This document shows, piece by piece, positions 1 through 64,000 of a DNA stretch of 64,000 bases. Position 1 is the first letter of the stretch. Each line of letters begins with the position of its first letter. The notes beneath the pieces were generated by a model, which was not told where the DNA came from, made no database searches, and was given only the letters and a program-made list of their open reading frames with translations. This stretch comes from Bilabrum cf. latius (lineage: Eukaryota). The DNA lies in assembly GCA_965178125.1 (NCBI GenBank), contig OZ237766.1, forward strand, positions 62,001 to 126,000. The letters are read 5' to 3'. The position numbers and the translations under genes are program-made.

Positions 1-1
1 C

Positions 2-2818
2 GAGACGGGGGAACTGCGTGTGGGCGAGGAAGAAGGAAAGCAGTCCGTGGAGGAAGCCGGGTCACTCGCTCGATTGGCGAGCGAGGGGGGGAGGACGGGT
101 GCGCTGCTGGGCTGGTTTGCGGAGGCAGGTCGCGATGCAATCGGCGCGGGGGCTGGCAGCAGGTAGGCTGTGGCAAGGGAGGCATGGGAGCGGGCGGCGG
201 GTTTGCCCACCTCGGTTGGCGCTCGAATGCATGCGGTGCTGCGGGCTATCTCGATGGCGTGGCAAGATGGCGACGATGGAGACACGTGTTCCCTGGGTCA
301 GGGCTAGTGGCAGGAGGACGTGCTGCGGGGGGTCTGCTTCCACGTCGGTGCAGCGCGCTCTAGTGCTATCAGTGCAGGCATCGGGGCCCTGCGCGCTGCG
401 GTGGAGTAGTGTCTGAATGGACTGGCAGGGGCAGGGGCAGGGGCAGAAGTCGACGGTGACTCGGCTCGTGCGACGATAGAGGCCATGCAGGGGGTGTTGG
501 GGGCTAGTGAGGACATACAGGGGAGACCTGGGCACACAGCGACAGCCGTATCTGCAGTGCTCGGCGAGGCCGTGGGGCGAGAGGCGGGGCGGGCGCTGGC
601 TGTGCTGCAGCGCGCGAGTGTGGGAGCAGGTGCGGCTGATGCGGGTAGCCAAATGGTGAGTGAACTGCAGTGTGATGCTGCCGCTCGAGCAGAAGAGGTC
701 CTGGAGGCTGCCCTGGCGGAATGGAAGGCGGCTGGTGCTGCTGCTAGGCAGCCCTCGGGTGCATCGCATGGTGGTGCAGGCCAAGGTCGGTCCAGGCAGC
801 GCCGCAGCCGAGTTCCTGGGGGTGTGTCGGTGGCGGTGCTTGGGGAAGCCGCCAGTGCCGCTTCCGGGGCTAGAGAGCAAGGGGCTAGAGAGCAAGGGGC
901 TAGAGAGCAAGGGGCTAGAGAGCAAGGGGCTGGAGAGCAAGGGGCTGGAGAGCAAGGGGCTGGAGGCACGGTTGCTCGCACTGGGTGCCCGGCTGGAGGC
1001 ACGGTTGCTCGCACTGGGGGCCCGGCGAAGGAGGACGCGGGGGGCGAAGGTGGTGGGGGGTAGTAGGAGCAGCGAGACGAGGAGGAGGGGGAGTAGGAAG
1101 AGGACTGGATGGATGCGGCGGAGAGGGAGGCTGCCAGCGGGGCAGGTGCATCGCACGATGGCACAGAGCTGAAGATCCTACCGCTTGCTCGCAGGGCGGC
1201 GCTGGTCTCATCCGGGCTTGCCCGCGCGAATGCAGTGGTCGGGGTGCTTGGGCCGTTCTGCGCGTGCCTCGGGCATGGCGGGGGTCACAGAGATGGCACT
1301 GGCCCTGATGGTGCTGCTGCTCCTGGTGGGTCTGTAGGCGCTTGGTTACGGGCTGGGGTCGAGGAAAGCGAGGCAGGACCTGCCAAGGGGCCTCTGTTCT
1401 CTGTAGACAGGGGAAGCGCCGAAGGATTCCGCCGGTGGTGGCCTGTCCTGAGGGTGGGTGCCGTCGGGGGCCGCATGCGCGAAGAGGTAGAGGACGAGGC
1501 AGGTGGCTACGGAACTCTTCCGATGGTGCTAGCGCAGCTCGAGGCAGGCCAGCGCCTAGGGGCCCGGACAGGGGGCGAAGGTGAGGCAGCCAGGCGCCTC
1601 ATTGGTGGGGACAGGACTGGTCCCGGGGGCGAGGGAGGGTCATAGGAGGGGGCACAGGGGGGGGCTGGGAATGCACAGCTTCAGCTGCCCTCCATGGAGC
1701 AGCTGTCGGTCTGGGTCGCACAGGGGGCGGTGTCCCATGTGACGAGTGCGCATTCGTCACATGAAGATGCTCCGCCTGCGAGTATCCGGGAGCAGGTCAA
1801 GGTGGGAGGCAGGCTGGCGGTGAGCGAGCTGGCGGCGGCGCTGGGGGGCCCGCTGCTGGACGCGGCTTGTGCCTTGGACTTGGACTTGACCCGGGTGACG
1901 AGTGGGGGCTCACAGCAAAGCGTGGCATCTGCTGCGCTGGGACAGGCGCTGGTGGACGTGGCGGGTTGGCTGGAGCCCGTCGCGAGCGGGCGGCAGCTGG
2001 CGGAGCTGGAGTCAGCCCTCGAGGCTGGGGGGGTGCTGGGTGCGCGGGGGCTGCGGTCTGCGCTGCAATGCAGTGCCATTGCGGGCAAGCAGTCCCATGT
2101 GACCTTGCGTGGAGTTGTGAGCACCACAGTGCGATGCATTCTGCGGGCAGGCGAAATAACTTCGGGAAACACCAGGGATGGTGATGGAATTGTTGATGGG
2201 GGTGAGGCAGAGGCAGAGGCGGGCTTGCTGGAGGTGCTGCTGGGCGGGGCCACTGGGGGGCAGGGGCATGGGTCTGTGTCGCTGTCCAAGGGGTTGCTGG
2301 GGTTTGCCTGCAGGGCGGCGGGGGCGGGGCTGCTGCTGGCGGCGTGCACTGGTGTGATGAGTGCCGGCAAAGACCCGGTCGGGAGGAGCGAGCGACTGGC
2401 CAGCGCCGGACGGCAGGTCTGGGCTGACGGGTGCGGGCTGTGCAGCTCGATCCGTGCCCTTGGACTCGAGGGAGACAGTGGTCCGGCGGGTGTGACGAGT
2501 GCTATCGGTGCTCTGCTGGTAGGGGCTCCTGAGGATGTGCTGGCCCTCGCGCGGGGCGGCTCGGGAGGGGCAGGGGCAGGGGCTGAGGGAGGGGCGGAGG
2601 CAGGGGCAGATGATGTCAGCAGTCCAGGGGGTCCGGGTGTGGTATCTAATGGTGACGGTAGCAGCGACCGGGCGGCAGTGTGGGAGGTGCTGGCCCGAGC
2701 TGCACGATGCAGGAGCATAGAGGAGACAATGGGCTGTCTCCGTGGGGCCGGTGCGGGGCATTCCGCGGTGCAGGCGATGGCTAGACTCGCCGCCAGTGTG
2801 CGGGGTATCCTGCTTTGA
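2..2818 (+). CDS. Hypothetical Ala/Gly-rich protein, 5'-partial (UAG read as sense)
   Basis: Track ORFs 485-1063, 1109-1645 and 1694-2818 share one frame. The frame is open from position 2 except for TAGs at 164, 305, 407, 1061, 1064, 1094 and 1643, and it ends at TGA 2816-2818. No domain recognised. Confidence 0.65.
866..1018 (+). repeat. Coding minisatellite: ~6 x 15 bp (GGGGCTRGAGAGCAA; GAREQ/GAGEQ) followed by a ~33-bp duplication
   Basis: Tandem units read directly from the sequence; unit lengths are multiples of 3. Confidence 0.9.
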
Positions 2819-3036
2819 ATGAAATACTTGGTGTTGCGACATACTTTGTTGTACATGCACCAGTCGGATGCGTTGTCAGACGGTTGTCTTGCTGGAGGTT
2901 CGCTTGCCGACAGGGATTCCCTTCGGGTTCGTTCGTGAAGCAGGTGCTTGAATTGCTGCTGTGTGCTTCTCAATTGCGGCGCACTGCCAGCATAGCAACT
3001 CCTTTTTATCAAACATAATATACTCACGCTTGCTTT

Positions 3037-6000
3037 ATGCTACTCATTGCGTGCATGCATATTTGGTGCTGCATACTACTGGCATTCAACGCACGAGCTG
3101 CAGTCCATCGAAGCGCGGAGCGTGATTCTACGCTTCCCCAGGCCGCTGCAGGACCACTTATTCGTTTATCTCGTAGTTTACCTACTTCGGGTCTCCCGAG
3201 CGCAGTGCTGCTCAATAATTTCCGCGTTGCTGTGAAACGCAATCTGGCACGTCGAATGATGGCCGATTTAGTCACCGGTCTACCGATTGGGAGGGTGGTC
3301 ATTACACGTTCTATTGTGTCAGATGATGTGGCGATTTCGATGGCTCAGTGGATCCATAATAGATTCCCGAAGCTGCCTGTCCACCTGCCGAGCCGCACTT
3401 TGGGTTTCGGCAACAAAGCAGAGGCTTCCATCTACAAAAAGACTGACTCGAACCTGATGTTTGTCCCAAGGCGACAACCACTAGGCAAAGAACGACAAAA
3501 GTGCTGGGGCGTATCGTTGATCCCGCCCAAGGGCGGTTCATGCGGCGGTGCCTTCTCCCTCGACGGCTCCCGCGCGTGGATGGACCTTTTGCTGGTAGAT
3601 GCACGGGCTGTGTGCGGGCCGCATGGTGAGCCAAATGGAGCAGGCACTAACCAATCTGACCCCTTCGATGACCCAGTCCCTTTCCTGCGGGGCCTAGAGG
3701 CCTCAAATGAGGCGCTCATCATGCTGCTGGACGGTGCGGATGCATGGGCCGGCAACCACAGGGGCGGCGATTGGCCAGAGGAAGAGCTGGGGTCAACAGC
3801 ACATGAGCAGTCGGTGCATCCTGGATCACGGAAGTGCTTAGATGTAGTGTATCGATGGGTGCACCGCACTGCAGCTTATCTCAAGGATGATGCAGATCAG
3901 CAGGAGGACGAGGACGACTCATAGGGTATTGTCCTGGGATCGAATCCCGGTGGAACACAATCATCCAGCTCGAGGCTTTCCTCGTCCTCGCGTAAATCAT
4001 TCCTGCTGCCACAAGTGGTGGCCTATGGTGCCGGCAGCTACTCGAACAGTGGCAGCCGTCCGCCTGCCGTGGCATACCATGTGCGCACACACGTGCTGGG
4101 GACTGGTGCATCGCATGGTGGTGCATCTGCTCAGACCCAGACCAGCGGCCCCCGCCCCACGGAGGGTTGGTTCCTCCCCGTGTCTCCTCAGGGCATGGGC
4201 GCGGCCCGCACGGCCCGCCTGGCATACTCACACTCGGATGAAGAGGAAAAGGAGAAAGGTGAGCGAGGACTCGATGAAGACTCGATTCCGCTGGTGCTGT
4301 ATGACGAGTGCATCTCCACTAAGGAAAGGCCCTGCGACCGAGGCCTCTTCGATCCACGGGTGGATTGGGCAGCGGGGGTGGGCAGCATCCGGCACCTGCC
4401 CCTGCGGCTGGACTCGGAGGGGGGGGGGAATGGGATGCGGGTGGTGGGCGGGGAGCACCCCTGGAGCAAAGCAACTGATATCGGGCAGGTGCCGCCGATG
4501 CCGTGCCTGCACCTCGGCGTGGCCCCGGGGTGGATGCATCGCATTGCAGCGGCCAGCACCGCGGGCTGCCTGGTGCTGCCGATGCGATTGGAGCCGCTCG
4601 GGCCGGGTGGCTCTGTGACACGACTGGAGGACCGGGCTCGCGTGCTAGGGCTAGGGGTGTCGGACGGGACCATGGAGCGGGGCGCCTCTCTGCTGGCCCA
4701 GGCGCCTGGAGTGCCCCTGCTGCACGCGGTGCGGGCCCTGCAGGGGCAGGACCACCTCGCTCTCGTGAGCGCGGGGGAGCGGTTCCTAGAGTCCACCGGT
4801 GGAGTGTCACGAGTGACCACCGCCACCCAGGGGCCTGGCGGGGGCTCGGGAAATGGGATCCAGGAACGGTTGGTCTCTCGTGAGTTGGAGGGGCTGGGCC
4901 AGCTGGCAACCGTTGCCATGGTGCGAGCAGCCACCGCGGATCCTGCCCTGCAGCGGCTCCTCACCCCAATGGTGCCGAGGGGGGGCAAGGCCCCGGGAGC
5001 AGAGGGACAGGTGCCCGGCAAATTGGTCGCACGCGCTGAGGGGCTGGACCTGCTGTTGTCCCAGGGGTCATTTACCCCCCTCATGGGGGGCACTGCCATC
5101 GAGGCGTGGAGGGGGGGTGTAGGTCTGGGTCATTCTGCAGGTGGGTCCCTGCAGCAGGCCAGCAGGAGGGCTGCACTCCTGACCATGCAGGGGCCGCCGG
5201 CCAGTCCAGAGCGGGTGCTGGCACTGGTGCACGAGGCTATGGGAGGGGCTCATGCAGGTTACGAGGGGCCAGGGGAGAGTGTAGGTCCCTTGGACCACGA
5301 CCCTCGGCTGATGCCCAGCGCTGTGCGCCGCCTGCACCGAGACCTCATGGAGTAGCAGCACCCCCCGAGTGACGAGTGCAGCTCCAGGCGACTGCTCCTG
5401 TTCCGTTGGGCCGACGAAATGCGCACGCAGGGACTAGCAGCCATGCTGCAGCACCTGGCTGCCTCCTTGGCTCTGGCTCGAGCCCTCAACCGCACGCTGG
5501 TCGAGGTGCCCAACGCAGACGCGCCCGGGGGGTGGCCTGCTTGGGAGGCGTACAGCGGTGTGACGAGTGAATAGGGGAGTGCCGCGCCCCCTCTTGCAGA
5601 CGAGTGGTTCCGCGCCCCTCCTGAGCAATGTGGGGGCAGGCTGTTCGGGTGCTACTTTGAGCCACTGAGCAGCTGCACCATCGGATTGAGGGACGTGCCG
5701 CCCCTCGATGGTGAACAGCAACAGGGACAGGGGCAGGGACACGAAGCCGGTGGATACCCGCGGATGGATCAAACGGAGCTGATCCCCGCTCTGCCCACCG
5801 ACAACTAGTGGGTATACGGGCAGGTGCACTCGTCACAACACGACCTGCGAGCCCCGCTGTCAATCGAGGAATCCATGGCGGCGCGCGTGCGGTCCTACCT
5901 CCAGAGCGGGCGGCGGGATAGCAGGAGGGTGCTGCGCGTGGGGCTGATCCGGGACCATCGCGCGGTGATGCGACACGTGACGGCAGAGTGGACGGGGGCA

Positions 6001-6933
6001 CCCGAGTGGTGGGCGGCAGAGGCAGGCCCGGGTGGTCTGGGGCGGGGCCTGTGGTTCGCTGGGTTCTCTGCCTATCTGTGGAGGCCCCGGGCCGGGCTGC
6101 TGCTTGCTAGCGGTGCTTTCGGAGACATGGTGGGGGGCATGCGGCGGGCGGGGGCGGGGTACCTCCTGCAAGCCGAGTGCTTGCGCTCCATGTCCATGAG
6201 TGCGGCGGGGCGGGGGGGAACCCGGATTGATAGGTAGCGTGCACTTTCAGCGGAGTGCGAGCTAGCGCGAGGGCTGCATGCCACCGCAGCGAGGCACCGA
6301 CACGATGCAGGCGATGGCACCGACTACGGTACAACCGGAAATAGCCCCGGGCTAGACCCAGATCCGAGCCAAGATGCGCCCCTGCCTATTCCCCTGGGCC
6401 CCGTGTTTGCGCTGCACCTGCGGCGCGGGGACACCGCAGGTCTGTTCTACCGGGGATAGGCGGGTCTGCACGGGGTGGTGGGCCCGGCCAAGCGGCTCGT
6501 GCGGGCCGTGGGGGCCCCTTGTTCCCTGGCCGTGCTGGCCTCCGACTGGGCGCGGGCCAGGGAGATGGGGCCGGTGCACGGTGCCCCAGAGCTGGAGGTG
6601 GGCATAACGGGCGCATCTGTGGTAACATCGTAGGAGAGCGGTTTCGGGGGAACTGTGGAGCACTTGCTCGGGGAGGCATCCGGGTTCCGTCACCGGGGGA
6701 GTGCCCGGCTGCTGTCGGTCGGGGTCATCATGGACCTGCACGCGATGTCTTTCGCCACTCACCTGGCCGGGTCCTGCGTGTCGCAGCTGAGCCGACTGGC
6801 GGCGGATCTTGCCCTCGGATTCGGGCGGCTGGCGGGCAGGCCAGTGGGGTCGGATGTGCAGGAGTGCGGCATGCTGCAGCACACGTTCGCCGTGGAGCAG
6901 GGCTGGAGAGAGGATTTCCGCACGGGGCCGTAA
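3037..6933 (+). CDS. Alpha-1,6-fucosyltransferase-like (FUT8/GT23-like) glycosyltransferase; start uncertain
   Basis: One frame interrupted only by TAG (3922, 5353, 5572, 5806, 6235, 6457, 6631), ending at TAA. FUT8-like motifs occur in order: *QHPPSDECSSRRLL...LALARALNRTLV, CYFEPLSSC, PVFALHLRRGD (cf. PVIGVHVRRTD), VLASD, and VIMDLHAMSFATHLAGSCVSQLSRLA (cf. [25 protein letters not shown]). Confidence 0.75.
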
Positions 6934-7252
6934 GACACACGCGCGGATCTACTGGGCAGGCAGACTGCGTCGCATCAGCAGGTGAGGACTGCTTGCCATC
7001 ACCGGCCGGGGACGGGGGGGGCTCGCGCAGTGGCACCGTGTGACACTCCGAGTCTCGCTGACGGTCCCGGTTCAAGCAAGCAGACTACTTCCTCGGCTTC
7101 GCACCTGCAATGCCTCCGGCGAGGCTACCGACGCGATGTACATAAGTTCGTTGCAGGGCAACTCGCTGCATCCTGTCTTGACTACCTAACTCGAAAACTG
7201 AATTGCAATTTAAATCAATTTCGACCGGGCAATCCATCTGGCTTCCGAGCAA

Positions 7253-9886
7253 ATGATGGCCAATAAGCATCAGTCTAGAATATATGCAGTGCGTGCATAC
7301 AAGCGATTGTGGGGCCATGCTGCTGGTTCATGTAACGTTGTGTCGCAGCTAGCCACCAGCACGATACCTCAGTTGGATGCACGCACGAAGGGGTGCGACG
7401 ACAATGGATACCACGGATCAAGCCTTGCTAGTGACATGCATGCAGCTGCGAAACGAAGACCCTTCCGACCAGTTCTGCCATTGAACGGCTGGGCGGCACT
7501 CATCGACGAGCAGCGATCGTTGGACTTGAACAGTATACCCACTTGGACACATTGGATCAAACAAAAGCGAACTCTGGGGGGGTAGAGTGTGAGATTACCC
7601 CAACATACGCCGGTTGTCACGGCTTGCTTTGCTTTCTCCGACGTTGCTGGAGCTGGCTTTGGGCGCAATTTGGATGTAGAGCAAGCCACTGCGGCTCGCC
7701 TCTGCCATGGCGTTGCCCACGCGATTGACCCATTTGCAGCATGCGACTCCATTCGAAGCGCGCTTCAATGGCCCGTGGGTGCCCTCTTCGTCGATGCAGA
7801 GCAGACAGGGGTGTACGAGGTCGACACACCGCAAGCACCGCCGGTGGCCGAGCGAGACAGCTTTGCATATCGTGCATGCCCTACGGGCATATTCGGCCCC
7901 GGTCGCAATTTCACCCCCGAGGGCTGGGGTCTGCCCCCAGCTCCCGTGCTGAAAGACATTGCCTGTGACGAGCAGCTCTCGAGCTGCACTCCAGCAGCCG
8001 AGCAGCCGCCGCCTCCCACGGTGCGGGTGCGCGGGGCCTCATTTCACGGGGGCCCGCGCAACTGGCAGACCGTGTGGTGGTGGGCCATGCGCGGCAGCAG
8101 GGTGCTCCTGGCCTTTCTCTCGCCGGGCATGACCCGGAGCCAGAACTGCCTCAAGGAGCTGAAGGTCCTGCGGATGGCCTGGAGGCAGTGGGGCGAGGGT
8201 GAGCAGGGGGGTCGGGAGGGTGCACCGCACTGCGGGGATCCACCAGGGGGCTGGGGCACTGGTGCCCCTCCCCTGCCTATGTTCGTGTGCTCTGGCTGGG
8301 GGGGTGGCACCACCAGGGAAGGAAAGGAGAGCGGCGTGGAGAAGGAGAAGGGGGAGGAGAGCGGCGGGCTGAGACAGACAGCAGTGGGAGAGGTGCAGCG
8401 CACGATGCGGGTCATCGCACAAGCAGTGGAGTCCCGCATCCGAGCTAGAGCCAGCAGATGCGCTCGTCACACCGAGTACGGTCCTGTAGAATGGTGCGAA
8501 GCGATGCTTCCGCACTTGAAGCGAGCCTGTGGGGGCAGCTCCCGACGCGCAGCCCAAGAATTGACACCGAGTGTAGTGCATGAGACAACAAGGACAGCCC
8601 CGGGCCAAGAATTGACACCGAGTGTAGTGCATGAGACAACAAGGACAGCCCCGGGCCAAGAATTGACACCGAGTGTAGTGCATGAGACAACAAGGACAGC
8701 CCCGGGCCAAGAATCGACACCGAGTATAGGGTATGAGACAACAAGGACAGCCCCGGGCCAGTGGCAAGCGCTCGCCGAGTCTCCCCTTGTGGTCGATGCA
8801 CCGGGGAGTGGGCTGTTCCTGCACCCCAAGAGGGGGACAGACACAACCACCACCACCAGCACCAGCACCAGCACCAGCACCAGCACCAGCACCAGCACCA
8901 GCACCAGCACCAGCACCAGCACCAGCACCAGCACCAGCACCAGCACCAGCACCAGCACCAGCACCAGCACCAGCACCAGCACCAGCACCAGCACCAGCAC
9001 CAGCACCAGCACCAGCACCAGCACCAGCACCAGCACCAGCACCAGCACCAGCACGATTGATGCCCTAGTGTCGCATGCAGGTCTCCTCGGACTCGCAGTG
9101 CATCGGCTGGGTGTATGGCTGGGCGCGGGGGACAGGGGCACGTATGCTAGCGAGCTGCTTGCCGACCACCAGGCGGGCTGGGACTCGAGGGGGGAAGGTG
9201 GGAATCAATTCTATGGAACCTCGTGGGATGGAGAGGTGCATGGCATTGCCGTGCAGGAGGAAGGGCCCGCCGCTCCCCGGGACGACCTTGGTGTGCCACT
9301 GCGCAACCCGCACAGAGACACGGGTCGTTGGGTCTCTCCATGGGCCGTGCTGAGGAACAGGGCGCTGGGGAACACGGTGCGCGCGGGAGTGGCATCGAAG
9401 GGGGCAGCTGCTCTCCGGTAGTGTGCTTTGGAGCTGTGCAAGGCGCAGGAGCTGCAGGCGGGGGGCGCGCTGTGGCCCTGGGAGGGCATGCAGGCCGTTG
9501 GATGCGGGGCGCGGGGGGATGACCGGGGCACAGGCGCTTTGGCAGGGTGTGATGAGTGCCATTGCGTGTCTGACCAGTTTAGTAGTGCACTAGTGCTGGA
9601 CCCCAGGCGGGTGGATGCGGGTCTGGGTTTAGGTGGCAATGGAACTGGCCATTCGACCGCAGTCGACGGGCAAGATCGCCAGCAGCTGCACGCAGACCCG
9701 TGCCACACACCAGCGACAGTCCGACGAGAAGGCAGGCCACCTGCTCGTCCACCCGGCGACTGGAAGCCCCGGATGGAGCGGGCCATATCGCTGTGCGGGG
9801 ATCGGTTGGGGAGGGCCCCATGGGCCGGGGAACAGGACCTGCTGGACGCTTTGAGAGAGAGGGAACACAGTGCAAAGCCGAGCTGA
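7253..9886 (+). CDS. Hypothetical protein with a TIR-like motif and internal repeats; start uncertain
   Basis: Track ORFs 7253-7585, 7589-9421 and 9428-9886 are in one frame, joined by TAGs at 7583 and 9419, and end at TGA. The segment AMRGSRVLLAFLSPGMTRSQNCLKEL resembles the TIR betaC-alphaC region. Confidence 0.55.
8554..8760 (+). repeat. 4 x 51-bp coding tandem repeat (QELTPSVVHETTRTAPG)
   Basis: Three identical units and one diverged unit, contiguous, with no spacers. Confidence 0.95.
8853..9054 (+). repeat. (ACCAGC)n hexamer microsatellite encoding poly-(Thr-Ser)
   Basis: About 33 perfect units visible directly. Confidence 0.95.
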
Positions 9887-10006
9887 TCTTGACTCACCGT
9901 GGTGCAACTGCCATTGATGGTGCTTGGCACCGTTCTGTGCGATTTACCCATGTTGATGAGATAAACAGCTTCAAACGCAGCTTGTCACGGCCAGTATCAA
10001 GTAAAA

Positions 10007-11722
10007 TCAAAGCATCTCTCCGTCCCCTCCCATGGCCCCGCCCGCCACCGCACCGCCAGCACTGGGCAGCGCGGCAGCAGCCGAGGACCCCCCGCTCCCC
10101 CCACTGGCCGCCCCCTAGCCCTCCCCCTCCTTAGGCCCCAGCCCCTTCTCCTTGAAGAAGTCCCTCAGTATCTCCCTGCACCCATCGATGGACCCTACGC
10201 CCCTCTTGAGCAGCACCCTGGCCATCCACGGAGACTCGAGCATCTCCACAGCGGTCGGCCTCTCCTCGGGGTCCTTGCGCATGGCCCCGCCGATAAAGTC
10301 CAGGAAATCGTCCTGCAGGCCCAGTTCCTTGGCCTGTTCCCCGCCCTTAGGAGGCACGGGCACGGGCCCATCCACGATGGTGGTCACGTATCCGATGGTC
10401 GAGCTGCTCTCAGGGTACGGGTACTTGCCCAGCGCGCACTCGAGCAGCACAAGCCCGATGGCCCACACGTCGGCAGGATACGAGTACCTCTCGCTCTGCA
10501 TGCGCTCGGGGCTCAGGTGCTTGAATGTGCCCACGAAGGTCTTCGCCATGAGAGCGGTGGTCACCTCTTTGCTCAGACCTGCGGCGGGGGACAAAAATCG
10601 CAATCACGGGCCCATGCGATCTATTCGTTGTGCGGGCGCGGGGGGGGGGGGGCATTCGAGGCGATCCCAGGCAGCACAAATGGTGCAATCGGATCGTACT
10701 TCCTCACCAAAGTCGGTCAGCTTCGCGCTTCCATCTGACGCGCACAGGATGTTGGCAGGCTTGATGTCCCTGTGCACCCGCTTCTCCACCTGCATGTACC
10801 CGAGGCCCCACAGGACCTGGAAGGCGAGTGCGGCGAGGGGAAGCTCAGGGAACCGGCCCACCTTCCGGATCACGGTGTCAAGGCCCCCCAGGTCCATGAA
10901 CTCCAGAGCCACTGCGACCTGGCCCTCGCGGTAGCTGCGGGGGGAGAGAAACGAGCACTGAACCAAAGTCTGGTCAACACAGATGTTAGGCAGAAACGAG
11001 CATGCCCACGGGAGGGACCATTTGATGCCATATCAACTGCATCCATACGGGTTTGAAATCGCAAGATTCACATCACACGGAGTATGGCTGCTCACGTTGC
11101 GCCGTGAAACTCGACCAGAGCTTCGCAGTCAGCGGTGAAGAGGGCGCGCAGCTCGCTCATCAGCTGGTGCCTCATCGCCTTCACAAACACGCTAATGCAC
11201 TTCAGCGCGTACATTTTACCAGTTGCCTTGTCACGCGCCAGCTTTACCGTGGACGAAGCACCGGCACCGAGGTCGCGGAGCATCTCGAGGTCGCTAAACT
11301 TGATGCTGCTGCCGCCGGATCCAGCGATTGATACAACGCCATCGGAGTCCTCTGAAGAGCCTCCGGATCCCGGAAGCATTACACCTGCGCCCGGTTGTTG
11401 GCACACATTTGGGAAGGATGTATTTTCTACTAGTAGTGGTTTTGCACCTCTCCAAATCTTGACAGTGGTGACTTGTATGTGCGAGCTAACCTTCGTCAGT
11501 GATACGTACACCATGCGCCTCGAATCCATCGCCATCAACCTTGAACGAGGCCTTCTTTGCCAGCTCCTTCCCAGCAGCCTGAGCGCCACCAACAGCTGCA
11601 GCAGTTGCAGCCGCGGCCGTCGATGTACCAGTCCCGTCCGACGAAGAGGCCTCCGTCGCATCACTGTCCTTGACAGCAAGCTTGAGCCCAAGTTTCATCT
11701 TTCGCTTTCTAGCAGCCGCCAT
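10007..11722 (-). CDS. MAP kinase kinase (STE7/MAP2K family), 4 exons
   Basis: Kinase motifs LGAGASSTV, YALK, HRDIKPAN, DFG, TFVGTFKHLSPER and DVWAIG. The N-terminus KRKMKLGLKL resembles a MAPK docking site. GT-AG introns at 11385-11490, 10935-11095 and 10579-10707 restore the frame. Reading the TAG at 10115 extends the tail to TGA 10007-10009. Confidence 0.9.
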
Positions 11723-11929
11723 TTTTAGCGCAGATCAAATACCTGGAGGCCAGCCACCTGATCCGACCTGCGCGCAGCTTGCGGTCGCAACCAATCTTGA
11801 GGGGCGTTCCGGAGGTTGCAACCGGAAAGCTGGTCGCAATACAGAAGGGAACCTCGGGGAATCCTTCCTTCTCATCTCCTGGGCCTTCCAGGAATGTCAT
11901 CGGGTGATGTGGCTGCGTAGTCACGATCT

Positions 11930-14900
11930 ATGATAGCATCCGTTCCGGCCCTTGGAGGGCTTGATGATGACGTGCAGGGGTTCATCAGCGCCATGGTTGA
12001 GCAAGTATTGGACGGAAGCATGGAAAAATCGGAGCTTGCCGAAAATATGGCCGCGTTCCTCGAGGATTCTGGCGTCACGGTTAGCGCAGAAACCATCGTG
12101 GGGTCGATGTTCGACGGTACGAAAGGCTCAGCCAAGACAGCGGCTGCCGGCAAGGGAGCAGCGAAGAAGGGAAGTCGACGCCGCCCGAAGCCCAGGCGAG
12201 GGGCGAGAGGAAAACCAGCCAAGGAGCAGTCGAGCGCGACGGCATCATCGCAAGAAACCAAAGACGAATCATCTGCGGACTCCGTGGGGCAGTCACCGGC
12301 GAGCGGCGCGGGGGCCGGCACAGGTGGGGACTCCGAGGTACCCCCCCAGGAGGGTGAGGAGGAGGAGGAATTGCGGAAGGCGAAGGCCCCCGTGAAGCTG
12401 GGCGCAGATCAGGTGCTGGAGCGCCGCGGCGGGGACGACGGCGGCATGGCTGATTTCATGTGGGGTGGCGTGGGCGGGGCCCTCCGGCCTGGCGGCTCCG
12501 TGCTCCCCAACGGGCTCATGGTGTCGGGCGGGACCGGCGGCTCGAGGGTGGCCATCAACCCCGAAATCGATAGCCTGGACTCCCCCGCATCGGCTGACAT
12601 CCTGGCCAAAGTGGCCAAGCGGTACCTGAGGGACGAGCGCAAGGCCGCGATGAAACAGGCCACCCTCATGCGCAGGCTGGAACAGAGGAGGGCAGCTCTG
12701 GGGAATGACGAGGCCGGGGACCTCTCCTCCGTGGCGGGCAAGAAGCGGGTCCCGGGTGGGGGGCTGCCGCCCTCCGCGGGGGGCTCTGCCTTGGCTGCAG
12801 GGGGCGGCATCACCGATTCGGTGGGTGGATCTGCGGCGCTGGGCCGACTGGATGATGACGGCAGCGGGGACGGACTCGGGGTGGGCGGGGGCGGGCGGGA
12901 CATCCACTGCACGGGGTACTCGATGGGGTTCGGCGGGCGCGACCTGCTCAAGGACGCCGAGGTGCATGTGTGCATGGGCAGGAGGTATGGGCTGGTGGGG
13001 CCCAACGGGTATGGCAAGTCCACGCTGCTGAGGAGGCTGGCCCGGGGACAGGTGCCTGGTGTGCCCGAGATGGTGCGGATCGTGTACATCGACCAGGAGG
13101 TGCCTGCCTCGGACATGTCGGTGCTGGAGACTGTGCTGCGGTCGGATGCAGAGAGGACCGCGCTGATGGAGGAGGAGGAGCGGCTGCAGGCGCGGCTGGA
13201 TGCAGCGGGGGTCGAGCTGGAGGTTAGGGAGAAGGAGAGGCAATCGAAGGAGGCGGAGGAGAGAGAGGGGGGCGAGGGCAAGAGGGCAGGGGGGGGCAAG
13301 GGGGACGAGGATAGGCCAGCGGTGAAGGGGGGCACCCAGGCCAGGAAGAGGCTCAAGCGGAAGATGGAGAAGGAGAAGGAAAAGGCCGCCCAGGAGGCAG
13401 AGGCGGCGAATCCAGGGGCGGCCAAAGCGGCAGCCGAAGAGGCGGCCAAGGCGGCCAAGGAGGCAGAGGACAAGGCAGCCGAAGAGGCAGAGAAGGCCAA
13501 GGCAGAGGCGGAGGCGGCCCGACCCAAGCGGGCGCTGGAGGGGTTGACGGAGGAGGAGCTGGCCCTGAGGCAGGAGGAGGACTCGGAGCGATTAAGACGG
13601 GTGGGGGAGGCCCTGGAGCAGATGGGCGCCGCTGCCTCGGAGGCCAGGGCGGCCTCGCTGCTGGCCGGCCTGGACTTCACCCCGGCCATGCAGGCCATGC
13701 CCACCCGCGACCTGAGCGGAGGGTGGAGGATGCGTGTGTCCCTGGCATGCGCGCTGTTCGTGGGCATGACCCCCATGACTGTGCTGATGCTGGACGAGCC
13801 CACGAACCACCTGGACCTGAGGACGCTTGCATGGCTGGAGAAGACGCTTGCGGATTTCCCCGAGCACTCCTCGCTCGTGGTTGTGAGCCATGACCGGCGC
13901 TTCCTGGATAGCATCTGCTCCGACGTGATCCACCTGACCACCCAGAAGCTGCGGTACTACAAGGGCAACTACACTTCCTTCGAGGAGCAGCGGATGGAGC
14001 GCCAGAGGAGGGAGGCCAAGGCGAGCGAGGCGGCCGACAGCAAAAGGGCTCACATCCAGCAGTTCGTGGACAAGTTCAGGGCCAATGCCAAGAGGGCGGC
14101 CATGGTGCAGTCCAGGATCAAGGCGCTCGCCAGGATGGACGCAGTGGGCGCGGTGCAGGCGGACGAGGCAGACCCGCACTGGCGATTCAGGTTCCCGGAC
14201 CCGCCCGAGATCACCGCCGGGGGCGCGCCCCCTCTGCAGCTGGTGGACGTTTCGTTCGGGTATGACAGGAGCAGGCCGCTCTTCAAGGGTGCCTCCCTGG
14301 GGATCGGGATGGACAGCCGGATCGCGCTGGTGGGGCCCAACGGGGCGGGCAAGTCCACGCTGCTGCGGCTGATGCAGAACGAGCTTGTCCCGCTGGCGGG
14401 TCACGTGGCTCGGCACTCGAAGCTCAAGGTGGCTCGAATCGACCAGCACCACGCCGATGCTCTGGACATGGACAAGACCCCGCTCGAGTTCATGGCCGGC
14501 AAGTACCCCGGGGTCAAGCCGGACGAGATCAGGGCACACCTGGGAGGATTCGGGATCAAGGCCGACATGGCAACTCGGTCCATCGGGACACTCAGCGGGG
14601 GCCAGAAGAGCAGGGTGGCATTCGCGCTTGTGGCCTGGGAGCGCCCGCACGTGCTGCTGGCGGACGAGATCACCAACCACATGGACATCGCCTCTGTGGA
14701 TGCACTGGTGGTGGCGCTGGCAGAGTTCGCCGGGGCCGTGGTGCTGGTGAGCCACGACCAGCACTTTATCGAGTCTGTGGCCCCCGACGAGCTGTGGGCC
14801 CTGGAGGGAGGGTCCCTGCAGCGGTTCAGGGGCAATCTGCAGGACTACAAGAAGCACGCCATGAAGGTGGGGGCCATCGAGCAGAGGAGGAGGAAGGGGG

Positions 14901-15127
14901 GCATGGGGGGCGGGGCCGCCGCGGGCAAGCTCAGCAGGAGGAGGGGGGGTCGCGGAGGAGCGGCAGGGGGGCGGTCGCACGCGGACGACAAGGGGAGGAT
15001 CGAGGCCCGGGCGGCGGCTCTGGCGGTGAAGGGGGATGATCTGCCTGATGATTGGGGGGCCGTGGGTGGGGGGCTGCTGCTGGGAGAGGATGGGGAGGGA
15101 GACGGGCTGCCACCCATCGGATCTTGA
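11930..15127 (+). CDS. ABCF3: ABC-F family ATPase (ABCF3/GCN20-like)
   Basis: Two NBDs (GPNGYGKST...LSGGWRMR...LDEPTNHLD and GPNGAGKST...LSGGQKSR...DEITNH) and no transmembrane domains. Intronless, no TAG codons, TGA stop. Confidence 0.92.
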   Translation: MIASVPALGGLDDDVQGFISAMVEQVLDGSMEKSELAENMAAFLEDSGVTVSAETIVGSMFDGTKGSAKTAAAGKGAAKKGSRRRPKPRRGARGKPAKEQSSATASSQETKDESSADSVGQSPASGAGAGTGGDSEVPPQEGEEEEELRKAKAPVKLGADQVLERRGGDDGGMADFMWGGVGGALRPGGSVLPNGLMVSGGTGGSRVAINPEIDSLDSPASADILAKVAKRYLRDERKAAMKQATLMRRLEQRRAALGNDEAGDLSSVAGKKRVPGGGLPPSAGGSALAAGGGITDSVGGSAALGRLDDDGSGDGLGVGGGGRDIHCTGYSMGFGGRDLLKDAEVHVCMGRRYGLVGPNGYGKSTLLRRLARGQVPGVPEMVRIVYIDQEVPASDMSVLETVLRSDAERTALMEEEERLQARLDAAGVELEVREKERQSKEAEEREGGEGKRAGGGKGDEDRPAVKGGTQARKRLKRKMEKEKEKAAQEAEAANPGAAKAAAEEAAKAAKEAEDKAAEEAEKAKAEAEAARPKRALEGLTEEELALRQEEDSERLRRVGEALEQMGAAASEARAASLLAGLDFTPAMQAMPTRDLSGGWRMRVSLACALFVGMTPMTVLMLDEPTNHLDLRTLAWLEKTLADFPEHSSLVVVSHDRRFLDSICSDVIHLTTQKLRYYKGNYTSFEEQRMERQRREAKASEAADSKRAHIQQFVDKFRANAKRAAMVQSRIKALARMDAVGAVQADEADPHWRFRFPDPPEITAGGAPPLQLVDVSFGYDRSRPLFKGASLGIGMDSRIALVGPNGAGKSTLLRLMQNELVPLAGHVARHSKLKVARIDQHHADALDMDKTPLEFMAGKYPGVKPDEIRAHLGGFGIKADMATRSIGTLSGGQKSRVAFALVAWERPHVLLADEITNHMDIASVDALVVALAEFAGAVVLVSHDQHFIESVAPDELWALEGGSLQRFRGNLQDYKKHAMKVGAIEQRRRKGGMGGGAAAGKLSRRRGGRGGAAGGRSHADDKGRIEARAAALAVKGDDLPDDWGAVGGGLLLGEDGEGDGLPPIGS

Positions 15128-15308
15128 GCTTGAGGGTGGAAATGCCACGCTTTCTTGGGCTTGGGTGTTGAGACGTGGGCTATAGATATGGACATGCCAG
15201 TAGCTGGGGTCAGCAGAGCTATCACACTATCGCAGTCATCACACGGACCTTGCAAGAGGATCACACAATACGGGGCCAGGGCCAGCACCCCTTCACACCG
15301 CAATCTGA

Positions 15309-16689
15309 TCACCCGACGATGGACAGCCCCTTTGCCAGGATACGGATCAGCGCCCTCCCGCTGCACCGGGCCCCTGCCGCTTCCAGCTCGTCACACGCGT
15401 CCTCATGACCCCCCAGGATGGCTGCCTCCAGCGGGCTCACCTCATGGGTCTTGCCCGCCCCGTCCTTCATCTCGCCCTTCATCTCCAGCCCGCCAGCCAG
15501 CTTGCCCAGCCTCAGTCTCCTGGCCAGCTCCATGGGCCTGCCACAGGCGGCTGCCTGGAACACCATTCGGGCGTCCCTCTTTGCCTCCACTGCCCTCCTC
15601 CACTGCAGCATTCGGCGCTTTTCCATCGGCATAACGACGGCTCGAGCCCGCTCAAGCAGCGCCCCGCTCGGGTCCAGCAGCAGCAGCTGCTTCTCGACCT
15701 CAAGCTCCGGGGACTCCTCCAGGAGCCGCCTCATGCAGGCAGCTGGGGTGCGCGGCTCTGCGGACATCGCACGCACAAACAGGTCGGAACTGTTCCTCTT
15801 CCCGTCCCAGCATGAGGTGTGATGGCTCTCGTGTGGCAGCTTGCCGCCCGACTCCTCCACTCTGGCGCCGAAGGCGAGCAGGACAGCGGCGCTCATGAAG
15901 GATCCCGACCAGCACGCGTGATGCAAGGGCGGCTTGAGAGGCTGCGATTTAGGACATATTGATTTGTACGGGTCATGGGCTGGGGTTGATGAAGAGATGG
16001 ACCCCCTCGGATACGCAGCACCATTTCACTTACAGAATTGAACGACTCCACGTCTGCCCCGGCTTCCAGGAGCATTAGGGACTCACGGTGGAACCCTTTG
16101 TGCGATACCATCTAAAGAGGTGTCCACCCGTACTGCTTATATGGATCGCGCGAAAATCAATGACTTGTGCTGGGATTGGCTACTTCCGTCCGTTCTCGCT
16201 CCCATTCTCTGCTCGAGACATACCTCATTTTCTATCTCTAGGTCCGGTTTCAGCGGCAGAATGACTTTCAGAAGGCGAATTTGATTGTTCCAAACCACGG
16301 TGTGGATTGGTGCCCATACCTTCCCAGCGTTTGGAGGCTGCAACGGCAGTTAAATAGGCACACCCGATAAATCATATCCGGGATAGCAGTGCGGCACGAA
16401 CGTATTCGCTAGCGTTGTTCTTACAGTAAGATCCACACCTGTACATCCAGACGCTTCAATGGCGGCCGATACAACTTCGCCTGTGCAGAAATTCGAGTTG
16501 AGCAGCCGTCGAACCCTGGCACCTCGATCGCTGCTACTGTGAGCTTGCTTGATGCTTGAATGACTGTATCACGAAGACTTTTTAAGAAGCTAGTAGCTGT
16601 AGGACAGGACAGACGATGCAAAATAAGTCTCACGTCATGTTTGGAATGAATTCACGCGGCATGGGCAAGATCGGATCTGTCTTGTCCAT
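15309..16689 (-). CDS. Ankyrin-repeat protein, multi-exon; 5' exons tentative
   Basis: Spliced ankyrin segments WAPIHTVVWNNQ...ENE | YGWTPL*MVSHKGF...LLEAGADVE | PLKPPLHHACWSG... and SPLEAAILGGH. The TAG at 16112-16114 falls in the TPLH-like position. Stop TGA 15309-15311. Confidence 0.6.
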
Positions 16690-16809
16690 GTCATCCGAGC
16701 GGCAGTGCAACTTCAAGTTGGCGAGGTACTGTTAGTGTGAGCTTGCTTGATGCTTGAATGTCTGCATTCCTGCTGATCCATGGCTGTGCACTCAAATATC
16801 ATTTTCACT

Positions 16810-18046
16810 TCACTTCAATGCATTCAGCGGGATCTTCAGGTACGCCGTCCCGTTGCCCTCGGCGGGCGGCAGCTCCCCGTTCCTGAGGTTGACCTGCAGG
16901 GAGGGCAGCAGCAGCTTGGGGGCGCCCAGCTGCGCGTCTCTCTCGCTGCGGAACTTGACGAACTGCTCCTGGGTGGTGCCTCTGTGCAGGTGCTTGTTCT
17001 CCTTCAGCTCCTGCTCCACCGTGCTCTCCACCTTGAGCTCCCTCCCGCCGGGCTTGTAGTCGTGCCCCACGAACACGCGCGTGCCCGGCGCCAGCCCCAG
17101 GATCTTCTGGGCCGAAGAGAAGAGGGTCTCCGCGCTGCCCCCGGGGAAATCGCACCGCGCGCTCCCAAAGTCGGGCATGAACACGGTGTCCCCAGTGAAA
17201 CAGGCGTCCCCGATGACGTACGTGACGCACGCCGGCGTGTGCCCGGGAGTGTGCATGACCCTTGCCTCGATCTCTCCGATCTTGAAGGTGTCCCCGTCGT
17301 TGAAGAGCAGGCAGAACTGGGAGCCGTCCGTCTTGAACTCGTCGCCCAGGTTGAAGAGCTTCGCGAAGGTTCCCTGCACCTCGGCGACCCTCGCCCCGAT
17401 ACCGGTCTGGGCCTCAGGGTACGCCTTCTTGTGGAGCGCGGCACCGGTCAGGTGGTCCGCGTGCACGTGTCTGCGGCGGAGAGGGGCAGTGGAGAGAGGC
17501 GAGAAGGGAGTACATGTGTGCTATACCAGTCAATAATATTGAAGTACACGCTAGGCCATGCTCCACTTGCACTTGGTGGCGGCGCATGATGGGCATCTGA
17601 TGGGGAGGGCCAGCTGCAGCAATCAGGCGCTTCGCGCCTTGACTATTCTGAGCCGGCGAAGCCACGGCGGCATAGCCAATCAGATTCTCACGTATCAAGA
17701 ATGTACTTTACGGTCAGACCTTTCTCCTTCACGTATGCCTGAACCTGCTCCGCGTGCTCGCTTGATGTGGAGCCGGACGCGAGATCGAAGTCCATCACTG
17801 TATCAATCAACGCGCACTCCTTCGTGGCCGGATCGGAAACCACCTGCATAAACAATAGACATAATGCGGTCATTATAATGTTGTTTCATGCGCAGCGTAT
17901 AGTTTCTGGGAGTAGGGAGATGCATGCTGAAGTGCAACTGCGCTGCTTACGAAGCATGCGGTAGATGTCGTCTCATGGAAGATGAGTTCGACGTCTGGAG
18001 TACCCTTGAGCTCTGAGGCAGAAGTGATATCAGCTGCTGCGGCCAT
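16810..18046 (-). CDS. MBL-fold persulfide dioxygenase (ETHE1/Blh-like), 3 exons
   Basis: ILDTHVHADH is formed across a splice junction; also HTPGHT, FTGDT.FMPDFGSARCDFPGGSA and GHDY. Introns 17844-17950 and 17471-17691 (GT-AG). TGA stop. Confidence 0.9.
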
Positions 18047-18597
18047 TGTGCTTTCGATTGTTGTTTTAATTGTGGCAGGGTTCGGGCACTGATTTGCAAG
18101 CAGCTGATTCTGGTTTATTGCCAAATGTCACCTCACTGGACGGCGATCATGCGTAGAAGTGCACTAGCACCGTCTTGTACCCTTATATGTACCACTCAAA
18201 GATAGGTGCCTTTATTGGGGTCTATCTTTCTGTGCGAGGGCGATCTGAGGCCTACAAAATTATTCTTGACCTTGCCTGCCTATTCGCTTCTGGCCCCTTA
18301 CAAGCATTTTTTTTTTCGAACTGCGAGATGAAGATACACTATATTCTTTAGAAATTGAATAAATGAACGGCACTCTGCGTAAACGCTGCATCACTGCTGC
18401 TTTGGCTGGAGCATGAAGAGTGGTGGACTCGGATCACCAAGACCAGGCCTAGGCCTGTGTCAAGAACAACCACCACCATTTGAGCTGCAGAGCCACGTTA
18501 CGCCGCGAGTATAATATTATATACGTGTATTCAAATCTGCCTTTCTGGTTTCAATTCGTCACACCCTGTTGCAACGGCGATAGCTTTTCAAGCTAGA

Positions 18598-20280
18598 ATG
18601 GCTGCTGCAGGAACTGTGCAGGTCTCCGCTGCACCAGGCTCCGCGAGTAGTGCCCGACCAGATAGTACAGATATTACAATGGAAACTATCGCTGGGAGCG
18701 CTGATGAATTGGCTTGCTTGCAGCGCGCAGGATGCAGAGTTTCGCATGGATCCGCCGGCCGGCCTCCGGTTCTCGAGCACGATGGGGACCCCGTGCTCCG
18801 CTGCGGGCAGCTTGCCGCGTCCAAAGGCGTCATTGCAGCTACATTTGCTAGCAGTGCGGTTCAGTCGATCCCGGACATCACCCTGCGCGCGAGCGAGCAC
18901 GAAGACCTGGTGGTGCCCATGAGCGGCCTGCTCGCTCGCGACCCTGAGGCGCAGCTGAGGCTGACGGCACGCGTGCTCGCTCATGGATATGCGGTCATTC
19001 GTCATTCAGAGGCAGAGTACGAGCACATCGCTCAGCTGTGGGACGCGCTGGGCCGACTGATGCGCCTGGACGAGGCGAGCAAGTTTTCGATGATGGGGGA
19101 CGACTGCGGGTACGTGGACGGCGGGATCTTCGAGCAGTTCTAGTTCCGGTATTAGGAGGGGCTGGGAGACGATGCAGCGGAGGCCAGGCGGGGGGAGTGG
19201 CCCTCCATCAGGGACCTGTCGGCGGGGCAGGAGGAGGGCGAGCCCGTCGTCCCGTCCCGCACACCGGCCCACATGCGGGGTGAGACTCGGCAGAAAGATG
19301 TGCCGGGGTGCGCTGGCCCCAAGTACCCGTGGCCCCCGGGAGATGAAGGGCTCGCGGGGCACCTGCCAGGGGAGCCCGGGGTGTGGAGCTTCCGCATGGC
19401 GGCCTGCGAGTACTGGGGCAGGTAGGCGAGGCACGGCCGGGAGGTGCTCCGAGGACTCGCCCAGGGGCTTGGAGTGAAGCCTGCCGAGCTGCTCGGGCTG
19501 GTGGATGACCCGGACTGCATGCTAGAAGGGGAGGCCTCAAACGCGGACATGCGGCTGTTCCATTACCGGAACAGGAGCGGGGAACAGGGCGACATGCGGG
19601 ACTGGGGGGAGGCTCACGTGGACATTGGGCTGCTGACCATGATCCCGCTGGGAGGGAGAGGCATCCAGCTGTGCGAGGGGTCTGCCCCGGGGAGCAAGCG
19701 GGCCCCCTCTCCGCCCGGCCTCAAGATGCTGGACAAGGCCAGAGGGCTGTGGGTGTCCATCGAGGAGAGCGCGTGTCCCGGGGACATGGTCGTGTTCCCT
19801 TCCGATGTATTCAGGGTGCTGTTCGGCGGCATGCTGGGTGGCACTGTGCACCGGGTGCATCGGCCCACGGGGACTGCAACGGAGCGGTACAGTATCCCCC
19901 TCATCATCCGACCCAAGGACGGGGCCATGGTGAGGACTATCCCAGGGGGGCCCATGGGGGAGCGGCTGCGGCGACTGCATGGGAGTGCAGCGGCGGGTGA
20001 GCGGCCGGGGGCGGGAGCTGCCGACCCAGGGAGTCATGCAACAGGAGCGTCTGCGGGTGCTGCGGGCGATGGAGTGAAGGGCGAGCCCGCGGCGGGGGAG
20101 GATCGCAGCGGCGACTATGCCCTGTACCCGTCCTACTCGCCTCACTTCCGGCTAGCTGCTTTGAAGCACGTGCTACCATCCACAGCAGACTTTGCGTACC
20201 TGCCCAAAGACTGGGCGAGCGCGAAGGCCAGGGCTGACCGGCATGCGGCAGGGAAACCACTGTGGGAGAAGTCGTCCTAA
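18598..20280 (+). CDS. 2-oxoglutarate/Fe(II)-dependent oxygenase (IPNS-like)
   Basis: HVD(HxD)...HRV...RYS catalytic motifs and an N-terminal HGYAVI DIOX_N-like segment. Single frame with TAGs at 19141, 19153 and 19423; TAA stop. Confidence 0.85.
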
Positions 20281-20886
20281 TCGGATCATTTGCAACTGAG
20301 AGGCGCGCATCCTGATTGCAAGACAGTTGGGGCCAGGCAACTGAAGAGACTAAACGATCCGGCGCAATCCTATAGTATAAACTGCTGTACTACTCATTCG
20401 GATCTGCACTGCCCGCAAGGGTTTGCATAAAAGCCATCTATTTCTACGGAGTCCCGGACACCCCCGTTGGTGCGGGCAATGAGGTCTCTGAGATTGTGAG
20501 GTCGCGCGTGGGGCGCAGTGCAGCACCGGCTCGAGGTGCAGGATCAGATGCGTTGCAACAGAGCGGAAGCGTGAGCGTTCAAGGAGGCCAGGCCAGTGAT
20601 GTACTAGCAGGAGCGGGGCCTAGGGGTGGCCGAGGGAAATGGGGGCGGATCTAGGAGAGAGGATCGTCCGGGTATCATATATGATCCCACATTCCGAGCC
20701 TGAGAAAAGAGACGACTCGTGCAATAGAGGGGCCTAGCACGGACCCCACGAGTTACCCGACGACGACGTTGCTCCTCGGGCAGGCATATATGTGAGAATG
20801 CCCGTGGGTGCCATAGCTTCCGATCCCGCCGGATCTACAGGCGAAGGTTCCGGCGAGGCGCTACACAACAACACGTCCCTGCCACC

Positions 20887-22974
20887 ATGATGAGATCGTC
20901 CTTCCGCAAATTAGCTACAATCAGATAGCATTCTATTCTTAGATAGGCTTTGAACATCCGCAGCATGGCTACGGCGTGGTTCAAGGCCCCTGATGGCGTT
21001 CCGAGTTCCATTCTGCCCGGCTCCATGCGAGCGGTTGAATGCACGGGTGCTGGAGAGGAGACCCTGGAAGTGCTCTTCGTTAGATCAAAGGATGGGAAGT
21101 TGCACGCTGTAGAGCCTAAGTGCCCTCATAATGACGCGCCAATGGAAAAAGGAGCACTAGTAGACGGCAGTGCTTCTTGGCCAAAAGAGAATGGTACGGG
21201 TCCAACCGTGATTTGCCCCTGGCACCTTGCCGAGTTCGACGTATAGTCTGGGGGAAATTTGAACTATACCTCGTTTCGCGGCCTTCGGACGTTTCAAGTT
21301 CGGGAGGGCAGCGACGGTGCCACGAAAGTGGGAGTTGACGACGATAGCAGCTCCGAGATTGCAGCAGGTACTCGCGTGAAGGTGGATAAGCTTCCTGGTG
21401 CAGTGAGCTTCGTAGTACAGGATGGGCTTGAGGGACTCAGCGACATCGGCAAGCTGGAGGCCGACATAGTGGTAGTTGGGGCCGGGGCGGCGGGCATGGC
21501 GGCGGTGCAGGAGCTGCGGGATGGCGGCTTCGAGGGCTCAATTGTGGTGGTAAGCGACGAGAAATACCAGCCGTACGACCGAACCAAGCTGACAAAGCGC
21601 GTGATATCGTCGCCGGAAGACATAGCCTCCTTCACGATATATGGCTCCGAGTGGTTCGAGGAGCGCCGCGTGAGCCTCCTGCTGCAAACCCGCGCCTTTC
21701 AGCTGGAGCTGTTCGATCAGGGGAAGGAGGGCGAGCACGGTGGCCAGGTGTGGGTGAGTCCCGACGACGGAACCACCCGGTACCGGGGCTACACGCCACA
21801 GGAAAAGTTCGGGAGGCTCAGGTTTCGCAGACTAGTGGTCGCAACCGGTCTCATGGGGAACAACACGCGACTCCGCGACGACCCGCAGTTGGCGCTCAGC
21901 GCTCACGTGCTTCGGTCCGCAGACGATGCCCTGGAATTGTATGATAACCTGGACCGGGAAACGACCCGCGACGTCGTGGTCCTGGGCACGTCCTTCATCG
22001 GGATGGAGGTAGCCAACGCAGTGTCAAAGAGGATCGGATCAAGCGAGGCCGAGGGACTGGATAGTGTGACGATGATAACTGTTGCAGAAGAGCCGTTTGC
22101 CGGGGTGTTCCCCCTCCCCGTAGGCCGCATGCTCAGGCGACTAGCTGAGGAGAGGGGGGTTCGTTTCATGACCAGGAGCGGAATCCGCTCTGCCGGGGAG
22201 GATGTGTCCAAGCAGGGGTCTTTTAAATTGACTCGCGTGTCTACCGAATCCTAGGATTCGAACGGTGAGTGGAAGGAAGGACCGGAACTACGGTGCGATG
22301 CGTTGCTGATTGCGACAGGCAGCAGCGCCAGAATCGGGATGTTCCAGGGGTTAATAAACAACGACCAAACCAGCGCGTTGGACGAAAACTTGCGTATCAT
22401 AACTGCAGCTGGTGACAGGCAAGTTGCAACTCTTCCTGAGGGCGTAGTGTTTGCCGCAGGTGACGTCGTTGTTGCCCCACGAGGTCCGAAGGGCGAGGGA
22501 GACCCGGAGCCGATCGAGCACTGGGCCCACGCCCAGTCAGAGGGGATGTGGGTGGGGAGGCAGATACTGGAGCTGGAGGGGCTACGGAAGAATGCGCCGA
22601 GAACAAAGTCCATGGTGGAGGGGACAGGTACTGTGCCTTTCTTCTGGACCAAGGTATTCGGTGGGGTCATTCGGTTTGTGGGTCATGCACCGCCCGGCTG
22701 CGATGTGCATTTGGAGGGCGCGATGCGGGATGCTGGGGCAGAGGGAGATGTGAGAGATGAGCTGGCGGGGCCTTCGTTTGCCGCGTACTGGCACAAGGAT
22801 GGAAAGATACACGCAATGGCGGCGATGGGGCAGGATCCGGCTCCAGCTGCATTTGCTGCCCTGCTGCGAGCAGCGAGTACCGGGGGCGCAGAGCACCTCA
22901 TGCCATCAGCAGCAGACGTAGTGAGCGGCAAGGTAAAGGCCGCTGATTTGATCCGCATGCTATGTGATGCGTAA
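20887..22974 (+). CDS. Rieske [2Fe-2S] plus FAD-dependent oxidoreductase (AIFM3/Aif1-like), with probable mitochondrial presequence
   Basis: CPH...CPWH Rieske motifs, VVVGAGAAG, PYDRTKL, VVLGTSFIGMEVA, VFAAGD, IEHWAHA and VPFFWT. GCCACC-ATG start at 20887; TAGs at 20926, 20944, 21244 and 22252; TAA stop. Confidence 0.9.
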
Positions 22975-23532
22975 AGCAGGACGAGAGTATGAAAGTGGGA
23001 TGAGTGCGAGTCGCCCGGTGAAGAAGAGGTTGGGAGTGGGAGACGAGGGGTTCGGGGGGCGGGGCTCTTGTTGGTAGTTCCGATCACTTGGTGCGATACA
23101 GGAGAGGCATGATGGGTCTCCCATGCTGACGCCAGCGAAGGAGCAGGCAAGAGAGACGCGGGGAACATCCGACGAGGGGGTTTGAAGGGAGCGGGTACTC
23201 GTGGGGAGTACACATCCGAGGATATGATATACCCTTACTAGTAGGGCTAAAGAGGCACGGGTCAGGTGGTAGTACGCCACGTAATCCAGGATGCGGCTCA
23301 AGTGCCAGATGATTGGCTTAGGTTTTGCTTTTTGCTAGTTTAGGATTGCATAGAAAAAAACAATGTGAACGGAGGTGCAGGATTCGAAGAAATCAACTGG
23401 CTAGGATCGGCAAACCTGAGTCGGATCCCCCTGATCCGGATTTTATCCACTGTACCCTAGGCCTTGAATTTCCGTTGTCAACTATAGCTACTAGCTAGGC
23501 CCCTAGATAAATGGCATCGGATCTAGTCAACG

Positions 23533-26500
23533 TCACGCGTTGCCTCCGCGCCTCAAGTCCCTCCACTCAGCAATCTCGTCGCTCGCGTGCACCCCGAAGA
23601 GGTCCTCAGCACCCGGCCCCACCGCGTCGCTGTCTCCTGGGGCCTCCCCGTCCTCCTCCTCATCGAATTCTGGCCCCCCAGATGCCCCCTTTCTTCCACC
23701 GGCCCCGATCCCAGTGGACGTGTCGTCCCAGCTCCACGACTGCTGCCTCCAGGCCTCCCGCGCCCCGGCCGCGCCCTGCCGCAGCACCCGTGGGGAGCAC
23801 GCTGCCGTCACCATGATGCGGCCCGTGTCAAGGTAGCGCTCCACGAGTGCATCCTCGTCACACAGTGGGGACACCTTCTTCCGCTCGAAGGGGAGGGGCA
23901 CCGCATCTGCAGGCAGCAGGCCTGATCCAGCGGCTGGACAGGCCCCACGCACAGCGCCCGCAGCCAGTGCCGCCCCCAACAGTGCCCCCGCCGCCCGAAG
24001 CACGGCCCCGTCACCCCCTCCCTCCCCACGGCCCGACTGTGTTTCCTGCGGGAAGGTCTCTGCCGCCACTTGCGGCCCCGCGCCCGTCTGCCACATCTCC
24101 AGCAGCCCTCGCCTGCGCCACCTCCGCAGCACCCCGAACACGGGGGTGGGCCGACCCACCCTGACCGCCCCCTCCAGCCACTTGAGGCGCACTGCTGCAC
24201 CCCCTTTCACGCACAGCTGCTGCACCCACAGGAGCACAGATGCCTCCAACGGGTTGCATCGCACCATGTGCGTGTGGTGCCACCATCGCCCCTGCCCCTG
24301 ACCTCTCGTTCCCCCCTCGGGCATTTCACTCAATGCCCGCGCCAGCCGTCTGGCCCTCGTCCTTGCGCTCCTCCTGGCTGCCTCCAGGGTCTGAGCCCCT
24401 GTGCCGCCCACCTCTTCCTCTTCGTCCCCCTCCTCCTCTTCCCCCTCCTCCTCCCAGTCACTCCCGCTCCCCACCCCGCCCTGCAGTCCATCCCCTACGC
24501 CCGAGCCCTCGGTCTCCTCGTAGGGCACCCTGGCGCTGGCTCTGCTTCGGACAGCAGGACCCCCCAAGGCGGGGGGAAGGGTTGCCCCCGCCGCGGCCCC
24601 GCTGCTCCTGATGGTCAGGCACACAGACCCCTGCTCCGGCCGGAGAAAGACCTGCCGAAGCCTCTTCAGCTGCGCGTAGCTCGCCTTGAACGCCTCCATC
24701 TGGCCCTGCAGCAGCGGGTGCAGACGAGGCGCCAGTGGCTTGTCATCGTCCGCGCCACCGGCACCCGCACCTGCACCTGCGCCGCCGTCCTCCTAGACCT
24801 GTTCCCATGGCAGCGGATCGGTGCCCCCAGACAGCACGCCCGGCCAGTACAGCCGACTCAGCACCCTGGGCCTGGCAAGGGCAACCACCACCCCTTCCAT
24901 CGAGCCGGCCGCGGCGGCCCCACCCCCCCTGCTGTTCCCCAGCACACGCGCCACCGCGGCTAGCGCCCTCCTCCTTCGCTCCCGCATGGCACCCGCAGCC
25001 GCAGCAGCCGCCCGCTTGCTTTCTGCCGCGTCCCTCAGCAGCACCTCCGCCCACGCCAGCGCGTGTTCCCCGAACCTCCCCTGCAGCAGCTGATGCCGCG
25101 CCGTCAGCTGGTCGTCCTCGAAGCCCCTCCCCCGCAGCAGCCGCCGGGCCACTGCCCCATGCCAGGCCCGCAGCAGAGGCTTGGGGGTGGGGAAGCAGCT
25201 GAGCAGCAGCTCGGCCGGGTCGTGCGCCCGCCGGGTGACTGCGCCGGTGGGGGCCGCGTCGCTCCTGGGGGGCTCCCAGGGAACAGGGGCACCGGACTCG
25301 GAGCCGATTCCCGCGGGTCCCGTCCTGCCGCCCAGCCGGGTGCAGGAGCGCGGTCCCCAGGAGGACGCGATGGCCAGCTCGGCCAGGCCCGGGGCAGCGA
25401 GGAGGCGGTTGGCGGTAGATGCCACAGGGGGCCTCTCGTTCGCTTCAGTGGCTCCTCCTCCTACCTTTGTCCGAGGTGCCTCCAGCAGCGGTGCCGCGCC
25501 ATATAGGTGCAGCGCACTGCAGGGGTGGACGGACGCAGGCGCCGCCGTGCAGTCCCTGCCACCAGAGCTCACGGCCAGGTGGCTGCGAGCCTGCATGTGC
25601 GCGTGCAGGCAGGCGTCCGGCGAGGGCGGGAGGGCGAGCAGATCCTCAACAGCATGAGGAGGGTGCTAGCCCGCGGGCAGCTGCTCCAGCGCATCCGCGA
25701 TCCAGCTGGAGTCCTCGCGATCAGAAGTGTTCTCGACCCCGGCTGCTACTTCCTGGGATGCGGTCCGACCAGCGACAGAGCCAGCCCCTTGTCCTGCTGT
25801 CTGCGAGAGGACGGCAGGACCCCCCATGTGGGCCCCCAGCCTGAATGGAACAGGGGGTACCGCATGCATCGGCACTAGGCTAGCTGGCCATGCTCCGCCC
25901 CCACTCATGCCCCCACCCATGGCCTCACCCATGAACGACTTGGACTCGGACTCGGAATCGTCCACCGCATGCCGGCCGCCACCGCCACGGCCCCAGGCAC
26001 CTGCACCTGCACCCAGCCCGCCTCCGCCCTCTCCATCGACCCCCGCAACCCCCCCACCCATCACCCCCCCTCCCGCGACCCCCGCCCCCGACCACGGGGC
26101 AGCCCGCTCCGCCCGCGCCCTCCCCGCGCCCCCCGCGCCCTCCCCCGGCGCATCCCCCGCCGCCTCGAACTCGTACTCGCTCAGCAGATCCACCAGCAGA
26201 CCGGCGCTGCGAGCACGAGACCCACCGGGCCCCTGGGAGTCCTCCAGGAAACCGGAACCGTCCGACCCGCCCGAAGCCGCCAGCCGCTGAGCCGCCGCCG
26301 CCGCCGCCGCCCCCTCCGCCCCCGCGCTCGCCTCTAGATCATCATCATCATCATCAGCATTGTCCTCCTCTAGCTCCTCGTCCCCTCGTTCATCGTCGTC
26401 CGCACCGCCGCCCCCTCGCCCCCTCCCTCTCCCTCTCCCCTCCATCCTACGGATGAGCCAGGCAAGCACGGCAGGAGCCGCGTCCCTCCTCCGCCCAAGC

Positions 26501-29112
26501 TCTCTGCGGATCCCCCGCGCGGCCGCATCGAGCGCCACCCCCGATGGATCCACCGCCCCCAGGCACGCCCGCGCCAGCAGCAGGAACTGCACCACTTGGG
26601 ATGTCGGCACCGCGGGCCGCAGCAAACGGCTCTCGATCGCAGCCGCCAGCCCGCCCACGAAGGAGGCAGCGGCGCCGCGCGCCCACGGAGGTTCCGCAGC
26701 GGCCAGCACGGCCACGTCCACGGCAGGCCCCGGGTCCTCCCCCCACCCCGCCACTGCGTCGAAGGCCCCGCTGGCCAGGGAACACACATAGGCGCGGTCG
26801 GCGCACTGCACTGCCGCGCGCACGCACTGCTGCAGCGGGACCGCGAGCGTGGCGGCACCTGCGGTGATGGCCTGGGTGAGCACCACCCCCGGGGCACACC
26901 ACGGGAGGGGAAGGTCCGCGCTTGAGAGCAGCCGGCCCGGGGATCGAGACCCGCTTGGGCTGCTCATGATCCATGCCAAGCCCTACGGCGAGGAGTCGGC
27001 ACCCGTCGCTGGTGCTGGTGCTGTTGGTGTTGCTGTTGCTGTCGGGTTTGCAGCAACCGCCCGCGCAGAAGCCACTGCCGGGTGCAGTGGGCACAGCAGT
27101 GCGATGCACCGCGCGTCCTCGGCCTCGATACCTGGTTCCTTCAGAGCCTCCCTGCGCCCCTTCATCGATCGGAGCCAGCGGTCCGTGAGGCACAGGAGGG
27201 CCAGGGGGCATGCGGCGCACCATGCTCTCAGCCCCATGAGCCCGGGCTCCCTGCCCCGGGCCCGCAGGGGGTTCCTCTTCCTCGTCACACCCTTGGGCAG
27301 CAGCCGGTAGAACGGAGGGGTCCCGTCCAAGCCGGATTCGGAGCCATCCTCCGACTCCGATTCGGACTCGGAATCAGAATCGCCGCTCCCAGCGGGCCCC
27401 ATCTCGTGGCCCTCGTGAGCCGGCCCCTCGTCCCCCCCATCGCCATCGCCATCGCCATCGCCATCGCCATCGCCATCGCCTCCGCCCCCTCGCGCACCCG
27501 CCCCCAGGGCCTCGCCCGCCCGCTGGCACGCCGCCCCCATGCCGTCTCGCAGCCCCTGCACGAACGCGTACCCCGCCACTCCGCACTCGTCACGATGCCC
27601 CAGCCCCGCGCCCTCGAGGGCCAGCAGCACTGCTCCCAGCACGGCGCCCGCTTCGCTCATGGCGGCTGCGCTCGTCACACCGGTGGGCCACCCCTCGCTA
27701 CACCGCAGCGCCCTTGTTCCCTCGATTGCCGCCTTCGATCCAGGCATCAGCCGCGCAAGGACGGCCCCGGCCCCGTGGCTGGCAGCCTCGGCTGCAGCAG
27801 TGTCTGTGGCAGCACCTGCGGCAGCGGCAGCGCTGCCAGCCTGCTGCAACATGCCCGAGGCCCTCGATCCGTCCTGGGCCCGGCCAGCGATGCATCGCAT
27901 TGCAGCGCATGCTATCCCGCCGTTCGGTGATCCGGCACCGCCCTTCGATCCGATCTCACGGGCCGCAGCCGCGCCGAGGACCGCCTCGGTGCTCTCCGCC
28001 AGCGCACCCATCGTGCACTGCACCCATCGCCCGCTGCTCTCCGCCGCCCCATCCCCATCGCCCCCGGCCTGCCCCGCCGACGACCCCTGCCCCCCGATGC
28101 GGGGGCACGGCCACCATCGCCCGCCCGCCCTGCGCGCCCCCGCCGATGCCCTCCCCAGCGCCCGCACTGCCCCCGCCTCAAGCTCCCACACCAGCCCCCC
28201 GCGCTCCTCCACCTCGGGATCGTGACCGCCTCCAGCCCCAGTGCTTGGTATTGGCTCCGGATCCTGTCCGAATGCCACCCGTCCCGCCGCGCGCGCCCAC
28301 ACCGGTGCCCCCCATTTCTCCTTGTTCTCGCCATCGTGTTGGCCCACAGAACCCAGCCCCCTCTTGGCAAGCAGCTGCCAGGGTTCATGCACGCGGCACA
28401 CCTCCCTCTCCCCCTCGTCTTCCCCTCCATCTCCAACCCCATCTCCAACCCCGTGCCGCACCCAGGCCCACTCCAGCTGCTCGCTGGCGCCCTCCGCCAT
28501 AGAGCCCACCCAAGCGCGCAGCCCGCCGGGCCCAGAGGCGTGCCTGCCCTCCGGCATACCTGCGAGGCGCTGCGCGAACCGAGCAGCTTCCCAGTACCCG
28601 TTGGACCCGTACGCAGCGCCCACGCCTCGCGCCCAACCGAGCAGCGCAGCCTTTGCATCGTCCGAGGCCGGCTCGCAACTCGCTGCCACTGCGGCCGGGA
28701 GTCCCGCTGCGAGGGACCGCGCACACCCTCGATGGGCGCGCGGTCCGCATACATTAACCACAAACATGGCCGACGATGCCAGGGCAGCTCCTAGAGCACG
28801 TAGCGTTGCGGCTGCAGGTTCGCATGCAAGCGCCCCTCGAACCTATGCTCGCAGGGAAGTGCTGGATGCGCCCTGGGTACCGCCATCAGATGCACGATCT
28901 CTTTGTTCAGCCTGTTGGATCAATTGCTGCGAAGCTTCTGCCCAGATAACGACCTGGAGCATCCAGCTGAGCTAGCCATCGACGGTGCCGGGAATACTGC
29001 CCGTCGTTCCCAGGAGAGAAGATGCTCCTCTCAGTATTATTTTGCTTATTGCATAACAAAATTTTGCTTGTTGTATCCTAATCGTATTTGATGTCGCGCC
29101 AATTGCCGACAT
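23533..29112 (-). CDS. ANAPC2: Anaphase-promoting complex subunit 2 (cullin-homology), divergent and expanded; start uncertain (29112, 28962 or 28767)
   Basis: APC2 motifs RLLRPAVPTSQVV...VDPSGVALD...IRRELGRRRD, LLQGRFGEHALAWAEVLLRDAAESKR, LSRLYWP and EAFKASYAQLK. Four track ORFs in one frame are joined by TAGs (26983, 25666, 24793). Stop TGA 23533-23535. Confidence 0.8.
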
Positions 29113-29163
29113 GAGGCCTAATGTAGCAGATGTATCTTTCAAAATACAAGAAAAATAAAATAT

Positions 29164-29169
29164 AAAAAA
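29164..29169 (-). terminator. Pol III oligo(dT) terminator of the tRNA gene
   Basis: TTTTTT on the minus strand 3 nt after the discriminator base. Confidence 0.7.
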
Positions 29170-29172
29170 GAA

Positions 29173-29245
29173 TACTGATACCGGGTCTCGATCCCGGGGC
29201 CTTATGCTTATCAGACATACGCTCTACCAACTGAGCTATACCAGC
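29173..29245 (-). tRNA. tRNA-Ile (anticodon GAT)
   Basis: Cloverleaf GCTGGTA TA GCTC-AGTTGGTA-GAGC G TATGT-CTGATAA-GCATA AGGCC CCGGG-ATCGAGA-CCCGG TATCAGT A, 73 nt, with no encoded CCA. A T6 run follows (Pol III terminator). Confidence 0.9.
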
Positions 29246-29379
29246 TTAGGGCGGCGGGTTCATATGGTTAGATTCAAAATACGCATTTACATTATGATGT
29301 AAACTTGAGGCTATTCAGAAAATACATGTTTGGCCTGTCTCTCTCTACCTTATGTCCTTTTGTTACAATTGTTTTACAG

Positions 29380-30202
29380 TTATTTGGAACCACCCGCACC
29401 CGCACCCCGCCTCCCATCAGAGCCGCCACTTCCGCCGCCAGCTCCCTGCTGCCCCTTCCTCGTGGCAGATACGGCGGCCGTGGCGGCTGCTGCCGAAGAT
29501 GACAAAGATGATCTCTGCGGCTCAGAAGGGTCTCTACCAGTATCCCCTGTTGCTTGCACCTCAGCCTGCTTTATTGCACCCGCACCAGTCCCCTCACTCG
29601 CAGCATCTGGATCGTGCCCCTCGCCCCCTGCCCCCTCCTCCCCCGCCCCACCTGTCTTCTCCTCCCTGGCCCGTCCCCCCCGCGCTCCTCCCGCCGCTGC
29701 TGCTGCCACCTGCCTGGCGATCTCCATCGCCCTGCCTTCCTGCCCGTGCAGCCCCAGCTAGAATGCCCTGCGCCCCCGCCCGTCCAGCAGCCCAGGCTCG
29801 GCACCGAACTCCAGCAGCAGGCCCGCCATGGCCCCGTCGTTGTCCATGCACGCGAGGTGCAGGGGAGCGTTGCCCCCGCGCCCCCTCGCATTCGCATTCG
29901 CCCCCGCCTCGAGGAGTGCGCGCGCGCCTCTCGTGAATCGGTTGTGCGCGAACCGATGCAAAGGAAGATAACCGAACGCGTCCACCGCCGTGTGGTCCGC
30001 CCCCAGCTCCAGCAGGAGCGCGGCCACGTCCTGGCCGGGCCCGCTCATGCCCGCCATGTGCAGGGGGGTGGCTCCTCCGTTGGACCGCTCGTTCACGTCG
30101 TGCCCCTTCGAGAGCAGGTCGCGGACCAGTGCGGCGTTGCCGCTCACCACAGCACGGGCCAGGGGGGAGCCTCCGTATACGTCGTCGCCCACGACGTCAA
30201 GC
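29380..30202 (-). CDS. Ankyrin-repeat protein (3' exon; upstream exon(s) not resolved)
   Basis: Repeats GGSPLARAV, GATPLHMAG, GYLPLHRFA, GNAPLHLAC and GRRAF*LG. Probable CGCAG acceptor at about 30203; TAG at 29758; TAA stop 29380-29382. Confidence 0.75.
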
Positions 30203-30711
30203 TGCGGCGGGGTCGTAAACGAGAATGATATGATTGAACGTTGTTCCAAGGTCTGGCGAGGCCGCCTTGCTGCAGCAGTGCGGCTGCATTGTGCGGAGTC
30301 GTCAATCAAAAGCAAGTGCCGCTGGGTCGTGTATCGGTGTTCCGCTGGGCACGATGGCTCACTTTCTTGCACTCCGCGTATCCTTTCTATACATAAGAAT
30401 CCGAAGATGCTACGTTGCACGCAGGATGAGCGTGGCCCGATATGCATGGATCCGATCCGCGCTGGCAACGTCCGTCGATGCATTTTATGGCAGAGGATCC
30501 GGCCACATTGTAGCCGCAGCACTGTCCGCCAATAGCCTCTGCGTATGCTACGTTAGATTGAACGGGCGAGGCTTGGTGCTGCTCTCATATATGCGGTGTG
30601 CAAGGCGGTACGAGTGTCCTTACCTGCAGTGTCTGCTTGGGGCCACGAACAGCACTCCCCGTCGACGCCACACGGGGTGCCTAGCTAAGCCTACCCGCCA
30701 ATTATGAATGC

Positions 30712-32913
30712 ATGGCCAAGCGCGAGGATTGCAACCTGAAGGTTCATATTACTAGCGCTGACGTGGCCATGTGTGTGCGACCACCCCGCATGGGCGCCGC
30801 GCTCTTTGCGACTTTTTTTGCGGAACCGGCAAACCGAAAGTGCAACAGCAACATACTCCTCAACGAAACCATGGATCATGGATCCGCGGCACAGTTCCAG
30901 CGCGAATCCATGCAGCAGCTCGGCATTGTTATGAGTCCTTTTCGCGTCGCAACGCGAGCTGAGAGGAAGTCGAGCGATGAGGGCGGCTCTGGAAGCGCCG
31001 GCAATCGAAGCAGAGTGAAGGCCAAGAAATAGAACGACCTGCGGGCGCGAGCGCGGGCGCTTCGCAATTCTGCCTCAACCACCAGCGTAGGCGCTGGTCG
31101 AACCGGCAGGGGCGGGAAGAGAAGCAGACGCAGCGGGCAGACGAGCACGCACCGCAAGAAGCAGGCTGCTGCCAAGCGAGCGGCAGCAGCCCTGGATGCA
31201 GAGCGCCTGCGCAAACGAAAGTTGGACAGCGATCAAACTGCCGCTCACCCGCAGAGCGCCTCTAGCGCCGTTCGGCCCAGCACCGCGAGCAGCGACGTGC
31301 TGATGGGCGCTGCCCCGCGCACACCGTCGCCAGGCATGGGTATGAGGAGCCGGAGCAGGAGCAGGAGCGGAAGTAGGGGCCACAGTTATGGCCACACTAA
31401 AAGCAAGAGCAAGACGAGCAAGGAGCCAGGACGGAGCCGCACAGAAACCGAGAGGCCGCTGGCTGGCACCGCCTTGGCCGCCGGTCGCCGTGCCAGCCCG
31501 ACCCACGGACACGGACACGGACACAGGGTGCGGTTTTCGCCGCCGGAAGGGGGGCAGCGGGACGATGAGGCTAGTGCAGGTGCAAGTGATACTGGTAGCA
31601 GGCTCGGGGGAGGGGGAACAAGGCGACATGGGGCGGCGGGGGGGGTGCCTATGCCGGTGCCGGTACTGGGGGCGTTTACGCTGGGCTCATCGTCTGGTGC
31701 GACGAATGGCGTTACAGACCTAGGTGCACTCTGTCTAGGAAGCTAGAGAGGCCCTCGAGTAGTGGACGGTGTCGGTAGCGTCGGTTCGGTGGTAGGTGTG
31801 ACGAGTGGAGCCTAGATTGAGTCCAGTGAGTTGCCAAGGTTCACTGGAGATGATGGTGCTGGTGCTGGTGCTGGTGCTGGTGCTGGTGCTGGTGCTGGTG
31901 CTGGTGCTGGTGCTGGTGCTGGTGCTGGTGCTGGTGCTGGTGCTGGTGCTGGTGCTGGTGGTGGTGGTGGTACACGGCCAGACACAGGGGTAGATCCAGG
32001 GGCATGGTCCGGAAGCATCATCAGGCCTGAGGGGAGCACGGGAAGGATGAATGCGACGAGCGTGCTAGCTATGGGGTTCCGCAATGCAGTGCGCGGCGCC
32101 GCCTCTCGCTTGATGGGTGCAGGTGGTCCGCCGCAGCCCGAACAAATGAAGGGAATGCCAGGGAGGGAACATGACGAGGTGCATGGACGCGAGAATGAGG
32201 AGGATGGTACTGGCAATGGCACTGTGGATGGTCCGGAAATGGACAGGATCCGCAGTGCGCTGCAGTCTATGGTGATTCCAAACATAGTCCAACGAGGTAG
32301 CGGGGCAAGCCACGCGCGGCTGCCGCTGGAAGTGCTGGTGGGGTAGGCAGGGTGGCGGGTGGAGGAGGGTGACTCGGGCCATGCTCTGGTGCAGGGGACG
32401 GAGAGTGTAGGTCCTCCTGGGAGTGTTGGTTATGAGGGGGTATCTGTGAAAAATCCGGATGCTCACGGCGGTGGTGTGACGAGTGCGAGTGGTGCATCCT
32501 CTCAAGGTGGCACGGATGCGGGTGGTCCCGGCACGCTACCGCCAGCCCCGACGCCAGCCGCCGCCCCTGCCTCCCGTCTCACTTGTCACACTGACGCGAT
32601 CCGGGAGGTCAGCCAGGCGTCAGGGGGTCCCGCGCGGCTTGTGGCTGTCAGGGAGAGGGCGGGCGGCAGTGCAGTGCAGCTGGGAAGGCGTGCCCACAAC
32701 AAGGGCAACGCACAGGGCGAAGAGAGAGCCATCGGGCCGAACGGGGGCGCAGCTCCGCCGCACCGTCGGAACAGCGGGGGTGGCACCATGTCCATCGATG
32801 GACTAGTGGCCGAAGGTGCCTCCATTGAACTGCCGCCGGCGCACGGTGGTGCGGCTGATGCTTCGACCTAGTAGCATCGTCCCCGCGTCTCGATCACGCT
32901 GCCCAGGCGGTAA
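30712..32913 (+). CDS. Hypothetical low-complexity, basic protein (start 30712 or 30871)
   Basis: Four track ORFs in one frame joined by TAGs (31030, 31744, 31813, 32344, 32869, 32872); ends at TAA 32911-32913. Confidence 0.6.
31855..31971 (+). repeat. (GGTGCT)n microsatellite encoding poly-(Gly-Ala), ending in (GGT)n
   Basis: Perfect hexamer array visible directly. Confidence 0.95.
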
Positions 32914-33383
32914 CGCGATCCGCGGCCGAGAATAATGTTCGTTTGTTAATGTTGCATGAGTCCAATTTAATGCTTGCAATTCCGTTCACACTATAGCAGC
33001 AAGGTGCAGTCATGCAAGCAACGGCGCCGCGACCACATCCCCTCGCAAAAATGTCGAATCCGTCAGTCCAGAGGTACAAAAAAATCAGTCGTTGGTACGA
33101 AGTAGTCCTTGCCCGTGGCCTATCTAGCAGAGCAGTGCCGCGTCTGGATGCTCGTCGAGTGAGCAGCGGACGGGCGATCAGCAGCAGCCATCGGGGCCAA
33201 GAACCGCAAACACGCACGAAGAAGAAACACAGGCTACCGACTGGGAAGTAGCCCATAGCAAGCGATCACCGTGCAGCCCGGCGGCAGCAGACGCAGGACT
33301 GGCCTGCAGGGCCAGGACGTATCATCCCACCCTGCCGGCTGGCCCATTGTGTCGATTGCTTGCTTCCATCGTGGTGATGCTGT

Positions 33384-35960
33384 TCACCACCCCTGGTGCC
33401 CGCTGCCCTCCTCCAGCCACGAGCCCAGACTGGTTCCCGCGAGATCCAGCGACCCGCTGTGATCCAGGCCGGCAGACACGCCAGTGCCGGAGCCGGATGG
33501 CGCCGCGTGCGCTGCAATGCCGTGCACCTGGGACCGGCTGGAGGACGGCCCCGGGGCGGACCGGCTCGTGTGCATTGCACTGCTGTGCGGTTGCGAGGCA
33601 GGGGCCACGGTCCTCGGGCCTGAGTGGTGCTGGTGCAGGTGCTGGTACTGCTGGGGCTGGTGCTACGACTGCTGGACATGGGCCTGGGGGGCCTGGCTGG
33701 TTGCAACCAGCATCCTGCCGTCCTCCAGCACCGGCACAGCCACCCACCGGAATCCTGCCTGCTGCGGAGGCATGGGCGGGACGGCCATCTGCACCTGGCT
33801 CAGCGCCTGGGCCTGGGCCTGTGGTTGAGACTGGGACTCGGAATGGGAACGGGGCGCACCCATAGAGGAAGACCCGAAGGGCCAAGCGGAGACGGGCGCA
33901 CTCGTCACATGAGGCTAGTGCTGCTGCTGGTGGACGGTGCCCACCACCAGCCCTGGCTGCATCCGCACGCCATGGGCCTGGGCCTGGGCCTGGGCCTGGG
34001 GCTAGGCAGCGGCGGCAGAGGTCCACTGGGGCTGAGTCTGGGCGTGGGCCTGAAGCCGAGCCCGCTCGTGCACCATAGCACTCGTCACACCGATGCCCAC
34101 TCCAGCACCCACGCCCAGGCCCAGGCCCAGCCCCGCATCCACAGAGACTTCCGGCAGGTGCGCCAGGTCACTGCTGCCCATGGAGCCTCCCACAAGCTCA
34201 GGCTGTGCCTGGGGCTGCACCTGTGGTTGACCGAGCGCCATCTGCGCGATGGCCCGGTCGGGCGCGTCTCCTCCCTGCCACAGGGGCGAGCTGGAGGATC
34301 CCGCGTGTGACGAGTGCGCGTGCACGTCGGACCCGAGGCTCCCCGCGGCGAGGAGGCCAGAGGAGGCCCCCGCCGCCCCCATCCCAAGCGCGGCATCATC
34401 CGGCCCTACGCTCATGCCCAGGCTGGCCAGAGAGTGCTCCCGCCCGCCCTCCATCATCGCGTGGGACATGCCCACGCCGGGGACCAGCGCCCTGCCGTGG
34501 GCGTGCCTGTGTCCCCGTGGGCTGGCATGCCCGCTGCCGCTCGCCACTGCCCCACTGTGGAAGGACGCGCCCTCTATCTCGGAGCGGGTCGAGTGCATCG
34601 TGCCTGCACCTGCACCTGCACCTGCACCACCGTGCGGTGCACCGTGGTACCGCTCCCGGTGGAGCTCCAGCTCCTCGCCCGACACGCTGCGGGGACTCTC
34701 TATGGCGGGAAGCAGCTGCGCCCCCCCCTGGTGGGCGGGGGGTGACCCCAGCCCGGGGGGAGGACCCCTGGACACAAGACCGCCTGACCGTGCGCTGCCT
34801 TCTCCTCCTCCTCCTCCTCCTCCTCCCCCGTAGGAGCGCGCGCTGTCCGCGGCGGGGCTCAGGACACCCCTACCACTCGTGGTGGTTGGGTATCCCGTGT
34901 GACGAGTGCGGTCGTCGCCGTCCCCGCGAGCCTCCTACAGCCGGCTCAAGTCCATGCGGGGCACACCGGGGCGCGCCCCTCCTTGCCCGTGGGGTGCACC
35001 GGCCGCGGCCTTGTCGGAAGAGGACTACGCGGCCGATCCACGGCTGGAGTAGAGCGACGAGCGGGACCCGTTGGACCCGTGCAGCCTCAGGTTGTGCCTC
35101 GCCGAGCCTGAGCCTGAGCCGGAACCTGACCCCTCCCTCTGGCTGCTCGCGGCCATCGGTGCCCCGCCGGCGGACGACTCCAGCTTGCTCTCCATCTGCC
35201 GTTTTTGCTATCTTTCAATTGGAAACACGCCGCCCTGGGACGACTTTTGCATCCAGAGGCGCTGCCTGGCGCCGGATTGCGTGTTTGCCGCGGCGGTTGC
35301 TGGCGCGGTCGCTTGGGACCCGGCGGACATTGACACGCCGGAGGGAGCATCTCCGGTCGCTCCGGGCCTGCTTGGCCTATACTTTGATGAAGAGGATGCC
35401 TTGGAAGGAGGCTGCCACTTGCTGCTGCGAGCGGCAATCGCAGGGGAGGGAGCCGGGACGTATCGCGAACCAACACCAGCGCTCCGCTGCGGCTGCTTCG
35501 GGCGGTAGGGAGCACCAGACAGTCTTGCACGCGCAGAATTGGGGAGTGGTTGCTGCTCGGGTGCAGTAGTGGGACCGCTCAGAGGTTTGGTGCGAGGAGA
35601 CACGTGCTCGTCTGCCAATCCGCCGGTCGAGGCAGCCGAAGGTCCCTTGGCAACTGATCCACCCTGCTTGGCTCCCTTGATCATGTCTCGGGTTGCTGGA
35701 AATGCTTTGTTGAGGCTCATTCCAACCTCTTTAGCCACCTTGACGCTCTTTGGGTCGATAGCGGCGGAAATGTCGTCTTCGACGGGAGCAGGGCCTGGCG
35801 TCGCAGCGTCACGCCGGACGTCCCTCCATGAGTTCGACATTTCGCGGTATTCCTTCCGTTCTGCGCAAATCACGCAATAAGTCATTGCATGTGGTTCATA
35901 TTTCGGTGGACTTTTAGCTGAAGGAACGCTTTGGTCGGGTGAAATATCGTTCTTAAGCAA
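33384..35960 (-). CDS. Hypothetical Gln/Ser/Gly-rich protein; 5' end uncertain
   Basis: Track ORFs 35208-35960, 34002-34775, 33663-33908 and 33384-33608 share one frame. The gaps contain only TAG, often inside Q-rich tracts. Stop TGA 33384-33386. Confidence 0.65.
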
Positions 35961-36314
35961 AGTGCACCCGCGACTTGTGGTGGTCCGAATTTATCCGTAA
36001 ATGGCCTACACATAAACAGATGATTGCTGAAACTTACATGCTTATCTAAAATTACGCCCAAATCGCCAGCGACAGCTTGTCGCAGGCGCTTCGCGAGACA
36101 CTGGTGGGTCGCGAAAGATGCGCTCACCCATTGCAGCAAGACAGACCAAGAAGCAGAGCATCTTGTGTTCCGCAATTTGGCGCCGCGCAATGCTGCGGAA
36201 TGGTGGGGGCGGCTTCGAGTTTACCCTTCCAATGAATACACACGCCGTTGGGGAGTTCCCGGTGAATCAAACACAATTCTGAATGCCATATGTCCCATCA
36301 GCCTTTTTCGAGCA

Positions 36315-37580
36315 TCAGCACGTCGGGTTGCACGCGTACGGGTGCTCGGTGTGCAGCGTGCACGGCAGGTGCGTGTGCTCCTCGGCGGGGGCCGGCTTGC
36401 CCGCTGCCACTGCCCCCCACCACGCATCGAATGCCTCCTTGAAGCTGACCCCGTCGACCTTGATCGAGGTAAAGGTAGTCCCCTACGAGGCCACGTGCGA
36501 CACGCACGAGTGCAGGAAGGCCCCGTTCCCCGGCTGCGAGAACTTGGGGGTGCTCTTCATCGTGCCGAGCATGCTGCTCGCGTAATCGTTGAACTGCCCC
36601 ATCTGCGTGGAGTTGCACTGGTTGTAGTCCTTCCCGCAGGCCTCGTACCCTGGCAATCCGTTGCACGACGCCCGCGCAGGGTCGTTGGTCTGGGGGTCAA
36701 GCACCGTGGTGAACTCGCATTTCAGCTGCCAGCTGTCCCAGGGACAGTTCATGATGAAGGTGGGCACCTCGGTGTGAGCCCACGAGAACTGCGCCATTCC
36801 GCACTTCCACTCGTCACCCGAAGGCATGGCAGACACGCACCTCTGGTTCACACCACCCGTGGCGTTCTAGAACGTCATCGCGTACTTGATCTACATCGGA
36901 TACACGTAGTCCCCTGCCGCGTTCTGGCGGTCCAGGAAAAACCCGCTGGCCGGCGCAGCCGCCACCGTGGCCCGCGAGTACCTGTCCGAGATGTACTGCG
37001 AGTGAAGGTAGGCAGCCAGACCGCCCGCGGACCCCCCCGAGACGAGCACCTTGGAGGCATCGCTCAGCCCGTGCATCGTGTCCAGTTCCTTGAGGATGGC
37101 CTGCAGGTTGGCGAACCCGCGACACCGGATGGTCTCGTTCGTCCCAGGCACGGGGACGTCACCCTCGCGATTGCCCGCAAAACTCATGCCGTCGAGGTAC
37201 CAGAGCACCACGCGGTTCGCACCGGCCAGTGAGTTGTACTCTGGGATGGGCGAGCTGGGCCCGGCCTCGAATTTGAATGTCTTTGCGAGGTTCTTGGAGG
37301 AGCCCAGCTCGCCCTTGGACCGCTCGTACGATTCCACCTCGTCGTAGGACCACCCGCCCCCTTTGAAATAAAGCACCCAGGTGGATGCAAGCGCCGGATC
37401 GGACGCCTTTGTGAAGTAGTACGCGGGCGGGCTGCCGTCCAGAGCAGCCGCATCGTACTCGGCCACGATGGAAGGATCCACGATGAAGAGATCAAGATCG
37501 GGGTAGGCCTCGCCCGCGAATGCCGGCACCGCACCGCAGAGTGCCAAAGCAACCAGAGCCAATGAGAGTGATCTCGCCAT
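36315..37580 (-). CDS. Secreted pectinacetylesterase/Notum-family esterase
   Basis: Signal peptide MARSLSLALVALALCGAVPAFA; motifs LDGSPPAYY, YFKGGGW, YLDGMSFAG, GGSAGG and DSWQ; family-typical C-terminus CNPTC then TGA. The C-terminus is reached only by reading TAGs at 36891, 36867 and 36483. Confidence 0.9.
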
Positions 37581-37701
37581 TGCGCCGTTCAGGGCGATCG
37601 AGGCGAAGAGTAGCACGGTTGCACTTCGTTGGTGTTTTACCACTTTGAGCACGCTACATCGACCATACGCATCCTTCTCCATTTCCTGTTCAAAGTGTGC
37701 C

Positions 37702-38930
37702 ATGCAGGCAAGCATGTACGGAGTGGAAGACGACGATGTCTAGTTCATGGAGAGCATCGCGCAAGCTATGCATGTTGTGCCGGGCTAGACATCAGAAAAG
37801 GGCACACTCGGCGCCAGTTGCAGTAGTAGTGCCCTTGGGACGGATGGACCAGCCGGTTAGGAGTTTCCGGCTTTCTCTGAAAGCGCAACGGCATCTGCAG
37901 AGTCTTTAAGTTCTATCCAAGGCAACCCCGTTGTACAGGCTGGCGTAAAGCGAAAGAGGCGGGAGGACGAGACAGCAGCAGCAAACCAGCGCCACCAGGT
38001 CAACCCAGCATCCGATTCCAGGCAGCCGTGGCATTGGTCCCCTCTGCTGCAGCTTCCTGATGATGTAACATTGAACATACTGGGTGGGTTGGACGGCCAC
38101 ACGCTGCTCTCCGGCGTGGCTCCGAGCAGCAAGCGGCTGTACGTGCTCGCTCACTACAACGACCTTTGGCGGCAGCTGGTGCTGCCCCGATGGGGCGGTT
38201 CATTCGCACAGCCGACCGACTGGACTGGGTGCTGGAGAGACGCATTTGTGGCCACCGTCACGCGCGAGCGCGGGACTCCCGGTTCCTACCGCCCGCACGC
38301 CCCTCTGTCCCTGCGGGCCGTGTCTTCCACTCTGCTCCTGAAGCAGTGGAGGTGCGCCAACCTGCCCATCCGGCCGTTGCCCCGGGGGGTGGGGCCTGTG
38401 GTGCTAGGGGTGGGGCCTGCGGTGCTAGGGGGTAGCGATGGTTCTTGCTCTGACAGCCAGGGAGGGGGGAGCACCCCGGAGCCAGTGGGGGGTCGCGAGA
38501 TCGGCTCGGTGCAGGGAGGGGGGGAGCAGGAGGGGGGGCATGGGGAGGGTGGGGGGGCAGGCAGGGGTCATGTCTCCAAGCGAGCGAGGGTGCAGCGGGG
38601 GAGCACTTCTATCCCCCCAGGTGGGGACACGGAGCCCCCGGAGTGGCTCAGGGGTCCTTGCACAGTGCCAGTGGAGGAAGCTTCTGATTTGACTCCGGAT
38701 CGATTTGCGACCAAGTACGAGAGGCCAAACCTGCCTGTTATGGTGCGGGGCCTCACTCGTCACTGGCCAGCCATGCGGAAGTGGGCCCAGCCGGGGTACA
38801 TGGAGTCTTGCGCCGAGGAGGGCGCGGGCATGACGGGACGGGCGCCGAGTGCCAGCGGGGAGGCGGGGACTTCTCCTCCTTCCCTCCCAGCGACAGGAGG
38901 CTCCGGTGCATAGCATGTGCCGCCACCGCT

Positions 38931-38963
<33 letters not shown>

Positions 38964-40056
38964 TTCATCTTCATCTTCATCGGCTACCGCCGGCGCGCGC
39001 CCTGCATCCGGGCAGGGCACGGGGAAAGCGAAGGAGGACAAGTTTGTCGCGGGAGGCATCCGGTTCTCGATGCGGGAATACATGAGGTACTGCCTGGCTG
39101 CCGGGAGTGGTGTGACGAGTGGCCGTGGCACCCCCAGCGGAACCGACCCGGCCTACCCGGTCCCCGACGGCGCCGCGCACTGGGACGACCAGCACATGTA
39201 TCTTTTCGACCGGCAGCTGGCGCGCAAGGCACCCCGCATGATCGGGGACATCGACATACCCCCCATCTTTGACCACTCCAGAGACGCCTTTGCCCTCCTG
39301 GGCAAAGAGGCGCGCCCCCACTGGCGCTGGATCATCATCGGCCCCTCCCGCAGCGGCTCGACATTCCACAAGGACCCCAACGGGACGTGCGCTTGGAACG
39401 CGCCCGTGGTGGGCCGCAAGAAGTGGATCTTCCTGCCCCCCGAGCTGGCTCCCCCGGGGGTGCACGCCTCGTAGGATGGGGGGCAGGTGGCGGCGCCCCT
39501 CTCCCTGGGGGAGTGGTTCCTGGATTATTATTCCGAGTACAGGGCCTGGCTGCGGCGGATGGGCAGGGAGCCGCTCGAGTGCATCTGCGGGCCCGGTGAC
39601 GCGGTGTTTGTTCCCCAGGGGTGGTGGCACTGCGCGCTGAACCTGGACACCCCGTGCGTGGCCATGACCAGCAACTACGTGCCTCTCTCGTGCCCCACTG
39701 CGGTGCGGCGGGCCATCCGGTTCGCCGAGGAGCACCCAGACCAGGTGAGCGGGTATGATGAGGAGGGGCTGGCGGAGTCGCACGCGGCCCGCCTGAGGAA
39801 GGCCATCGAGGAGCGTGACCCGGGGGTGCACTCCGCCCTGCAGGCCCTGGACAAAGAGGAGGAGGAGGCCCGGAGGGAGAGGAACAGGAGGGCGGGAGTG
39901 GAGATGGAGGGGAGGTGGAGGGACGTGCTGGGGGAGCGGAGTAGCGTGTATTTTGGGGGACAAGAAGGAGAGGGGAGCGAGTCCGGGGGTGGGCTGTTTG
40001 GGGGTGCATCGGACGGTGGTGATGGTGATGACTAGGGTGGTGATCTCGGATGGTGA
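37702..40056 (+). CDS. F-box plus JmjC-domain protein (JMJD6/JMJ22-like); start approximate
   Basis: F-box-like LLQLPDDVTLNILGGLD; FATKYERPNLPV; YLFD; WRWIIIGPSRSGSTFHKDPNGTCAWN; GRKKW; PPGVHAS*DG; FVPQGWWHCALNL. TAGs at 37741, 37786, 37858, 38911, 39472 and 40033; TGA 40054-40056. Confidence 0.88.
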
Positions 40057-40133
40057 CAAAGTTCGAAATCTATTGCAATGTCTCCTCCCATCTCAGGATC
40101 ATGGCGTTCATTGCACGGTCCAATCGTTCATGA

Positions 40134-41701
40134 TCATTTCTCGAATCCAGTCGCCACAACCCTCCGCCCCCCCCTGCCCTTCCCCGACCGCCTGCCCTTC
40201 CTCAGCGCCTTCACACCACCTGCGCCTGCTCCTGACCGCCCGCCACCCTCCTCATCTTCATCTTCATCGCTGTTGCCCTCCGCCTGCTCCTGCGCCCCCG
40301 CGGGCCCACTCGACTGCAGCTGCAGGCCCACTCCGGGCGCGGCCTGCTTCTTGAGCTCGAAGGCTACCCCCCCCTCCCCCCTCCTCCTCACGCGGGACAC
40401 CTGCCCCACCGCCGCATCCCCCCGCGAGTCAACCTCTGACACCCCGTCTACCGCCCGCCGCGCGAGCCCTGCGTAGTCCCCCGCCCCCGCACTCGATTGC
40501 GCGGCGCCGCTCCCTTTGCGGAACCCCTCCCTCAGCCTCGCCGCCTCCTCCCCGCCCGCTTCTCTCCGCTTGGAACCCCCCTCCACCGAGGCCACGCCGC
40601 TGCCCTGCCAACCCGCCGACTGCCACGCGGACAGTTCCGCAGCGGCGTCGTGTGCGCGGCGCCGCACCTCCGCGGCCGCCTCCAGAGCGGAACCGCCCCC
40701 TGCCCCCAACGCAGCCCCGGCCATGCCCCCCCCTCCGTGGGGCAACACGGGCGGCACCACCGCCCTGTCCCCCCCCGCTTCCACGGCGGGACCCACGGCC
40801 CCTCCCCTGCCCTCCCCCTGGGGCCCCACCTCCCCCGCGTCGGCCAGTGCCAGCAGCCTGTCTGCCCGCTCCTTCACTGCCGCCCGCATCGCCGAGTGCA
40901 CCGCCCGTGCCCCCTGCAACGATGCCTCACGCATCGATCGGAGCGCCTCCACCCCGCAGCGCGCCGCCATCCCCGCCCTCACCACGGCCCCCGTCCTGGC
41001 CTCAAAGCAGAACTCCGCCGCCGCCCCCCCGCTCATGCCCTCCTCGTCACACGGGTCCACCAGGATGTTGCGACCAACTTGCAGGGCCCCGCAAGCGGCG
41101 GGCAGGCTCGACATGGCCACGCCCGCATCTGCCAGGGCCAGCGCCGCAGCGTTGGTGGCGCAGCAGAGGGCCCCACCGTCGTCGTGCAGGACCAGCAGGC
41201 TGACGTGCAGCTGCGATCGGGGGTACAGGTGCAGCATCACGCACGGCTCCAGACTACCCTTGATAGCCAGGGCACAGTCCACGGAGCGGTGGTCTCCGTG
41301 CCTCCTGGGCCTCCTCTCGATCTTGGCGAACGGGGCCACGGTGAACTCGACCGAGATGCCGGCCGCGCCGTGGTGCGCGCTGGAGCGGCGGTCTGCCTGC
41401 GTAGGGAGTAGTACTAGCGGACGCAGGATGAATTCAATATATTTCAAGACAAGAGACTGCTGGTTGAGCGAACTTGCGCTGCTCGTAGTACTGGCAATCT
41501 CACCTCCTGCGGTCCGTGTACCACGGCGTACACTTGCGTGAGCCCCATGCACATCACAGCGCTGCCATCCGGCTGGTCTCCAGACGATCCAACCGATGCC
41601 GAGTTGAATACGCCGAGCCTGCAATGGACCAATCTTCCTTCGCTGGGCAATCTGCCGTCAAGCCGGTACCCAGCGAGATTCACGTAGTCTCTAGAAGACA
41701 T
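40134..41701 (-). CDS. RRP41: Exosome complex RNase PH-like subunit RRP41 with a low-complexity C-terminal extension, 2 exons
   Basis: GYRLDGR...DGSA...GLTQVYAVVHGPQE | ...YPRSQLHVSLLVLHDDGG...NAAALALADAGV. GT-AG intron 41397-41503; TGA stop. Confidence 0.88.
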
Positions 41702-42133
41702 TGGTCAAGTCCAAGTAGATTTCTGGTGGTTTAGGTAGAGTATAATCTATGACGCCACGTGTTTGTCCTTTTTGTAGGTGCAAGCGTTGTACAATGCAGT
41801 TTCTATGCGGAGAAGAGCAGTTGCAGCTCCGATCAAAACTGGAATGCCTCACAAAGTTCGACGGTCGAACCAATTCGATGATTTGAACGGTTTCAGTACT
41901 TTGCTGGTGATCCAGCTCGGTTTTCTCGAAAATCTCCTAGATTATCAATAATAAGATTATTGTCGGTGCTCCTATTATATCTTTGCGGATTCTGAACCTC
42001 ACAGCGGCAGCTGCATTGGCTTCAAAGGCTCACCAGCAGCAGTGCGGTCAGGTGCTGCACAAAAAGAGGTCAATCGAAAAGGTACACAGCCTCTAAGCCG
42101 CACTCAACCCGTAGTTTTAGTAGTAGTTTATCA

Positions 42134-43864
42134 ATGAATTCGAATTCGTCGCGTGCTAGCGGACCGCGGACAAACAGCAGGAGCGTGATTGTGCGGTAGC
42201 GAGATGGAGTCGACGGAGCCGTCACAGGCGCTAAGCAACATGCACGCGCAGCTGCTTCCACTCTTCGGGGCAGTAATCCTACATCTCAGCCATCCAGTCG
42301 GAGGCGGCAAGCCAGGCGCCACGTGGTCACGCCAGTGGCTGCAGGAGCCGCCAGTGCCAGTGCAACCAAGGCAGCGGCAGGAGCTGCCCGCTGTCCGCTG
42401 CAGCCACCACAGCTGCCGGTCCCCGGGCCAGCGCGGGGGGCGGCCACCACTGCGGCCACCCGCTCCAGCAGGCATGCCGGCACTAGGCCGGCCCGCGGCA
42501 GCGGAACCTCTAGGGGCGCCGCGCACACCCGACCGCCTTCCTCCTGGCGCCCCTCTGCCCTGGCCAGCCACTTGGCCCCGCTGACTGCCCTGTGCGAGAG
42601 CAGAGAGGACGCCGCACTGGTGGGTGCCATGGGGGACTGGCTGCAGGGGGGGAGGGCCAGGCGATGGGCCGCGGGGGTGGGGTCAGAGGCGGCTGCCGTG
42701 CCATCGACGGAGGTGGGTCCATTGCCTCTTTGGGCCACTGCCGCGCCTAGTGCGGAAGCAAGCGTGGGACCAGGGAAAGCAGCAGCAGCAAAACAGCTTC
42801 AAGAGAGAGGGAAAGCCAGTGGAGATGACCCGCGCGCCGCCCGCCTGGCACGCTGGCAGGCCGCCCTCGATCAGTCGGTTACAACCGCCGTAGTTGTTCC
42901 CCAGCGGCTGGTCTCTGCCATGCGGGCGGTGCTAGCAGATCGCGCGGAGCCCGATGGTGTGACGAGTGAGGGGGAGGGCAGGGGCAGGCACCGACCCAGG
43001 TCCAAGCGCAGGTCCAGGGGGACGAGTGGGGCGGGGGCCGCGTCTGCCGTCCCACCGGGGGGTGTCCAGGTGGGCGTGCTGGGGGCGAGGGGTGGGGGTA
43101 GGGCCGGTCGGTTGGCGCGGCAGGCCCAGCAGCAGGTACAGCGCGGGGAGGAAGACCGGAACAAGGAAGAGGCCCTGGGGCTGGTGCAGGGATGGGAGCT
43201 CGAGGGGCTGCTGGCCCCCGTCCTGGGGGCAGGGAACAAGAAAGGGATGGATCCAGGGAACAGAGAAGGCGCAAGCATGGCACAATCAAAGGGGACAGGG
43301 ACAGGGACAGGGGCAGGGGCGGGGCGGGCGGCGGGTGACGTGTGGGTCGAGGAGATGAGCGGTGCCGCGCGATCCGGGGCCGGTGCCGCAGCCCACGGCT
43401 CCGTGGTCAAGATGCAGCTAGCAGATCGACGGCTCGTCGCGGTTCATTTTGATTCCGAGTCCGTTGCGCGGCGCCGAGAGTTGGTTCCGCTGGTGGTGCT
43501 CTCGACGCGCGAGCTGCACCAGTGGGCCTCCATGGTCTTGAGAGCCCTGAGGGGAGTGCGGTCGAATGCCAGCGGGATTGCCAGCGGAGCCAGCAGCAGC
43601 AAGAAGAAAAAGGGGGCCGGAAGTGGAGCGCAAGCTGGGGATGGTGACGCCGACGCTTCCTCCTCGTCGACCCCCCCAGCGAGCACTCCTCCGCTGAGGA
43701 GGGCCTTGGATGCCTTCAAGGCGGCGCAACACGCGGCGAGGGCGAGGGCCAGCGCGAGTGTGACGAGTGCTCAGATGGGCCCGCTGGTGTTTCCCGCCGG
43801 TGGGCTGGCCGGTCCCTCGCCCCCGCGCTCCTTGGCGTCTGCTGCAGCGGCCCGTGGGGGCCCT

Positions 43865-43896
<32 letters not shown>

Positions 43897-46800
43897 ATCG
43901 CAGATGATGAGGATCGACTTAGAACAGCTGAGGCAGGCATAGCTACGGGATGGCTGTGTGACGAGTGAGGGCTGGGCGATGCTCGAGGAGGCCATGCGTG
44001 GAGCCGGGTACGGGCCCGGCGCGTGCAGGAGGGGCGTCAACGTCGACCCGATCTCTGGTCTCATGTGGCCTGTGAGGATACCCGTCAAGCGGTGGCCGGC
44101 GGGTCCGCACCTGATCGCACGGCAGTGCGATGCACCCGTGCGTCCGCTCGTGTTCGAGTACCCGAGTGACGAGAGCAGCCTGCAGGCCATCGCCAGAGTG
44201 CACTCCCCCGAGGCGGCTCTCTCGGAGTCCACCCCCGGGGAACACAGGAGGGACTCGTACGGCATTTCGGGGAGCGGGACATCCCCCCTGCTTTCTCCCA
44301 AGCAGATGCGCCGCCATGCAGACGCGGTGCGGCGCCGGGCCCTGGAGGCGGTGGAGCTGCTGGTGGACCAGGGGTCCTTCGTGGGGCAGCGGGTGCATCG
44401 CACTGCAGCCCTGCTGATGGCCTACGGGGGGTCCTCTGTGACGCTCCCGGACCTGCTGCCGGCGCCGCGCAACCAGGTTCCGCTCGAGTGGGCGGGCCCC
44501 TGCTGCGCGCTGGAGGAGGGGCTGCGGCTGGCCGCGGATCTGCCATGCACCGTGGCGGCGGGGGTGGCGGCTTGGGCCGTGGCGGGGCTGCGGGCGGCCT
44601 GCAGCGCAGGCAGGGCCGCCGATGGGGACTTTGAGAGGGGAGAGGGGGAAGGCGCGGATGTGCAGGTGCACGGCATTGCGGTGCAGGGGCCTATGCCCCG
44701 TGCAATGATCCGCGAGATCCGGGCAATGGTGGCTGCGGCGCCGCGCATGAGGTTCCGCGACGCGGTGGCCGTGCTGCAGGCGATAGAGTCTGGCGAGTGT
44801 CTGCAGTGGACTCGATGGCCGCCGCCCACTGCGGAACCGGAGGCGCCGCGCAGTTCCATGCGAGGGTCCTCTGCTGCTGGCGATGGTGCCACGATCCAGT
44901 TGCCAGCGCTTCGTGAAGGTTCGCTCTGGCGCTCGGCGTCTTCGTCGCAGCGCCGTCTGGAGTGCATGCAGCGGGCGGGGGCCTGGCTGCGGAGACTGCT
45001 GCAGGAGCTGCGGCCGATGCTTCACGCTCGGCAGTTGGCGGTGCAGCGGCTGTACTTTTTGTGGCGAGCAGCGGACACGTCGCGCCACTTGGAAGTCGTG
45101 AGAGAGGAGGAGAAGCAAAGGGCGATAGAGAAGGAGAAACAATCGCTGGTAGGGAGGGGGGCAGGTGCATTGGTAGAGGGTGGGGCGGGGGACGGCCCAC
45201 AGGCACCGATGGAAGTCGAGGAAAGTGCAGGGCAGGATGGCTGCGCGGCGCCGGGCAGCGATGGCGAGAAGCCGACTGGTGCTGGAGACGGCCGCATGCC
45301 GGAGACAGAGAGGGAGGAAGGCGACGAGGACGGGGACGGGGACAGGGATGGGGGCAAGGAGGAAGACAATGATCGTGCAGAGGGGGCTGCAGCCGACCAG
45401 GGTGCAGCGCATGAAGGTGCTCGCACCGAGGCTGGTGTAGCAGCAGCCCCAACGCCTAGCTCCCAAATGCCCGCAGCTCATGCTCCCGCCCCCCGAGCAG
45501 GGGCGAAGCGGAAGAGGCCTTTGACTCGGAGCCAGAAATCCGCCAGCGAACCGCCGTGCACGCCACCCGCGCGGACAGTGACCAGGCGCACCAGTCCCCG
45601 TCGGCGCGGCGCCGGTTCCGCAGTCACCCCGTCTCCCCGGCAGCGAAATGCAGGCCATGCTGGGGATTCTCGGAAGAACGGCAGTGGCAAGGGCAGTGGC
45701 AATGGCAGAGGCAAGGGTAGTGGGCGGGGGCGGGCGCCTCCTCGTGCGCCCCGACCCACTCGCCGCAGCGCCCGGCTGTTGAGGACGCCCGTGGGAGCAG
45801 AAGGACGTTTGCAGCAGCATGGTATGGAGGGTGAGGGAGACACAGAGGCCCGGGGCGAGAAGGATGAAGAAAAGGAGGAATAGGGTGATGGTGATGCCAA
45901 GGACGCGCAGGGGCGGGGAGACCCGGGGTCAGCCGCGGAGCCGAGTCCAAAGAAGAAGAGGAGGAGGGAGGCGGGGGCAAGCGCCGGTGGCAAGGAGCCA
46001 GAGCACCAAGTTGGCAGCACCAAAGCGCTGCCTGCTGCAGACGACTAGGAAGAGCACAAAGACAAGGGCAAGGAAGAGCACGATGAGGAGAAGAGTAAGC
46101 TGGCACTTGCAGCGGCAGAGGCAGCGGCCGCCGAGCTGGCGGCGGTGGCCATGGGTGCATCGCATGGTGGCGCAAGGTTGGGTCCAGTGTCTAGACTACT
46201 CGCTCAGAAGAAGGGCGCCGCGCAAACCGGTTCCGCATCAGCTCTCGTCCATTCGAGGGGGCCTCCAGCCGCAGCTGCAGCCAACGGTGCCACGAAGCCG
46301 AGCGCGGTGGTGCGTGACAGGCAGGCCGCAGAGAAGGAAGCCGCAGAGAAGAAGGCCGCAGGGAACGCGGTCGCAGGGAACAACGACACCGGGAGCAAGG
46401 CCGCAGGGAACAAGGCCAATGCCGCCGGTTTGCAATTCCCAGGCCGCAGCCGCCGCCGGCCCCGTTGTGAAGTGTGCGGGGAGACGTATGCTGGAGGCGC
46501 GCTGGCCGAGCACATTAAGTCGCGGGTGCATGTGAGGAGGCGGATGGCGGCGGTGCGAGAGGGCACCAGGTTGGCTGGGTCGTTCGTGACTGCCATGCTG
46601 GACGATAGAGAGAGAGAAAGGGGGAGAGGGGGGGCTTCCGGGTCGAGCGCGGGTGCATCGCATGGCGGTGCACCGTCCTCTGTAGATCCCTCGCTGGTGG
46701 TCGGCATCGGGGAGGGGGAGGAAATGCCGGCCTCCTCTCCTGCAGCCCCCTCCTCCTCCTCCTCCTCCTCCTCCTCCTCTTCGTCTTCTTCTCTCAGCGG

Positions 46801-49800
46801 TGGTGTGAATGGTGTGACGAGTGCGGTGGCAGAGGCCCAGCAGGTGCGTCCGCTCATGCTCTCGCCCCAGCCCGCGCCGCATACGGGCTCCGGCTCCGGA
46901 TTTGGTGTGACGAGCGCACCCGTCTCAACCTCCACCCCACCGGCGCAGCATGCGGCCTCCCTGCTCTCACCGGCGCCGCGCAGCGGAACCGCCTCCCCAG
47001 CAGGCTCCCAGGCCACCGCCGGCCTCGAGGACGCCCTCGACAGGACCGCCCTCCTGTCCCCCGCACTCGTCACACGGGGCGGGAAGGGTGCCCGGCCCCG
47101 GATTTCCGTGGGCGCTGCCGGCGCCCGGTGGGGCGGGCCCTCCTCGGGTGCCGGGTCTGGTGGAGTCGTCCACAGGGGCATGGGCAGGGGCATGGGCATG
47201 GGCAGGGGCATGGGCTTGGGCATGGGCATGGGCATGGGCATAGGCAGATCACCGGCCGGGCTATCCCGCGGTGACGTGTCCGCATGGCTTGAGTGGGAGG
47301 CATCTCCCGGCCGATCGGAGCTGGAGGCAGCCGCGGGGTTCGAAGAGCCGCTTCTTGAGGCGGCTGTGAGGCACGGCGTTAGGGCCATGAAGGCGCGTGT
47401 GACGAGTGCGAGGCGCTCTCGGTGGGCGGCGCTGGTGCGTTGGGCGGCGACGGAGGGTGCTCGGGTGCCGACGCAGGTGCGGGGCTGCAAGGCCCGTGGA
47501 AGGTGTGACGAGTGGGTCCAGCGGGCGCTGGCAGCTCGCGTGCAGCAGTTCAGGGCGAGCCGTCCGCACCTGTGGCTGGGGTACACGATCCACCGAAGGT
47601 TCCCCAAGCACGGGCAAGTTCGCCGGCTGGGACTGGACGAGGCGTGGGGCATGTGCGCGAGGGGGGAGGCGGAGGGGCTGCTGCGGGACATGGCAAGGCA
47701 GGCCAGGGAACAACCAGGGCTGGGGGCACAGCTGAGGAAGGTATTTCTGCGGGCCGTGCCGGTGACCCCCTGGGTGGCTCCACCGGTGGATGGCCAGGGA
47801 ACAAGTGAGACCGACACCGGCGGTGGTGCCAGCCTGGGTGCGGGGGCCCGCAGCCTGCTGCATCTGGCTTTAGGTGCTAGCGGGCGAGGCCTCGAAGGTG
47901 GAGGGGGAGCAGCAGCACGAAGCTATGCCAAGACCAAGAGGCCCAGTAGCCCGGGCAGCTCCAATGCAGGCGGGGAGGCTGCTGCCAACTCGATGCCGCT
48001 GTCAGAGGAGCAGGCGGACTTGCTGCTGCCTACCTCTTTGGCCGCCGATGCAGACCCATGGGATGCTGACATGCCGGCGGGGGTGCGCCGGCCGGTAGTG
48101 CGTGTGGATGGGCTGCCTTCGGGCTGGCTGCAGGGGGTGCACAATCAGGACGACAGCCTGCGTGTGGCGAGTGCGGGGGCCTTGGGACGGGTGCTGGGGG
48201 ATGCAGTGCGGCGGGTGCTGGCAGAGGGGAAGAGTGGTCAAAGCGACCACGGTGATCAAAGCGGCGCGCAGGGGAAGGGTGGACAAAGCGGTTCCGCTGT
48301 AAATCTCGCCTCTGCTGTGGCGGATGCGGCGCGAAAAGCCGGTGTCGCCGTAGCAGAGGGTTTCGAGGCGAAGGCTGCGGGGGCCGCTGCATCACGGCTG
48401 GAGGAGGCAGGGGTGCCTAAAGATACCACCAGTGCCAGCAGTGGTGGCGCTGCTAGTGAGGGATCCAGATCGATGGATAGCGACCAAGATTCGAAGAGCT
48501 CGGTGGCAAAAGGCAGCTCCACCTCTGCACATGCTAGTGGAGGTGGTGCCGCGCAACAATCGCCACTCGTCACACCGGCCTTGCCGTCCTGGGTGCAGCA
48601 GTCCGTGGGGGCAGAGCGCGCCCTCCGTCGCGCCGAGGACCGCATGGTGGAGGGCGGCATGGAGGCCAGGTGTGTGCCTGTCAAGAGCATGGCCAGGCCG
48701 TCAGACGGGCCGCGAGCCGGGCTCATGCGTCGGATCGAGACGGCGAGGCGGGCGGGCGTGCCGGAGGGCGTGCTTGCGGACTGGATGCAGGGGCTGGAGC
48801 GCGCCGTGAAGGGGCTGGAGATGCACCTGGGCTGCAGAGGGGATGGTGAGAGGGAAAGGAGTGGAGAAGGGGACAGGGATCAGGAGCAGGACGGGCTGTG
48901 GGACGTGACGGGTTGGCTGGAGGGCAGGGGCGAGGACCCGGTGCCGCTCGCCTCTTCTTCTTCTTCTTCTTCCCCTTCTTCTGATGCGGCTGCTGCATCC
49001 TCTTCATCGTCTTCTTTCTTGCATTCTGGTTCAGGGCGGACACGCCGTGGGTTTGGCACTCCGAGCGCGGTGCACGTGCTGGTGGGCAGGTCCCTGCCGC
49101 AGCTCAGGAAGCAGCGGGCGGCGGCTGCTCTCGCCATGGAGCAGCTCGAGGAGCGGGAGCGGGAGCAAGCTGGGGGGAGTGGGCGCAGCGGGTCTGGTGG
49201 AGGGCTTCGTATGAGCAGCAGTGCAGTGCAGGCTGCGAGCTGGTCGTCCTCCCCAATCGGCGATGGGGACGATGATAACGAGGATGGTTGGTCCTCCAGC
49301 GGGGGCTCGGACGCAATGGGAGAAGGAGAGGAGGAGGACCGGGCTGCGCCGCGATTCGATGCATCCATGCCTCGCAAAGACACGGACCCTCTTGGCCCCG
49401 GTCGGCTGGTGGGGCTCAAAGAGGCCTTCAGGGGGCTGAGGCGGATGCTCAGGCTAGTGCCACAGGTGCTGGCGGGCAGGCTGGTGGAGAGGGCGAGCGC
49501 GGCCCGGGGTGCCAGGGCGCGTGCGTGGCGGGGGAGGAGGGAAGCAAGGGCCAGGGCGCTGGTGCTGCGTGCCCAGGGGCTGAAAGAGGGGTGTGACGAG
49601 TGGGATGCGGCCATGCGGCAGCTGGAGTCGCAGGGCTGGATTCCTGTGCCCAGCGCGGTGGGTGTGGAGCATGACCCTGACACGTTTGCTGACGTGTTGG
49701 CGGAGTTGTAGGTCCGCCTAGAGCAGAGAGCTGACGAAGAGGAGGGCGGAGACGACGATGCTACTGCTGGGGAACAGATGGTTGCAACCAGTGGATCGGC

Positions 49801-50553
49801 TGCATAGGCGCAGCAGCCGATGGCAGACGGCACGGTAGACGATGTCGCCTCTGCACCAGCAGCCACCATGGAGGGCGACCGGGCCAGCTCGGCCGGGACT
49901 GGCACGGATGCATCGCAGTCTATCCAGGAATTGAGAGCACCCGGGTAGCTGGCGGGCAGCGGTGTTCAGAGAACCAGACACGGTGATGGAGAAGCAGGTG
50001 CAGAGGCCGGTCGAGGGGCTGGCTAGTCGGCTCGCTCGGCAAGTCAGGTGCCGCAACAGAAAGCAGTATCTCTCGATGGTGCAGGTTAGGCCGCTATGGA
50101 GCAGGACGATTGCAGCCATGGTGCATCGCATGGTGGTGCAGCCATATCCCGGCCTCCCTCGCAGCAGCAGATGTTCGCAGGCAGCAAGGAAAAGAAAGAA
50201 TTTGACGCTGGTGCTGGTGCTGGTGCTGGTGCTGGTGCTGGTGCTGGTGCTGGTGCTGGTGCTGGTGCTGGTGCTGGTGCTGGTGCTGGTGCTGGTGCTG
50301 GTGCTGGTGCTGGTGCTGGCAGTGCTATTGCAGGGATCGATGGCGGGCACCGTAGGGGCCCTGAAGCTGCTGCAGAGGCTACTCCTCCACCAGCCAAACG
50401 CGATGGCAACGATTAGCCCAGTGAATACAGAGGTGTGCACAAGGCAAGTAATGAGGGGGCAGGGAGAGAAGCAGGCACCAGCCATCAGCAGCCACCCAGC
50501 GCTGCACTGCCAATCCAAGCCCCGGCCGATGCTGCTTCTGATGCTGCCGCTGA

Positions 50554-50648
<95 letters not shown>

Positions 50649-52219
50649 TTGGGGCAGCCTCGAGAGCACCAGCCAGGAATGCACGCGCATCGCAGTGCAG
50701 TGCGCCCAGCAGCCCGCCCACCACCCGCCGCAGACTCAGGTCCAGACGAAGCAAAGCCGGCAGTCGGGCTGCAACGTCCAGGGAGGCATCTGAGGCATCT
50801 TCGGTACTACACGCGAGTGGGTCTGGCGAGTTGAAGCACAGCGCAAGCAGCCAATCATCTTCAGGTGCAAGCCAGAGCCAAGCCGACGACAAGGACAAGG
50901 ACAAGAACAAGGACAAGGACAAGGACAAGGACAAGGACAGTGTTGAAGACACTACCGGAGGCAAAGTCAAGAGCTCAGGTTCTATCGTGGGGTCCAGACC
51001 AACAGGCCGCCGCCGGCTCCCCAAGCCGTCGTCACCGTCAGCACCGTCCTTCCCTTCGATTCCCGCGAGATCATCGGTGCGGCTTGGACTCAAAAGGAGC
51101 AGGAGCACTGGCACTGGCACGGGCACAGGCAGGAATGACGAGGCGCGCAAAGGTGCAAGGGGATCAGGAGGGAAGGAAGAAGCGGATGGGCAGGGACAGC
51201 GACAAGGACAGGGGCAGGAGCAGGGGCAGGCGGGGGGTCCTCAGTCGATCGGTGCATGTGTGGATTCTGTTGCACCAGCAACCTCGAATGCAGAGGTAAG
51301 CCCAGCAACAGAGGCAGCGGCAGAGGCACCGCCCGCCAAGAAACCCCGGCATGCACGCAGAAAGGCAGCTCAGGTAGCGATGACAACCTTGGGAGGCAAT
51401 ATGAGCGCTTCTTCTTAGCCCCAGTCTAAGCCAAGGGTGCTGGGCGAGGCATTCAGCAGCCCAAAGAGGCCCGATCGGGCACATGATGCGCCTGGTCCCA
51501 TCGATGCAAGCGTTGATAAATCCCCCGCTGTGGATCGGCTCAGCCGGCTGCTGGCTAGCCCGGGAGATGCGGACGCAGCTTCTGCCGGTGCATGGCACGG
51601 TGGTGCGCGCCGGGCCCGCCGGGTGCGTGTGCAGCGTACAAGGGTGAACCAGCAGAGCTTTGAGCTGGAGGTCTCTGCCTCATCCACCTCTTCGGGGTCT
51701 GGGTCTGCAGGTGAGTCTGGACCGGGAGGGCCAGCATAGAGCAAGTCAATAGACTAGTAGCGAGGTACTGCCTCTGGGTCTGCAGGTGGGTCTGGACCGG
51801 GAGGGCCAGCATAGAGCAAGTCAATAGACTAGTAGCGAGGTACTGCCTCTGCTGCTGCTGTTGGGGCTCATGGCGCAGTGGTGCAAGGTGACGAGTGCAG
51901 CACTGTGCCCAGCACCACCGGACACGAGCCCTCCACTGCGTCCACGCCAGGGTCTACCCGGGGGAGCAGCAGTCGAGGGAGGCAGGGGCGCACCCAGGGG
52001 AATGACCCCACCATGGGGGACTCCTCCCCCACCCGGGGTTCTGCCTCTGCCTCTGCCTCTGCCTCTGCCTCCTCCTCCTCCCCCGCGACCTCAAGCGGGG
52101 CGAGCCCCTCCCTCAAACGCCGAGTCAGACGCAATTCAAAGAGGGGCCGCCGGCTCAAGACGTACATGGATCCGCTGCGGAGGGTGCTGGGGTCACCTGG
52201 GTCTCTCGGGATCAGTGAT

Positions 52220-52251
<32 letters not shown>

Positions 52252-53365
52252 AGACGAAGAAGTGGAGGAGTAGGCAGGGGGAGTCAAGGGGACCGCGCGA
52301 GGCAGCCGGCTGCCAGTCCTCGGGAAGGCCTCCTCCCATCGATCCCATGCCAGGGGGTCGGTGGCAGTGAGCGGCGGCGGCAGTGCCCATGCTGGCCCTC
52401 TCGGGGTCAGGGCTGCCCTCAAGCCCTCCTTGTTGTGCTCCAGAGCACGGGCAGGTGTGACGAGTGCAGCGCGGCGGCGTGCGGTGGGTGTCCCCTTGAA
52501 GAAGCGGGGTAAGGGGAAGGCTAGCCGCAGCAGTGCAGTGCAGTCTCGTGGTTGGCAGGGGGGGCAGCAGTCGCACTGGGACGTAGTGTCGTCGCCAGAG
52601 CCCAAGCCAGGGCAGCAGGGTGCATCGCACGGTGATGCGAGCAGTCTGGCTGGGGTGGCCGTGGGAAGCGACGCGTTCCAGCCGAGGCACATCCTCGTGG
52701 GCCGGGGACCAGGGAACAAGGAAGGCAAGGAAGGTGATGAGCGCACGGGTGATGGACCTGGACCAGGCATCGCCAGGCGCCGCCGCCGGACAGTAATGGT
52801 CACCCCGGGTTCCCTGGGGCACACCCTGGGTGCTGTTGACCCCAAGGTGGGGTCAAGTCCTGGATGGCGGGCGGCTCGCGGCGGAAAGAAGGCTGCTTTG
52901 GGATCAGGCGTGGTGCCTGCAGGCAGAGCAGTTCCCAGGCCTCTGGCATCTGCGTCCTCGGGGTCAGCGACGGGTGTGTTCCTGAGGAAGGGCAAGCGCA
53001 AGGGCAAGCTCTCAGGAAATGTGACGAGTGCGAGCAGGAGGGGCGTGCTGAGGAAGGCAGGGGCCCAGGCAGCGGCAGTAGGTGCCATCGCTCCTGCAGG
53101 CCACCGTGTTCTTGTTGGCAGAGGCGTGTTGTCACCTGCAGGCAGGGCGAGCACTCCATCGAGGGACCGCAGCAGGGGAGGCAACCTGGCAGGGGGGGAG
53201 TGGTCACCGGGTGATGAAGTAGTGACAGGAAAGGTGGAGAAGCTGAGTGCTACTAGATCTAGGGTGCAGCGGACGGACAAGAGCAACAGCAACGCGGCCC
53301 GGCGGTCTTCGTCGGGGCAGAGAGGGGCTATCCTGCCCAGATCAAGCAGGCGGAAAGCACACTAA
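42134..53365 (+). CDS. Giant (~3,740 aa) low-complexity protein with one C2H2/U1-type zinc finger
   Basis: Eight track ORFs (42323, 43958, 46145, 50096, 50435, 51437, 51878, 52361) lie in one frame. The gaps I read contain only TAG (about 18 in total). ATG at 42134, TAA at 53363-53365. Zinc finger CEVCGETYAGGALAEHIKSRVH at about 46466-46531. Confidence 0.7.
50210..50319 (+). repeat. (GGTGCT)n microsatellite, poly-(Gly-Ala)
   Basis: Visible directly. Confidence 0.95.
50555..50647 (+). repeat. (GCTCCT)n microsatellite, poly-(Ala-Pro)
   Basis: Visible directly. Confidence 0.95.
51698..51850 (+). repeat. 75-bp near-perfect tandem duplication (2 copies), each copy carrying 3 in-frame TAG codons
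   Basis: Units start at 51698 and 51773 and differ by one base (GAG/GGG). Confidence 0.9.
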
Positions 53366-53707
53366 GCCGAACGCAAATGTCTCCTGCGGTGTCGCGACTC
53401 TTGGGAAATGCCTCACCACTTCGAAAGATCGGAGCGAAGTACGGAACCATCCCTGCCCGCAGCTCCCCCATGCACACTGTTAATATGACGATAAGTGCTG
53501 GCGCGTGCCATTAAACTTGTATTTATATAGATCTACACGATTCAAAATACACGCTACACGGGCTAACAAATCGCCCGAAGGCTACTTCAGATCACCTCAA
53601 GCCATGGGGCTGCTGTGCTGCTTCTCCGTGGTGGGGAGAGGCAGTGCGCTGCTTGTTGCCTTTGTGTTCGATTGCATTCGGATCAGCCGCCTACAACGAC
53701 TGGATCA

Positions 53708-56700
53708 TCAAAATCTACCATCCCCACCAACTCCGGTGCTACCACCCCCCGTGCTGCCCCCCACAAGGGGGAGGGACCCCCGCCTGGGCCCCTCCTCGCT
53801 CGCCCCTACCCCTCGAAGCACCGCCTCACGCTGCACCTGCGCAGGAGACATGGGCTTCCTCCTCCTCTCCCTCTTCTTCTCGTGGCTGCCTGCGGACCCC
53901 GGCTCCATTTCTTGCCCCTGCCCATGCCCCTGTCCCCCCAGCTGCAATCCGCTCATCTAATGCAGTCCGCTCATCGAGGCCGCATCCCGCCGGGGAGGAG
54001 GCCTAGGCCGGGGTGTGAAAGGCACGCCCCCACCCCCACCCCCATCCTCGTCCCTATCCTAGACATGCAGCTGGTCAGACAGGGCCCGTCTCCCCGCCCT
54101 GGGGGGCTACATTCTGGCTCCGGACGCATTCAAGGGGGGGTCTGCCTGCGGGGCCGAAAGGCCGCGCAAGGATGCGGGTGACGAGTCTTTCTCCTTCACG
54201 GCATGCTTCCTGTTTCCTCCAACTTCCTCTTCACCTTTCCACTCCTGCTCTTTTTCCCGTTGCTGCTCCACTTCCCCTTCGCCTTTATCTTCATCTTCCC
54301 CATCGTGCTGGGCTTCCTGGGCGCGCTGTGCAACGACTCGGGCCGGGCCCTGTGTGATGTGTGACGAGTGAGCGCGCTTGTCGGCCGCCCGAATCGCCTC
54401 CCAGCCCGGCACGTCCTGCTGCCCTTGCCTCTGCCTCTGCCTCGTCCCATCATGGCCCCCTGCCTCATCTGGCCCAAGCGCAAGCACACCCGGTGCATCC
54501 CCGAGCGCCAGTTCCGGTCTAGACGACCGGCTGACGATGCTGCGGGCCACTGACCCCGCCCTACCCCCGCCAAGGAACAAACCCCTGGGGGGTGCCTCGG
54601 CTGATGAAGGTTCGCTGGGGTGCACCGAACCACCGGGCCGGTGGCCACCACGGCTCGATGATGCCTGCACCCCCGCCGTGCACTGCCCCTGCCGCTACAA
54701 CGGATCACTCGTCACACCACTCGTACCCGTCGCCACAATGTTGCCGCCAATAGTAGCAGCAGCTGCCGTAGCACCAGCACCAGCACCGGCACGAGAGGTG
54801 GCAGTGGTCCCGCCGGCCAGCAGCACCTCGTCCACTAGTGGATTTGCGACCGAGCCCACCCCACTGAGGAAGGATCCGGAGTCGAAATCACCCGTGTTCC
54901 CTCCTACATCTTCGTCCTAGATTCCGGCGGGCTATGGCAACCCCCTGCCCCTGTCCCTGTCTGTAGACCGGAAGAACCTCCCACCACCGGAGCGGCTGCC
55001 CTTGCCTTGCAGCTCAGTGTGCCGTACATGTCCCGATTTATCTATCCCCTAGGGCTGGTTCCTTTTTCTATCAATCACCGTCCTCATGTCCCCCCGTGGT
55101 GCCCCCCAATATCCTGGGGGGCTCCACCTCGTCCCCACCGCCCGGTCTCCACGGACTGGGGCTGTGGACGGGCGCGATGTGCTGCGGTCGCTTTCGAGGC
55201 CTCTGCCGCGCGTAGTGGGCCGCACTGCAGTGCCGTGCGACTGCCCTCTCCAACCCCCACCCAATCGCGAAGCCTGTTCCTGCCCATCGTACACAGAAAT
55301 GTGCTTCTTGGGCTGGTGGTACTGCTGCTGCTCGTGCTCCGGCTTTAGCTCCGGCTGGTGCTCTTGCTTGGCACCTACCACGGTTGGCAGCGCGATCCTG
55401 ACTGCTTCATCCCGCATTTGCTTCTCACTCTCACTCGCAAGTCGCGCCGAAGCAGGCCGTCCCCTGCCTTTCTTTCTGCCTGCTGTGCCACCATCCCCCC
55501 AGCCCCTCGCACGCAGCGAGATACCATACTTGGCTCGGGCCCCTGTCGTCGTCACACCTCCTCGCCCGACTGGCATGTCTCTGCCGCTAGTCGACACTCC
55601 ATCAGGCATGTCTCGGTATCCTACGCCTCCGTGCGGGTGCGCGCCACTTTCAGTGTGACGAGTGCTGCATCTAGGCCTGCTGCCACCCGCGCCCCTCTTC
55701 TCCACATCGCCCCAGATCAGGCCACGCAGCCGACGGAGCAGGGGATACTCGTCACACCGAGGCACCCACCCGGGAGCTGGTGGCCCTGCATACATACCCA
55801 CCACTGGCGATGCATGGCTCCCTCCCTCGTCCTATCCCCCGTGTTCGTCCTCCTCCTCCTCCTCCTCATGTTCCCTGTCTCGCCCCTTCGCACCCGCAAG
55901 AGCTTCCTGCATTCGCCTCGCCTGTTCCCTGCCAACGCGCTCCCCTGCAGACTCCTTAATCGTCACACCACTCAGAGGAACACGGGGCAAGCCTGCACGT
56001 TTCCCACCCGCACCCGCGTGCGATGCACTAGCTCCACCCGCGTCGGAGACCTCCCTCTCCCTCGCCCTGGATGTGGCTGTGGCAGTCTTCGGGAGCCTTC
56101 CGCCCGCCTGCTGCAGCTGCCTACGCAGCTGTTTCGCACCCTATCTGACCCCTGTAGCTGCACGCATGGCCCCCTGCACCCCCTGCAGCAGCACCGCAGT
56201 GCGATGACCCTGCCCCCCCCCGCCATCGCCCCCCCCGCGCCCATGCTCTGCCACCGCTGCCCGCCCTCGCTTCTCTATCGGATCCAGTGCCTCCAAAGCA
56301 TCGTCACTCGTTACAGTGGCCAAGTCAGCGTGCTACCGAGCATGCACCACCATGCCCTGCACCTCAAGCGCAGCCGCCAGCTGCAGATGAGACGCGCCCA
56401 CGTCCACACGTACAGCAGCACGCGCGATGCCCAGATCATCCATACCGTCCTAGTTGATACTGCTGCTGCTGCTACTGGCAGCGGCCCCAGTACCTCGACT
56501 ACCCCTGATACCCCCCTGTACCAAGTGCCGCTGACGGGCGCACGCGCAGGCCAGAGACCCCTGCGCGGCGAGCACGGCTGCGGAACCGAGGCGCCGCGCA
56601 TCCTGCGACTCGGTTCCGCTCGCTGCGCCACTAGCCCTGCCACGATGCTGGGGCAAACCGTGCCTCCCACTCGTCACACGGGCGCGCTTCAGTGCACCGG

Positions 56701-57499
56701 CTGCGTCTCGCCGCAGCGCAGCCGCCTGGTGCGCCGCCCCACTTATGGCTCCGAGTACGCGCCAGCCCGCACGGGCCGCCGCCTCGGACCCCCGGGCCGC
56801 TCCCTCGAGACCGGGGGTCATCCCCGATAGAATGCGCGGCGCCGGTTCCGCACCCGGGCTGGACGCCTCTCCGACGGCCTCCGCGCAGTCGAGCAGTTGA
56901 GCGAGCAGCGCCCAGGCGGAAGCACTTGCTCGGGGGGCGCGGACCCCCCTCGGGGGCGGGCGGGCGCCGTCTGCCGGAGTGTGTCCCCGCGCCGACCGTG
57001 CGGCGTTCTTCTGTTTCTCGACTGCGAGCATGACGGCGTTTCGCTAGTGGGCCGCCCACGCGCTCGCCGCGGAGGCAGCCAGGTCCGCTGCTCCTTTGGC
57101 GGCGGCCACCTAGACTGGAGTGAGCACGGACTCGCCGGCTTCTGGGGATCGCTCCCCTGTAGATTCTGAAACCAGGCTGTCGCGTACCGACTGCTGGACA
57201 GCACGGCGTCCCCACTGCAGCCCTCGGCGGATCGCAGCGGCCGTGGGATCTACGTCATGTGGACCTGGCAATCCGTTTGGCTTATCGATTCCACCGAAAT
57301 TGAATTCAGTTTTGCTGCTGGACCGTGCCGAAATTGGCCGTACCTGTCTGTGCCGCGCAAGGCGTGCACCGGTGGTTCGCGAGTGAGGTCGGTTCGGTTG
57401 CGGCCCGGAACTGGAATGGCGCGATTTCGCATATGCAAGTGTTCCTGATTCAATCTGGTTTGCAATTGCATGGCATGCGGCCCGCAGCAGTCTTGACAT
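53708..57499 (-). CDS. Hypothetical low-complexity Arg/Gly/Ser-rich protein (~1,260 aa)
   Basis: Six track ORFs (57110-57499, 56450-57031, 56141-56323, 55049-55804, 54107-54670, 53708-53956) are in one frame. The five upstream ones end in TAG and the last ends in TGA. Confidence 0.6.
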
Positions 57500-57849
57500 G
57501 GAAGCATCAAAATCAGAGGGGCTCCGCGTCCCGGCCTCTTGCGATTTTGAGTCCGACCCGGCGGCACGGCGACCATCGCTCTAGCCTCGCCGTTGCAGCT
57601 CATCTGAAAGCGTAATTTCCTGCGGAAGCCATGGTATCTCTCTGTTCTCCATCTAAATGCCGTTGGGTGGCCAGATCAGCCTCCACTCCACCCAACGACA
57701 CGCGAACCACAAGAATCGAACGTTCTTCTGGTGTCCGGTTTTTTAAGGCTCGCAGCTAGATCTATTCAGCCGCCCGATGGCGGCATCGGCATCGGCCTCT
57801 CTTGCTTTGCTCGGTGGCGCTTCCATACACTGGTCGCTCTTCAATCCAC

Positions 57850-59361
57850 TCAGCTGTCCCCTCTTTCCCACGCCGCAGTCCCTCGCTTCATGACGAAGAG
57901 GAAGTACCCCATGCCCGCAGGCACATCCAGCACGTGCACCCGCGGCAACCCATTCGAGGGTGCGCCCTGCGATTCTGTTTCAGCAGACGCGCTAGTTGTG
58001 CAGCTGCCGCTGCTCTAGGGTTCGCACACCCAGCCACCGTCCACCTCAGCACACCCAGACCCAGACCAGTCCAGCTCGACCGACATTGGAATCGACTGAC
58101 CACCTGTCGATTGTCCCTCTGCTGTGCCCTCACCTGCACCCGCACCTGCATCTTCACCTTCCCCTTCATCGGTATATGCACCTGTTTCTGTATTTCCGCT
58201 AGCCTTCGTAATTGCATCGCTGTCAGCATCTTCCCCCCCAGAATCACCCGCACCTGCCCCCTGATCTGCTCCCCCCGTTGCATCTTCCTTCTCTTCAACA
58301 GCCTCCTGCTCTTCCTCATCCGCCTGCATCGCATCTGCAGCTCCGGCGAGAGCAGCCAGAGGCCCGAGCGAGTCTTCATCTTCACTATCGGTGCTATCGA
58401 CTTCCCCCCCCTCGTACCCCGCACCGTCCACATCCTCACCTGCCGATCCCCCAGCAACACCCCCCGCCGCGGGGTCATACCCCTGAAGAAACGGTTTCCG
58501 AAAATGCGGTTGCGCAAAGGAGACCTGCAGGTAGAGTCCCCCCGGCCGGAGGACCCTCTTGCTCTCCTCCATGGCCCGCCAGCCCACCTCCAGGAGGTGC
58601 CTAGGAGGAGCCCAAGCGTCCCCCCCCCCTGCCAGCAGTGCGTCCATCATGGCCTTGTCCAGGATGGCGTCGAAGCTGCCGGCTGCATATGGGAGAGCTA
58701 GAGCGTCTGCCTGTTCAATGACAAGGCCACACGTGCACTATGTCCTGCCCCCTGCCCCTGTGTGCCCTGCCATTTCCCCACCCCCCACAACCGCCTCTAC
58801 CAACGCACCCCTCTCCGTCTCTCCCTCCTTGGGCTCTTCCTTGCGCTCCCCTCCTAGGGATGAGGCATCTGTGCTGGCAGTGACAGCAGCACCCATGACG
58901 ATGCTCATGCCCTCCCTACCCTGCTCCTCTCCCCGGAGCACTTGCTCGAGCCTCTCCCGCATGCGCAACACGGCAGCCTCGGCGATATCTGTCGCGACAA
59001 TGTTACTGTAGCCGTCTCGGAGCATGTCCAGCGGCAGGGGGGAATTGCCCGTGCCCACGAGCAGGATGCGCGCGTCTAAAGGCAGCAGAGCCCGCAGCAT
59101 GGGCCTCAGTTTCTCGTAATTTGCGAGCCACTCGTACTCGCTCTCGCGACGAAACCTGAAATCCCAGTACCCGGCCTCTCGATACAAAGCCACTTTCGAG
59201 CTGCATGGCGTCACGCCATCGTCTTCAAGACTTGATTTGCTGGGAGCATGAAGTTCTTCGACCAGCTTGGGCCTTGTAAAGCTGCCCTGTTTCATCTTTG
59301 CGACAGGTTTCGGCACTTCAATCTCTCGCACCTCGGGCTCAGACCCCAGCGAGGCAATCAT
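57850..59361 (-). CDS. Class I SAM-dependent methyltransferase, EEF1AKMT4/METTL13-N-like
   Basis: YWDFRF...YEW, ILLVGTGNSPL, TDIA, SFDAILDKAMMDALL, RVLRPGG.YLQVSFAQPHFR and C-terminal GYFLFVMKR. TAGs at 58738 and 58015; TGA 57850-57852. Confidence 0.85.
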
Positions 59362-59778
59362 ATTTTTCGATTCGACGATAGGTTTACACTACACGAGTTA
59401 CTATCCGTCTGCTACAGCGAGATTGAATACCTCTTTAAACAGCCGGTACACGTACACTTGCGTCGCCGTGCCCCAAACAGGTGTGACACGCAAAATTTGG
59501 AAACTCCGTGCCTGAATCGCCTTCTTCTTGATGTGTGACGGGCACTAAAAATATATGAAAAGCGTATACCGCGCAAGAGGCGGCAGTATTTGCTGTGTAA
59601 AAGCCCTAAACGTGGCCAAACCTGGGGTCAGCTCCTGTCGGCGTCACGTTGGTTCGCTGCATCTCGGGTGGGGTTCGTCATGGTTCCCTGTCTGATATAA
59701 AATGGATCCGACTTCAAACTGCACCGTTCCCCTGCCAACGGACAGTTCGACGCCGGAACCTATCAGAGCGCAACAAGC

Positions 59779-62666
59779 ATGGAAGATAAAACAATAATTT
59801 AGGACTCTTTGGCATTTACGTAGTAGCTCTAGTCTAGCATTACGAAGGAAAACCGGCATGGCATTCGCATGGGTGGCTTTGACTTTGAGCCGAACGAGAC
59901 CATGTTCCATGCTCTTTGGTAGCACATGGGAGAGCAAAGGAACAGGGTTCTGGAAACTCCCACCGAAGAGTTGTAGGAGGTTGTACCTCTCGAGATGCCA
60001 GAACCGTGAGATCATGGCTTGCATGCTTGCAGGTAATTTCTGTCATTCTGCCTAATCATTTAGATTTGTCTTGTCTTAGTTCACACTACGTCGCAGGATT
60101 CGTTATGTTGTGTTGCCTGTACGATCGAGAGGTATATTTATTCCCGCTAGCAGCCCGGCTGGAGCGGCTTGGAAGGAATACGCCGCCGCCGCTGGTTCTG
60201 GCAAGCGGTCGACCGATGCGTTCTCTGCCGCTGCCAAAGCGTCCGCCGAGCTGCTTGACGAGGGCGACTCGATTCCCAGTATAGCCTCTCATGCGAGTGC
60301 CATCGCCATGCCGGTGTATGGGCAGCAAGCCGGCGCCGCAAGCGGGGCGGGCGATGGCGACGGCGACGGCGGTGGCGACGGCGGTGGGGACGGGGACGGG
60401 GACGGGGACGGCGGGCGCAAGCTGCTGGGCATGCTTTGGGGCGATATGTGCTTGTCGATGGCCGGTATGATGGAGGAGCATGGCTTGTAGATAGTACAGA
60501 GGCGGGAGGAGGAGGAGGAGGGTGAGCACGAGCGGCATGCGCACGACAATGGAGAGACGGAAGAGGCCTAGCTGTTGCTGAGCTTCTCGCACGCTGGTCC
60601 TGTCGATGGACAGGGTGCAGGGAACGAGAGCGCAGGTGCAGGCGCGTCGGAGGGCAAGGAGGCGGATGATGCAGGGCAGGCGCGTCTGGTGGGCTTAGAA
60701 TTCGTCGACAGAGAAGGTGCAGTGGTGGCGATGGTGCACCGGGACGGCCGACTTGAAGCGGTGGGCATGGGGGCCGATGGGGCCGAGGGGCAGGAGAGCA
60801 AGGGAGGGGAGGGAACGTTCTGGCAGTACGCTAAGGTGGAGTTGAAGGCGGAATCAGTGGAGGTGGAGGGTGGAGGCAGCGTGCAGAAATGGACCGTAAA
60901 GCTGCTGCTGCCCCTGGCTTGCCTTCGAGGGGCAGAGGCAGGGCATGGGCTCGGGGGCCTGACCGCTTGTTCCCTGGTGACGATGGGCGCTGTTGGGGAA
61001 CAGGGGGCGGTGGAGGTGCGCACGGCGGCTCTGGATCTGTTCGAGCCGGTGCAGGCTGTGCTAGCGAACCGCACTGAGGTGGACTAGCCGGAGTCTCCCG
61101 AGGGACTAGAGTAGGATCGGGAGCGGGCGGGTGGTGCGTTCGGTGGTTTGGAAGGAAGTGGAGCTGGAGAGGGAGACGATGAGGGCGTGCCTGACGGTGC
61201 TCGTGGGTCTGGCGCAGCACTGGATGATGGAGCCGTCGGGGAAGTAGGAGGCGAGGCCGATGCGCTTGGTATCCTGGTGGACCAAGATGACGGCATGGAC
61301 GAAGATGAGGAGGAGCAGGAGGACCGGGCCGCCGCAGCGCAGGCCGCCATGGACGCAGAGGTGAGGCGGGCGGAGGATGCCCGAGCCAGGGCACTGGAGG
61401 CGCAGGCCAGTCGGGAGGAGGAGCTCAGGGAACAAGCGGAGGGGCTCCGGGCCGAGCTTGAATTCGAGCGGGCGCGGGCGCAGGAGCTGGCGACCGCAAA
61501 CGACGCCTTTCACCGCAAGCTGAGCGCCTTTTTCGCGGAGAGGCAGAAGTCGGACTAGGGCGGGGGGGGGGGGGGGCCGGGGGGGGTCGGCGGGGGGTGG
61601 GCCTAGGGCGGCCAGCGGGGCCGGTGCTAGCAGCGGGGCGGGCGCCGGCATTTCGAACGCGGAGAGGGAGCGAAGGTACAAGGAGAGGGTGGACGAGCTG
61701 CGGGAGGTGCTCCGAGGTGCCGAGACCCTGCGTGGGTCGCATCAGGACAGGCTGCATGGCATCAACTTGGAGAAAGCCAGGAAGGAGGGTGCACTGGCAG
61801 AGGTGGAGAACAGGTTCGCGGACACGAAGAAGGAGGCGATGAGGAGGTCCAAGGCGCTGAGGACGGGCAAGGGCGTGAGCAGGGCGGAGGAGAGGAAGCT
61901 CCTCGAGGAGGAGGCGGAGGAGGTCAAGAACCTCTCCGGTTCGAGGGTGCTGCACATCCTGACCCGCATGCAGGTGGAGGCCCTGCAGGCGAAACTGGCG
62001 ACCAAGGAGACCGTGGGCGGCGGGCTGGCGCTCATTGATTTCGAGCAGCTCAGGATCGAGAACGCCACGGCGCACGAGAAGATCGAAGACAGGCAGGACG
62101 AGCTGAGGCGGCTGAGGGCCAAGACAACCGCCACTGTGCAGGTGCTGACCCACGTGAAAGAGAAGCTACAGTTCGTGCAGAGAGAGACAACCAAGTACAA
62201 GGAGGAAGCGAGGAAAGCGGAGCTGGCCGTGGGCGAGCAGAGGGCGCGGCTGGCGCGCGGCAAGCGGGTCCGTGAGCGGTCCAAGGCCGACAACGAGAAG
62301 CGAGCCATCGCCAGAGGTTTCGCACACGAGGATGCGCTGGCAGTTGATTTCGAAAAGAGGCGCGTGAAGGGCCTCGAGCTGAGCCGGGAGGTGGAGAGCA
62401 TGAAGGGGAGGTATGAGCAGCTGCGGCTGCAGGCGAGGCGAGCCAATGCAGAGGCCGAGACCGTGGTTAGAACGGCCCAGGCAGGGCTTATGGCGCTGCC
62501 TGGGCTGGATAATGACATGTCCATGTCCATGGGAGGTGGAGGCAACTCCATGGTGGGTGGCATGGCGGAAGCGAGCCTCGCTGGCTCGCTGACTTCGACC
62601 GGTGGAGGCAGGCGACCAGGGGGCTCTTCGCTCGCCCGCGCCGGGTCTAGAGCGCTCGCGCATTAA
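59779..62666 (+). CDS. CCDC96: Cilia/flagella-associated coiled-coil protein CCDC96 (DUF4201) with a long N-terminal extension; apparent frameshift in a G-run
   Basis: GLALIDFEQLRIENATAHEKIEDRQDELRRLRAKTTATVQVLTHVKEKLQF matches the DUF4201 signature. Predicted exon 1 59779-60005 and intron 60006-60096. About 11 TAGs. The frame changes within the poly-G tract 61559-61586. TAA stop. Confidence 0.75.
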
Positions 62667-62889
62667 AGACGACTCTTTGTAGGCTTGCGCTTACAGCTAT
62701 GGCTGGATCAGGGTCCAGTAGTGCAAGTGCTTGTCTATCGGAATTGCGATCCGCTACCCATCAGAGCTCGACTGGTAGTCTAGAGCATATGGCATTTCAC
62801 ATAATCCGGATAAAGTGCACCAAAACTGCCCAGAATGTAGAGTCTGAACGCGCTCCTCGCCAAAGTATTCTATCGCAAAAAACGTACAA

Positions 62890-63783
62890 TCACTCGCCGA
62901 CCTTTGTCTCCTTGCCCTCGGCTCCCTTGGCCCACTCGAAGTGGAAGCTCCCCTCATCGTCCTTGCGGCGGTAGGAATGCGCACCGAAGAAATCCCGCTG
63001 CGCCTGCGTGAGCGAGGCCGGCAGAGACTGGCGGCGGTACGCGTCGAAGTACATGAGCGACGCGGCAAAGGCGGGCGCAGGCAGCCCGCAGCCCGCGCAC
63101 AGGGTCACGACCCTCCTCCAGGCAGTCTGCCTCTCCACCACCTCCTTGGCGAACTCGGCGTCCACGAGAAGGTTCGCTAGGTCGGGGTTTCTGTCGTACG
63201 CCGCCTTGATGCGGTCCAGGAAAACGGCCCTGATGATGCACCCTCCCTTCCAGATGCGGGCGCACTCCCCCAGCTGCACGGACCACTTGTTGGCCTTGGC
63301 CGCCGACTTGATGATGTTCATGCCCTGTGCGTAGGAGCAGATCTTGGCGGCGTACAGAGCCGACCTCACGTCCTCGACCAGCTGCTTCTTGTCCACGGCG
63401 GGCATGTCCACGGGCCCGGTCAGGAGCTTGCTCGCCTCCTCCCTCTCCTCCTTCACACCGGAGATGTACCGCGCGTCCAGGGCAGCCGTGATCGTGCTCG
63501 CTGCCACGGACTGCTCCGCTGCCTCCTGCACGGTCCACCTGCCCGTGCCCTTCATGCCGGTCTTGTCCAGCACCTTGTCGACCAGGTGGCCGGTGGAGGA
63601 GGAGGCACCTGCCGCCCCCCCCTCTGCGGCCCCCCGGGGATCCTTGCATCTGAAGATCTGCGCGGTGATCTCGATCAAAAAGCTCTCCAGCTCCCCCTTG
63701 TTCCACTCTTCAAACACCTCCGCGATCTCGTCGTTGGACAGCCCCCCCACCGTCCTGAGCACATCGTACGCTTCCGCGATCAG

Positions 63784-63819
<36 letters not shown>

Positions 63820-64000
63820 CTTCACGTAGTTGCCCGCGCCGAGCTCACCCACCCATGTCACGCACGGCCCGTCATCCACCTGCGCGGCGATCTTGGTCAG
63901 GATAGGCTCCAGGGCGTCGTACGCCTCCCTGGGCCCGCCAGGCATCAGGGAGGGTCCGTACCTTGCCCCGTCCTCGCCCCCGGACACGCCCATGCCCACG
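62890..64000 (-). CDS. gnd: 6-phosphogluconate dehydrogenase, decarboxylating (5'-partial)
   Basis: GVSGGEDGARYGPSLMPGG, YVKMVHNGIEYGDMQLIAE, KGTGRWT, WKGGCIIRA and QAQRDFFGAH. No TAG codons; TGA stop. Confidence 0.97.

What the first reader, a model, noticed from the sequence alone, without database searches (positions are those of the whole stretch)
2..62666. Non-standard nuclear genetic code: UAG is a sense codon while UAA and UGA remain stops
Seen: about 17 of 21 genes carry in-frame TAGs (more than 80 by hand count) with no accompanying in-frame TAA/TGA. The only frameshift I found is one poly-G tract. TAGs interrupt otherwise intact conserved proteins: the Rieske-reductase (21244, 22252), JmjC (39472), pectinacetylesterase (36891, 36867, 36483), methyltransferase (58738), 2OG oxygenase and the essential APC2. 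Read-through genes end in TGA (14) or TAA (7), and the TAG-free genes I traced end in TGA. Known: most eukaryotic stop reassignments move UAA and UAG together. UAG-only reassignment is rare, reported in the fornicate Iotanema spirale, an uncultured rhizarian and a few ciliates; UAG=Gln corresponds to NCBI table 15. Inference: a GC-rich, intron-bearing flagellate like this could be an independent, undescribed origin. That would need a CUA-anticodon tRNA and an eRF1 that rejects UAG but accepts UAA and UGA.
Basis: partly seen in the sequence, partly recalled or inferred. Interest (0 to 1): 0.97.

Follow-up and report, generated by a model that had tools for sequence, protein, structure and literature searches.

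The report
Nuclear code reads UAG as glutamine
This piece of a GC-rich protist genome uses the stop codon UAG as an ordinary glutamine codon while UAA and UGA still end genes, a rare kind of genetic-code change seen so far in only a few unrelated microbes.

Summary
Observation confirmed and the reading supported. Reading TAG as sense gives 20 long frames (19 genes) holding 104 in-frame TAGs, 93 of them after the first ATG. Sixteen of 19 genes carry at least one, and all frames end in TGA (13) or TAA (7). A stop-blind codon-usage test finds in-frame TAG about as common as off-frame TAG. TGA is depleted about 13-fold and TAA is absent. Coding signal continues across 74 TAGs but collapses after terminal TGA and TAA. 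Contigs from three runs precisely lack two GT-AG introns that the genomic run keeps. They carry 19 of 27 TAGs in the laid stretch, with no differing letter.

A metagenome relative (L001) has nine in-frame TAGs in its pectinacetylesterase frame. Five of 11 paired TAG sites face CAG or CAA, and dN/dS downstream of TAG is about 0.2. Homologue columns favour Gln over Glu. The tRNA(CUA) and eRF1 could not be examined because no genome is held. Best named hits are bicosoecid stramenopiles. Six literature searches found no report for such a lineage. It is a new member of a known kind (UAG=Gln, UAA/UGA stop). This scan earlier noted the same code in a giant virus on other DNA.

The parts
2..2818 (+). 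Frame open at its 5' end, 938 aa, no Pfam hit, 7 in-frame TAGs (164, 305, 407, 1061, 1064, 1094, 1643), ends in TGA
3019..6933 (+). 1304-aa frame, no Pfam hit, 7 in-frame TAGs, ends in TAA
7214..9886 (+). 890-aa frame with coding hexamer and 51-nt repeats, 2 in-frame TAGs, ends in TGA
11801..15127 (+). ABC-F3/GCN20-like gene. One TAG (11918) near the N-terminus, none in the conserved part. Ends in TGA
18484..20280 (+). 2OG-Fe(II) oxygenase-like gene (Pfam 22.0 bits, just under the 23-bit cut-off). TAGs at 19141, 19153, 19423. Ends in TAA
20887..22974 (+). Rieske + Pyr_redox_2 (AIF-like) gene. TAGs at 20926 and 20944 (putative presequence) and at 21244 and 22252. Ends in TAA at the same point as its closest C-terminal homologue
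23533..29112 (-). ANAPC2-like gene (Pfam 25.9 bits, under the 27-bit cut-off). TAGs at 28974, 28845, 26985, 25668, 24795. Ends in TGA
29173..29245 (-). tRNA-Ile(GAU), the only tRNA in the window. No CUA-anticodon tRNA is present
29380..30552 (-). Ankyrin-repeat gene, 1 in-frame TAG, ends in TAA
30562..32913 (+). 783-aa frame, no Pfam hit, 7 in-frame TAGs including TAG-TAG at 32869-32874, 12 codons before the TAA
33384..35860 (-). Q/H/A-rich gene covered by RNA contigs. TAGs at 35210, 35027, 34937, 34004, 33917, 33665. TAG 34004 heads a (CAG GCC)n run. Ends in TGA
35861..36037 (-). Spliceosomal intron, 177 nt, GTAAGT...CAG. Skipped in contigs of runs X5, X6, X7 and kept in X1
36315..37580 (-). 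Pectinacetylesterase gene with a signal-peptide-like start. TAGs at 36893, 36869, 36485. Ends in TGA directly after the conserved C-terminal CNPTC
37702..40056 (+). F-box + JmjC (JMJD6-like) gene, divergent from the PAE gene. TAGs at 37741, 37786, 37858, 38911, 39472, 40033. Ends in TGA
40134..41657 (-). RNase PH-domain gene with no TAG, ends in TGA. The frame runs through the intron at 41397-41503
41397..41503 (-). Spliceosomal intron, 107 nt, GTGAGA...CAG. Skipped in contigs of X5, X6, X7 and kept in X1
41996..53365 (+). Giant low-complexity frame, 3789 aa, no Pfam hit, 18 in-frame TAGs, no TAA or TGA over 11.4 kb. Ends in TAA
53708..57742 (-). 1344-aa frame, no Pfam hit, 15 in-frame TAGs, ends in TGA
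57850..59397 (-). Class I methyltransferase gene. TAGs at 58740 and 58017 (plus 59391 before the first ATG). Ends in TGA
60056..62666 (+). CCDC113/CCDC96-like gene in two frames that change at a G15 run (61562-61576). The upstream frame holds TAGs at 60488, 60569, 61085, 61112, 61556. Ends in TAA
62890..63999 (-). 6-phosphogluconate dehydrogenase gene, running off the window. No TAG in 369 codons. Ends in TGA

Best explanation
The organism translates UAG as glutamine throughout its nuclear genes, and only UGA and UAA terminate translation. TAG is a minor Gln codon: 5.2 per 1000 codons, about 11-13% of TAG+CAG+CAA. It is spread evenly along genes and sits in the same nucleotide context as CAG. 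Shown here: TAG is in frame in conserved genes, is kept in spliced RNA, is followed by sequence under purifying selection, and exchanges with CAG/CAA between orthologues. TAA and TGA are purged from coding frames and stand at gene ends. Inferred, not shown: decoding by a tRNA-Gln with anticodon CUA (or a modified relative), together with an eRF1 that no longer recognises UAG but still recognises UAA and UGA. At least one environmental relative (L001) shares the trait.
For: ORF structure. Frames reach 3789, 1908, 1344 and 1304 aa only if TAG is read.

Stop-blind frame test. In-frame versus off-frame counts are TAG 25/7722 versus 68/15444, TGA 9/7722 versus 235/15444, and TAA 0/7722 versus 13/15444.

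Codon-usage score in the 50 codons before and after each stop codon. Across 74 in-frame TAGs it goes from 0.4 to 0.0. Across 11 terminal TGAs it goes from 8.8 to -15.8. Across 7 terminal TAAs it goes from 0.6 to -15.5.

RNA. Contigs of X5, X6 and X7 skip introns 35861-36037 and 41397-41503 (GT..AG on the minus strand), while the X1 contigs run through them. The RNA pieces listed by the tool cover 19 of the 27 coding TAGs in 31975-50200. They show 0 other letters, and the table of differing letters is empty.

Homologues. In 32 PAE homologues the column of TAG aa230 is Q in 15 and that of aa358 is Q in 23. Over 9 TAG columns and 52 homologues the log-likelihood is Q -18.5, E -24.1, L -28.0.

Orthologue L001. 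The PAE genes are 69.5% identical over 393 columns. Window TAG222 and TAG230 face CAG. L001 TAG381 and TAG404 face window CAG. Both have TAG after HVAS. In RNase PH, L001 TAG131 faces window CAA.

dN/dS downstream of TAG is 0.18 (PAE, 186 codons), 0.23 (PAE after its last TAG, 55 codons) and 0.20 (RNase PH, 299 codons).

The closest PAE fragment, P0016 (65% identical), has Q at TAG222.

Gene ends. PAE ends in TGA at the conserved CNPTC in both species. RNase PH ends in TGA at the same residue in both.

Context. The base after TAG (G 0.39, C 0.29; n=90) resembles that after CAG. TAG positions by quintile of the gene are 21, 16, 9, 23, 21.

Sequence itself. TAG 34004 heads a CCC CAG GCC CAG run, and other TAGs sit in Q/H- or E/Q-rich tracts.
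Against: No tRNA with a CUA anticodon is in the window, which holds a single tRNA, Ile-GAU. eRF1 is not in the window and no genome is held, so the mechanism is untested.

Five of 11 paired orthologue TAG sites face other residues (P, M, K, Y, L), all in poorly conserved stretches.

PAE column aa222 favours E (10), then R (6), then Q (5), of 32.

The two AIF-like TAGs in the domain fall in a variable column (K 36, R 22, T 17, E 16 of 140) and in an insertion. The JmjC TAG 39472 faces R in human JMJD6.

Two genes have TAG within 13 codons of the final stop (40033; 32869/32872), so a residual terminator role there cannot be excluded.

The RNA label of X5-X7 is the tool's guess, and X5 is marked 'probably DNA'. 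Contigs drop rare variants, so partial editing is not excluded.

There is no peptide evidence, and the case rests on one 64-kb window plus one 3.9-kb relative.
Confidence: 0.86

Rival explanations
1. UAG is a sense codon but stands for another amino acid. Glutamate is the next best candidate. Tyr or Leu are also conceivable, since all are one base away from TAG.
For: PAE column aa222 has E in 10 of 32 and Q in 5. Several TAGs lie in E-rich tracts such as GAG TAG GAA GAG. One orthologue pair is TAG versus TAT (Tyr) and one is TAG versus TTA (Leu). P0175, the closest AIF-like relative, has E at the Rieske-domain TAG column.
Against: Log-likelihood over 9 columns is Q -18.5, E -24.1, L -28.0. None of the 11 orthologue TAG sites faces GAG or GAA, against 5 that face CAG or CAA. 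All five of those are flanked by conserved residues. Columns aa230 and aa358 have E in 0 and 3 of 32.
Confidence: 0.05
2. The code is ambiguous. UAG is usually read as Gln but also terminates some genes depending on context, as stop codons do in Condylostoma or Blastocrithidia.
For: The JmjC gene has TAG 6 codons before its TGA (40033). Frame 30562-32913 has TAG-TAG 12 codons before its TAA. True C-termini are fixed by homology only for PAE, RNase PH and the AIF-like gene.
Against: With 5.2 TAG per 1000 codons, about 1.5 TAGs are expected in the last 15 codons of 19 genes, so two such genes are no excess (my arithmetic). TAG is not enriched toward gene ends (quintiles 21, 16, 9, 23, 21). TAG-TAG also occurs in mid-gene (1061-1066; 51755-51760 and 51830-51835). 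Every frame has a TGA or TAA end followed by a collapse of coding signal.
Confidence: 0.06
3. The code is as described, but there is no dedicated tRNA(CUA). UAG would be read by near-cognate tRNA-Gln(CUG/UUG), helped by an eRF1 that is weak on UAG.
For: No CUA tRNA is in the window. PMC5304391 (passages read) notes that the tRNAs responsible are unknown for most eukaryotic reassignments.
Against: One 64-kb window with a single tRNA gene says nothing about the tRNA set. TAG is as frequent as CAA (5.2 versus 7.0 per 1000) and occurs up to 18 times in one gene. That would make near-cognate reading very costly. No special read-through context follows TAG.
Confidence: 0.1
4. The code is not changed at all. 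On this view the TAGs are sequencing errors, lie in in-frame introns, are edited in the mRNA, or mark pseudogenes.
For: Only the general prior. One homopolymer frameshift (G15 at 61562-61576) shows the assembly is not error-free.
Against: Four runs from three studies agree letter for letter. The RNA contigs remove two real introns but keep the TAGs. Homologue alignments run through TAG without gaps. Only TAG interrupts frames, never TAA or TGA. There is purifying selection downstream of TAG. A second organism shows the same pattern at different sites.
Confidence: 0.02

Closest known systems
Iotanema spirale (Metamonada, Fornicata): UAG = Gln, with UAA and UGA as stops (PMC5304391; abstract and passages read)
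   Same: The same code table: UAG is read as glutamine, and UAA and UGA are the only terminators, with no evidence of a dual meaning. It was shown in the same way, by in-frame UAG at Gln positions and homology-defined termini.
   Different: Iotanema is an anaerobic fornicate known from a transcriptome, and UAA is its main terminator. Here the genome is 64% GC, TGA is the commoner terminator (13 versus 7), and the genes include O2-dependent enzymes (JmjC, 2OG oxygenase) and an AIF-like protein with a presequence-like start. The best named hits are bicosoecid stramenopiles.
Ciliates with UAG-only reassignment to Gln: two phyllopharyngean lineages and Protocruzia tuzeti (PMC11687900; passages read)
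   Same: UAG = Gln while UAA stays a stop.
   Different: Those are ciliates. This window has an ordinary compact nuclear gene layout, canonical 107-177 nt GT-AG introns and high GC. No hit or 62 points to ciliates.
Rhizarian exLh (UAG = Leu) and Scotinosphaera (UAG = Ser), which also keep UAA as a stop (PMC5304391; PMC11687900)
   Same: UAG and UAA are decoupled in a nuclear code.
   Different: The amino acid differs. Leu scores -28.0 and Ser -31.9 against Gln -18.5.
UAR = Gln codes (NCBI table 6: many ciliates, hexamitin diplomonads, some ulvophytes, Streblomastix, Amoeboaphelidium; list from PMC11687900)
   Same: UAG is read as Gln.
   Different: UAA is not sense here. There are 0 in-frame TAA in 7722 stop-blind coding codons against 13 in 15444 off-frame. 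Seven genes end at TAA with loss of coding signal afterwards.
NCBI translation table 15
   Different: According to PMC5304391 (passage) the original attribution of that table to Blepharisma was an error, so the table is a format and not a lineage.

Membership tests
Nuclear code UAG = Gln, UAA/UGA = stop (table 15 type) | In-frame UAG inside conserved protein-coding genes | tested here: met
   TAGs lie inside the PAE, Rieske/Pyr_redox_2, JmjC and methyltransferase domains. Alignments to homologues run through them without gaps.
Nuclear code UAG = Gln, UAA/UGA = stop (table 15 type) | UAG positions correspond to glutamine in homologues | tested here: met
   Q scores best over 9 columns and 52 homologues (-18.5 versus E -24.1). 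Five of 11 orthologue TAG sites face CAG or CAA and one faces TAG. The sample is small, and several sites are uninformative.
Nuclear code UAG = Gln, UAA/UGA = stop (table 15 type) | UAA and UGA are absent from coding frames and terminate genes | tested here: met
   In-frame TGA 9/7722 and TAA 0/7722 against off-frame 235 and 13 per 15444. There are 13 TGA and 7 TAA ends. Coding score collapses after both.
Nuclear code UAG = Gln, UAA/UGA = stop (table 15 type) | UAG is not used as a terminator | tested here: inconclusive
   No gene needs a TAG end, and TAG is not enriched near ends. Termini are fixed by homology in only three genes. Two genes have TAG within 13 codons of the end.
Nuclear code UAG = Gln, UAA/UGA = stop (table 15 type) | UAG is present in mature mRNA (not spliced out or edited) | tested here: met
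   Spliced contigs of three runs cover 19 of 27 coding TAGs in 31975-50200 with 0 other letters. Caveats: these are contigs, not reads, and the RNA label is a guess.
Nuclear code UAG = Gln, UAA/UGA = stop (table 15 type) | A tRNA able to read UAG (anticodon CUA) charged with Gln | not testable with these tools
   The only tRNA in the window is Ile-GAU, and no genome is held.
Nuclear code UAG = Gln, UAA/UGA = stop (table 15 type) | An eRF1 N-domain altered so that UAG is not recognised | not testable with these tools
   eRF1 is not in the window and no genome is held.
UAR = Gln (table 6 type) | UAA is also read as sense | tested here: not met
   0 in-frame TAA. Seven genes end at TAA. Score goes from 0.6 before to -15.5 after, with 1.86 further TGA/TAA per 50 codons downstream.
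Codes with no dedicated stop (Condylostoma / Blastocrithidia type) | UGA and/or UAA in frame within coding sequence | tested here: not met
   The 9 in-frame TGAs lie in 7 of the 78 chosen windows. One is at 53701 at the end of frame 53708-57742, three (601, 901, 1201) are in a repeat region where the model picked a frame other than the long one, one (61501) is at the poly-G frame change, and two (15301, 16801) are in the poorly resolved 15.3-17.6 kb region. None interrupts a Pfam-supported frame.

The most novel reading that the evidence does not exclude
This would be the first stop-codon reassignment in a nuclear genome of a stramenopile, in a bicosoecid-like heterotrophic flagellate. It would be an origin of UAG = Gln independent of Iotanema and the ciliates. 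It would be shared by a small environmental clade (the window organism and the organism of L001). It would also have arisen in a 64% GC genome, where loss of UAG by AT pressure cannot be invoked. Such a clade would be a natural candidate host for the giant virus with the same split code that this scan noted earlier (e1-5483482).
Probability: 0.4. Interest if true: 0.8.

Novelty: new member of a known kind. Interest (0 to 1): 0.7.

Why it matters
UAG and UAA nearly always change meaning together. Cases where only UAG is reassigned number a handful (PMC5304391, PMC11687900), and they bear on how eRF1 tells the two codons apart. A further, apparently independent case would add a data point of a different kind. 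It sits in a GC-rich, aerobic organism with introns, for which both DNA and RNA data exist.

It would test whether particular eRF1 changes recur. It would also test whether codon loss under mutation pressure is needed for reassignment, since TGA, not TAA, is the main stop here.

There is a practical side. Standard gene callers split most genes of this organism. The window's own PAE and ABC-F3 were absent as full-length proteins from a 5.8-billion-protein collection. Annotation and any phylogenomic use need table 15.

Tried and rejected
- Whole-genome route: no genome is held for the window, so the tRNA(CUA), eRF1, 18S and BUSCO-terminus checks could not be run.
- The look-up of sequencing runs listed no holder on record as RNA. 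The RNA nature of X5-X7 rests only on their spliced contigs.
I laid 31975-50200 instead, so the AIF-like, 2OG and ANAPC2 TAGs were not checked in RNA. Eight of the 27 coding TAGs in the laid stretch are not under a listed RNA piece.
- The first codon-usage test had two training stretches out of frame (9 TGA in the training set). I discarded it.
- AIF-like columns (150 representatives) and the JMJD6 alignment were uninformative on the amino acid. The PDB search for the AIF-like protein aligned neither TAG site.
- A loosened ARAGORN run gave 39 'genes', 38 of them with implausible introns of 34-2649 nt. I took them as noise.
- Letting TGA be sense also lengthens frames (47 frames of at least 500 aa). 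The stop-blind test shows TGA is purged from coding frames, so I rejected that.
- I considered GTGACGAGTG as a splice signal or introner. It is kept in the RNA contigs and codes for aligned residues, so I rejected that.
- The search of earlier findings gave nothing for this genome or its relatives.
- The 6PGD tree is only the quick search; the careful one did not finish.
- Supplementary tables of PMC5304391 and PMC11687900 were not seen. They may list further taxa with this code.
Full report
**What the window is.** The window is 64% GC (58-72% per 4 kb) and no whole genome is held for it. It is eukaryotic nuclear DNA.
- Pfam finds ABC-F3, a Rieske + Pyr_redox_2 (AIF-like) protein, pectinacetylesterase (PAE, E 6.6e-63) and an F-box + JmjC protein.
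- It also finds RNase PH, a class I methyltransferase, CCDC113/CCDC96, ankyrin repeats, a metallo-beta-lactamase exon and 6-phosphogluconate dehydrogenase.
- A 2OG-Fe(II) oxygenase (22.0 bits) and an ANAPC2-like protein (25.9 bits) fall just under Pfam's cut-offs.
- Two canonical spliceosomal introns are shown below.

**Check of the observation.**
- Under the standard stops the longest frame is 1220 aa. With TAG read through, frames of 3789 aa (18 TAG), 1908, 1344 and 1304 aa appear.
- Over 20 stop-to-stop frames (19 genes, because CCDC113/96 changes frame at a G15 run) I count 104 in-frame TAGs, 93 of them after the first ATG.
- Sixteen of 19 genes have at least one. The RNase PH gene, 6PGD and the beta-lactamase exon have none.
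- Thirteen frames end in TGA and seven in TAA.

**Is it more than chance, without circularity?** Frames defined by TAA/TGA cannot contain them, so I chose frames by codon usage alone. The model was trained on stop-free stretches of Pfam-supported genes, and all three stop codons were scored as neutral.
- In the 78 of 213 windows of 300 nt that gave a clear frame, in-frame TAG was 25 of 7722 codons against 68 of 15444 off-frame, which is no real depletion.
- TGA was 9 against 235, about 13-fold depleted. TAA was 0 against 13. An earlier run with mis-framed training data was discarded.
- A second test compared the codon-usage score of the 50 codons before and after each codon. Across 74 in-frame TAGs it does not change (0.4 to 0.0).
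- It falls from 8.8 to -15.8 after the 11 terminal TGAs. It falls from 0.6 to -15.5 after the 7 terminal TAAs, and further TGA/TAA follow quickly.
- So TAA behaves like TGA, not like TAG. This matters because TAA is rare in any GC-rich sequence.

**RNA.** The run search found four runs of one sample holding the stretch completely (X1-X4). It also found three runs of two other studies labelled 'RNA?' by guess.
- Laid on 31975-50200, the contigs of X5, X6 and X7 each skip 35861-36037 (177 nt) and 41397-41503 (107 nt). The X1 contigs run through both.
- On the minus strand, which is the gene strand, these are GTAAGT...CAG and GTGAGA...CAG. X5-X7 therefore hold spliced transcripts. The tool marks X5 as 'probably DNA', and contigs cannot show rare variants.
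- The listed RNA pieces have 0 other letters and the table of differing letters is empty.
- They cover 19 of the 27 coding TAGs in the stretch: 3 of 3 in PAE, 6 of 6 in gene 33384-35860, 4 of 6 in JmjC, 4 of 9 in the giant frame and 2 of 3 in 30562-32913.
- The TAGs are therefore neither spliced out nor, in the dominant form, edited.

**Which amino acid?** The evidence comes from three sources.

*Homologue columns.*
- PAE has 52 homologues with E <= 0.001, the best 49% identical over the full length.
- In an alignment of 32 of them, the TAG at aa230 stands in a column with Q in 15. The TAG at aa358 has Q in 23. The TAG at aa222 is in a variable column (E 10, R 6, Q 5).

*The relative L001.*
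- P0016, a 244-aa fragment 65% identical to the window's PAE, has Q at aa222.
- Searching metagenome contigs with P0016 returned L001 (Ga0136560_1008585, 3938 bp, 55-59% GC).
- L001 carries a PAE gene flanked by an F-box/JmjC start, divergent as in the window, and by an RNase PH gene.
- Its PAE frame holds nine in-frame TAGs and ends in TGA.
- The two PAEs are 69.5% identical over 393 columns. Window TAG222 and TAG230 face CAG in L001. L001 TAG381 and TAG404 face CAG in the window. Both have TAG after the conserved HVAS.
- In RNase PH (66.9% identical) L001 TAG131 faces window CAA.
- Of 11 paired TAG sites, five face CAG/CAA, one faces TAG, and five face P, M, K, Y or L in weakly conserved stretches.
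- Over nine TAG columns of both species against 52 homologues, the log-likelihood is Q -18.5, E -24.1, L -28.0.
- dN/dS downstream of TAGs is 0.18-0.23 with saturated dS, so the sequence after TAG is translated and under selection in both organisms.
- L001 could in principle be a diverged paralogous region rather than another species. Its lower GC, saturated dS and metagenomic origin argue for another species. Either way, TAG and CAG are interchangeable.

*The sequence itself.* TAG 34004 heads a CCC CAG GCC CAG array, and other TAGs sit in Q/H-rich or E/Q-rich tracts.

*Sites that did not help.* The two domain TAGs of the AIF-like gene lie in a variable column and an insertion. JmjC TAG 39472 faces R in human JMJD6, although the alignment runs through it without a gap.

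**How TAG is used.**
- TAG accounts for 5.2 per 1000 codons, against CAA 7.0 and CAG 29.8.
- It makes up 11% of TAG+CAR in Pfam-supported genes and 13% in the others.
- It is spread evenly along genes (quintiles 21, 16, 9, 23, 21).
- It is followed by G or C about as often as CAG is. This is not the picture of occasional programmed read-through.

**Is TAG ever a stop?**
- No gene needs a TAG end.
- PAE ends in TGA at the conserved CNPTC in both species, and RNase PH ends in TGA at the same residue in both.
- The AIF-like gene ends at TAA within two residues of its closest C-terminal homologue.
- Two genes have TAG 6 and 12-13 codons before the final stop. About 1.5 such TAGs are expected by chance, so a dual role is neither indicated nor excluded.

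**Mechanism.**
- Shown: the code table as used in the genes.
- Inferred from what is known of other reassignments (PMC5304391, passages): a tRNA that reads UAG, most simply tRNA-Gln(CUA), and an eRF1 that has lost UAG recognition.
- Neither could be examined. The window's only tRNA is Ile-GAU.

**Who is it?**
- Nothing close is in the protein collections. The best ABC-F3 hit is 55% identical, and the best named one is Bicosoecida sp. CB-2014 at 52%.
- 6PGD has two unnamed hits at 89%. The best named one is Cafeteria roenbergensis at 71%.
- In a quick, unfinished single-gene tree, the window sits with the two 89% sequences (SH-aLRT 100). That group lies inside a 26-row group holding all the stramenopile rows (SH-aLRT 98), apart from the plants and Plasmodiophora.
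- This points weakly to a bicosoecid-like stramenopile. It is not a placement.
- The O2-dependent enzymes and the AIF-like gene argue against an anaerobic fornicate.

**Comparison with what is known.**
- UAG-only reassignment is reported for Iotanema spirale (Gln), a rhizarian (Leu), Scotinosphaera (Ser), Protocruzia and two phyllopharyngean lineages (Gln), and one ciliate with UAG = Glu and UAA = Lys (PMC11687900 passages; PMC5304391 abstract and passages).
- The code here is the Iotanema/table 15 type.
- Six full-text searches found no report of such a code in a stramenopile or a GC-rich flagellate. The library lacks most subscription journals and I saw no supplements. The sequencing runs date from 2025, so a description may exist or be in press.

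**Verdict.** It is a new member of a known kind, probably an independent origin and shared with at least one environmental relative. I score interest at 0.7 rather than 0.97. The code type is already known, the mechanism is untested, and the lineage and priority are uncertain.

**Also seen.** The 10-mer GTGACGAGTG occurs 32 times against 0.11 expected. There are only 16 one-mismatch variants, and 24 of the 32 copies lie on the gene strand. It is kept in RNA, and in PAE it codes for aligned residues. I have no explanation for it.

Noticed in passing
window, 32 sites (e.g. 1739, 5369, 36808-36817, 43958, 47399, 53021): The 10-mer GTGACGAGTG occurs 32 times exactly against 0.11 expected, with only 16 one-mismatch variants (48 in all against 4.2 expected). 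It is often preceded by GGT. By my tally 24 copies lie on the strand of the surrounding gene and 8 on the other. It is read as V-T-S or D-E. It is kept in RNA contigs, and in PAE it encodes GDEW, aligned to homologues. L001 has the same 10-mer at the same PAE site (L001 1754). It lies mostly in low-complexity genes and is absent from ABC-F3, the AIF-like gene, 2OG, 6PGD, RNase PH and the methyltransferase. Unexplained.
   Followed up: partly
window 29173-29245 (-): tRNA-Ile with anticodon GAU (Rfam 66.1 bits), just upstream of the ANAPC2-like gene. From recall, nuclear tRNA-Ile genes of eukaryotes usually carry AAU or UAU, so a G34 form is unusual.
   Followed up: partly
window 61562-61576: A run of 15 G where the CCDC113/CCDC96 gene changes frame, between frames 60056-62038 and 61524-62666. 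It may be a homopolymer length error or a real shift.
   Followed up: no
window 41996-53365 (+): A 3789-aa frame with no Pfam domain. It is rich in Ala/Gly/Ser/Arg and holds several coding hexamer arrays (e.g. 50207-50319, 50554-50648) and a 75-nt tandem duplication that carries three TAGs per copy (51698-51851). RNA contigs cover parts of it.
   Followed up: partly
window 36315-40056 and L001 1-2265: The PAE and F-box/JmjC genes are divergently arranged about 120 bp apart (37580 to 37702). The same divergent pair is in L001. There RNase PH lies after PAE instead of after JmjC, so synteny is partial with a rearrangement.
   Followed up: partly
window 32984-37598 (-): One 4438-nt contig of run X7 spans the PAE gene, intron 35861-36037 and the next gene, 33384-35860. 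The intron lies between the PAE stop and the next gene's first ATG, so it sits in a 5' leader. The contig reflects either overlapping or read-through transcripts.
   Followed up: no
window 8848-9054, 31854-31971, 50207-50319, 50554-50648: Perfect hexamer arrays of 16-35 copies lie inside open frames and give runs such as (TS)n, (GA)n and (AP)n in the proteins.
   Followed up: no
window 15309-17589: A metallo-beta-lactamase domain frame (16810-17529, minus strand) and a neighbouring 238-aa frame (15309-16025, minus strand) have a strong coding score but in-frame TGA in the stop-blind test. This is probably a multi-exon gene whose introns I did not map.
   Followed up: no

Follow-up and report, generated by a model that had tools for sequence, protein, structure and literature searches.

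Bacterial uptake sequences double the tripeptides that they encode and prefer poorly conserved genes and residues (PMC2817400). In the stretch of DNA analyzed here (64 kb, referred to as the window), which comes from an uncultured, GC-rich microbial eukaryote, a dispersed 12-mer, GTGTGACGAGTG, resembles uptake sequences or HIP1 in effect. Its behavior follows that of HIP1, Chi, and uptake sequences in that it sits in genes with little conservation and in frames that tolerate it, inflates tripeptide counts, and is accompanied by common decayed copies. The analogy with these families, drawn in a first-pass annotation of the window, is thus the best fit to the behavior of the word, but none of the features that define the bacterial families can apply to GTGTGACGAGTG here. 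No eukaryotic counterpart of a dispersed word of this type was found in the literature searched.

Exactly 32 copies of the 10-mer GTGACGAGTG were recovered, at all coordinates listed by the annotation (22 on the plus and 10 on the minus strand), against 0.11 expected from 100 dinucleotide-preserving shuffles (sd 0.31, largest 1), and 9-mers of this 10-mer were the top enrichment in the window under an order-4 Markov model (34 observed versus 1.4 expected). The 10-mer is preceded by T at position −1 in 26/32 copies and by G at −2 in 25/32, and T is never the base directly 3' of it (0/32), which makes the 12-mer GTGTGACGAGTG the actual unit. From the GGT prefix proposed earlier, GT is thereby retained, whereas the outermost G (position −3) occurs in merely 14/32 copies. 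Outside positions −2 to +11 the information content is at background level, and the 39 copies with up to one mismatch share no flank homology beyond overlapping windows and simple repeats. The window holds 22 exact, 17 one-mismatch, and 22 two-mismatch copies, and 12 of the 17 single mismatches are transitions, three of them at CpG. In the 16 confident genes (44.8 kb), mismatch classes 0, 1, 2, and 3 number 18, 15, 18, and 38, respectively, versus rough expectations, scaled from the 4-mismatch class, of 0.006, 0.2, 3.4, and 33. At one spot, the plus-strand copy at 1737 forms a near-palindrome with a minus-strand two-mismatch copy at 1751. No evidence was found for an artefact (adapter, polishing error, or chimeric assembly), a reading with practically negligible probability: between 38938 and 50150 the GTGTGACGAGTG sites show no differing letter in contigs assembled from the runs of two studies, one of which may be the source of the window itself, decayed copies are present, and copies are filtered against the stop-containing frame, as only evolution does.

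The signal sits at the DNA level, not at the peptide level, as the annotation had anticipated. Shuffling synonymous codons in the 16 confident coding sequences, with the proteins preserved, yielded on average 1.15 copies (largest 6 in 1000 shuffles) versus 25 real ones, and shuffling codon order yielded 0.08; the counts hence do not match either the codon- or the protein-preserving shuffle. The tripeptide VTS is written GTG ACG AGT in 14/18 cases, for which codon usage predicts 2.2%, and TGT, which makes up 21% of Cys codons, encodes Cys in all seven CDE tripeptides. The effect on the proteome is evident in 18 VTS versus ~3.2 expected and seven CDE versus ~0.65 expected, as calculated from amino-acid counts. 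The translations reported previously (VTS, CDE, TRH, LVT, and HSS, depending on frame and strand) were the same in our ORF readings, and within a single ORF the word is read in two different sense frames and also occurs antisense. No TGA-retaining copy lies in the frame where TGA would be a stop. GTGTGACGAGTG is a genuine DNA-level word with sharp bounds, and not a peptide motif, repeat unit, splice signal, or RNA structure.

Gene models were built from open frames and Pfam matches, and all findings come from this one 64-kb window. TAG is a sense codon here, and read in this way the "weak ORFs" extend to as many as 3,789 codons; within the longest frame (41996-53362), the gene model is uncertain past 49708, where a hexamer array and 13 of its 18 TAGs are located. 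The long, weakly constrained ORFs of the first-pass annotation were borne out insofar as six of seven motif-rich ORFs scanned have no Pfam domain (23536-29259 has a sub-threshold match alone), but they are long solely with TAG read as sense. Both this codon assignment and the confinement of the word to ORFs had been missed. Indeed, ORFs contain 32/32 exact 10-mers and 39/39 copies with up to one mismatch (Table 1), whereas the 12.2-13.4 kb of non-coding DNA (19-21% of the window) contain none (P about 5.5e-4); chance near-matches in non-coding DNA reach 72-93% of their ORF density. In long, poorly conserved genes GTGTGACGAGTG recurs roughly every 1-2 kb, in either orientation and in several frames, and copy density in ORFs without Pfam domains is 0.8-1.6 per kb. 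Exact copies are absent from eight of the ten Pfam-recognized genes, namely ABCF and 6PGD, in agreement with the lack of copies noted earlier in ABCF3 and gnd, as well as Rieske/AIF-like, metallo-beta-lactamase, RNase PH, 2OG-Fe oxygenase, methyltransferase, and CCDC113; the pectinacetylesterase gene has one copy and the F-box/JmjC gene two.

Table 1. Copies of the dispersed word and ORFs that host them, with window coordinates.
Feature	Position	Strand	Remarks
Two host ORFs	2..6930	+	2-2815 (5' end open) and 3019-6930; no Pfam domains; 3 exact 10-mers each
Host ORF	30562..32910	+	No Pfam domain; 2 exact 10-mers
Host ORF	33387..35990	-	No Pfam domain; 4 exact 10-mers
Host frame	41996..53362	+	Open over 3,789 codons when its 18 TAGs are read as sense; 12 exact 10-mers; no Pfam domain
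Host ORF	53711..57742	-	1,344 codons, TAG sense; no Pfam domain; 4 exact 10-mers
One-mismatch 12-mer (ATG...), exact 10-mer	1737..1748	+	Sense VTS
One-mismatch 12-mer (GGG...), exact 10-mer	1893..1904	+	Sense VTS
One-mismatch GTGTGATGAGTG	2352..2363	+	C to T at CpG
Exact 12-mer	2490..2501	+	Sense, read AGVTSAI
One-mismatch GTATGACGAGTG	4299..4310	+	Sense, YDE
One-mismatch GTGTCACGAGTG	4804..4815	+	Sole frame-0 copy; without TGA
One-mismatch 12-mer (GAG...), exact 10-mer	5367..5378	+	Sense, SDEC
Exact 12-mer	5558..5569	+	Sense, VTS frame
One-mismatch 12-mer (TTG...), exact 10-mer	5827..5838	-	Antisense, HSS
One-mismatch GTGTGACGAGCG	8461..8472	-	Antisense
One-mismatch GTGTGATGAGTG	9547..9558	+	CpG transition; sense CDE
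Exact 10-mer, TC prefix	27584..27595	-	Sense in minus ORF 23536-29259, read RDEC
One-mismatch GTGTGACGAGCG	27669..27680	-	Sense VTS
Exact 12-mer	31796..31807	+	Sense, VTS frame
Exact 12-mer	32474..32485	+	Sense, VTS frame
One-mismatch GTGTGACAAGTG	32580..32591	-	CpG transition; antisense
One-mismatch 12-mer (ATG...), exact 10-mer	33899..33910	-	Sense VTS in minus ORF
Exact 12-mer	34079..34090	-	Sense to minus ORF 33387-35990, VTS frame
Exact 12-mer	34305..34316	+	Antisense to minus ORF 33387-35990, read HSS
Exact 12-mer	34897..34908	+	Antisense to minus ORF 33387-35990, read TRH
One-mismatch 12-mer (GGG...), exact 10-mer	36808..36819	-	Conserved pectinacetylesterase domain, read GDEW
Exact 10-mer, CA prefix	38754..38765	-	Antisense in F-box/JmjC gene
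Exact 12-mer	39110..39121	+	F-box/JmjC gene, sense, VTS frame; unchanged in contigs of three runs
Exact 12-mer	42957..42968	+	Sense, VTS frame
Exact 12-mer	43758..43769	+	Sense, VTS frame
Exact 12-mer	43956..43967	+	Sense, VTS frame
Exact 12-mer	46812..46823	+	Sense, VTS frame
One-mismatch GTGTGACGAGCG	46905..46916	+	Sense VTS
Exact 12-mer	47064..47075	-	Antisense, same ORF as 46812 copy, read LVT
Exact 12-mer	47397..47408	+	Sense, VTS frame
Exact 12-mer	47503..47514	+	Sense, CDE(W) frame, same ORF as 47397 copy
One-mismatch GTGTGGCGAGTG	48162..48173	+	Sense VAS
Exact 12-mer	48564..48575	-	Antisense, read LVT
Exact 12-mer	49591..49602	+	Sense, CDE(W) frame
Exact 10-mer, AG prefix	51886..51897	+	Read GDEC in 41996-53362 frame
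Exact 12-mer	52455..52466	+	VTS frame of 41996-53362 frame
One-mismatch 12-mer (ATG...), exact 10-mer	53019..53030	+	VTS frame
Exact 12-mer	54359..54370	+	Antisense to minus ORF 53711-57742, read HSS
Exact 12-mer	54706..54717	-	Sense, VTS frame
Exact 12-mer	55653..55664	+	Antisense, read TRH
One-mismatch GTGTGACGAGTA	55746..55757	-	Sense CDEY
Exact 12-mer	56668..56679	-	Sense, VTS frame

No sign of hairpins, partner motifs, splicing, recoding, or TAG linkage of GTGTGACGAGTG was seen in the window. If the long ORFs were spurious, the word could be an introner signal or an extended 5' splice site. This reading would explain the GT at the start of the word, the G that often precedes it, and the sense-strand bias, but is highly improbable: frames stay open across copies for thousands of codons, both orientations occur in one ORF, there is no downstream signal, no introns were seen in the genes checked, and conserved genes are collinear with Pfam profiles without them. 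Confinement to ORFs and a sense-to-antisense ratio of 26:7 (copies with up to one mismatch, 16 confident genes, 44.8 kb) would also follow if the word acted at the RNA level as a cis element of mRNAs, bound for instance by a guide RNA or a modular RNA-binding protein; long transcripts have several copies each. However, the 3.5-4:1 sense bias is matched by chance near-matches with 4 and 5 mismatches (174:52 and 802:349, respectively), and the G-richness of the sense strand therefore suffices to explain it. Moreover, the seven antisense copies far exceed the approximately 0.2 expected (exact plus one-mismatch, both strands), and of the 12 nt a fraction of 0.53 is paired versus 0.54 in controls, which evidences no local RNA structure. 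We regard such an element as rather improbable.

How the copies arose bears on the tiny mobile element whose footprint had been suggested. A 12-nucleotide insertion, whether templated, left as a footprint of transposon excision, or derived from a tiny mobile oligomer, would be tolerated in genes because 12 nt equal four codons; the sharp boundaries without flank homology, the length in a multiple of three, and several more short words dispersed in the same ORFs all suit it. Yet no target-site duplications were revealed (best 4/32 versus 0.65 expected, from 196 tested pairings of boundary and length), and partial copies adjoining the motif were not in significant excess (5/32 versus an 8.2% null). 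The orientation ratio also agrees with near-match composition, and non-coding DNA, where insertions should be freest, is empty. The pectinacetylesterase copy, the sole one within a conserved domain, lies in a profile-matching stretch (residues 5-126 on positions 216-321), where its GDEW gives no hint of added residues. We deem an insertional origin rather unlikely; among the menu of readings offered by the first-pass annotation, the DNA-level core stands and the mobile-element footprint gains no support.

The word may be a genome-wide binding site, as the annotation suggested. Under selection, every copy would serve an architectural or chromatin factor of gene bodies as a high-affinity site of 12 bp (about 22 bits), with copies wherever the protein code permits. 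Consistent with this are the 32/32 copies in gene bodies, the presence of both orientations, and the high and sharply bounded information content, which resembles a site of about four zinc fingers. Similarly, the words TGCGCGGCGCC and GGTTCCGC co-occur at variable spacing, like composite binding sites. Against it, 18 kb (9558-27584) lack any copy, and elsewhere the copies show random placement without regular spacing, Poisson-like inside permissive regions (variance/mean 0.72-0.97). The eight Pfam-recognized genes without exact copies also have synonymous sites that could host some, and decayed copies are as numerous as exact ones, so single sites are weakly conserved at best. Selected protein-binding sites are, on balance, unlikely.

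We tentatively favor, at somewhat less than even likelihood, an origin of the copies in place, through point substitution, with sequence-specific drive or recognition in gene bodies keeping them. Point substitutions would turn chance near-matches into the word, in line with the orientation ratio that copies share with near-matches and with the pectinacetylesterase copy inside its family profile, and a sequence-specific process recognizing the 12 bp would then lift and hold copy frequency; biased repair or a gene-conversion drive, or else weak selection for recognition by a gene-body DNA-binding factor, are candidates. Purifying selection on proteins would decide which copies last, favoring survival in long, poorly conserved, low-complexity genes and in the two sense frames that give the presumably harmless peptides (G)VTS(A/G) and CDE(C/W). 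Single copies would not be strongly conserved and would be lost through ordinary mutation, so that the copy population would be in birth-death turnover. The absence of copies from non-coding DNA counts against this reading, since a neutral drive would be expected to accumulate copies in the least constrained DNA; an extra assumption is needed, either that the process is coupled to gene bodies or that the short intergenic stretches are under tighter constraint than disordered segments of proteins. To our knowledge, no mechanism for driving a 12-bp word has been described in eukaryotes. At least two further dispersed words, likewise overlooked by the annotation, share the habitat of GTGTGACGAGTG in the window, and a more general process may therefore be at work.

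Every coordinate given for the core 10-mer GTGACGAGTG in the first-pass annotation matched the sequence, yielding 32 copies (22 on the forward and 10 on the reverse strand) against an expected count of 0.11 and a maximum of 1 in 100 dinucleotide-preserving shuffles. The 9-mers of this word also show the highest enrichment among those of the window (34 vs. 1.4 expected under an order-4 Markov model). Alignment of the 32 copies revealed T at position −1 in 26 and G at −2 in 25, no T at the base directly 3' of the 10-mer (0/32), and background composition further out; the true unit is therefore the 12-mer GTGTGACGAGTG, present in the window 22 times exactly, 17 times with one mismatch and 22 times with two. 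All-against-all BLAST with 300 bases on each side of the 39 best copies returned nothing beyond simple repeats and the overlap between adjacent query segments, and searching each flank against the whole window uncovered no paralogous site spanning a copy. A combined ARAGORN and Rfam search related the word to no tRNA or Rfam family; its only match was a tRNA-Ile, the one RNA gene found, which lies at the 5' edge of the 1,908-codon frame. A forward one-mismatch copy and a reverse two-mismatch copy overlap in the 26-nt near-palindrome ATGTGACGAGTGCGCATTCGTCACAT, the sole inverted pair of the word seen in the window.

Codon-level analysis of 16 confident genes (14,936 codons) placed this signal in the DNA. 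The 10-mer occurs 25 times in their coding sequences, compared with a mean of 1.15 and a maximum of 6 in 1000 synonymous shuffles preserving the proteins, and with 0.08 copies upon shuffling of codon order. The DNA-level claim thus survives the codon- and amino-acid-preserving shuffle that the first-pass annotation had itself set against it. Within the ORF at 46049-49708, the word has four VTS readings, one of them VAS from a one-mismatch copy, and two each as CDEW and, from the other strand, LVT. The codons GTG ACG AGT encode 14 of the 18 VTS tripeptides, for which codon usage predicts 2.2%, and the Cys codon of CDE is TGT in 7/7 cases, TGT making up 21% of Cys codons. VTS occurs 18 times vs. 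~3.2 expected and CDE 7 times vs. ~0.65, by arithmetic from amino-acid counts. Because both tripeptides exceed the amino-acid expectation, the word has reshaped the proteins.

Each of the 32 exact 10-mers falls within an ORF, and the remaining 13.4 kb (21%) of the window is devoid of them (P 5.5e-4); under an alternative delimitation, all 39 copies with at most one mismatch are in ORFs, and the 12.2 kb of non-coding DNA has none. Chance near-matches, differing at 4 or 5 positions, reach in non-coding DNA 72-93% of their density in ORFs, so the difference in GC content (0.56 vs. 0.66 in ORFs) does not explain this gap. The word was said to spare ABCF3 and gnd, and indeed zero exact copies map to the ABCF and 6-phosphogluconate dehydrogenase (6PGD) genes. 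In total, 8 of the 10 Pfam-recognised genes carry none (ABCF, 6PGD, AIF-like, lactamase, RNase PH, 2OG-Fe oxygenase, methyltransferase and CCDC113). Density is 0.8-1.6 per kb in ORFs devoid of recognised domains and 0.18 per kb in the ANAPC2-like ORF. Only one copy falls in a conserved domain, that of the pectinacetylesterase, where it is read as GDEW inside a stretch that matches the family profile with no extra residues apparent. Spacing within the permissive regions is Poisson-like (variance/mean 0.72-0.97 in 500-bp bins), and a test for periodic spacing of the copies detected none.

Counting exact and one-mismatch copies, the 16 confident genes contain 26 in sense and 7 in antisense; 6 further copies were set aside because they lie in two ORFs of then uncertain model or strand. 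The sense copies fall into the VTS frame 17 times, the CDE frame 8 times and the third frame once, as a variant without TGA. Orientation of this kind could denote an element acting in mRNA. However, near-matches, which are essentially chance, split 174:52 at 4 mismatches and 802:349 at 5; as they share the ratio, the 3.5-4:1 sense bias of the word is nothing special. The word is G-rich, and sense strands are G-rich as well. The equal bias of the near-matches takes away the chief reason to propose an RNA-level element and is as expected if copies grow from pre-existing near-matches. With antisense copies alone far above chance, we regard an mRNA element as improbable.

The mismatch spectrum is likewise informative on turnover. 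Classes with 3, 2, 1 and 0 mismatches hold 38, 18, 15 and 18 copies vs. 33, 3.4, 0.2 and 0.006 expected, a rough expectation scaled by combinatorial ratios from the 4-mismatch class (226 copies). Transitions account for 12 of 17 one-mismatch copies. CpG transitions are 3 of 12 among them, the share expected for 2 of 12 positions, and hypermutability of the CpG was dropped for want of any excess. Nor does one burst with later decay fit well, since from the proportion of one-mismatch to exact copies ~6 two-mismatch copies would follow, vs. ~13; copies therefore seem to be continuously born and decaying.

We then weighed identities in which the word would be a processed or inserted unit. The footprint of a tiny mobile element, as proposed in the first-pass annotation, found no backing: target-site duplication reached at best 4/32 vs. 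0.65 expected among 196 combinations, and the flanks share no homology. Partial copies adjoining the motif (5/32 vs. a null of 8.2%) were not significant. A 12-nt insertion is rated just as low as the mRNA element, given the missing target-site duplication and the GDEW copy without sign of extra residues. No partner k-mer is enriched within 90 nt (best p 7e-5 among 16,384 7-mers). The 12 nt are no more paired than controls (fraction 0.53 vs. 0.54), arguing against a hairpin; minimum free energy at the copies is slightly lower than in controls (p 0.026), which we ascribe to GC content. A splice site or introner was rejected as very improbable, since frames continue through the word, both orientations occur within one ORF and no downstream partner motif is seen. 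Contigs assembled from four read runs yielded no splice joint fit for use; joints with short sides (20-26) at the edges of the motif were repeat matches and were excluded. Recoding at the internal TGA was discarded as well, as an open stretch of 150 codons or more on either side, in the TGA frame, exists for only 2 of the 37 copies that carry the TGA, both antisense to real genes. No link to in-frame TAG emerged (5/39 copies within 20 nt vs. 7.7%, p 0.22; p 0.47 in another test). Finally, contigs of runs X1 and X3, from one study, and X5, from a second, carry the copies that they cover (see table) unchanged, one of these studies being possibly the source of the window itself. Filtering against the stop frame cannot come from an artefact, an explanation to which we assign a negligible chance.

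The ten Pfam-recognised genes encode an ABCF3-type ABC-F protein (11.9-15.1 kb), 6-phosphogluconate dehydrogenase, a CCDC113/96 ciliary coiled-coil protein, a Rieske/AIF-like oxidoreductase, a metallo-beta-lactamase, a pectinacetylesterase, an F-box plus JmjC/cupin protein, an RNase PH exosome subunit, a 2OG-Fe(II) oxygenase and a methyltransferase. CCDC113/96 (E 2e-29), F-box, JmjC and ABCF3 with its N-terminal extension are eukaryote-specific, and on this gene content the source of the window is evidently a cellular eukaryote; a giant-virus catalogue had no bearing on these cellular genes. No introns were seen in any of the ten genes. The genome is compact, with ~80% of the window in ORFs, and the conserved proteins bear long low-complexity extensions. 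CpG observed/expected is 0.80 in the window, and TpG and CpA stand at 1.23-1.25. Even the best protein homologues are remote, with 41% identity for the AIF-like protein and no more than 55% for ABCF; named matches belong to a bicosoecid, plants and Acrasis, and the collections searched contained no close sequenced relative.

Gene models were defined as open frames under a code reading TAG as sense, together with Pfam, in this single 64-kb window. Collinearity of the pectinacetylesterase with its Pfam profile is maintained across two in-frame TAGs, and the F-box/JmjC gene runs in a single frame across TAGs and keeps the order of the Cupin_8 profile positions, so the standard code cannot read these two genes. 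In the Rieske motif F-D-V-[TAG]-S-G, TAG is flanked by F (conserved in 78/80 homologues) and G (79/80); the TAG column itself is variable across homologues and points to no particular amino acid. The genes checked end in TGA or TAA. TAG is thus a sense codon in this genome, and annotation that does not read it so would make the genes look fragmented. Searches returned no report of a GC-rich eukaryote with UAG-only reassignment, in a literature that left subscription journals largely uncovered. The long, weakly constrained ORFs of the first-pass annotation stand as frames of 3,789, 1,908, 1,344, 1,304 and 938 codons, but only with TAG as sense, and the model of the 3,789-codon frame is uncertain past 49708, a region that contains a hexamer array and 13 of the frame's 18 TAGs. 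Long arrays of hexamers, (GCACCA)n and its relatives, keep all six frames open, translate as AP, GA or TS runs and inflate apparent ORF length.

Other dispersed words populate the same window (see table). Of the second, TGCGCGGCGCC, 15 exact copies are present, 4 of them in sense, 10 in antisense and 1 in non-coding DNA; they use every frame and usually lie 0-25 nt from GGTTCCGC or its complement GCGGAACC, which together amount to 19 exact copies, 19/19 in ORFs. At one site, two arms flank the core in a configuration resembling a small hairpin element. The third word, GGTGCATCGCATGG, often extends to a 21-mer and always lies in the same frame, encoding GASHGG with identical codons in 6/6 cases across three to four different ORFs. 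The 9-mers of the fourth, CAGGGAACAAG, are ~13-fold above the order-4 Markov expectation, part of its copies being local AAGN-type protein repeats.

Positions of dispersed words and other features in the window
Feature	Positions	Strand	Remarks
Second word TGCGCGGCGCC	32090, 36179, 39169, 40498, 40653, 42515, 43465, 44461, 44737, 44842, 45242, 46214, 46972, 56590, 56833		
Third word GGTGCATCGCATGG	758, 4105, 46154, 46652, 50120, 52619	sense	
Fourth word CAGGGAACAAG	6518, 43230, 46404, 47795, 52710, 60966, 61426		7 exact copies, plus 8 with one mismatch
Two arms flanking a core	56580-56620		
In-frame TAG	36867-36893, 38911-38913, 39472-39474, 21244-21246		60+ more in the window
Copies of the 12-mer spanned by contigs X1, X3 and X5	39110, 43956, 48162, 48564, 49591		zero differing letters
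Copies also spanned by contigs X1 and X3	42957, 43758, 46812, 46905, 47064		
Near-palindrome ATGTGACGAGTGCGCATTCGTCACAT	1737-1762	+/−	
tRNA-Ile, anticodon GAU	29173-29245	−	
Hexamer arrays	50207-50319, 8850-9050, 31856-31945		

Outside the window, a metagenome scan with the ABCF protein recovered 14 loci, of which only L001 (2.6 kb, 88% identity) is close, and the 10-mer was absent from 14/14. A scan of viral contigs with a 14-mer retrieved 120 stretches carrying one 10-mer in 117 cases and two in 3, which is chance level. Among prokaryotic genome contigs, the 21-mer of the third word matched exactly in only two Wohlfahrtiimonas genome records, both without the 12-mer word, and is taken to be a coincidence. 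Searches by exact string or topic, with subscription journals largely uncovered, turned up no similar word described for genes of eukaryotes; among the matches listed for exact strings, all were unrelated by title and abstract.

The closest likeness is to the uptake sequences of bacteria, DUS in Neisseriaceae and USS in Pasteurellaceae. These are non-palindromic, 9-12 bp long and occur about once per 1-2 kb on both strands, and the short, non-palindromic word reaches 32 exact 10-mers per 64 kb, also on both strands. As with the uptake sequences of PMC2817400, many copies are in genes, poorly conserved genes and residues are favoured, tripeptides are inflated and mismatched copies are common. 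The same source describes a doubling of the encoded tripeptides, little constraint at extant sites, and shares of uptake sequences in ORFs of 65%, 49% and 34.5% in three bacteria (PMC2817400). In contrast, our word resides in ORFs in 32/32 cases with none in 12.2-13.4 kb of non-coding DNA, and forms no terminator-like inverted pairs except the near-palindrome at 1737/1751. Its host also differs: CCDC113/96, F-box, JmjC and exosome RNase PH mark it as a eukaryote, with no known competence system, and not a competent bacterium. HIP1 (GCGATCGC) of cyanobacteria, which spreads by substitution, is similarly a DNA-level word that saturates the genome, including coding regions in any frame, and has a central CpG-containing core. 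However, HIP1 is an 8-bp palindrome with cognate methyltransferases and a quasi-periodic distribution (PMC13756078). Our word is a 12-bp non-palindrome, as read directly from GTGTGACGAGTG, with Poisson-like placement. Chi, KOPS and similar architecture-imparting sequences are over-represented oriented oligomers read by a DNA-processing machine, and are 8-mers skewed with replication direction. Our word flips orientation with gene strand within 64 kb, as explained by base composition (26:7, like near-matches). Rickettsia palindromic elements are selfish DNA inserted in frame in protein-coding genes, and resemble the word as dispersed repeats inside ORFs translated within the host protein, but they are 100-150 bp palindromes, whereas the word has 12 bp, no arms, no target duplication and no sign of insertion. 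The word cannot be filed in the uptake-sequence, HIP1 or Chi families, because its host is no competent bacterium, its sequence is non-palindromic and any skew with replication direction is conjectural.

The behaviour of the word matches that of uptake sequences in genes, as laid out in PMC2817400, and we therefore favour, at somewhat less than an even chance, a reading in which the word would arise by substitution, a sequence-specific drive or recognition would hold it, and protein constraint would decide where it survives. The main fact against plain drive is the total absence from non-coding DNA, so the process would be tied to gene bodies, or else intergenic DNA would be more constrained than disordered protein segments. 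More tentatively, the word may be a eukaryotic counterpart of bacterial genomic words, in which drive or gene-body recognition would seed a 12-bp word only in DNA that is transcribed and translated, two or more other words (TGCGCGGCGCC with GGTTCCGC, and GGTGCATCGCATGG) would behave alike and the proteome would have been rewritten (VTS ~6-fold, CDE ~10-fold), in a deep-branching lineage with UAG as sense. Putative binding sites selected within gene bodies would place copies in the same ORFs, and we hold them unlikely, though less so than an mRNA element or an insertion; the remaining probability goes to processes outside those listed.

Hyper-abundant dispersed DNA words are a classic bacterial puzzle (uptake sequences, HIP1, Chi), and they reveal machines that read chromosomes. 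If genome-wide, the word described here would point to a new sequence-specific process on gene bodies in a eukaryote, strong enough to alter protein tripeptides against codon preference, and the 12-bp bait would offer a direct handle for isolating the factor.

Follow-up and report, generated by a model that had tools for sequence, protein, structure and literature searches.

In-frame UAG codons of a Notum/pectinacetylesterase-type gene are most probably read as glutamine in a GC-rich microbial eukaryote

The pectinacetylesterase/Notum-family gene (PAE) on the minus strand of the window (the whole stretch of 64,000 nucleotides analysed here) raises the question of whether UAG acts as a stop codon in this DNA and, if it does not, which amino acid it specifies. 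The gene extends over 36315..37580 as one exon of 421 codons plus TGA (M1 is the ATG at 37580), and its frame is crossed by three TAGs, each CTA on the plus strand: at codon 230 (YPM-TAG-IKY, 36891..36893), at codon 238 (MTF-TAG-NAT, 36867..36869) and at codon 366 (SHVAS-TAG-GTT, 36483..36485), the last of them four codons past the presumed catalytic His. The original prediction, whose span, 36315..36893, is bounded by the stop codon and the first TAG, held that these codons are read through and that UAG means Gln. The strings it quoted (YPM-TAG-IKYAMTF-TAG-NATGGVNQRC, HSCVSHVAS-TAG-GTTF and ACNPTC-TGA) were all recovered in the minus-strand translation of 36315..37805, in which the CNPTC terminus indeed lies past three internal stops, all of them TAG, while the terminator is TGA. 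This TGA (36315..36317) directly adjoins the family-typical end; the homologue consensus of the PAE family alignment also finishes in CNPTC. Within the 421 codons the frame contains 3 TAG, 0 TAA and 0 TGA, whereas the two off-frames carry 7 and 4 TGA.

The read-through protein matches the Pfam PAE family (PF03283) in a single alignment that stays in one frame across the three TAGs. It pairs residues 42-387 with profile positions 20-348 of 355 at E 5.3e-62, and its 210.4 bits exceed the curated cut-off of 26.6. With the family the protein shares this full-length profile match, the SAGG nucleophile motif, the conserved Asp and His and the CNPTC C-terminus, and none of the full-length proteins found in homologue searches is more than 50% identical to it. 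Three residues, which we take from the Notum literature to be the catalytic triad, are invariant in 36 sequences: Ser184 in GGSAGG (37029..37031, minus strand), the presumed nucleophile, which aligns with the Ser of the Notum SAGG; Asp282 (36735..36737, minus strand), which aligns to Notum; and His362 (36495..36497, minus strand), which aligns with the His of the Notum SCIGH. The Asp and the His both lie beyond TAG230 and TAG238 and are at least 90% conserved in a larger set. The AlphaFold model of the read-through protein has a mean pLDDT of 92.4, and the blocks beyond residue 230 mostly reach 86-98, dropping to 79 and 73 over the C-terminal eleven residues. Its best PDB matches are Notum chains (TM-score normalised to target 0.79-0.85 over ~410 columns), with only 21-22% identity and yet a Notum-like fold. 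The N-terminus, MARSLSLALVALALCGAVPAFAG, looks signal-peptide-like by eye. The sequence and the model thus describe what is probably a complete, active and secreted hydrolase. The named homologues that were looked up are choanoflagellate transcripts, and 24 pattern matches in prokaryote genome contigs yielded no confirmed relative.

The TAGs are not confined to this gene. In eight homology-supported genes of the window (4760 codons), TAG occurs in frame 20 times and TAA and TGA never, whereas the two off-frames of the same genes contain 26 and 24 TAG, 11 and 6 TAA, and 87 and 85 TGA. The in-frame density of TAG thus equals the off-frame density and shows no sign of avoidance. As an example, the F-box/JmjC (JMJD6-like) gene divergent from PAE on the plus strand (37702..40056, start approximate; Cupin_8, JmjC and F-box-like matches; JMJD6 E 1.6e-31) carries six in-frame TAGs and ends in TGA, and so the reading of TAG is not special to the esterase. 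A Rieske and FAD oxidoreductase (AIFM3-like by homology; 20887..22974, plus strand) has four in-frame TAGs and ends in TAA. When TAG is counted as sense, the longest open frame of the window grows from 1221 to 3790 codons. The 16 long frames, delimited by TGA/TAA, end in TGA (10) or TAA (6), and TGA and TAA both appear to be kept as stops. For TAA the case is weaker because this triplet is rare in the window (131 + 142 occurrences), whose GC content is ~64% (0.56-0.73 per 2 kb).

Frames delimited in this way cannot reveal a terminating TAG, and it should be considered that UAG might be Gln within genes and still terminate some of them near their 3′ ends, as in codes without a dedicated stop codon, some of which have been described (PMC4967479). 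The JmjC frame offers a possible instance, since a TAG that could be the real end stands 7 codons before its TGA (...GGDGDDXGGDLGW, with X for the TAG). In contrast, the C-termini that can be checked by homology, i.e., those of PAE and of the third syntenic gene, in the window as well as in a relative, end in TGA, and the absence of TAG avoidance does not fit such a double use either. We therefore regard a dual role as improbable, although it is the foremost of the alternatives, and take UAG to be probably a plain sense codon.

The relative is represented by two metagenome contigs, L001 and L002, which count as one relative and not two, and in which the order JmjC, PAE and third gene is kept. 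Its PAE shows 69.5% identity in an alignment of 393 residues, within which it has six in-frame TAGs of its own, and it ends in CNPTCHQ-TGA. The strongest support for reading TAG as sense and as Gln comes from this orthologue, which has CAG opposite both TAG230 and TAG238 of the window, and, reciprocally, a TAG opposite the window CAG at Q326 and Q349. TAG366 is common to both and follows HVAS in each (paired by eye, the aligner having put a gap). The JmjC orthologue in L002 is 59.6% identical over 559 aligned positions. The third gene (RNase PH-like, called by eye; 40134..41657, minus strand) has no TAG in the window copy, and its L001 orthologue has TAG opposite a window CAA (Q) and an AAG (K). 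Altogether, three L001 TAGs match window CAG or CAA. Synonymous sites are saturated between the two organisms (pS 0.60-0.76 versus pN 0.18-0.27), and the dN/dS of PAE is 0.16 between TAG230 and TAG366 and 0.23 past TAG366. The sequence downstream of the TAGs is under purifying selection.

These observations bear on the simplest objection, namely that the esterase is a decaying pseudogene, or that its TAGs are assembly or sequencing errors in an accidental open frame, as might be thought of a gene whose frame the standard code breaks three times. Decay or error would have to produce TAG as the sole interrupter, with 0 TGA or TAA in 4760 conserved codons against ~86 TGA per off-frame, spare the presumed catalytic Asp and His and the low dN/dS past the TAGs, and place different TAGs in the same gene of a diverged relative. 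Moreover, contigs from four sequencing runs, belonging to three studies, have the same letters, although one of the runs (X1) may be the window's own source. This explanation can practically be set aside, and the claim that the TAGs are read through stands on the codon counts, the orthologue, the selection and the fold together.

A TAG present in the DNA might still never reach the ribosome if it lay in a tiny intron or were edited to CAG in the mRNA. The organism does splice: contigs in runs X5, X6 and X7 skip 35861-36037 (177 bases, GTAAGT...CAG on the minus strand), just downstream of PAE, whereas the X1 contig reads straight through. These three runs, from two studies, were taken as transcript-like, their RNA nature being a guess and X5 being marked 'probably DNA'. 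Their contigs cover 36038-37603, 36038-37598 and 36229-37256 and are collinear with the DNA over the whole PAE coding sequence, with no gap, no other letter and every TAG unchanged. Partial editing is conceivable in so far as contigs drop rare variants. However, there is no well-supported joint inside the coding sequence, where the only one (37253-37322) is seen in one X7 contig at a depth of 4.4 with 27 letters on the shorter side, and touches no TAG; the Pfam and Notum alignments cross each TAG codon ungapped, and the loss of a single codon would not be splicing. Removal of the TAGs before translation is accordingly about as negligible as decay or error, and UAG remains best understood as a codon that is translated. 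Note that X5-X7 contigs end at 37598-37603, a weak hint of the mRNA 5′ end, and that their cover, thin or missing over parts of 37800-41000, was given no weight.

The identity of the residue was addressed with orthologue pairs and with family columns. Three pairs of the window with L001/L002 contain 17 TAG sites, 10 of which have usable partners (of the others, one, which faces an L where the alignment is poor, was dropped, two make up a shared TAG/TAG pair, and four face gaps). Half of the usable partners are Gln codons (four CAG and one CAA), and E, Y, K, M and P occur once each. The log10 likelihoods under BLOSUM62 for these 10 partners are -10.0 for Q, -12.6 for E and -12.9 for K.

The tabulation of PAE-family residues at the three TAG columns was run on two sets, which overlap and are not independent. 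The smaller comprises 35 of 50 word-index matches; the 15 with partial query coverage (P0016, P0029, P0031-P0036, P0038, P0039, P0041 and P0048-P0051) were left out. The larger comprises 115 of 150 cluster representatives, the 35 left out being those whose best stretch falls short of the last TAG column, as judged by eye from the match table with the columns unseen. Among the 115 representatives, Gln occurs more often than any other residue at each column: at TAG230 (Q 46/114, E 21), at TAG238 (Q 37/112, S 23, H 21, A 14, E 0/112) and at TAG366 (Q 19/76, E 9, L 8, S 8). In the 35-sequence set, Gln leads at TAG238 (Q 17, M 9, E 0/35) and at TAG366 (Q in 23 of 29 non-gap sequences), and Glu leads at TAG230 (E 11, Q 6, R 6). 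Summed over the three columns, the log10 odds are 2.76 for Q, 0.56 for M and -0.46 for E with 35 homologues, and 2.57 for Q, 1.06 for H and 0.93 for M with 115 representatives. Gln thus leads the next residue by over 2 log10 units in the analysis of orthologue pairs and by 1.5 to 2.2 units in the two sets of family columns. Dominance by Leu, Glu, Tyr or another residue, which the original prediction had named as the outcome that would speak against Gln, was not seen overall. Its remark that the position before N-x-T (the F-TAG-NAT site) is 'usually Gln' proved right as a plurality (37/112) and somewhat overstated, there being no majority.

How much a plurality is worth can be judged from the ordinary CAG-Gln codons of PAE, at whose columns Q holds the plurality in only 3 of 11 cases among the 115 representatives; the TAG columns are thus, if anything, more Gln-like. 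In addition, TAG381 of L001 falls on the best-conserved Gln column of the family (Q 76/115), and the public fragment P0016 (244 residues, 64% identical to PAE) has Q at codon 230. Less favourable is the count in low-complexity regions, where Q lies within two residues of 10 of 54 TAGs, compared with 110 of 429 Q and 35 of 182 W, a weak enrichment.

UAG might nevertheless be sense with another meaning, with Glu next in line and then Lys, Met, His, Tyr, Ser and Leu, or it might be decoded ambiguously as several residues. Glu takes the lead or the second place at codon 230, depending on the set; the JmjC TAG701, whose well-aligned flanks are identical at 14 of 16 positions, faces a GAG (Glu), TAG124 of the same gene faces TAT (Tyr), the L001 TAG noted above faces AAG, and UAG stands for Glu, Leu or Ser in other eukaryotes listed in PMC11687900. 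Against these instances, Gln is favoured over Glu by about 2.5 log10 units in the orthologue pairs and ~3.2 in each family-column set, Glu is entirely absent from the TAG238 column, half of the usable partners are Gln codons, and Leu, Ser and Tyr score lower than Glu. A meaning other than Gln thus appears unlikely, marginally more so than the dual role considered above, and Gln is the best-supported residue in the orthologue pairs as well as in the summed family columns, within the one window sampled. Two other candidate sources of columns were set aside. The JmjC in-domain TAG aligns with an Arg in a variable loop of the JMJD6 structures and is uninformative. For the AIFM3-like gene, 21 of 104 matches were aligned, namely the highest-scoring of those that contain the Rieske part. 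Two of its TAGs belong to a presequence that stayed unaligned, and the other two fall in variable columns, one with S 5, K 4, R 4 and Q 3 and the other with K 9; the four sites do not favour Gln and do not identify the residue.

Altogether, we consider it highly probable that the window comes from the nuclear genome, GC-rich and poor in introns, of a microbial eukaryote in which UAG is sense, most probably Gln, and UGA and UAA terminate; with equally good confidence, its code is of the NCBI table 15 type. With UAG as sense, the esterase gene at 36315..37580 is intact and encodes a 421-residue, probably secreted serine hydrolase of the Notum/pectinacetylesterase type. Cytoplasmic ribosomes would translate UAG, most probably as Gln, through a tRNA-Gln whose anticodon would be CUA, one base from the CUG of tRNA-Gln; such an anticodon pairs with UAG and not with UAA, and eRF1 would probably have lost its affinity for UAG, a mechanism that follows the reasoning in section 9 of PMC5304391. 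No tRNA with anticodon CUA was detected in the 64,000-nt window, where a tRNA search and an Rfam scan gave one tRNA gene, Ile-GAU, or in L001 and L002, where a tRNA search gave none. As for the lineage, a quick single-gene tree groups the ABCF protein of the window with a brown alga, a bicosoecid and unnamed sequences and not with ciliates or metamonads, which tentatively points to a stramenopile. A protein atlas search with the same protein returned only generic ABC-F clusters, mostly bacterial, and no taxonomic signal.

Nuclear changes of the genetic code are rare, and even fewer of them uncouple UAG from UAA. The UAG = Gln variant is itself already known, and it appears to be new for this lineage, tentatively a stramenopile: a search of open-access literature and preprints found no such code in stramenopiles, bicosoecids or GC-rich protists. 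It is quite possible, although we put it a little on the doubtful side, that the window records the first case of a nuclear stop codon being reassigned in a lineage related to stramenopiles, i.e., an old UAG-to-Gln change, present in at least two lineages, that became fixed in a GC-rich genome with TGA as its main terminator. UAR reassignments are usually explained in AT-rich genomes. If the proposal holds, the GC-rich setting would be the opposite one and would test whether UAG-to-Gln needs AT pressure, and a culturable or sequenced system for the decoupling of UAG and UAA would be available outside ciliates and metamonads. More generally, an independent case in a GC-rich, intron-poor protist would be a data point on how codes change. 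Under the standard code, every gene model of this organism and its relatives is wrong, and the 244-residue P0016 suggests that proteins in public catalogues have been cut at TAG.

Among the known codes, UAR = Gln (table 6), found in many ciliates, hexamitin diplomonads, some ulvophyte green algae, oxymonads and Amoeboaphelidium, involves the same amino acid as in the window. The presumed route is also common to both, through a tRNA-Gln anticodon one base from CUG/UUG (PMC5304391, section 9; PMC2984419). In contrast to table 6 codes, TAA is never in frame in the window's eight genes and ends 6 of the 16 long frames, and UAA therefore appears to remain a stop. A UAG split from UAA is described in a fornicate, one rhizarian, one green-algal genus and a few ciliates (PMC5304391; PMC11687900). 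Three of these codes, UAG = Leu (rhizarian exLh), UAG = Ser (Scotinosphaera) and UAG = Glu with UAA = Lys (an uncultured ciliate), resemble the window in this decoupling, but Gln agrees far better than Leu, Ser or Glu with the residues at its TAG columns and with its orthologue partners. The closest counterparts are the taxa in which UAG only has become Gln (table 15), given as Iotanema spirale (Fornicata), the phyllopharyngean ciliates Hartmannula sinica and Trochilia petrani, and Protocruzia tuzeti (PMC5304391; PMC11687900). As described there, they share with the window a UAG best read as Gln, UAA and UGA as stops, and an inference drawn from UAG at Gln-conserved columns. The window differs from them in being GC-rich, in an ABCF protein that does not group with ciliates or metamonads, and in its main terminator, which is TGA (10 against 6 TAA) and in I. 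spirale is UAA (PMC5304391).

Among the genes of the window, the pectinacetylesterase (PAE, Notum-family) gene is indeed the best single one for making the read-through case. With TAG read through, it is one open frame 421 codons long (36315..37580, minus strand), whose translation starts with MARSLSLALVALALCGAVPAFAG and ends in HPYACNPTC, followed by a TGA terminator (36315-36317, minus strand). The in-frame TAGs lie on the same strand at codons 230 (36891-36893), 238 (36867-36869) and 366 (36483-36485); the peptide strings first quoted for this gene are exact on the translation, and all three internal stops are TAG. A Pfam search of the read-through protein gave one unbroken PF03283 (PAE) match (E = 5.3e-62) over residues 42-387 and profile positions 20-348 of 355, and homology thus crosses all three TAGs in one frame. 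In addition, Ser184 (in GGSAGG), Asp282 and His362 do not vary across an alignment of 36 sequences and match the corresponding Notum residues in the alignment; following the Notum literature, we take them to be the catalytic triad. Since Asp282 and His362 lie beyond TAG230 and TAG238, termination at the first TAG would lose two of these three residues. The AlphaFold model of the read-through protein reached a mean pLDDT of 92.4 (pTM 0.90), with ten-residue blocks past residue 230 mostly at 86-98 and values of 79 and 73 solely at the extreme C-terminus, and its best PDB matches were Notum structures (about 410 alignment columns, TM-score normalised to the target 0.79-0.85).

The esterase-protein scan of metagenome contigs yielded two loci, L001 and L002, which overlap with identical sequence and therefore belong to one organism, less GC-rich (0.58) than the window. 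Gene order is the same as in the window: the JmjC and PAE genes point away from each other on opposite strands, and a third conserved gene comes after PAE (L001 1-3938, L002 1-2441), a synteny kept despite saturated synonymous sites. The L001 esterase is 69.5% identical to that of the window over 393 residues, ends in CNPTCHQ-TGA and, within the aligned part, has six in-frame TAGs, versus three in the window. Between the two genes, synonymous sites are saturated (pS 0.60-0.76) and non-synonymous change amounts to 0.18-0.27, giving a dN/dS of 0.16 between TAG230 and TAG366 and of 0.23 past TAG366. Both lineages thus translate past the TAGs, and the altered reading is older than their split. The original observation on the esterase is confirmed, and the read-through that had been proposed for it is supported. 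Note that two short catalogue proteins, P0298 (163 aa) and P0016 (244 aa), match the N-terminal half of the esterase at 78% and 64% identity, respectively; judged from the protein sequences, they probably represent genes of closer relatives whose models were truncated by contig ends or by use of the standard code. At the TAG230 column, P0016 carries Q.

Contigs of three sequencing runs from two studies match the gene region without a gap or a differing letter (X5, 36038-37603; X6, 36038-37598; X7, 36229-37256). We read them as spliced transcripts that retain the TAGs, the RNA nature of the runs being the guess of a tool that flagged X5 as 'probably DNA', and this contig-level comparison leaves room for partial editing of the TAGs. 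No well-supported joint was found in these contigs within the PAE coding sequence, and the single joint recorded in it (37253-37322, in one contig of X7 at depth 4.4) touches no TAG. A contig in each of X5, X6 and X7 skips the 177 bases at 35861-36037, which read GTAAGT...CAG on the minus strand, while a contig of X1, possibly the source of the window itself, is continuous across them; the depth of the X5-X7 contigs also varies strongly from gene to neighbouring gene. The skipped segment sits between the esterase TGA (36315) and the ATG (35840) of a downstream Gln-rich frame (33384-35840), into which the joined contigs extend; this could mean a common transcript or overlapping transcripts for the two genes, or an intron in the 5' UTR of the downstream one. 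Elsewhere, at 38874-39140, summed contig depth leaps to values of 1340-5930 in each of the four runs, and numerous contig ends hang loose at 38931-38981; the pattern resembles that of a simple repeat in the JmjC gene (a Ser run in the protein) that draws contigs from many places.

The esterase is not the only gene of the window in which TAG is read through. The longest open frame grows from 1221 to 3790 codons when TAG is counted as sense, and this maximum stays the same when TAA is so counted; long TAG-bearing frames hold ABC-F, 2OG oxygenase, Rieske/FAD oxidoreductase, ankyrin, F-box/JmjC and methyltransferase domains (Pfam). Over eight homology-supported genes (4760 codons), the frame contains 20 TAG and neither TAA nor TGA, versus 26 TAG, 11 TAA and 87 TGA at offset +1 and 24, 6 and 85 at offset +2: TAG is equally frequent in and out of frame, and TAA and TGA are kept out of it. 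All 16 long frames examined end in TGA (10) or TAA (6). Pseudogene decay was rejected as an explanation, because random decay would yield in-frame TGA as well and only TAG is found. In the JmjC frame, a TAG stands seven codons ahead of the TGA (40033-40056, plus strand) and may either be read as sense or mark the true end of the gene; L002 ends short of this position. A low-complexity open frame of 3789 codons (41996-53365, plus strand) carries 18 in-frame TAGs and returned no Pfam match; a unit some 25 residues long occurs twice in it, with two adjacent TAGs in each copy (...SKSID-TAG-TAG-RGTAS...).

Glutamine is clearly the best residue for UAG, in a sample of one window and one relative. 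Following the check suggested with the original observation, residues at the TAG columns were tallied on two overlapping homologue sets (35 of 50 word-index matches and 115 of 150 cluster representatives). In the larger set, Gln leads all three columns, at codon 230 (Q 46/114, E 21), codon 238 (Q 37/112, S 23, H 21, A 14) and codon 366 (Q 19/76, E 9, L 8, S 8). The smaller set agrees at codons 238 (Q 17, M 9) and 366 (Q 23 of 29 non-gap); against Gln, however, Glu is ahead at codon 230 (E 11, Q 6, R 6). Log10 odds summed over the three columns favour Gln in both sets (35-set, Q 2.76, M 0.56, E -0.46; 115-set, Q 2.57, H 1.06, M 0.93). As a yardstick, Gln holds the plurality at only 3 of 11 columns of ordinary CAG-Gln codons of the esterase (115-set), and TAG381 of L001 falls on the best-conserved Gln column of the family (Q 76/115). 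The TAG columns of the Rieske/FAD oxidoreductase do not identify the residue, and Gln enrichment beside TAG is weak.

Codon comparison with L001 and L002 is independent of the family columns. TAG230 and TAG238 stand opposite CAG in the L001 esterase, Q326 and Q349 (CAG) stand opposite its TAGs, and the TAG following HVAS is common to both (paired by eye, as the aligner placed a gap); in the third gene, TAGs of L001 face CAA and AAG. Altogether, 17 TAG sites in three gene pairs gave 10 usable partners, namely Gln at five (four CAG, one CAA) and Glu, Tyr, Lys, Met and Pro at one each; one Leu in a poorly aligned stretch was dropped, two sites form one shared TAG/TAG pair and four lie opposite a gap. 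Against Gln, JmjC TAG701 faces GAG and TAG124 faces TAT, both in well-aligned stretches. BLOSUM62 log10 likelihoods over the usable partners nevertheless rank Gln first (Q -10.0, E -12.6, K -12.9) and, with the summed odds of both column sets, support the proposed assignment of UAG to Gln.

UAG should be decoded by a tRNA with anticodon CUA because UAA remains a stop; CUA is one base off the CUG of tRNA-Gln and mismatched to UAA, and eRF1 should likewise have lost affinity for the UAG codon. The same tRNA and eRF1 argument has been put forward for Iotanema spirale (PMC5304391, section 9). The sole tRNA gene of the window (Rfam, 66.1 bits) is a tRNA-Ile with anticodon GAU (29173-29245, minus strand), located within a long open frame, in its upstream and probably non-coding portion; none was found in L001 and L002. 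In nuclear genomes, the anticodon for Ile is mostly AAU, and the GAU gene may reflect a strong preference for C-ending codons.

The window has a GC content of 56-73% per 2 kb and long, single-exon genes with many low-complexity runs. Long microsatellite-encoded runs in open frames are typical throughout; those at 7214-9886 and 30562-32913 (plus strand) comprise (TS)n, with about 50 units, and (GA)n. The top named match of the ABC-F protein is a bicosoecid (52% identity), and in a quick 32-row tree it groups with a brown alga, the same bicosoecid and unnamed sequences (SH-aLRT 98). On this placement, which comes from a quick search with a single long-branched gene, the organism is tentatively a stramenopile; the named PAE homologues looked up are choanoflagellate transcripts, uninformative for placement. 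Among the open-access papers and preprints searched, no report of such a code was found for stramenopiles or a GC-rich protist, and the Fig. 4 legend of PMC5304391 lists neither. The code of the window is of the known table-15 type. Elsewhere UAG encodes Leu, Ser or Glu (PMC11687900). UAG alone is described as encoding Gln in Iotanema spirale (PMC5304391) and in Hartmannula sinica, Trochilia petrani and Protocruzia tuzeti (PMC11687900).
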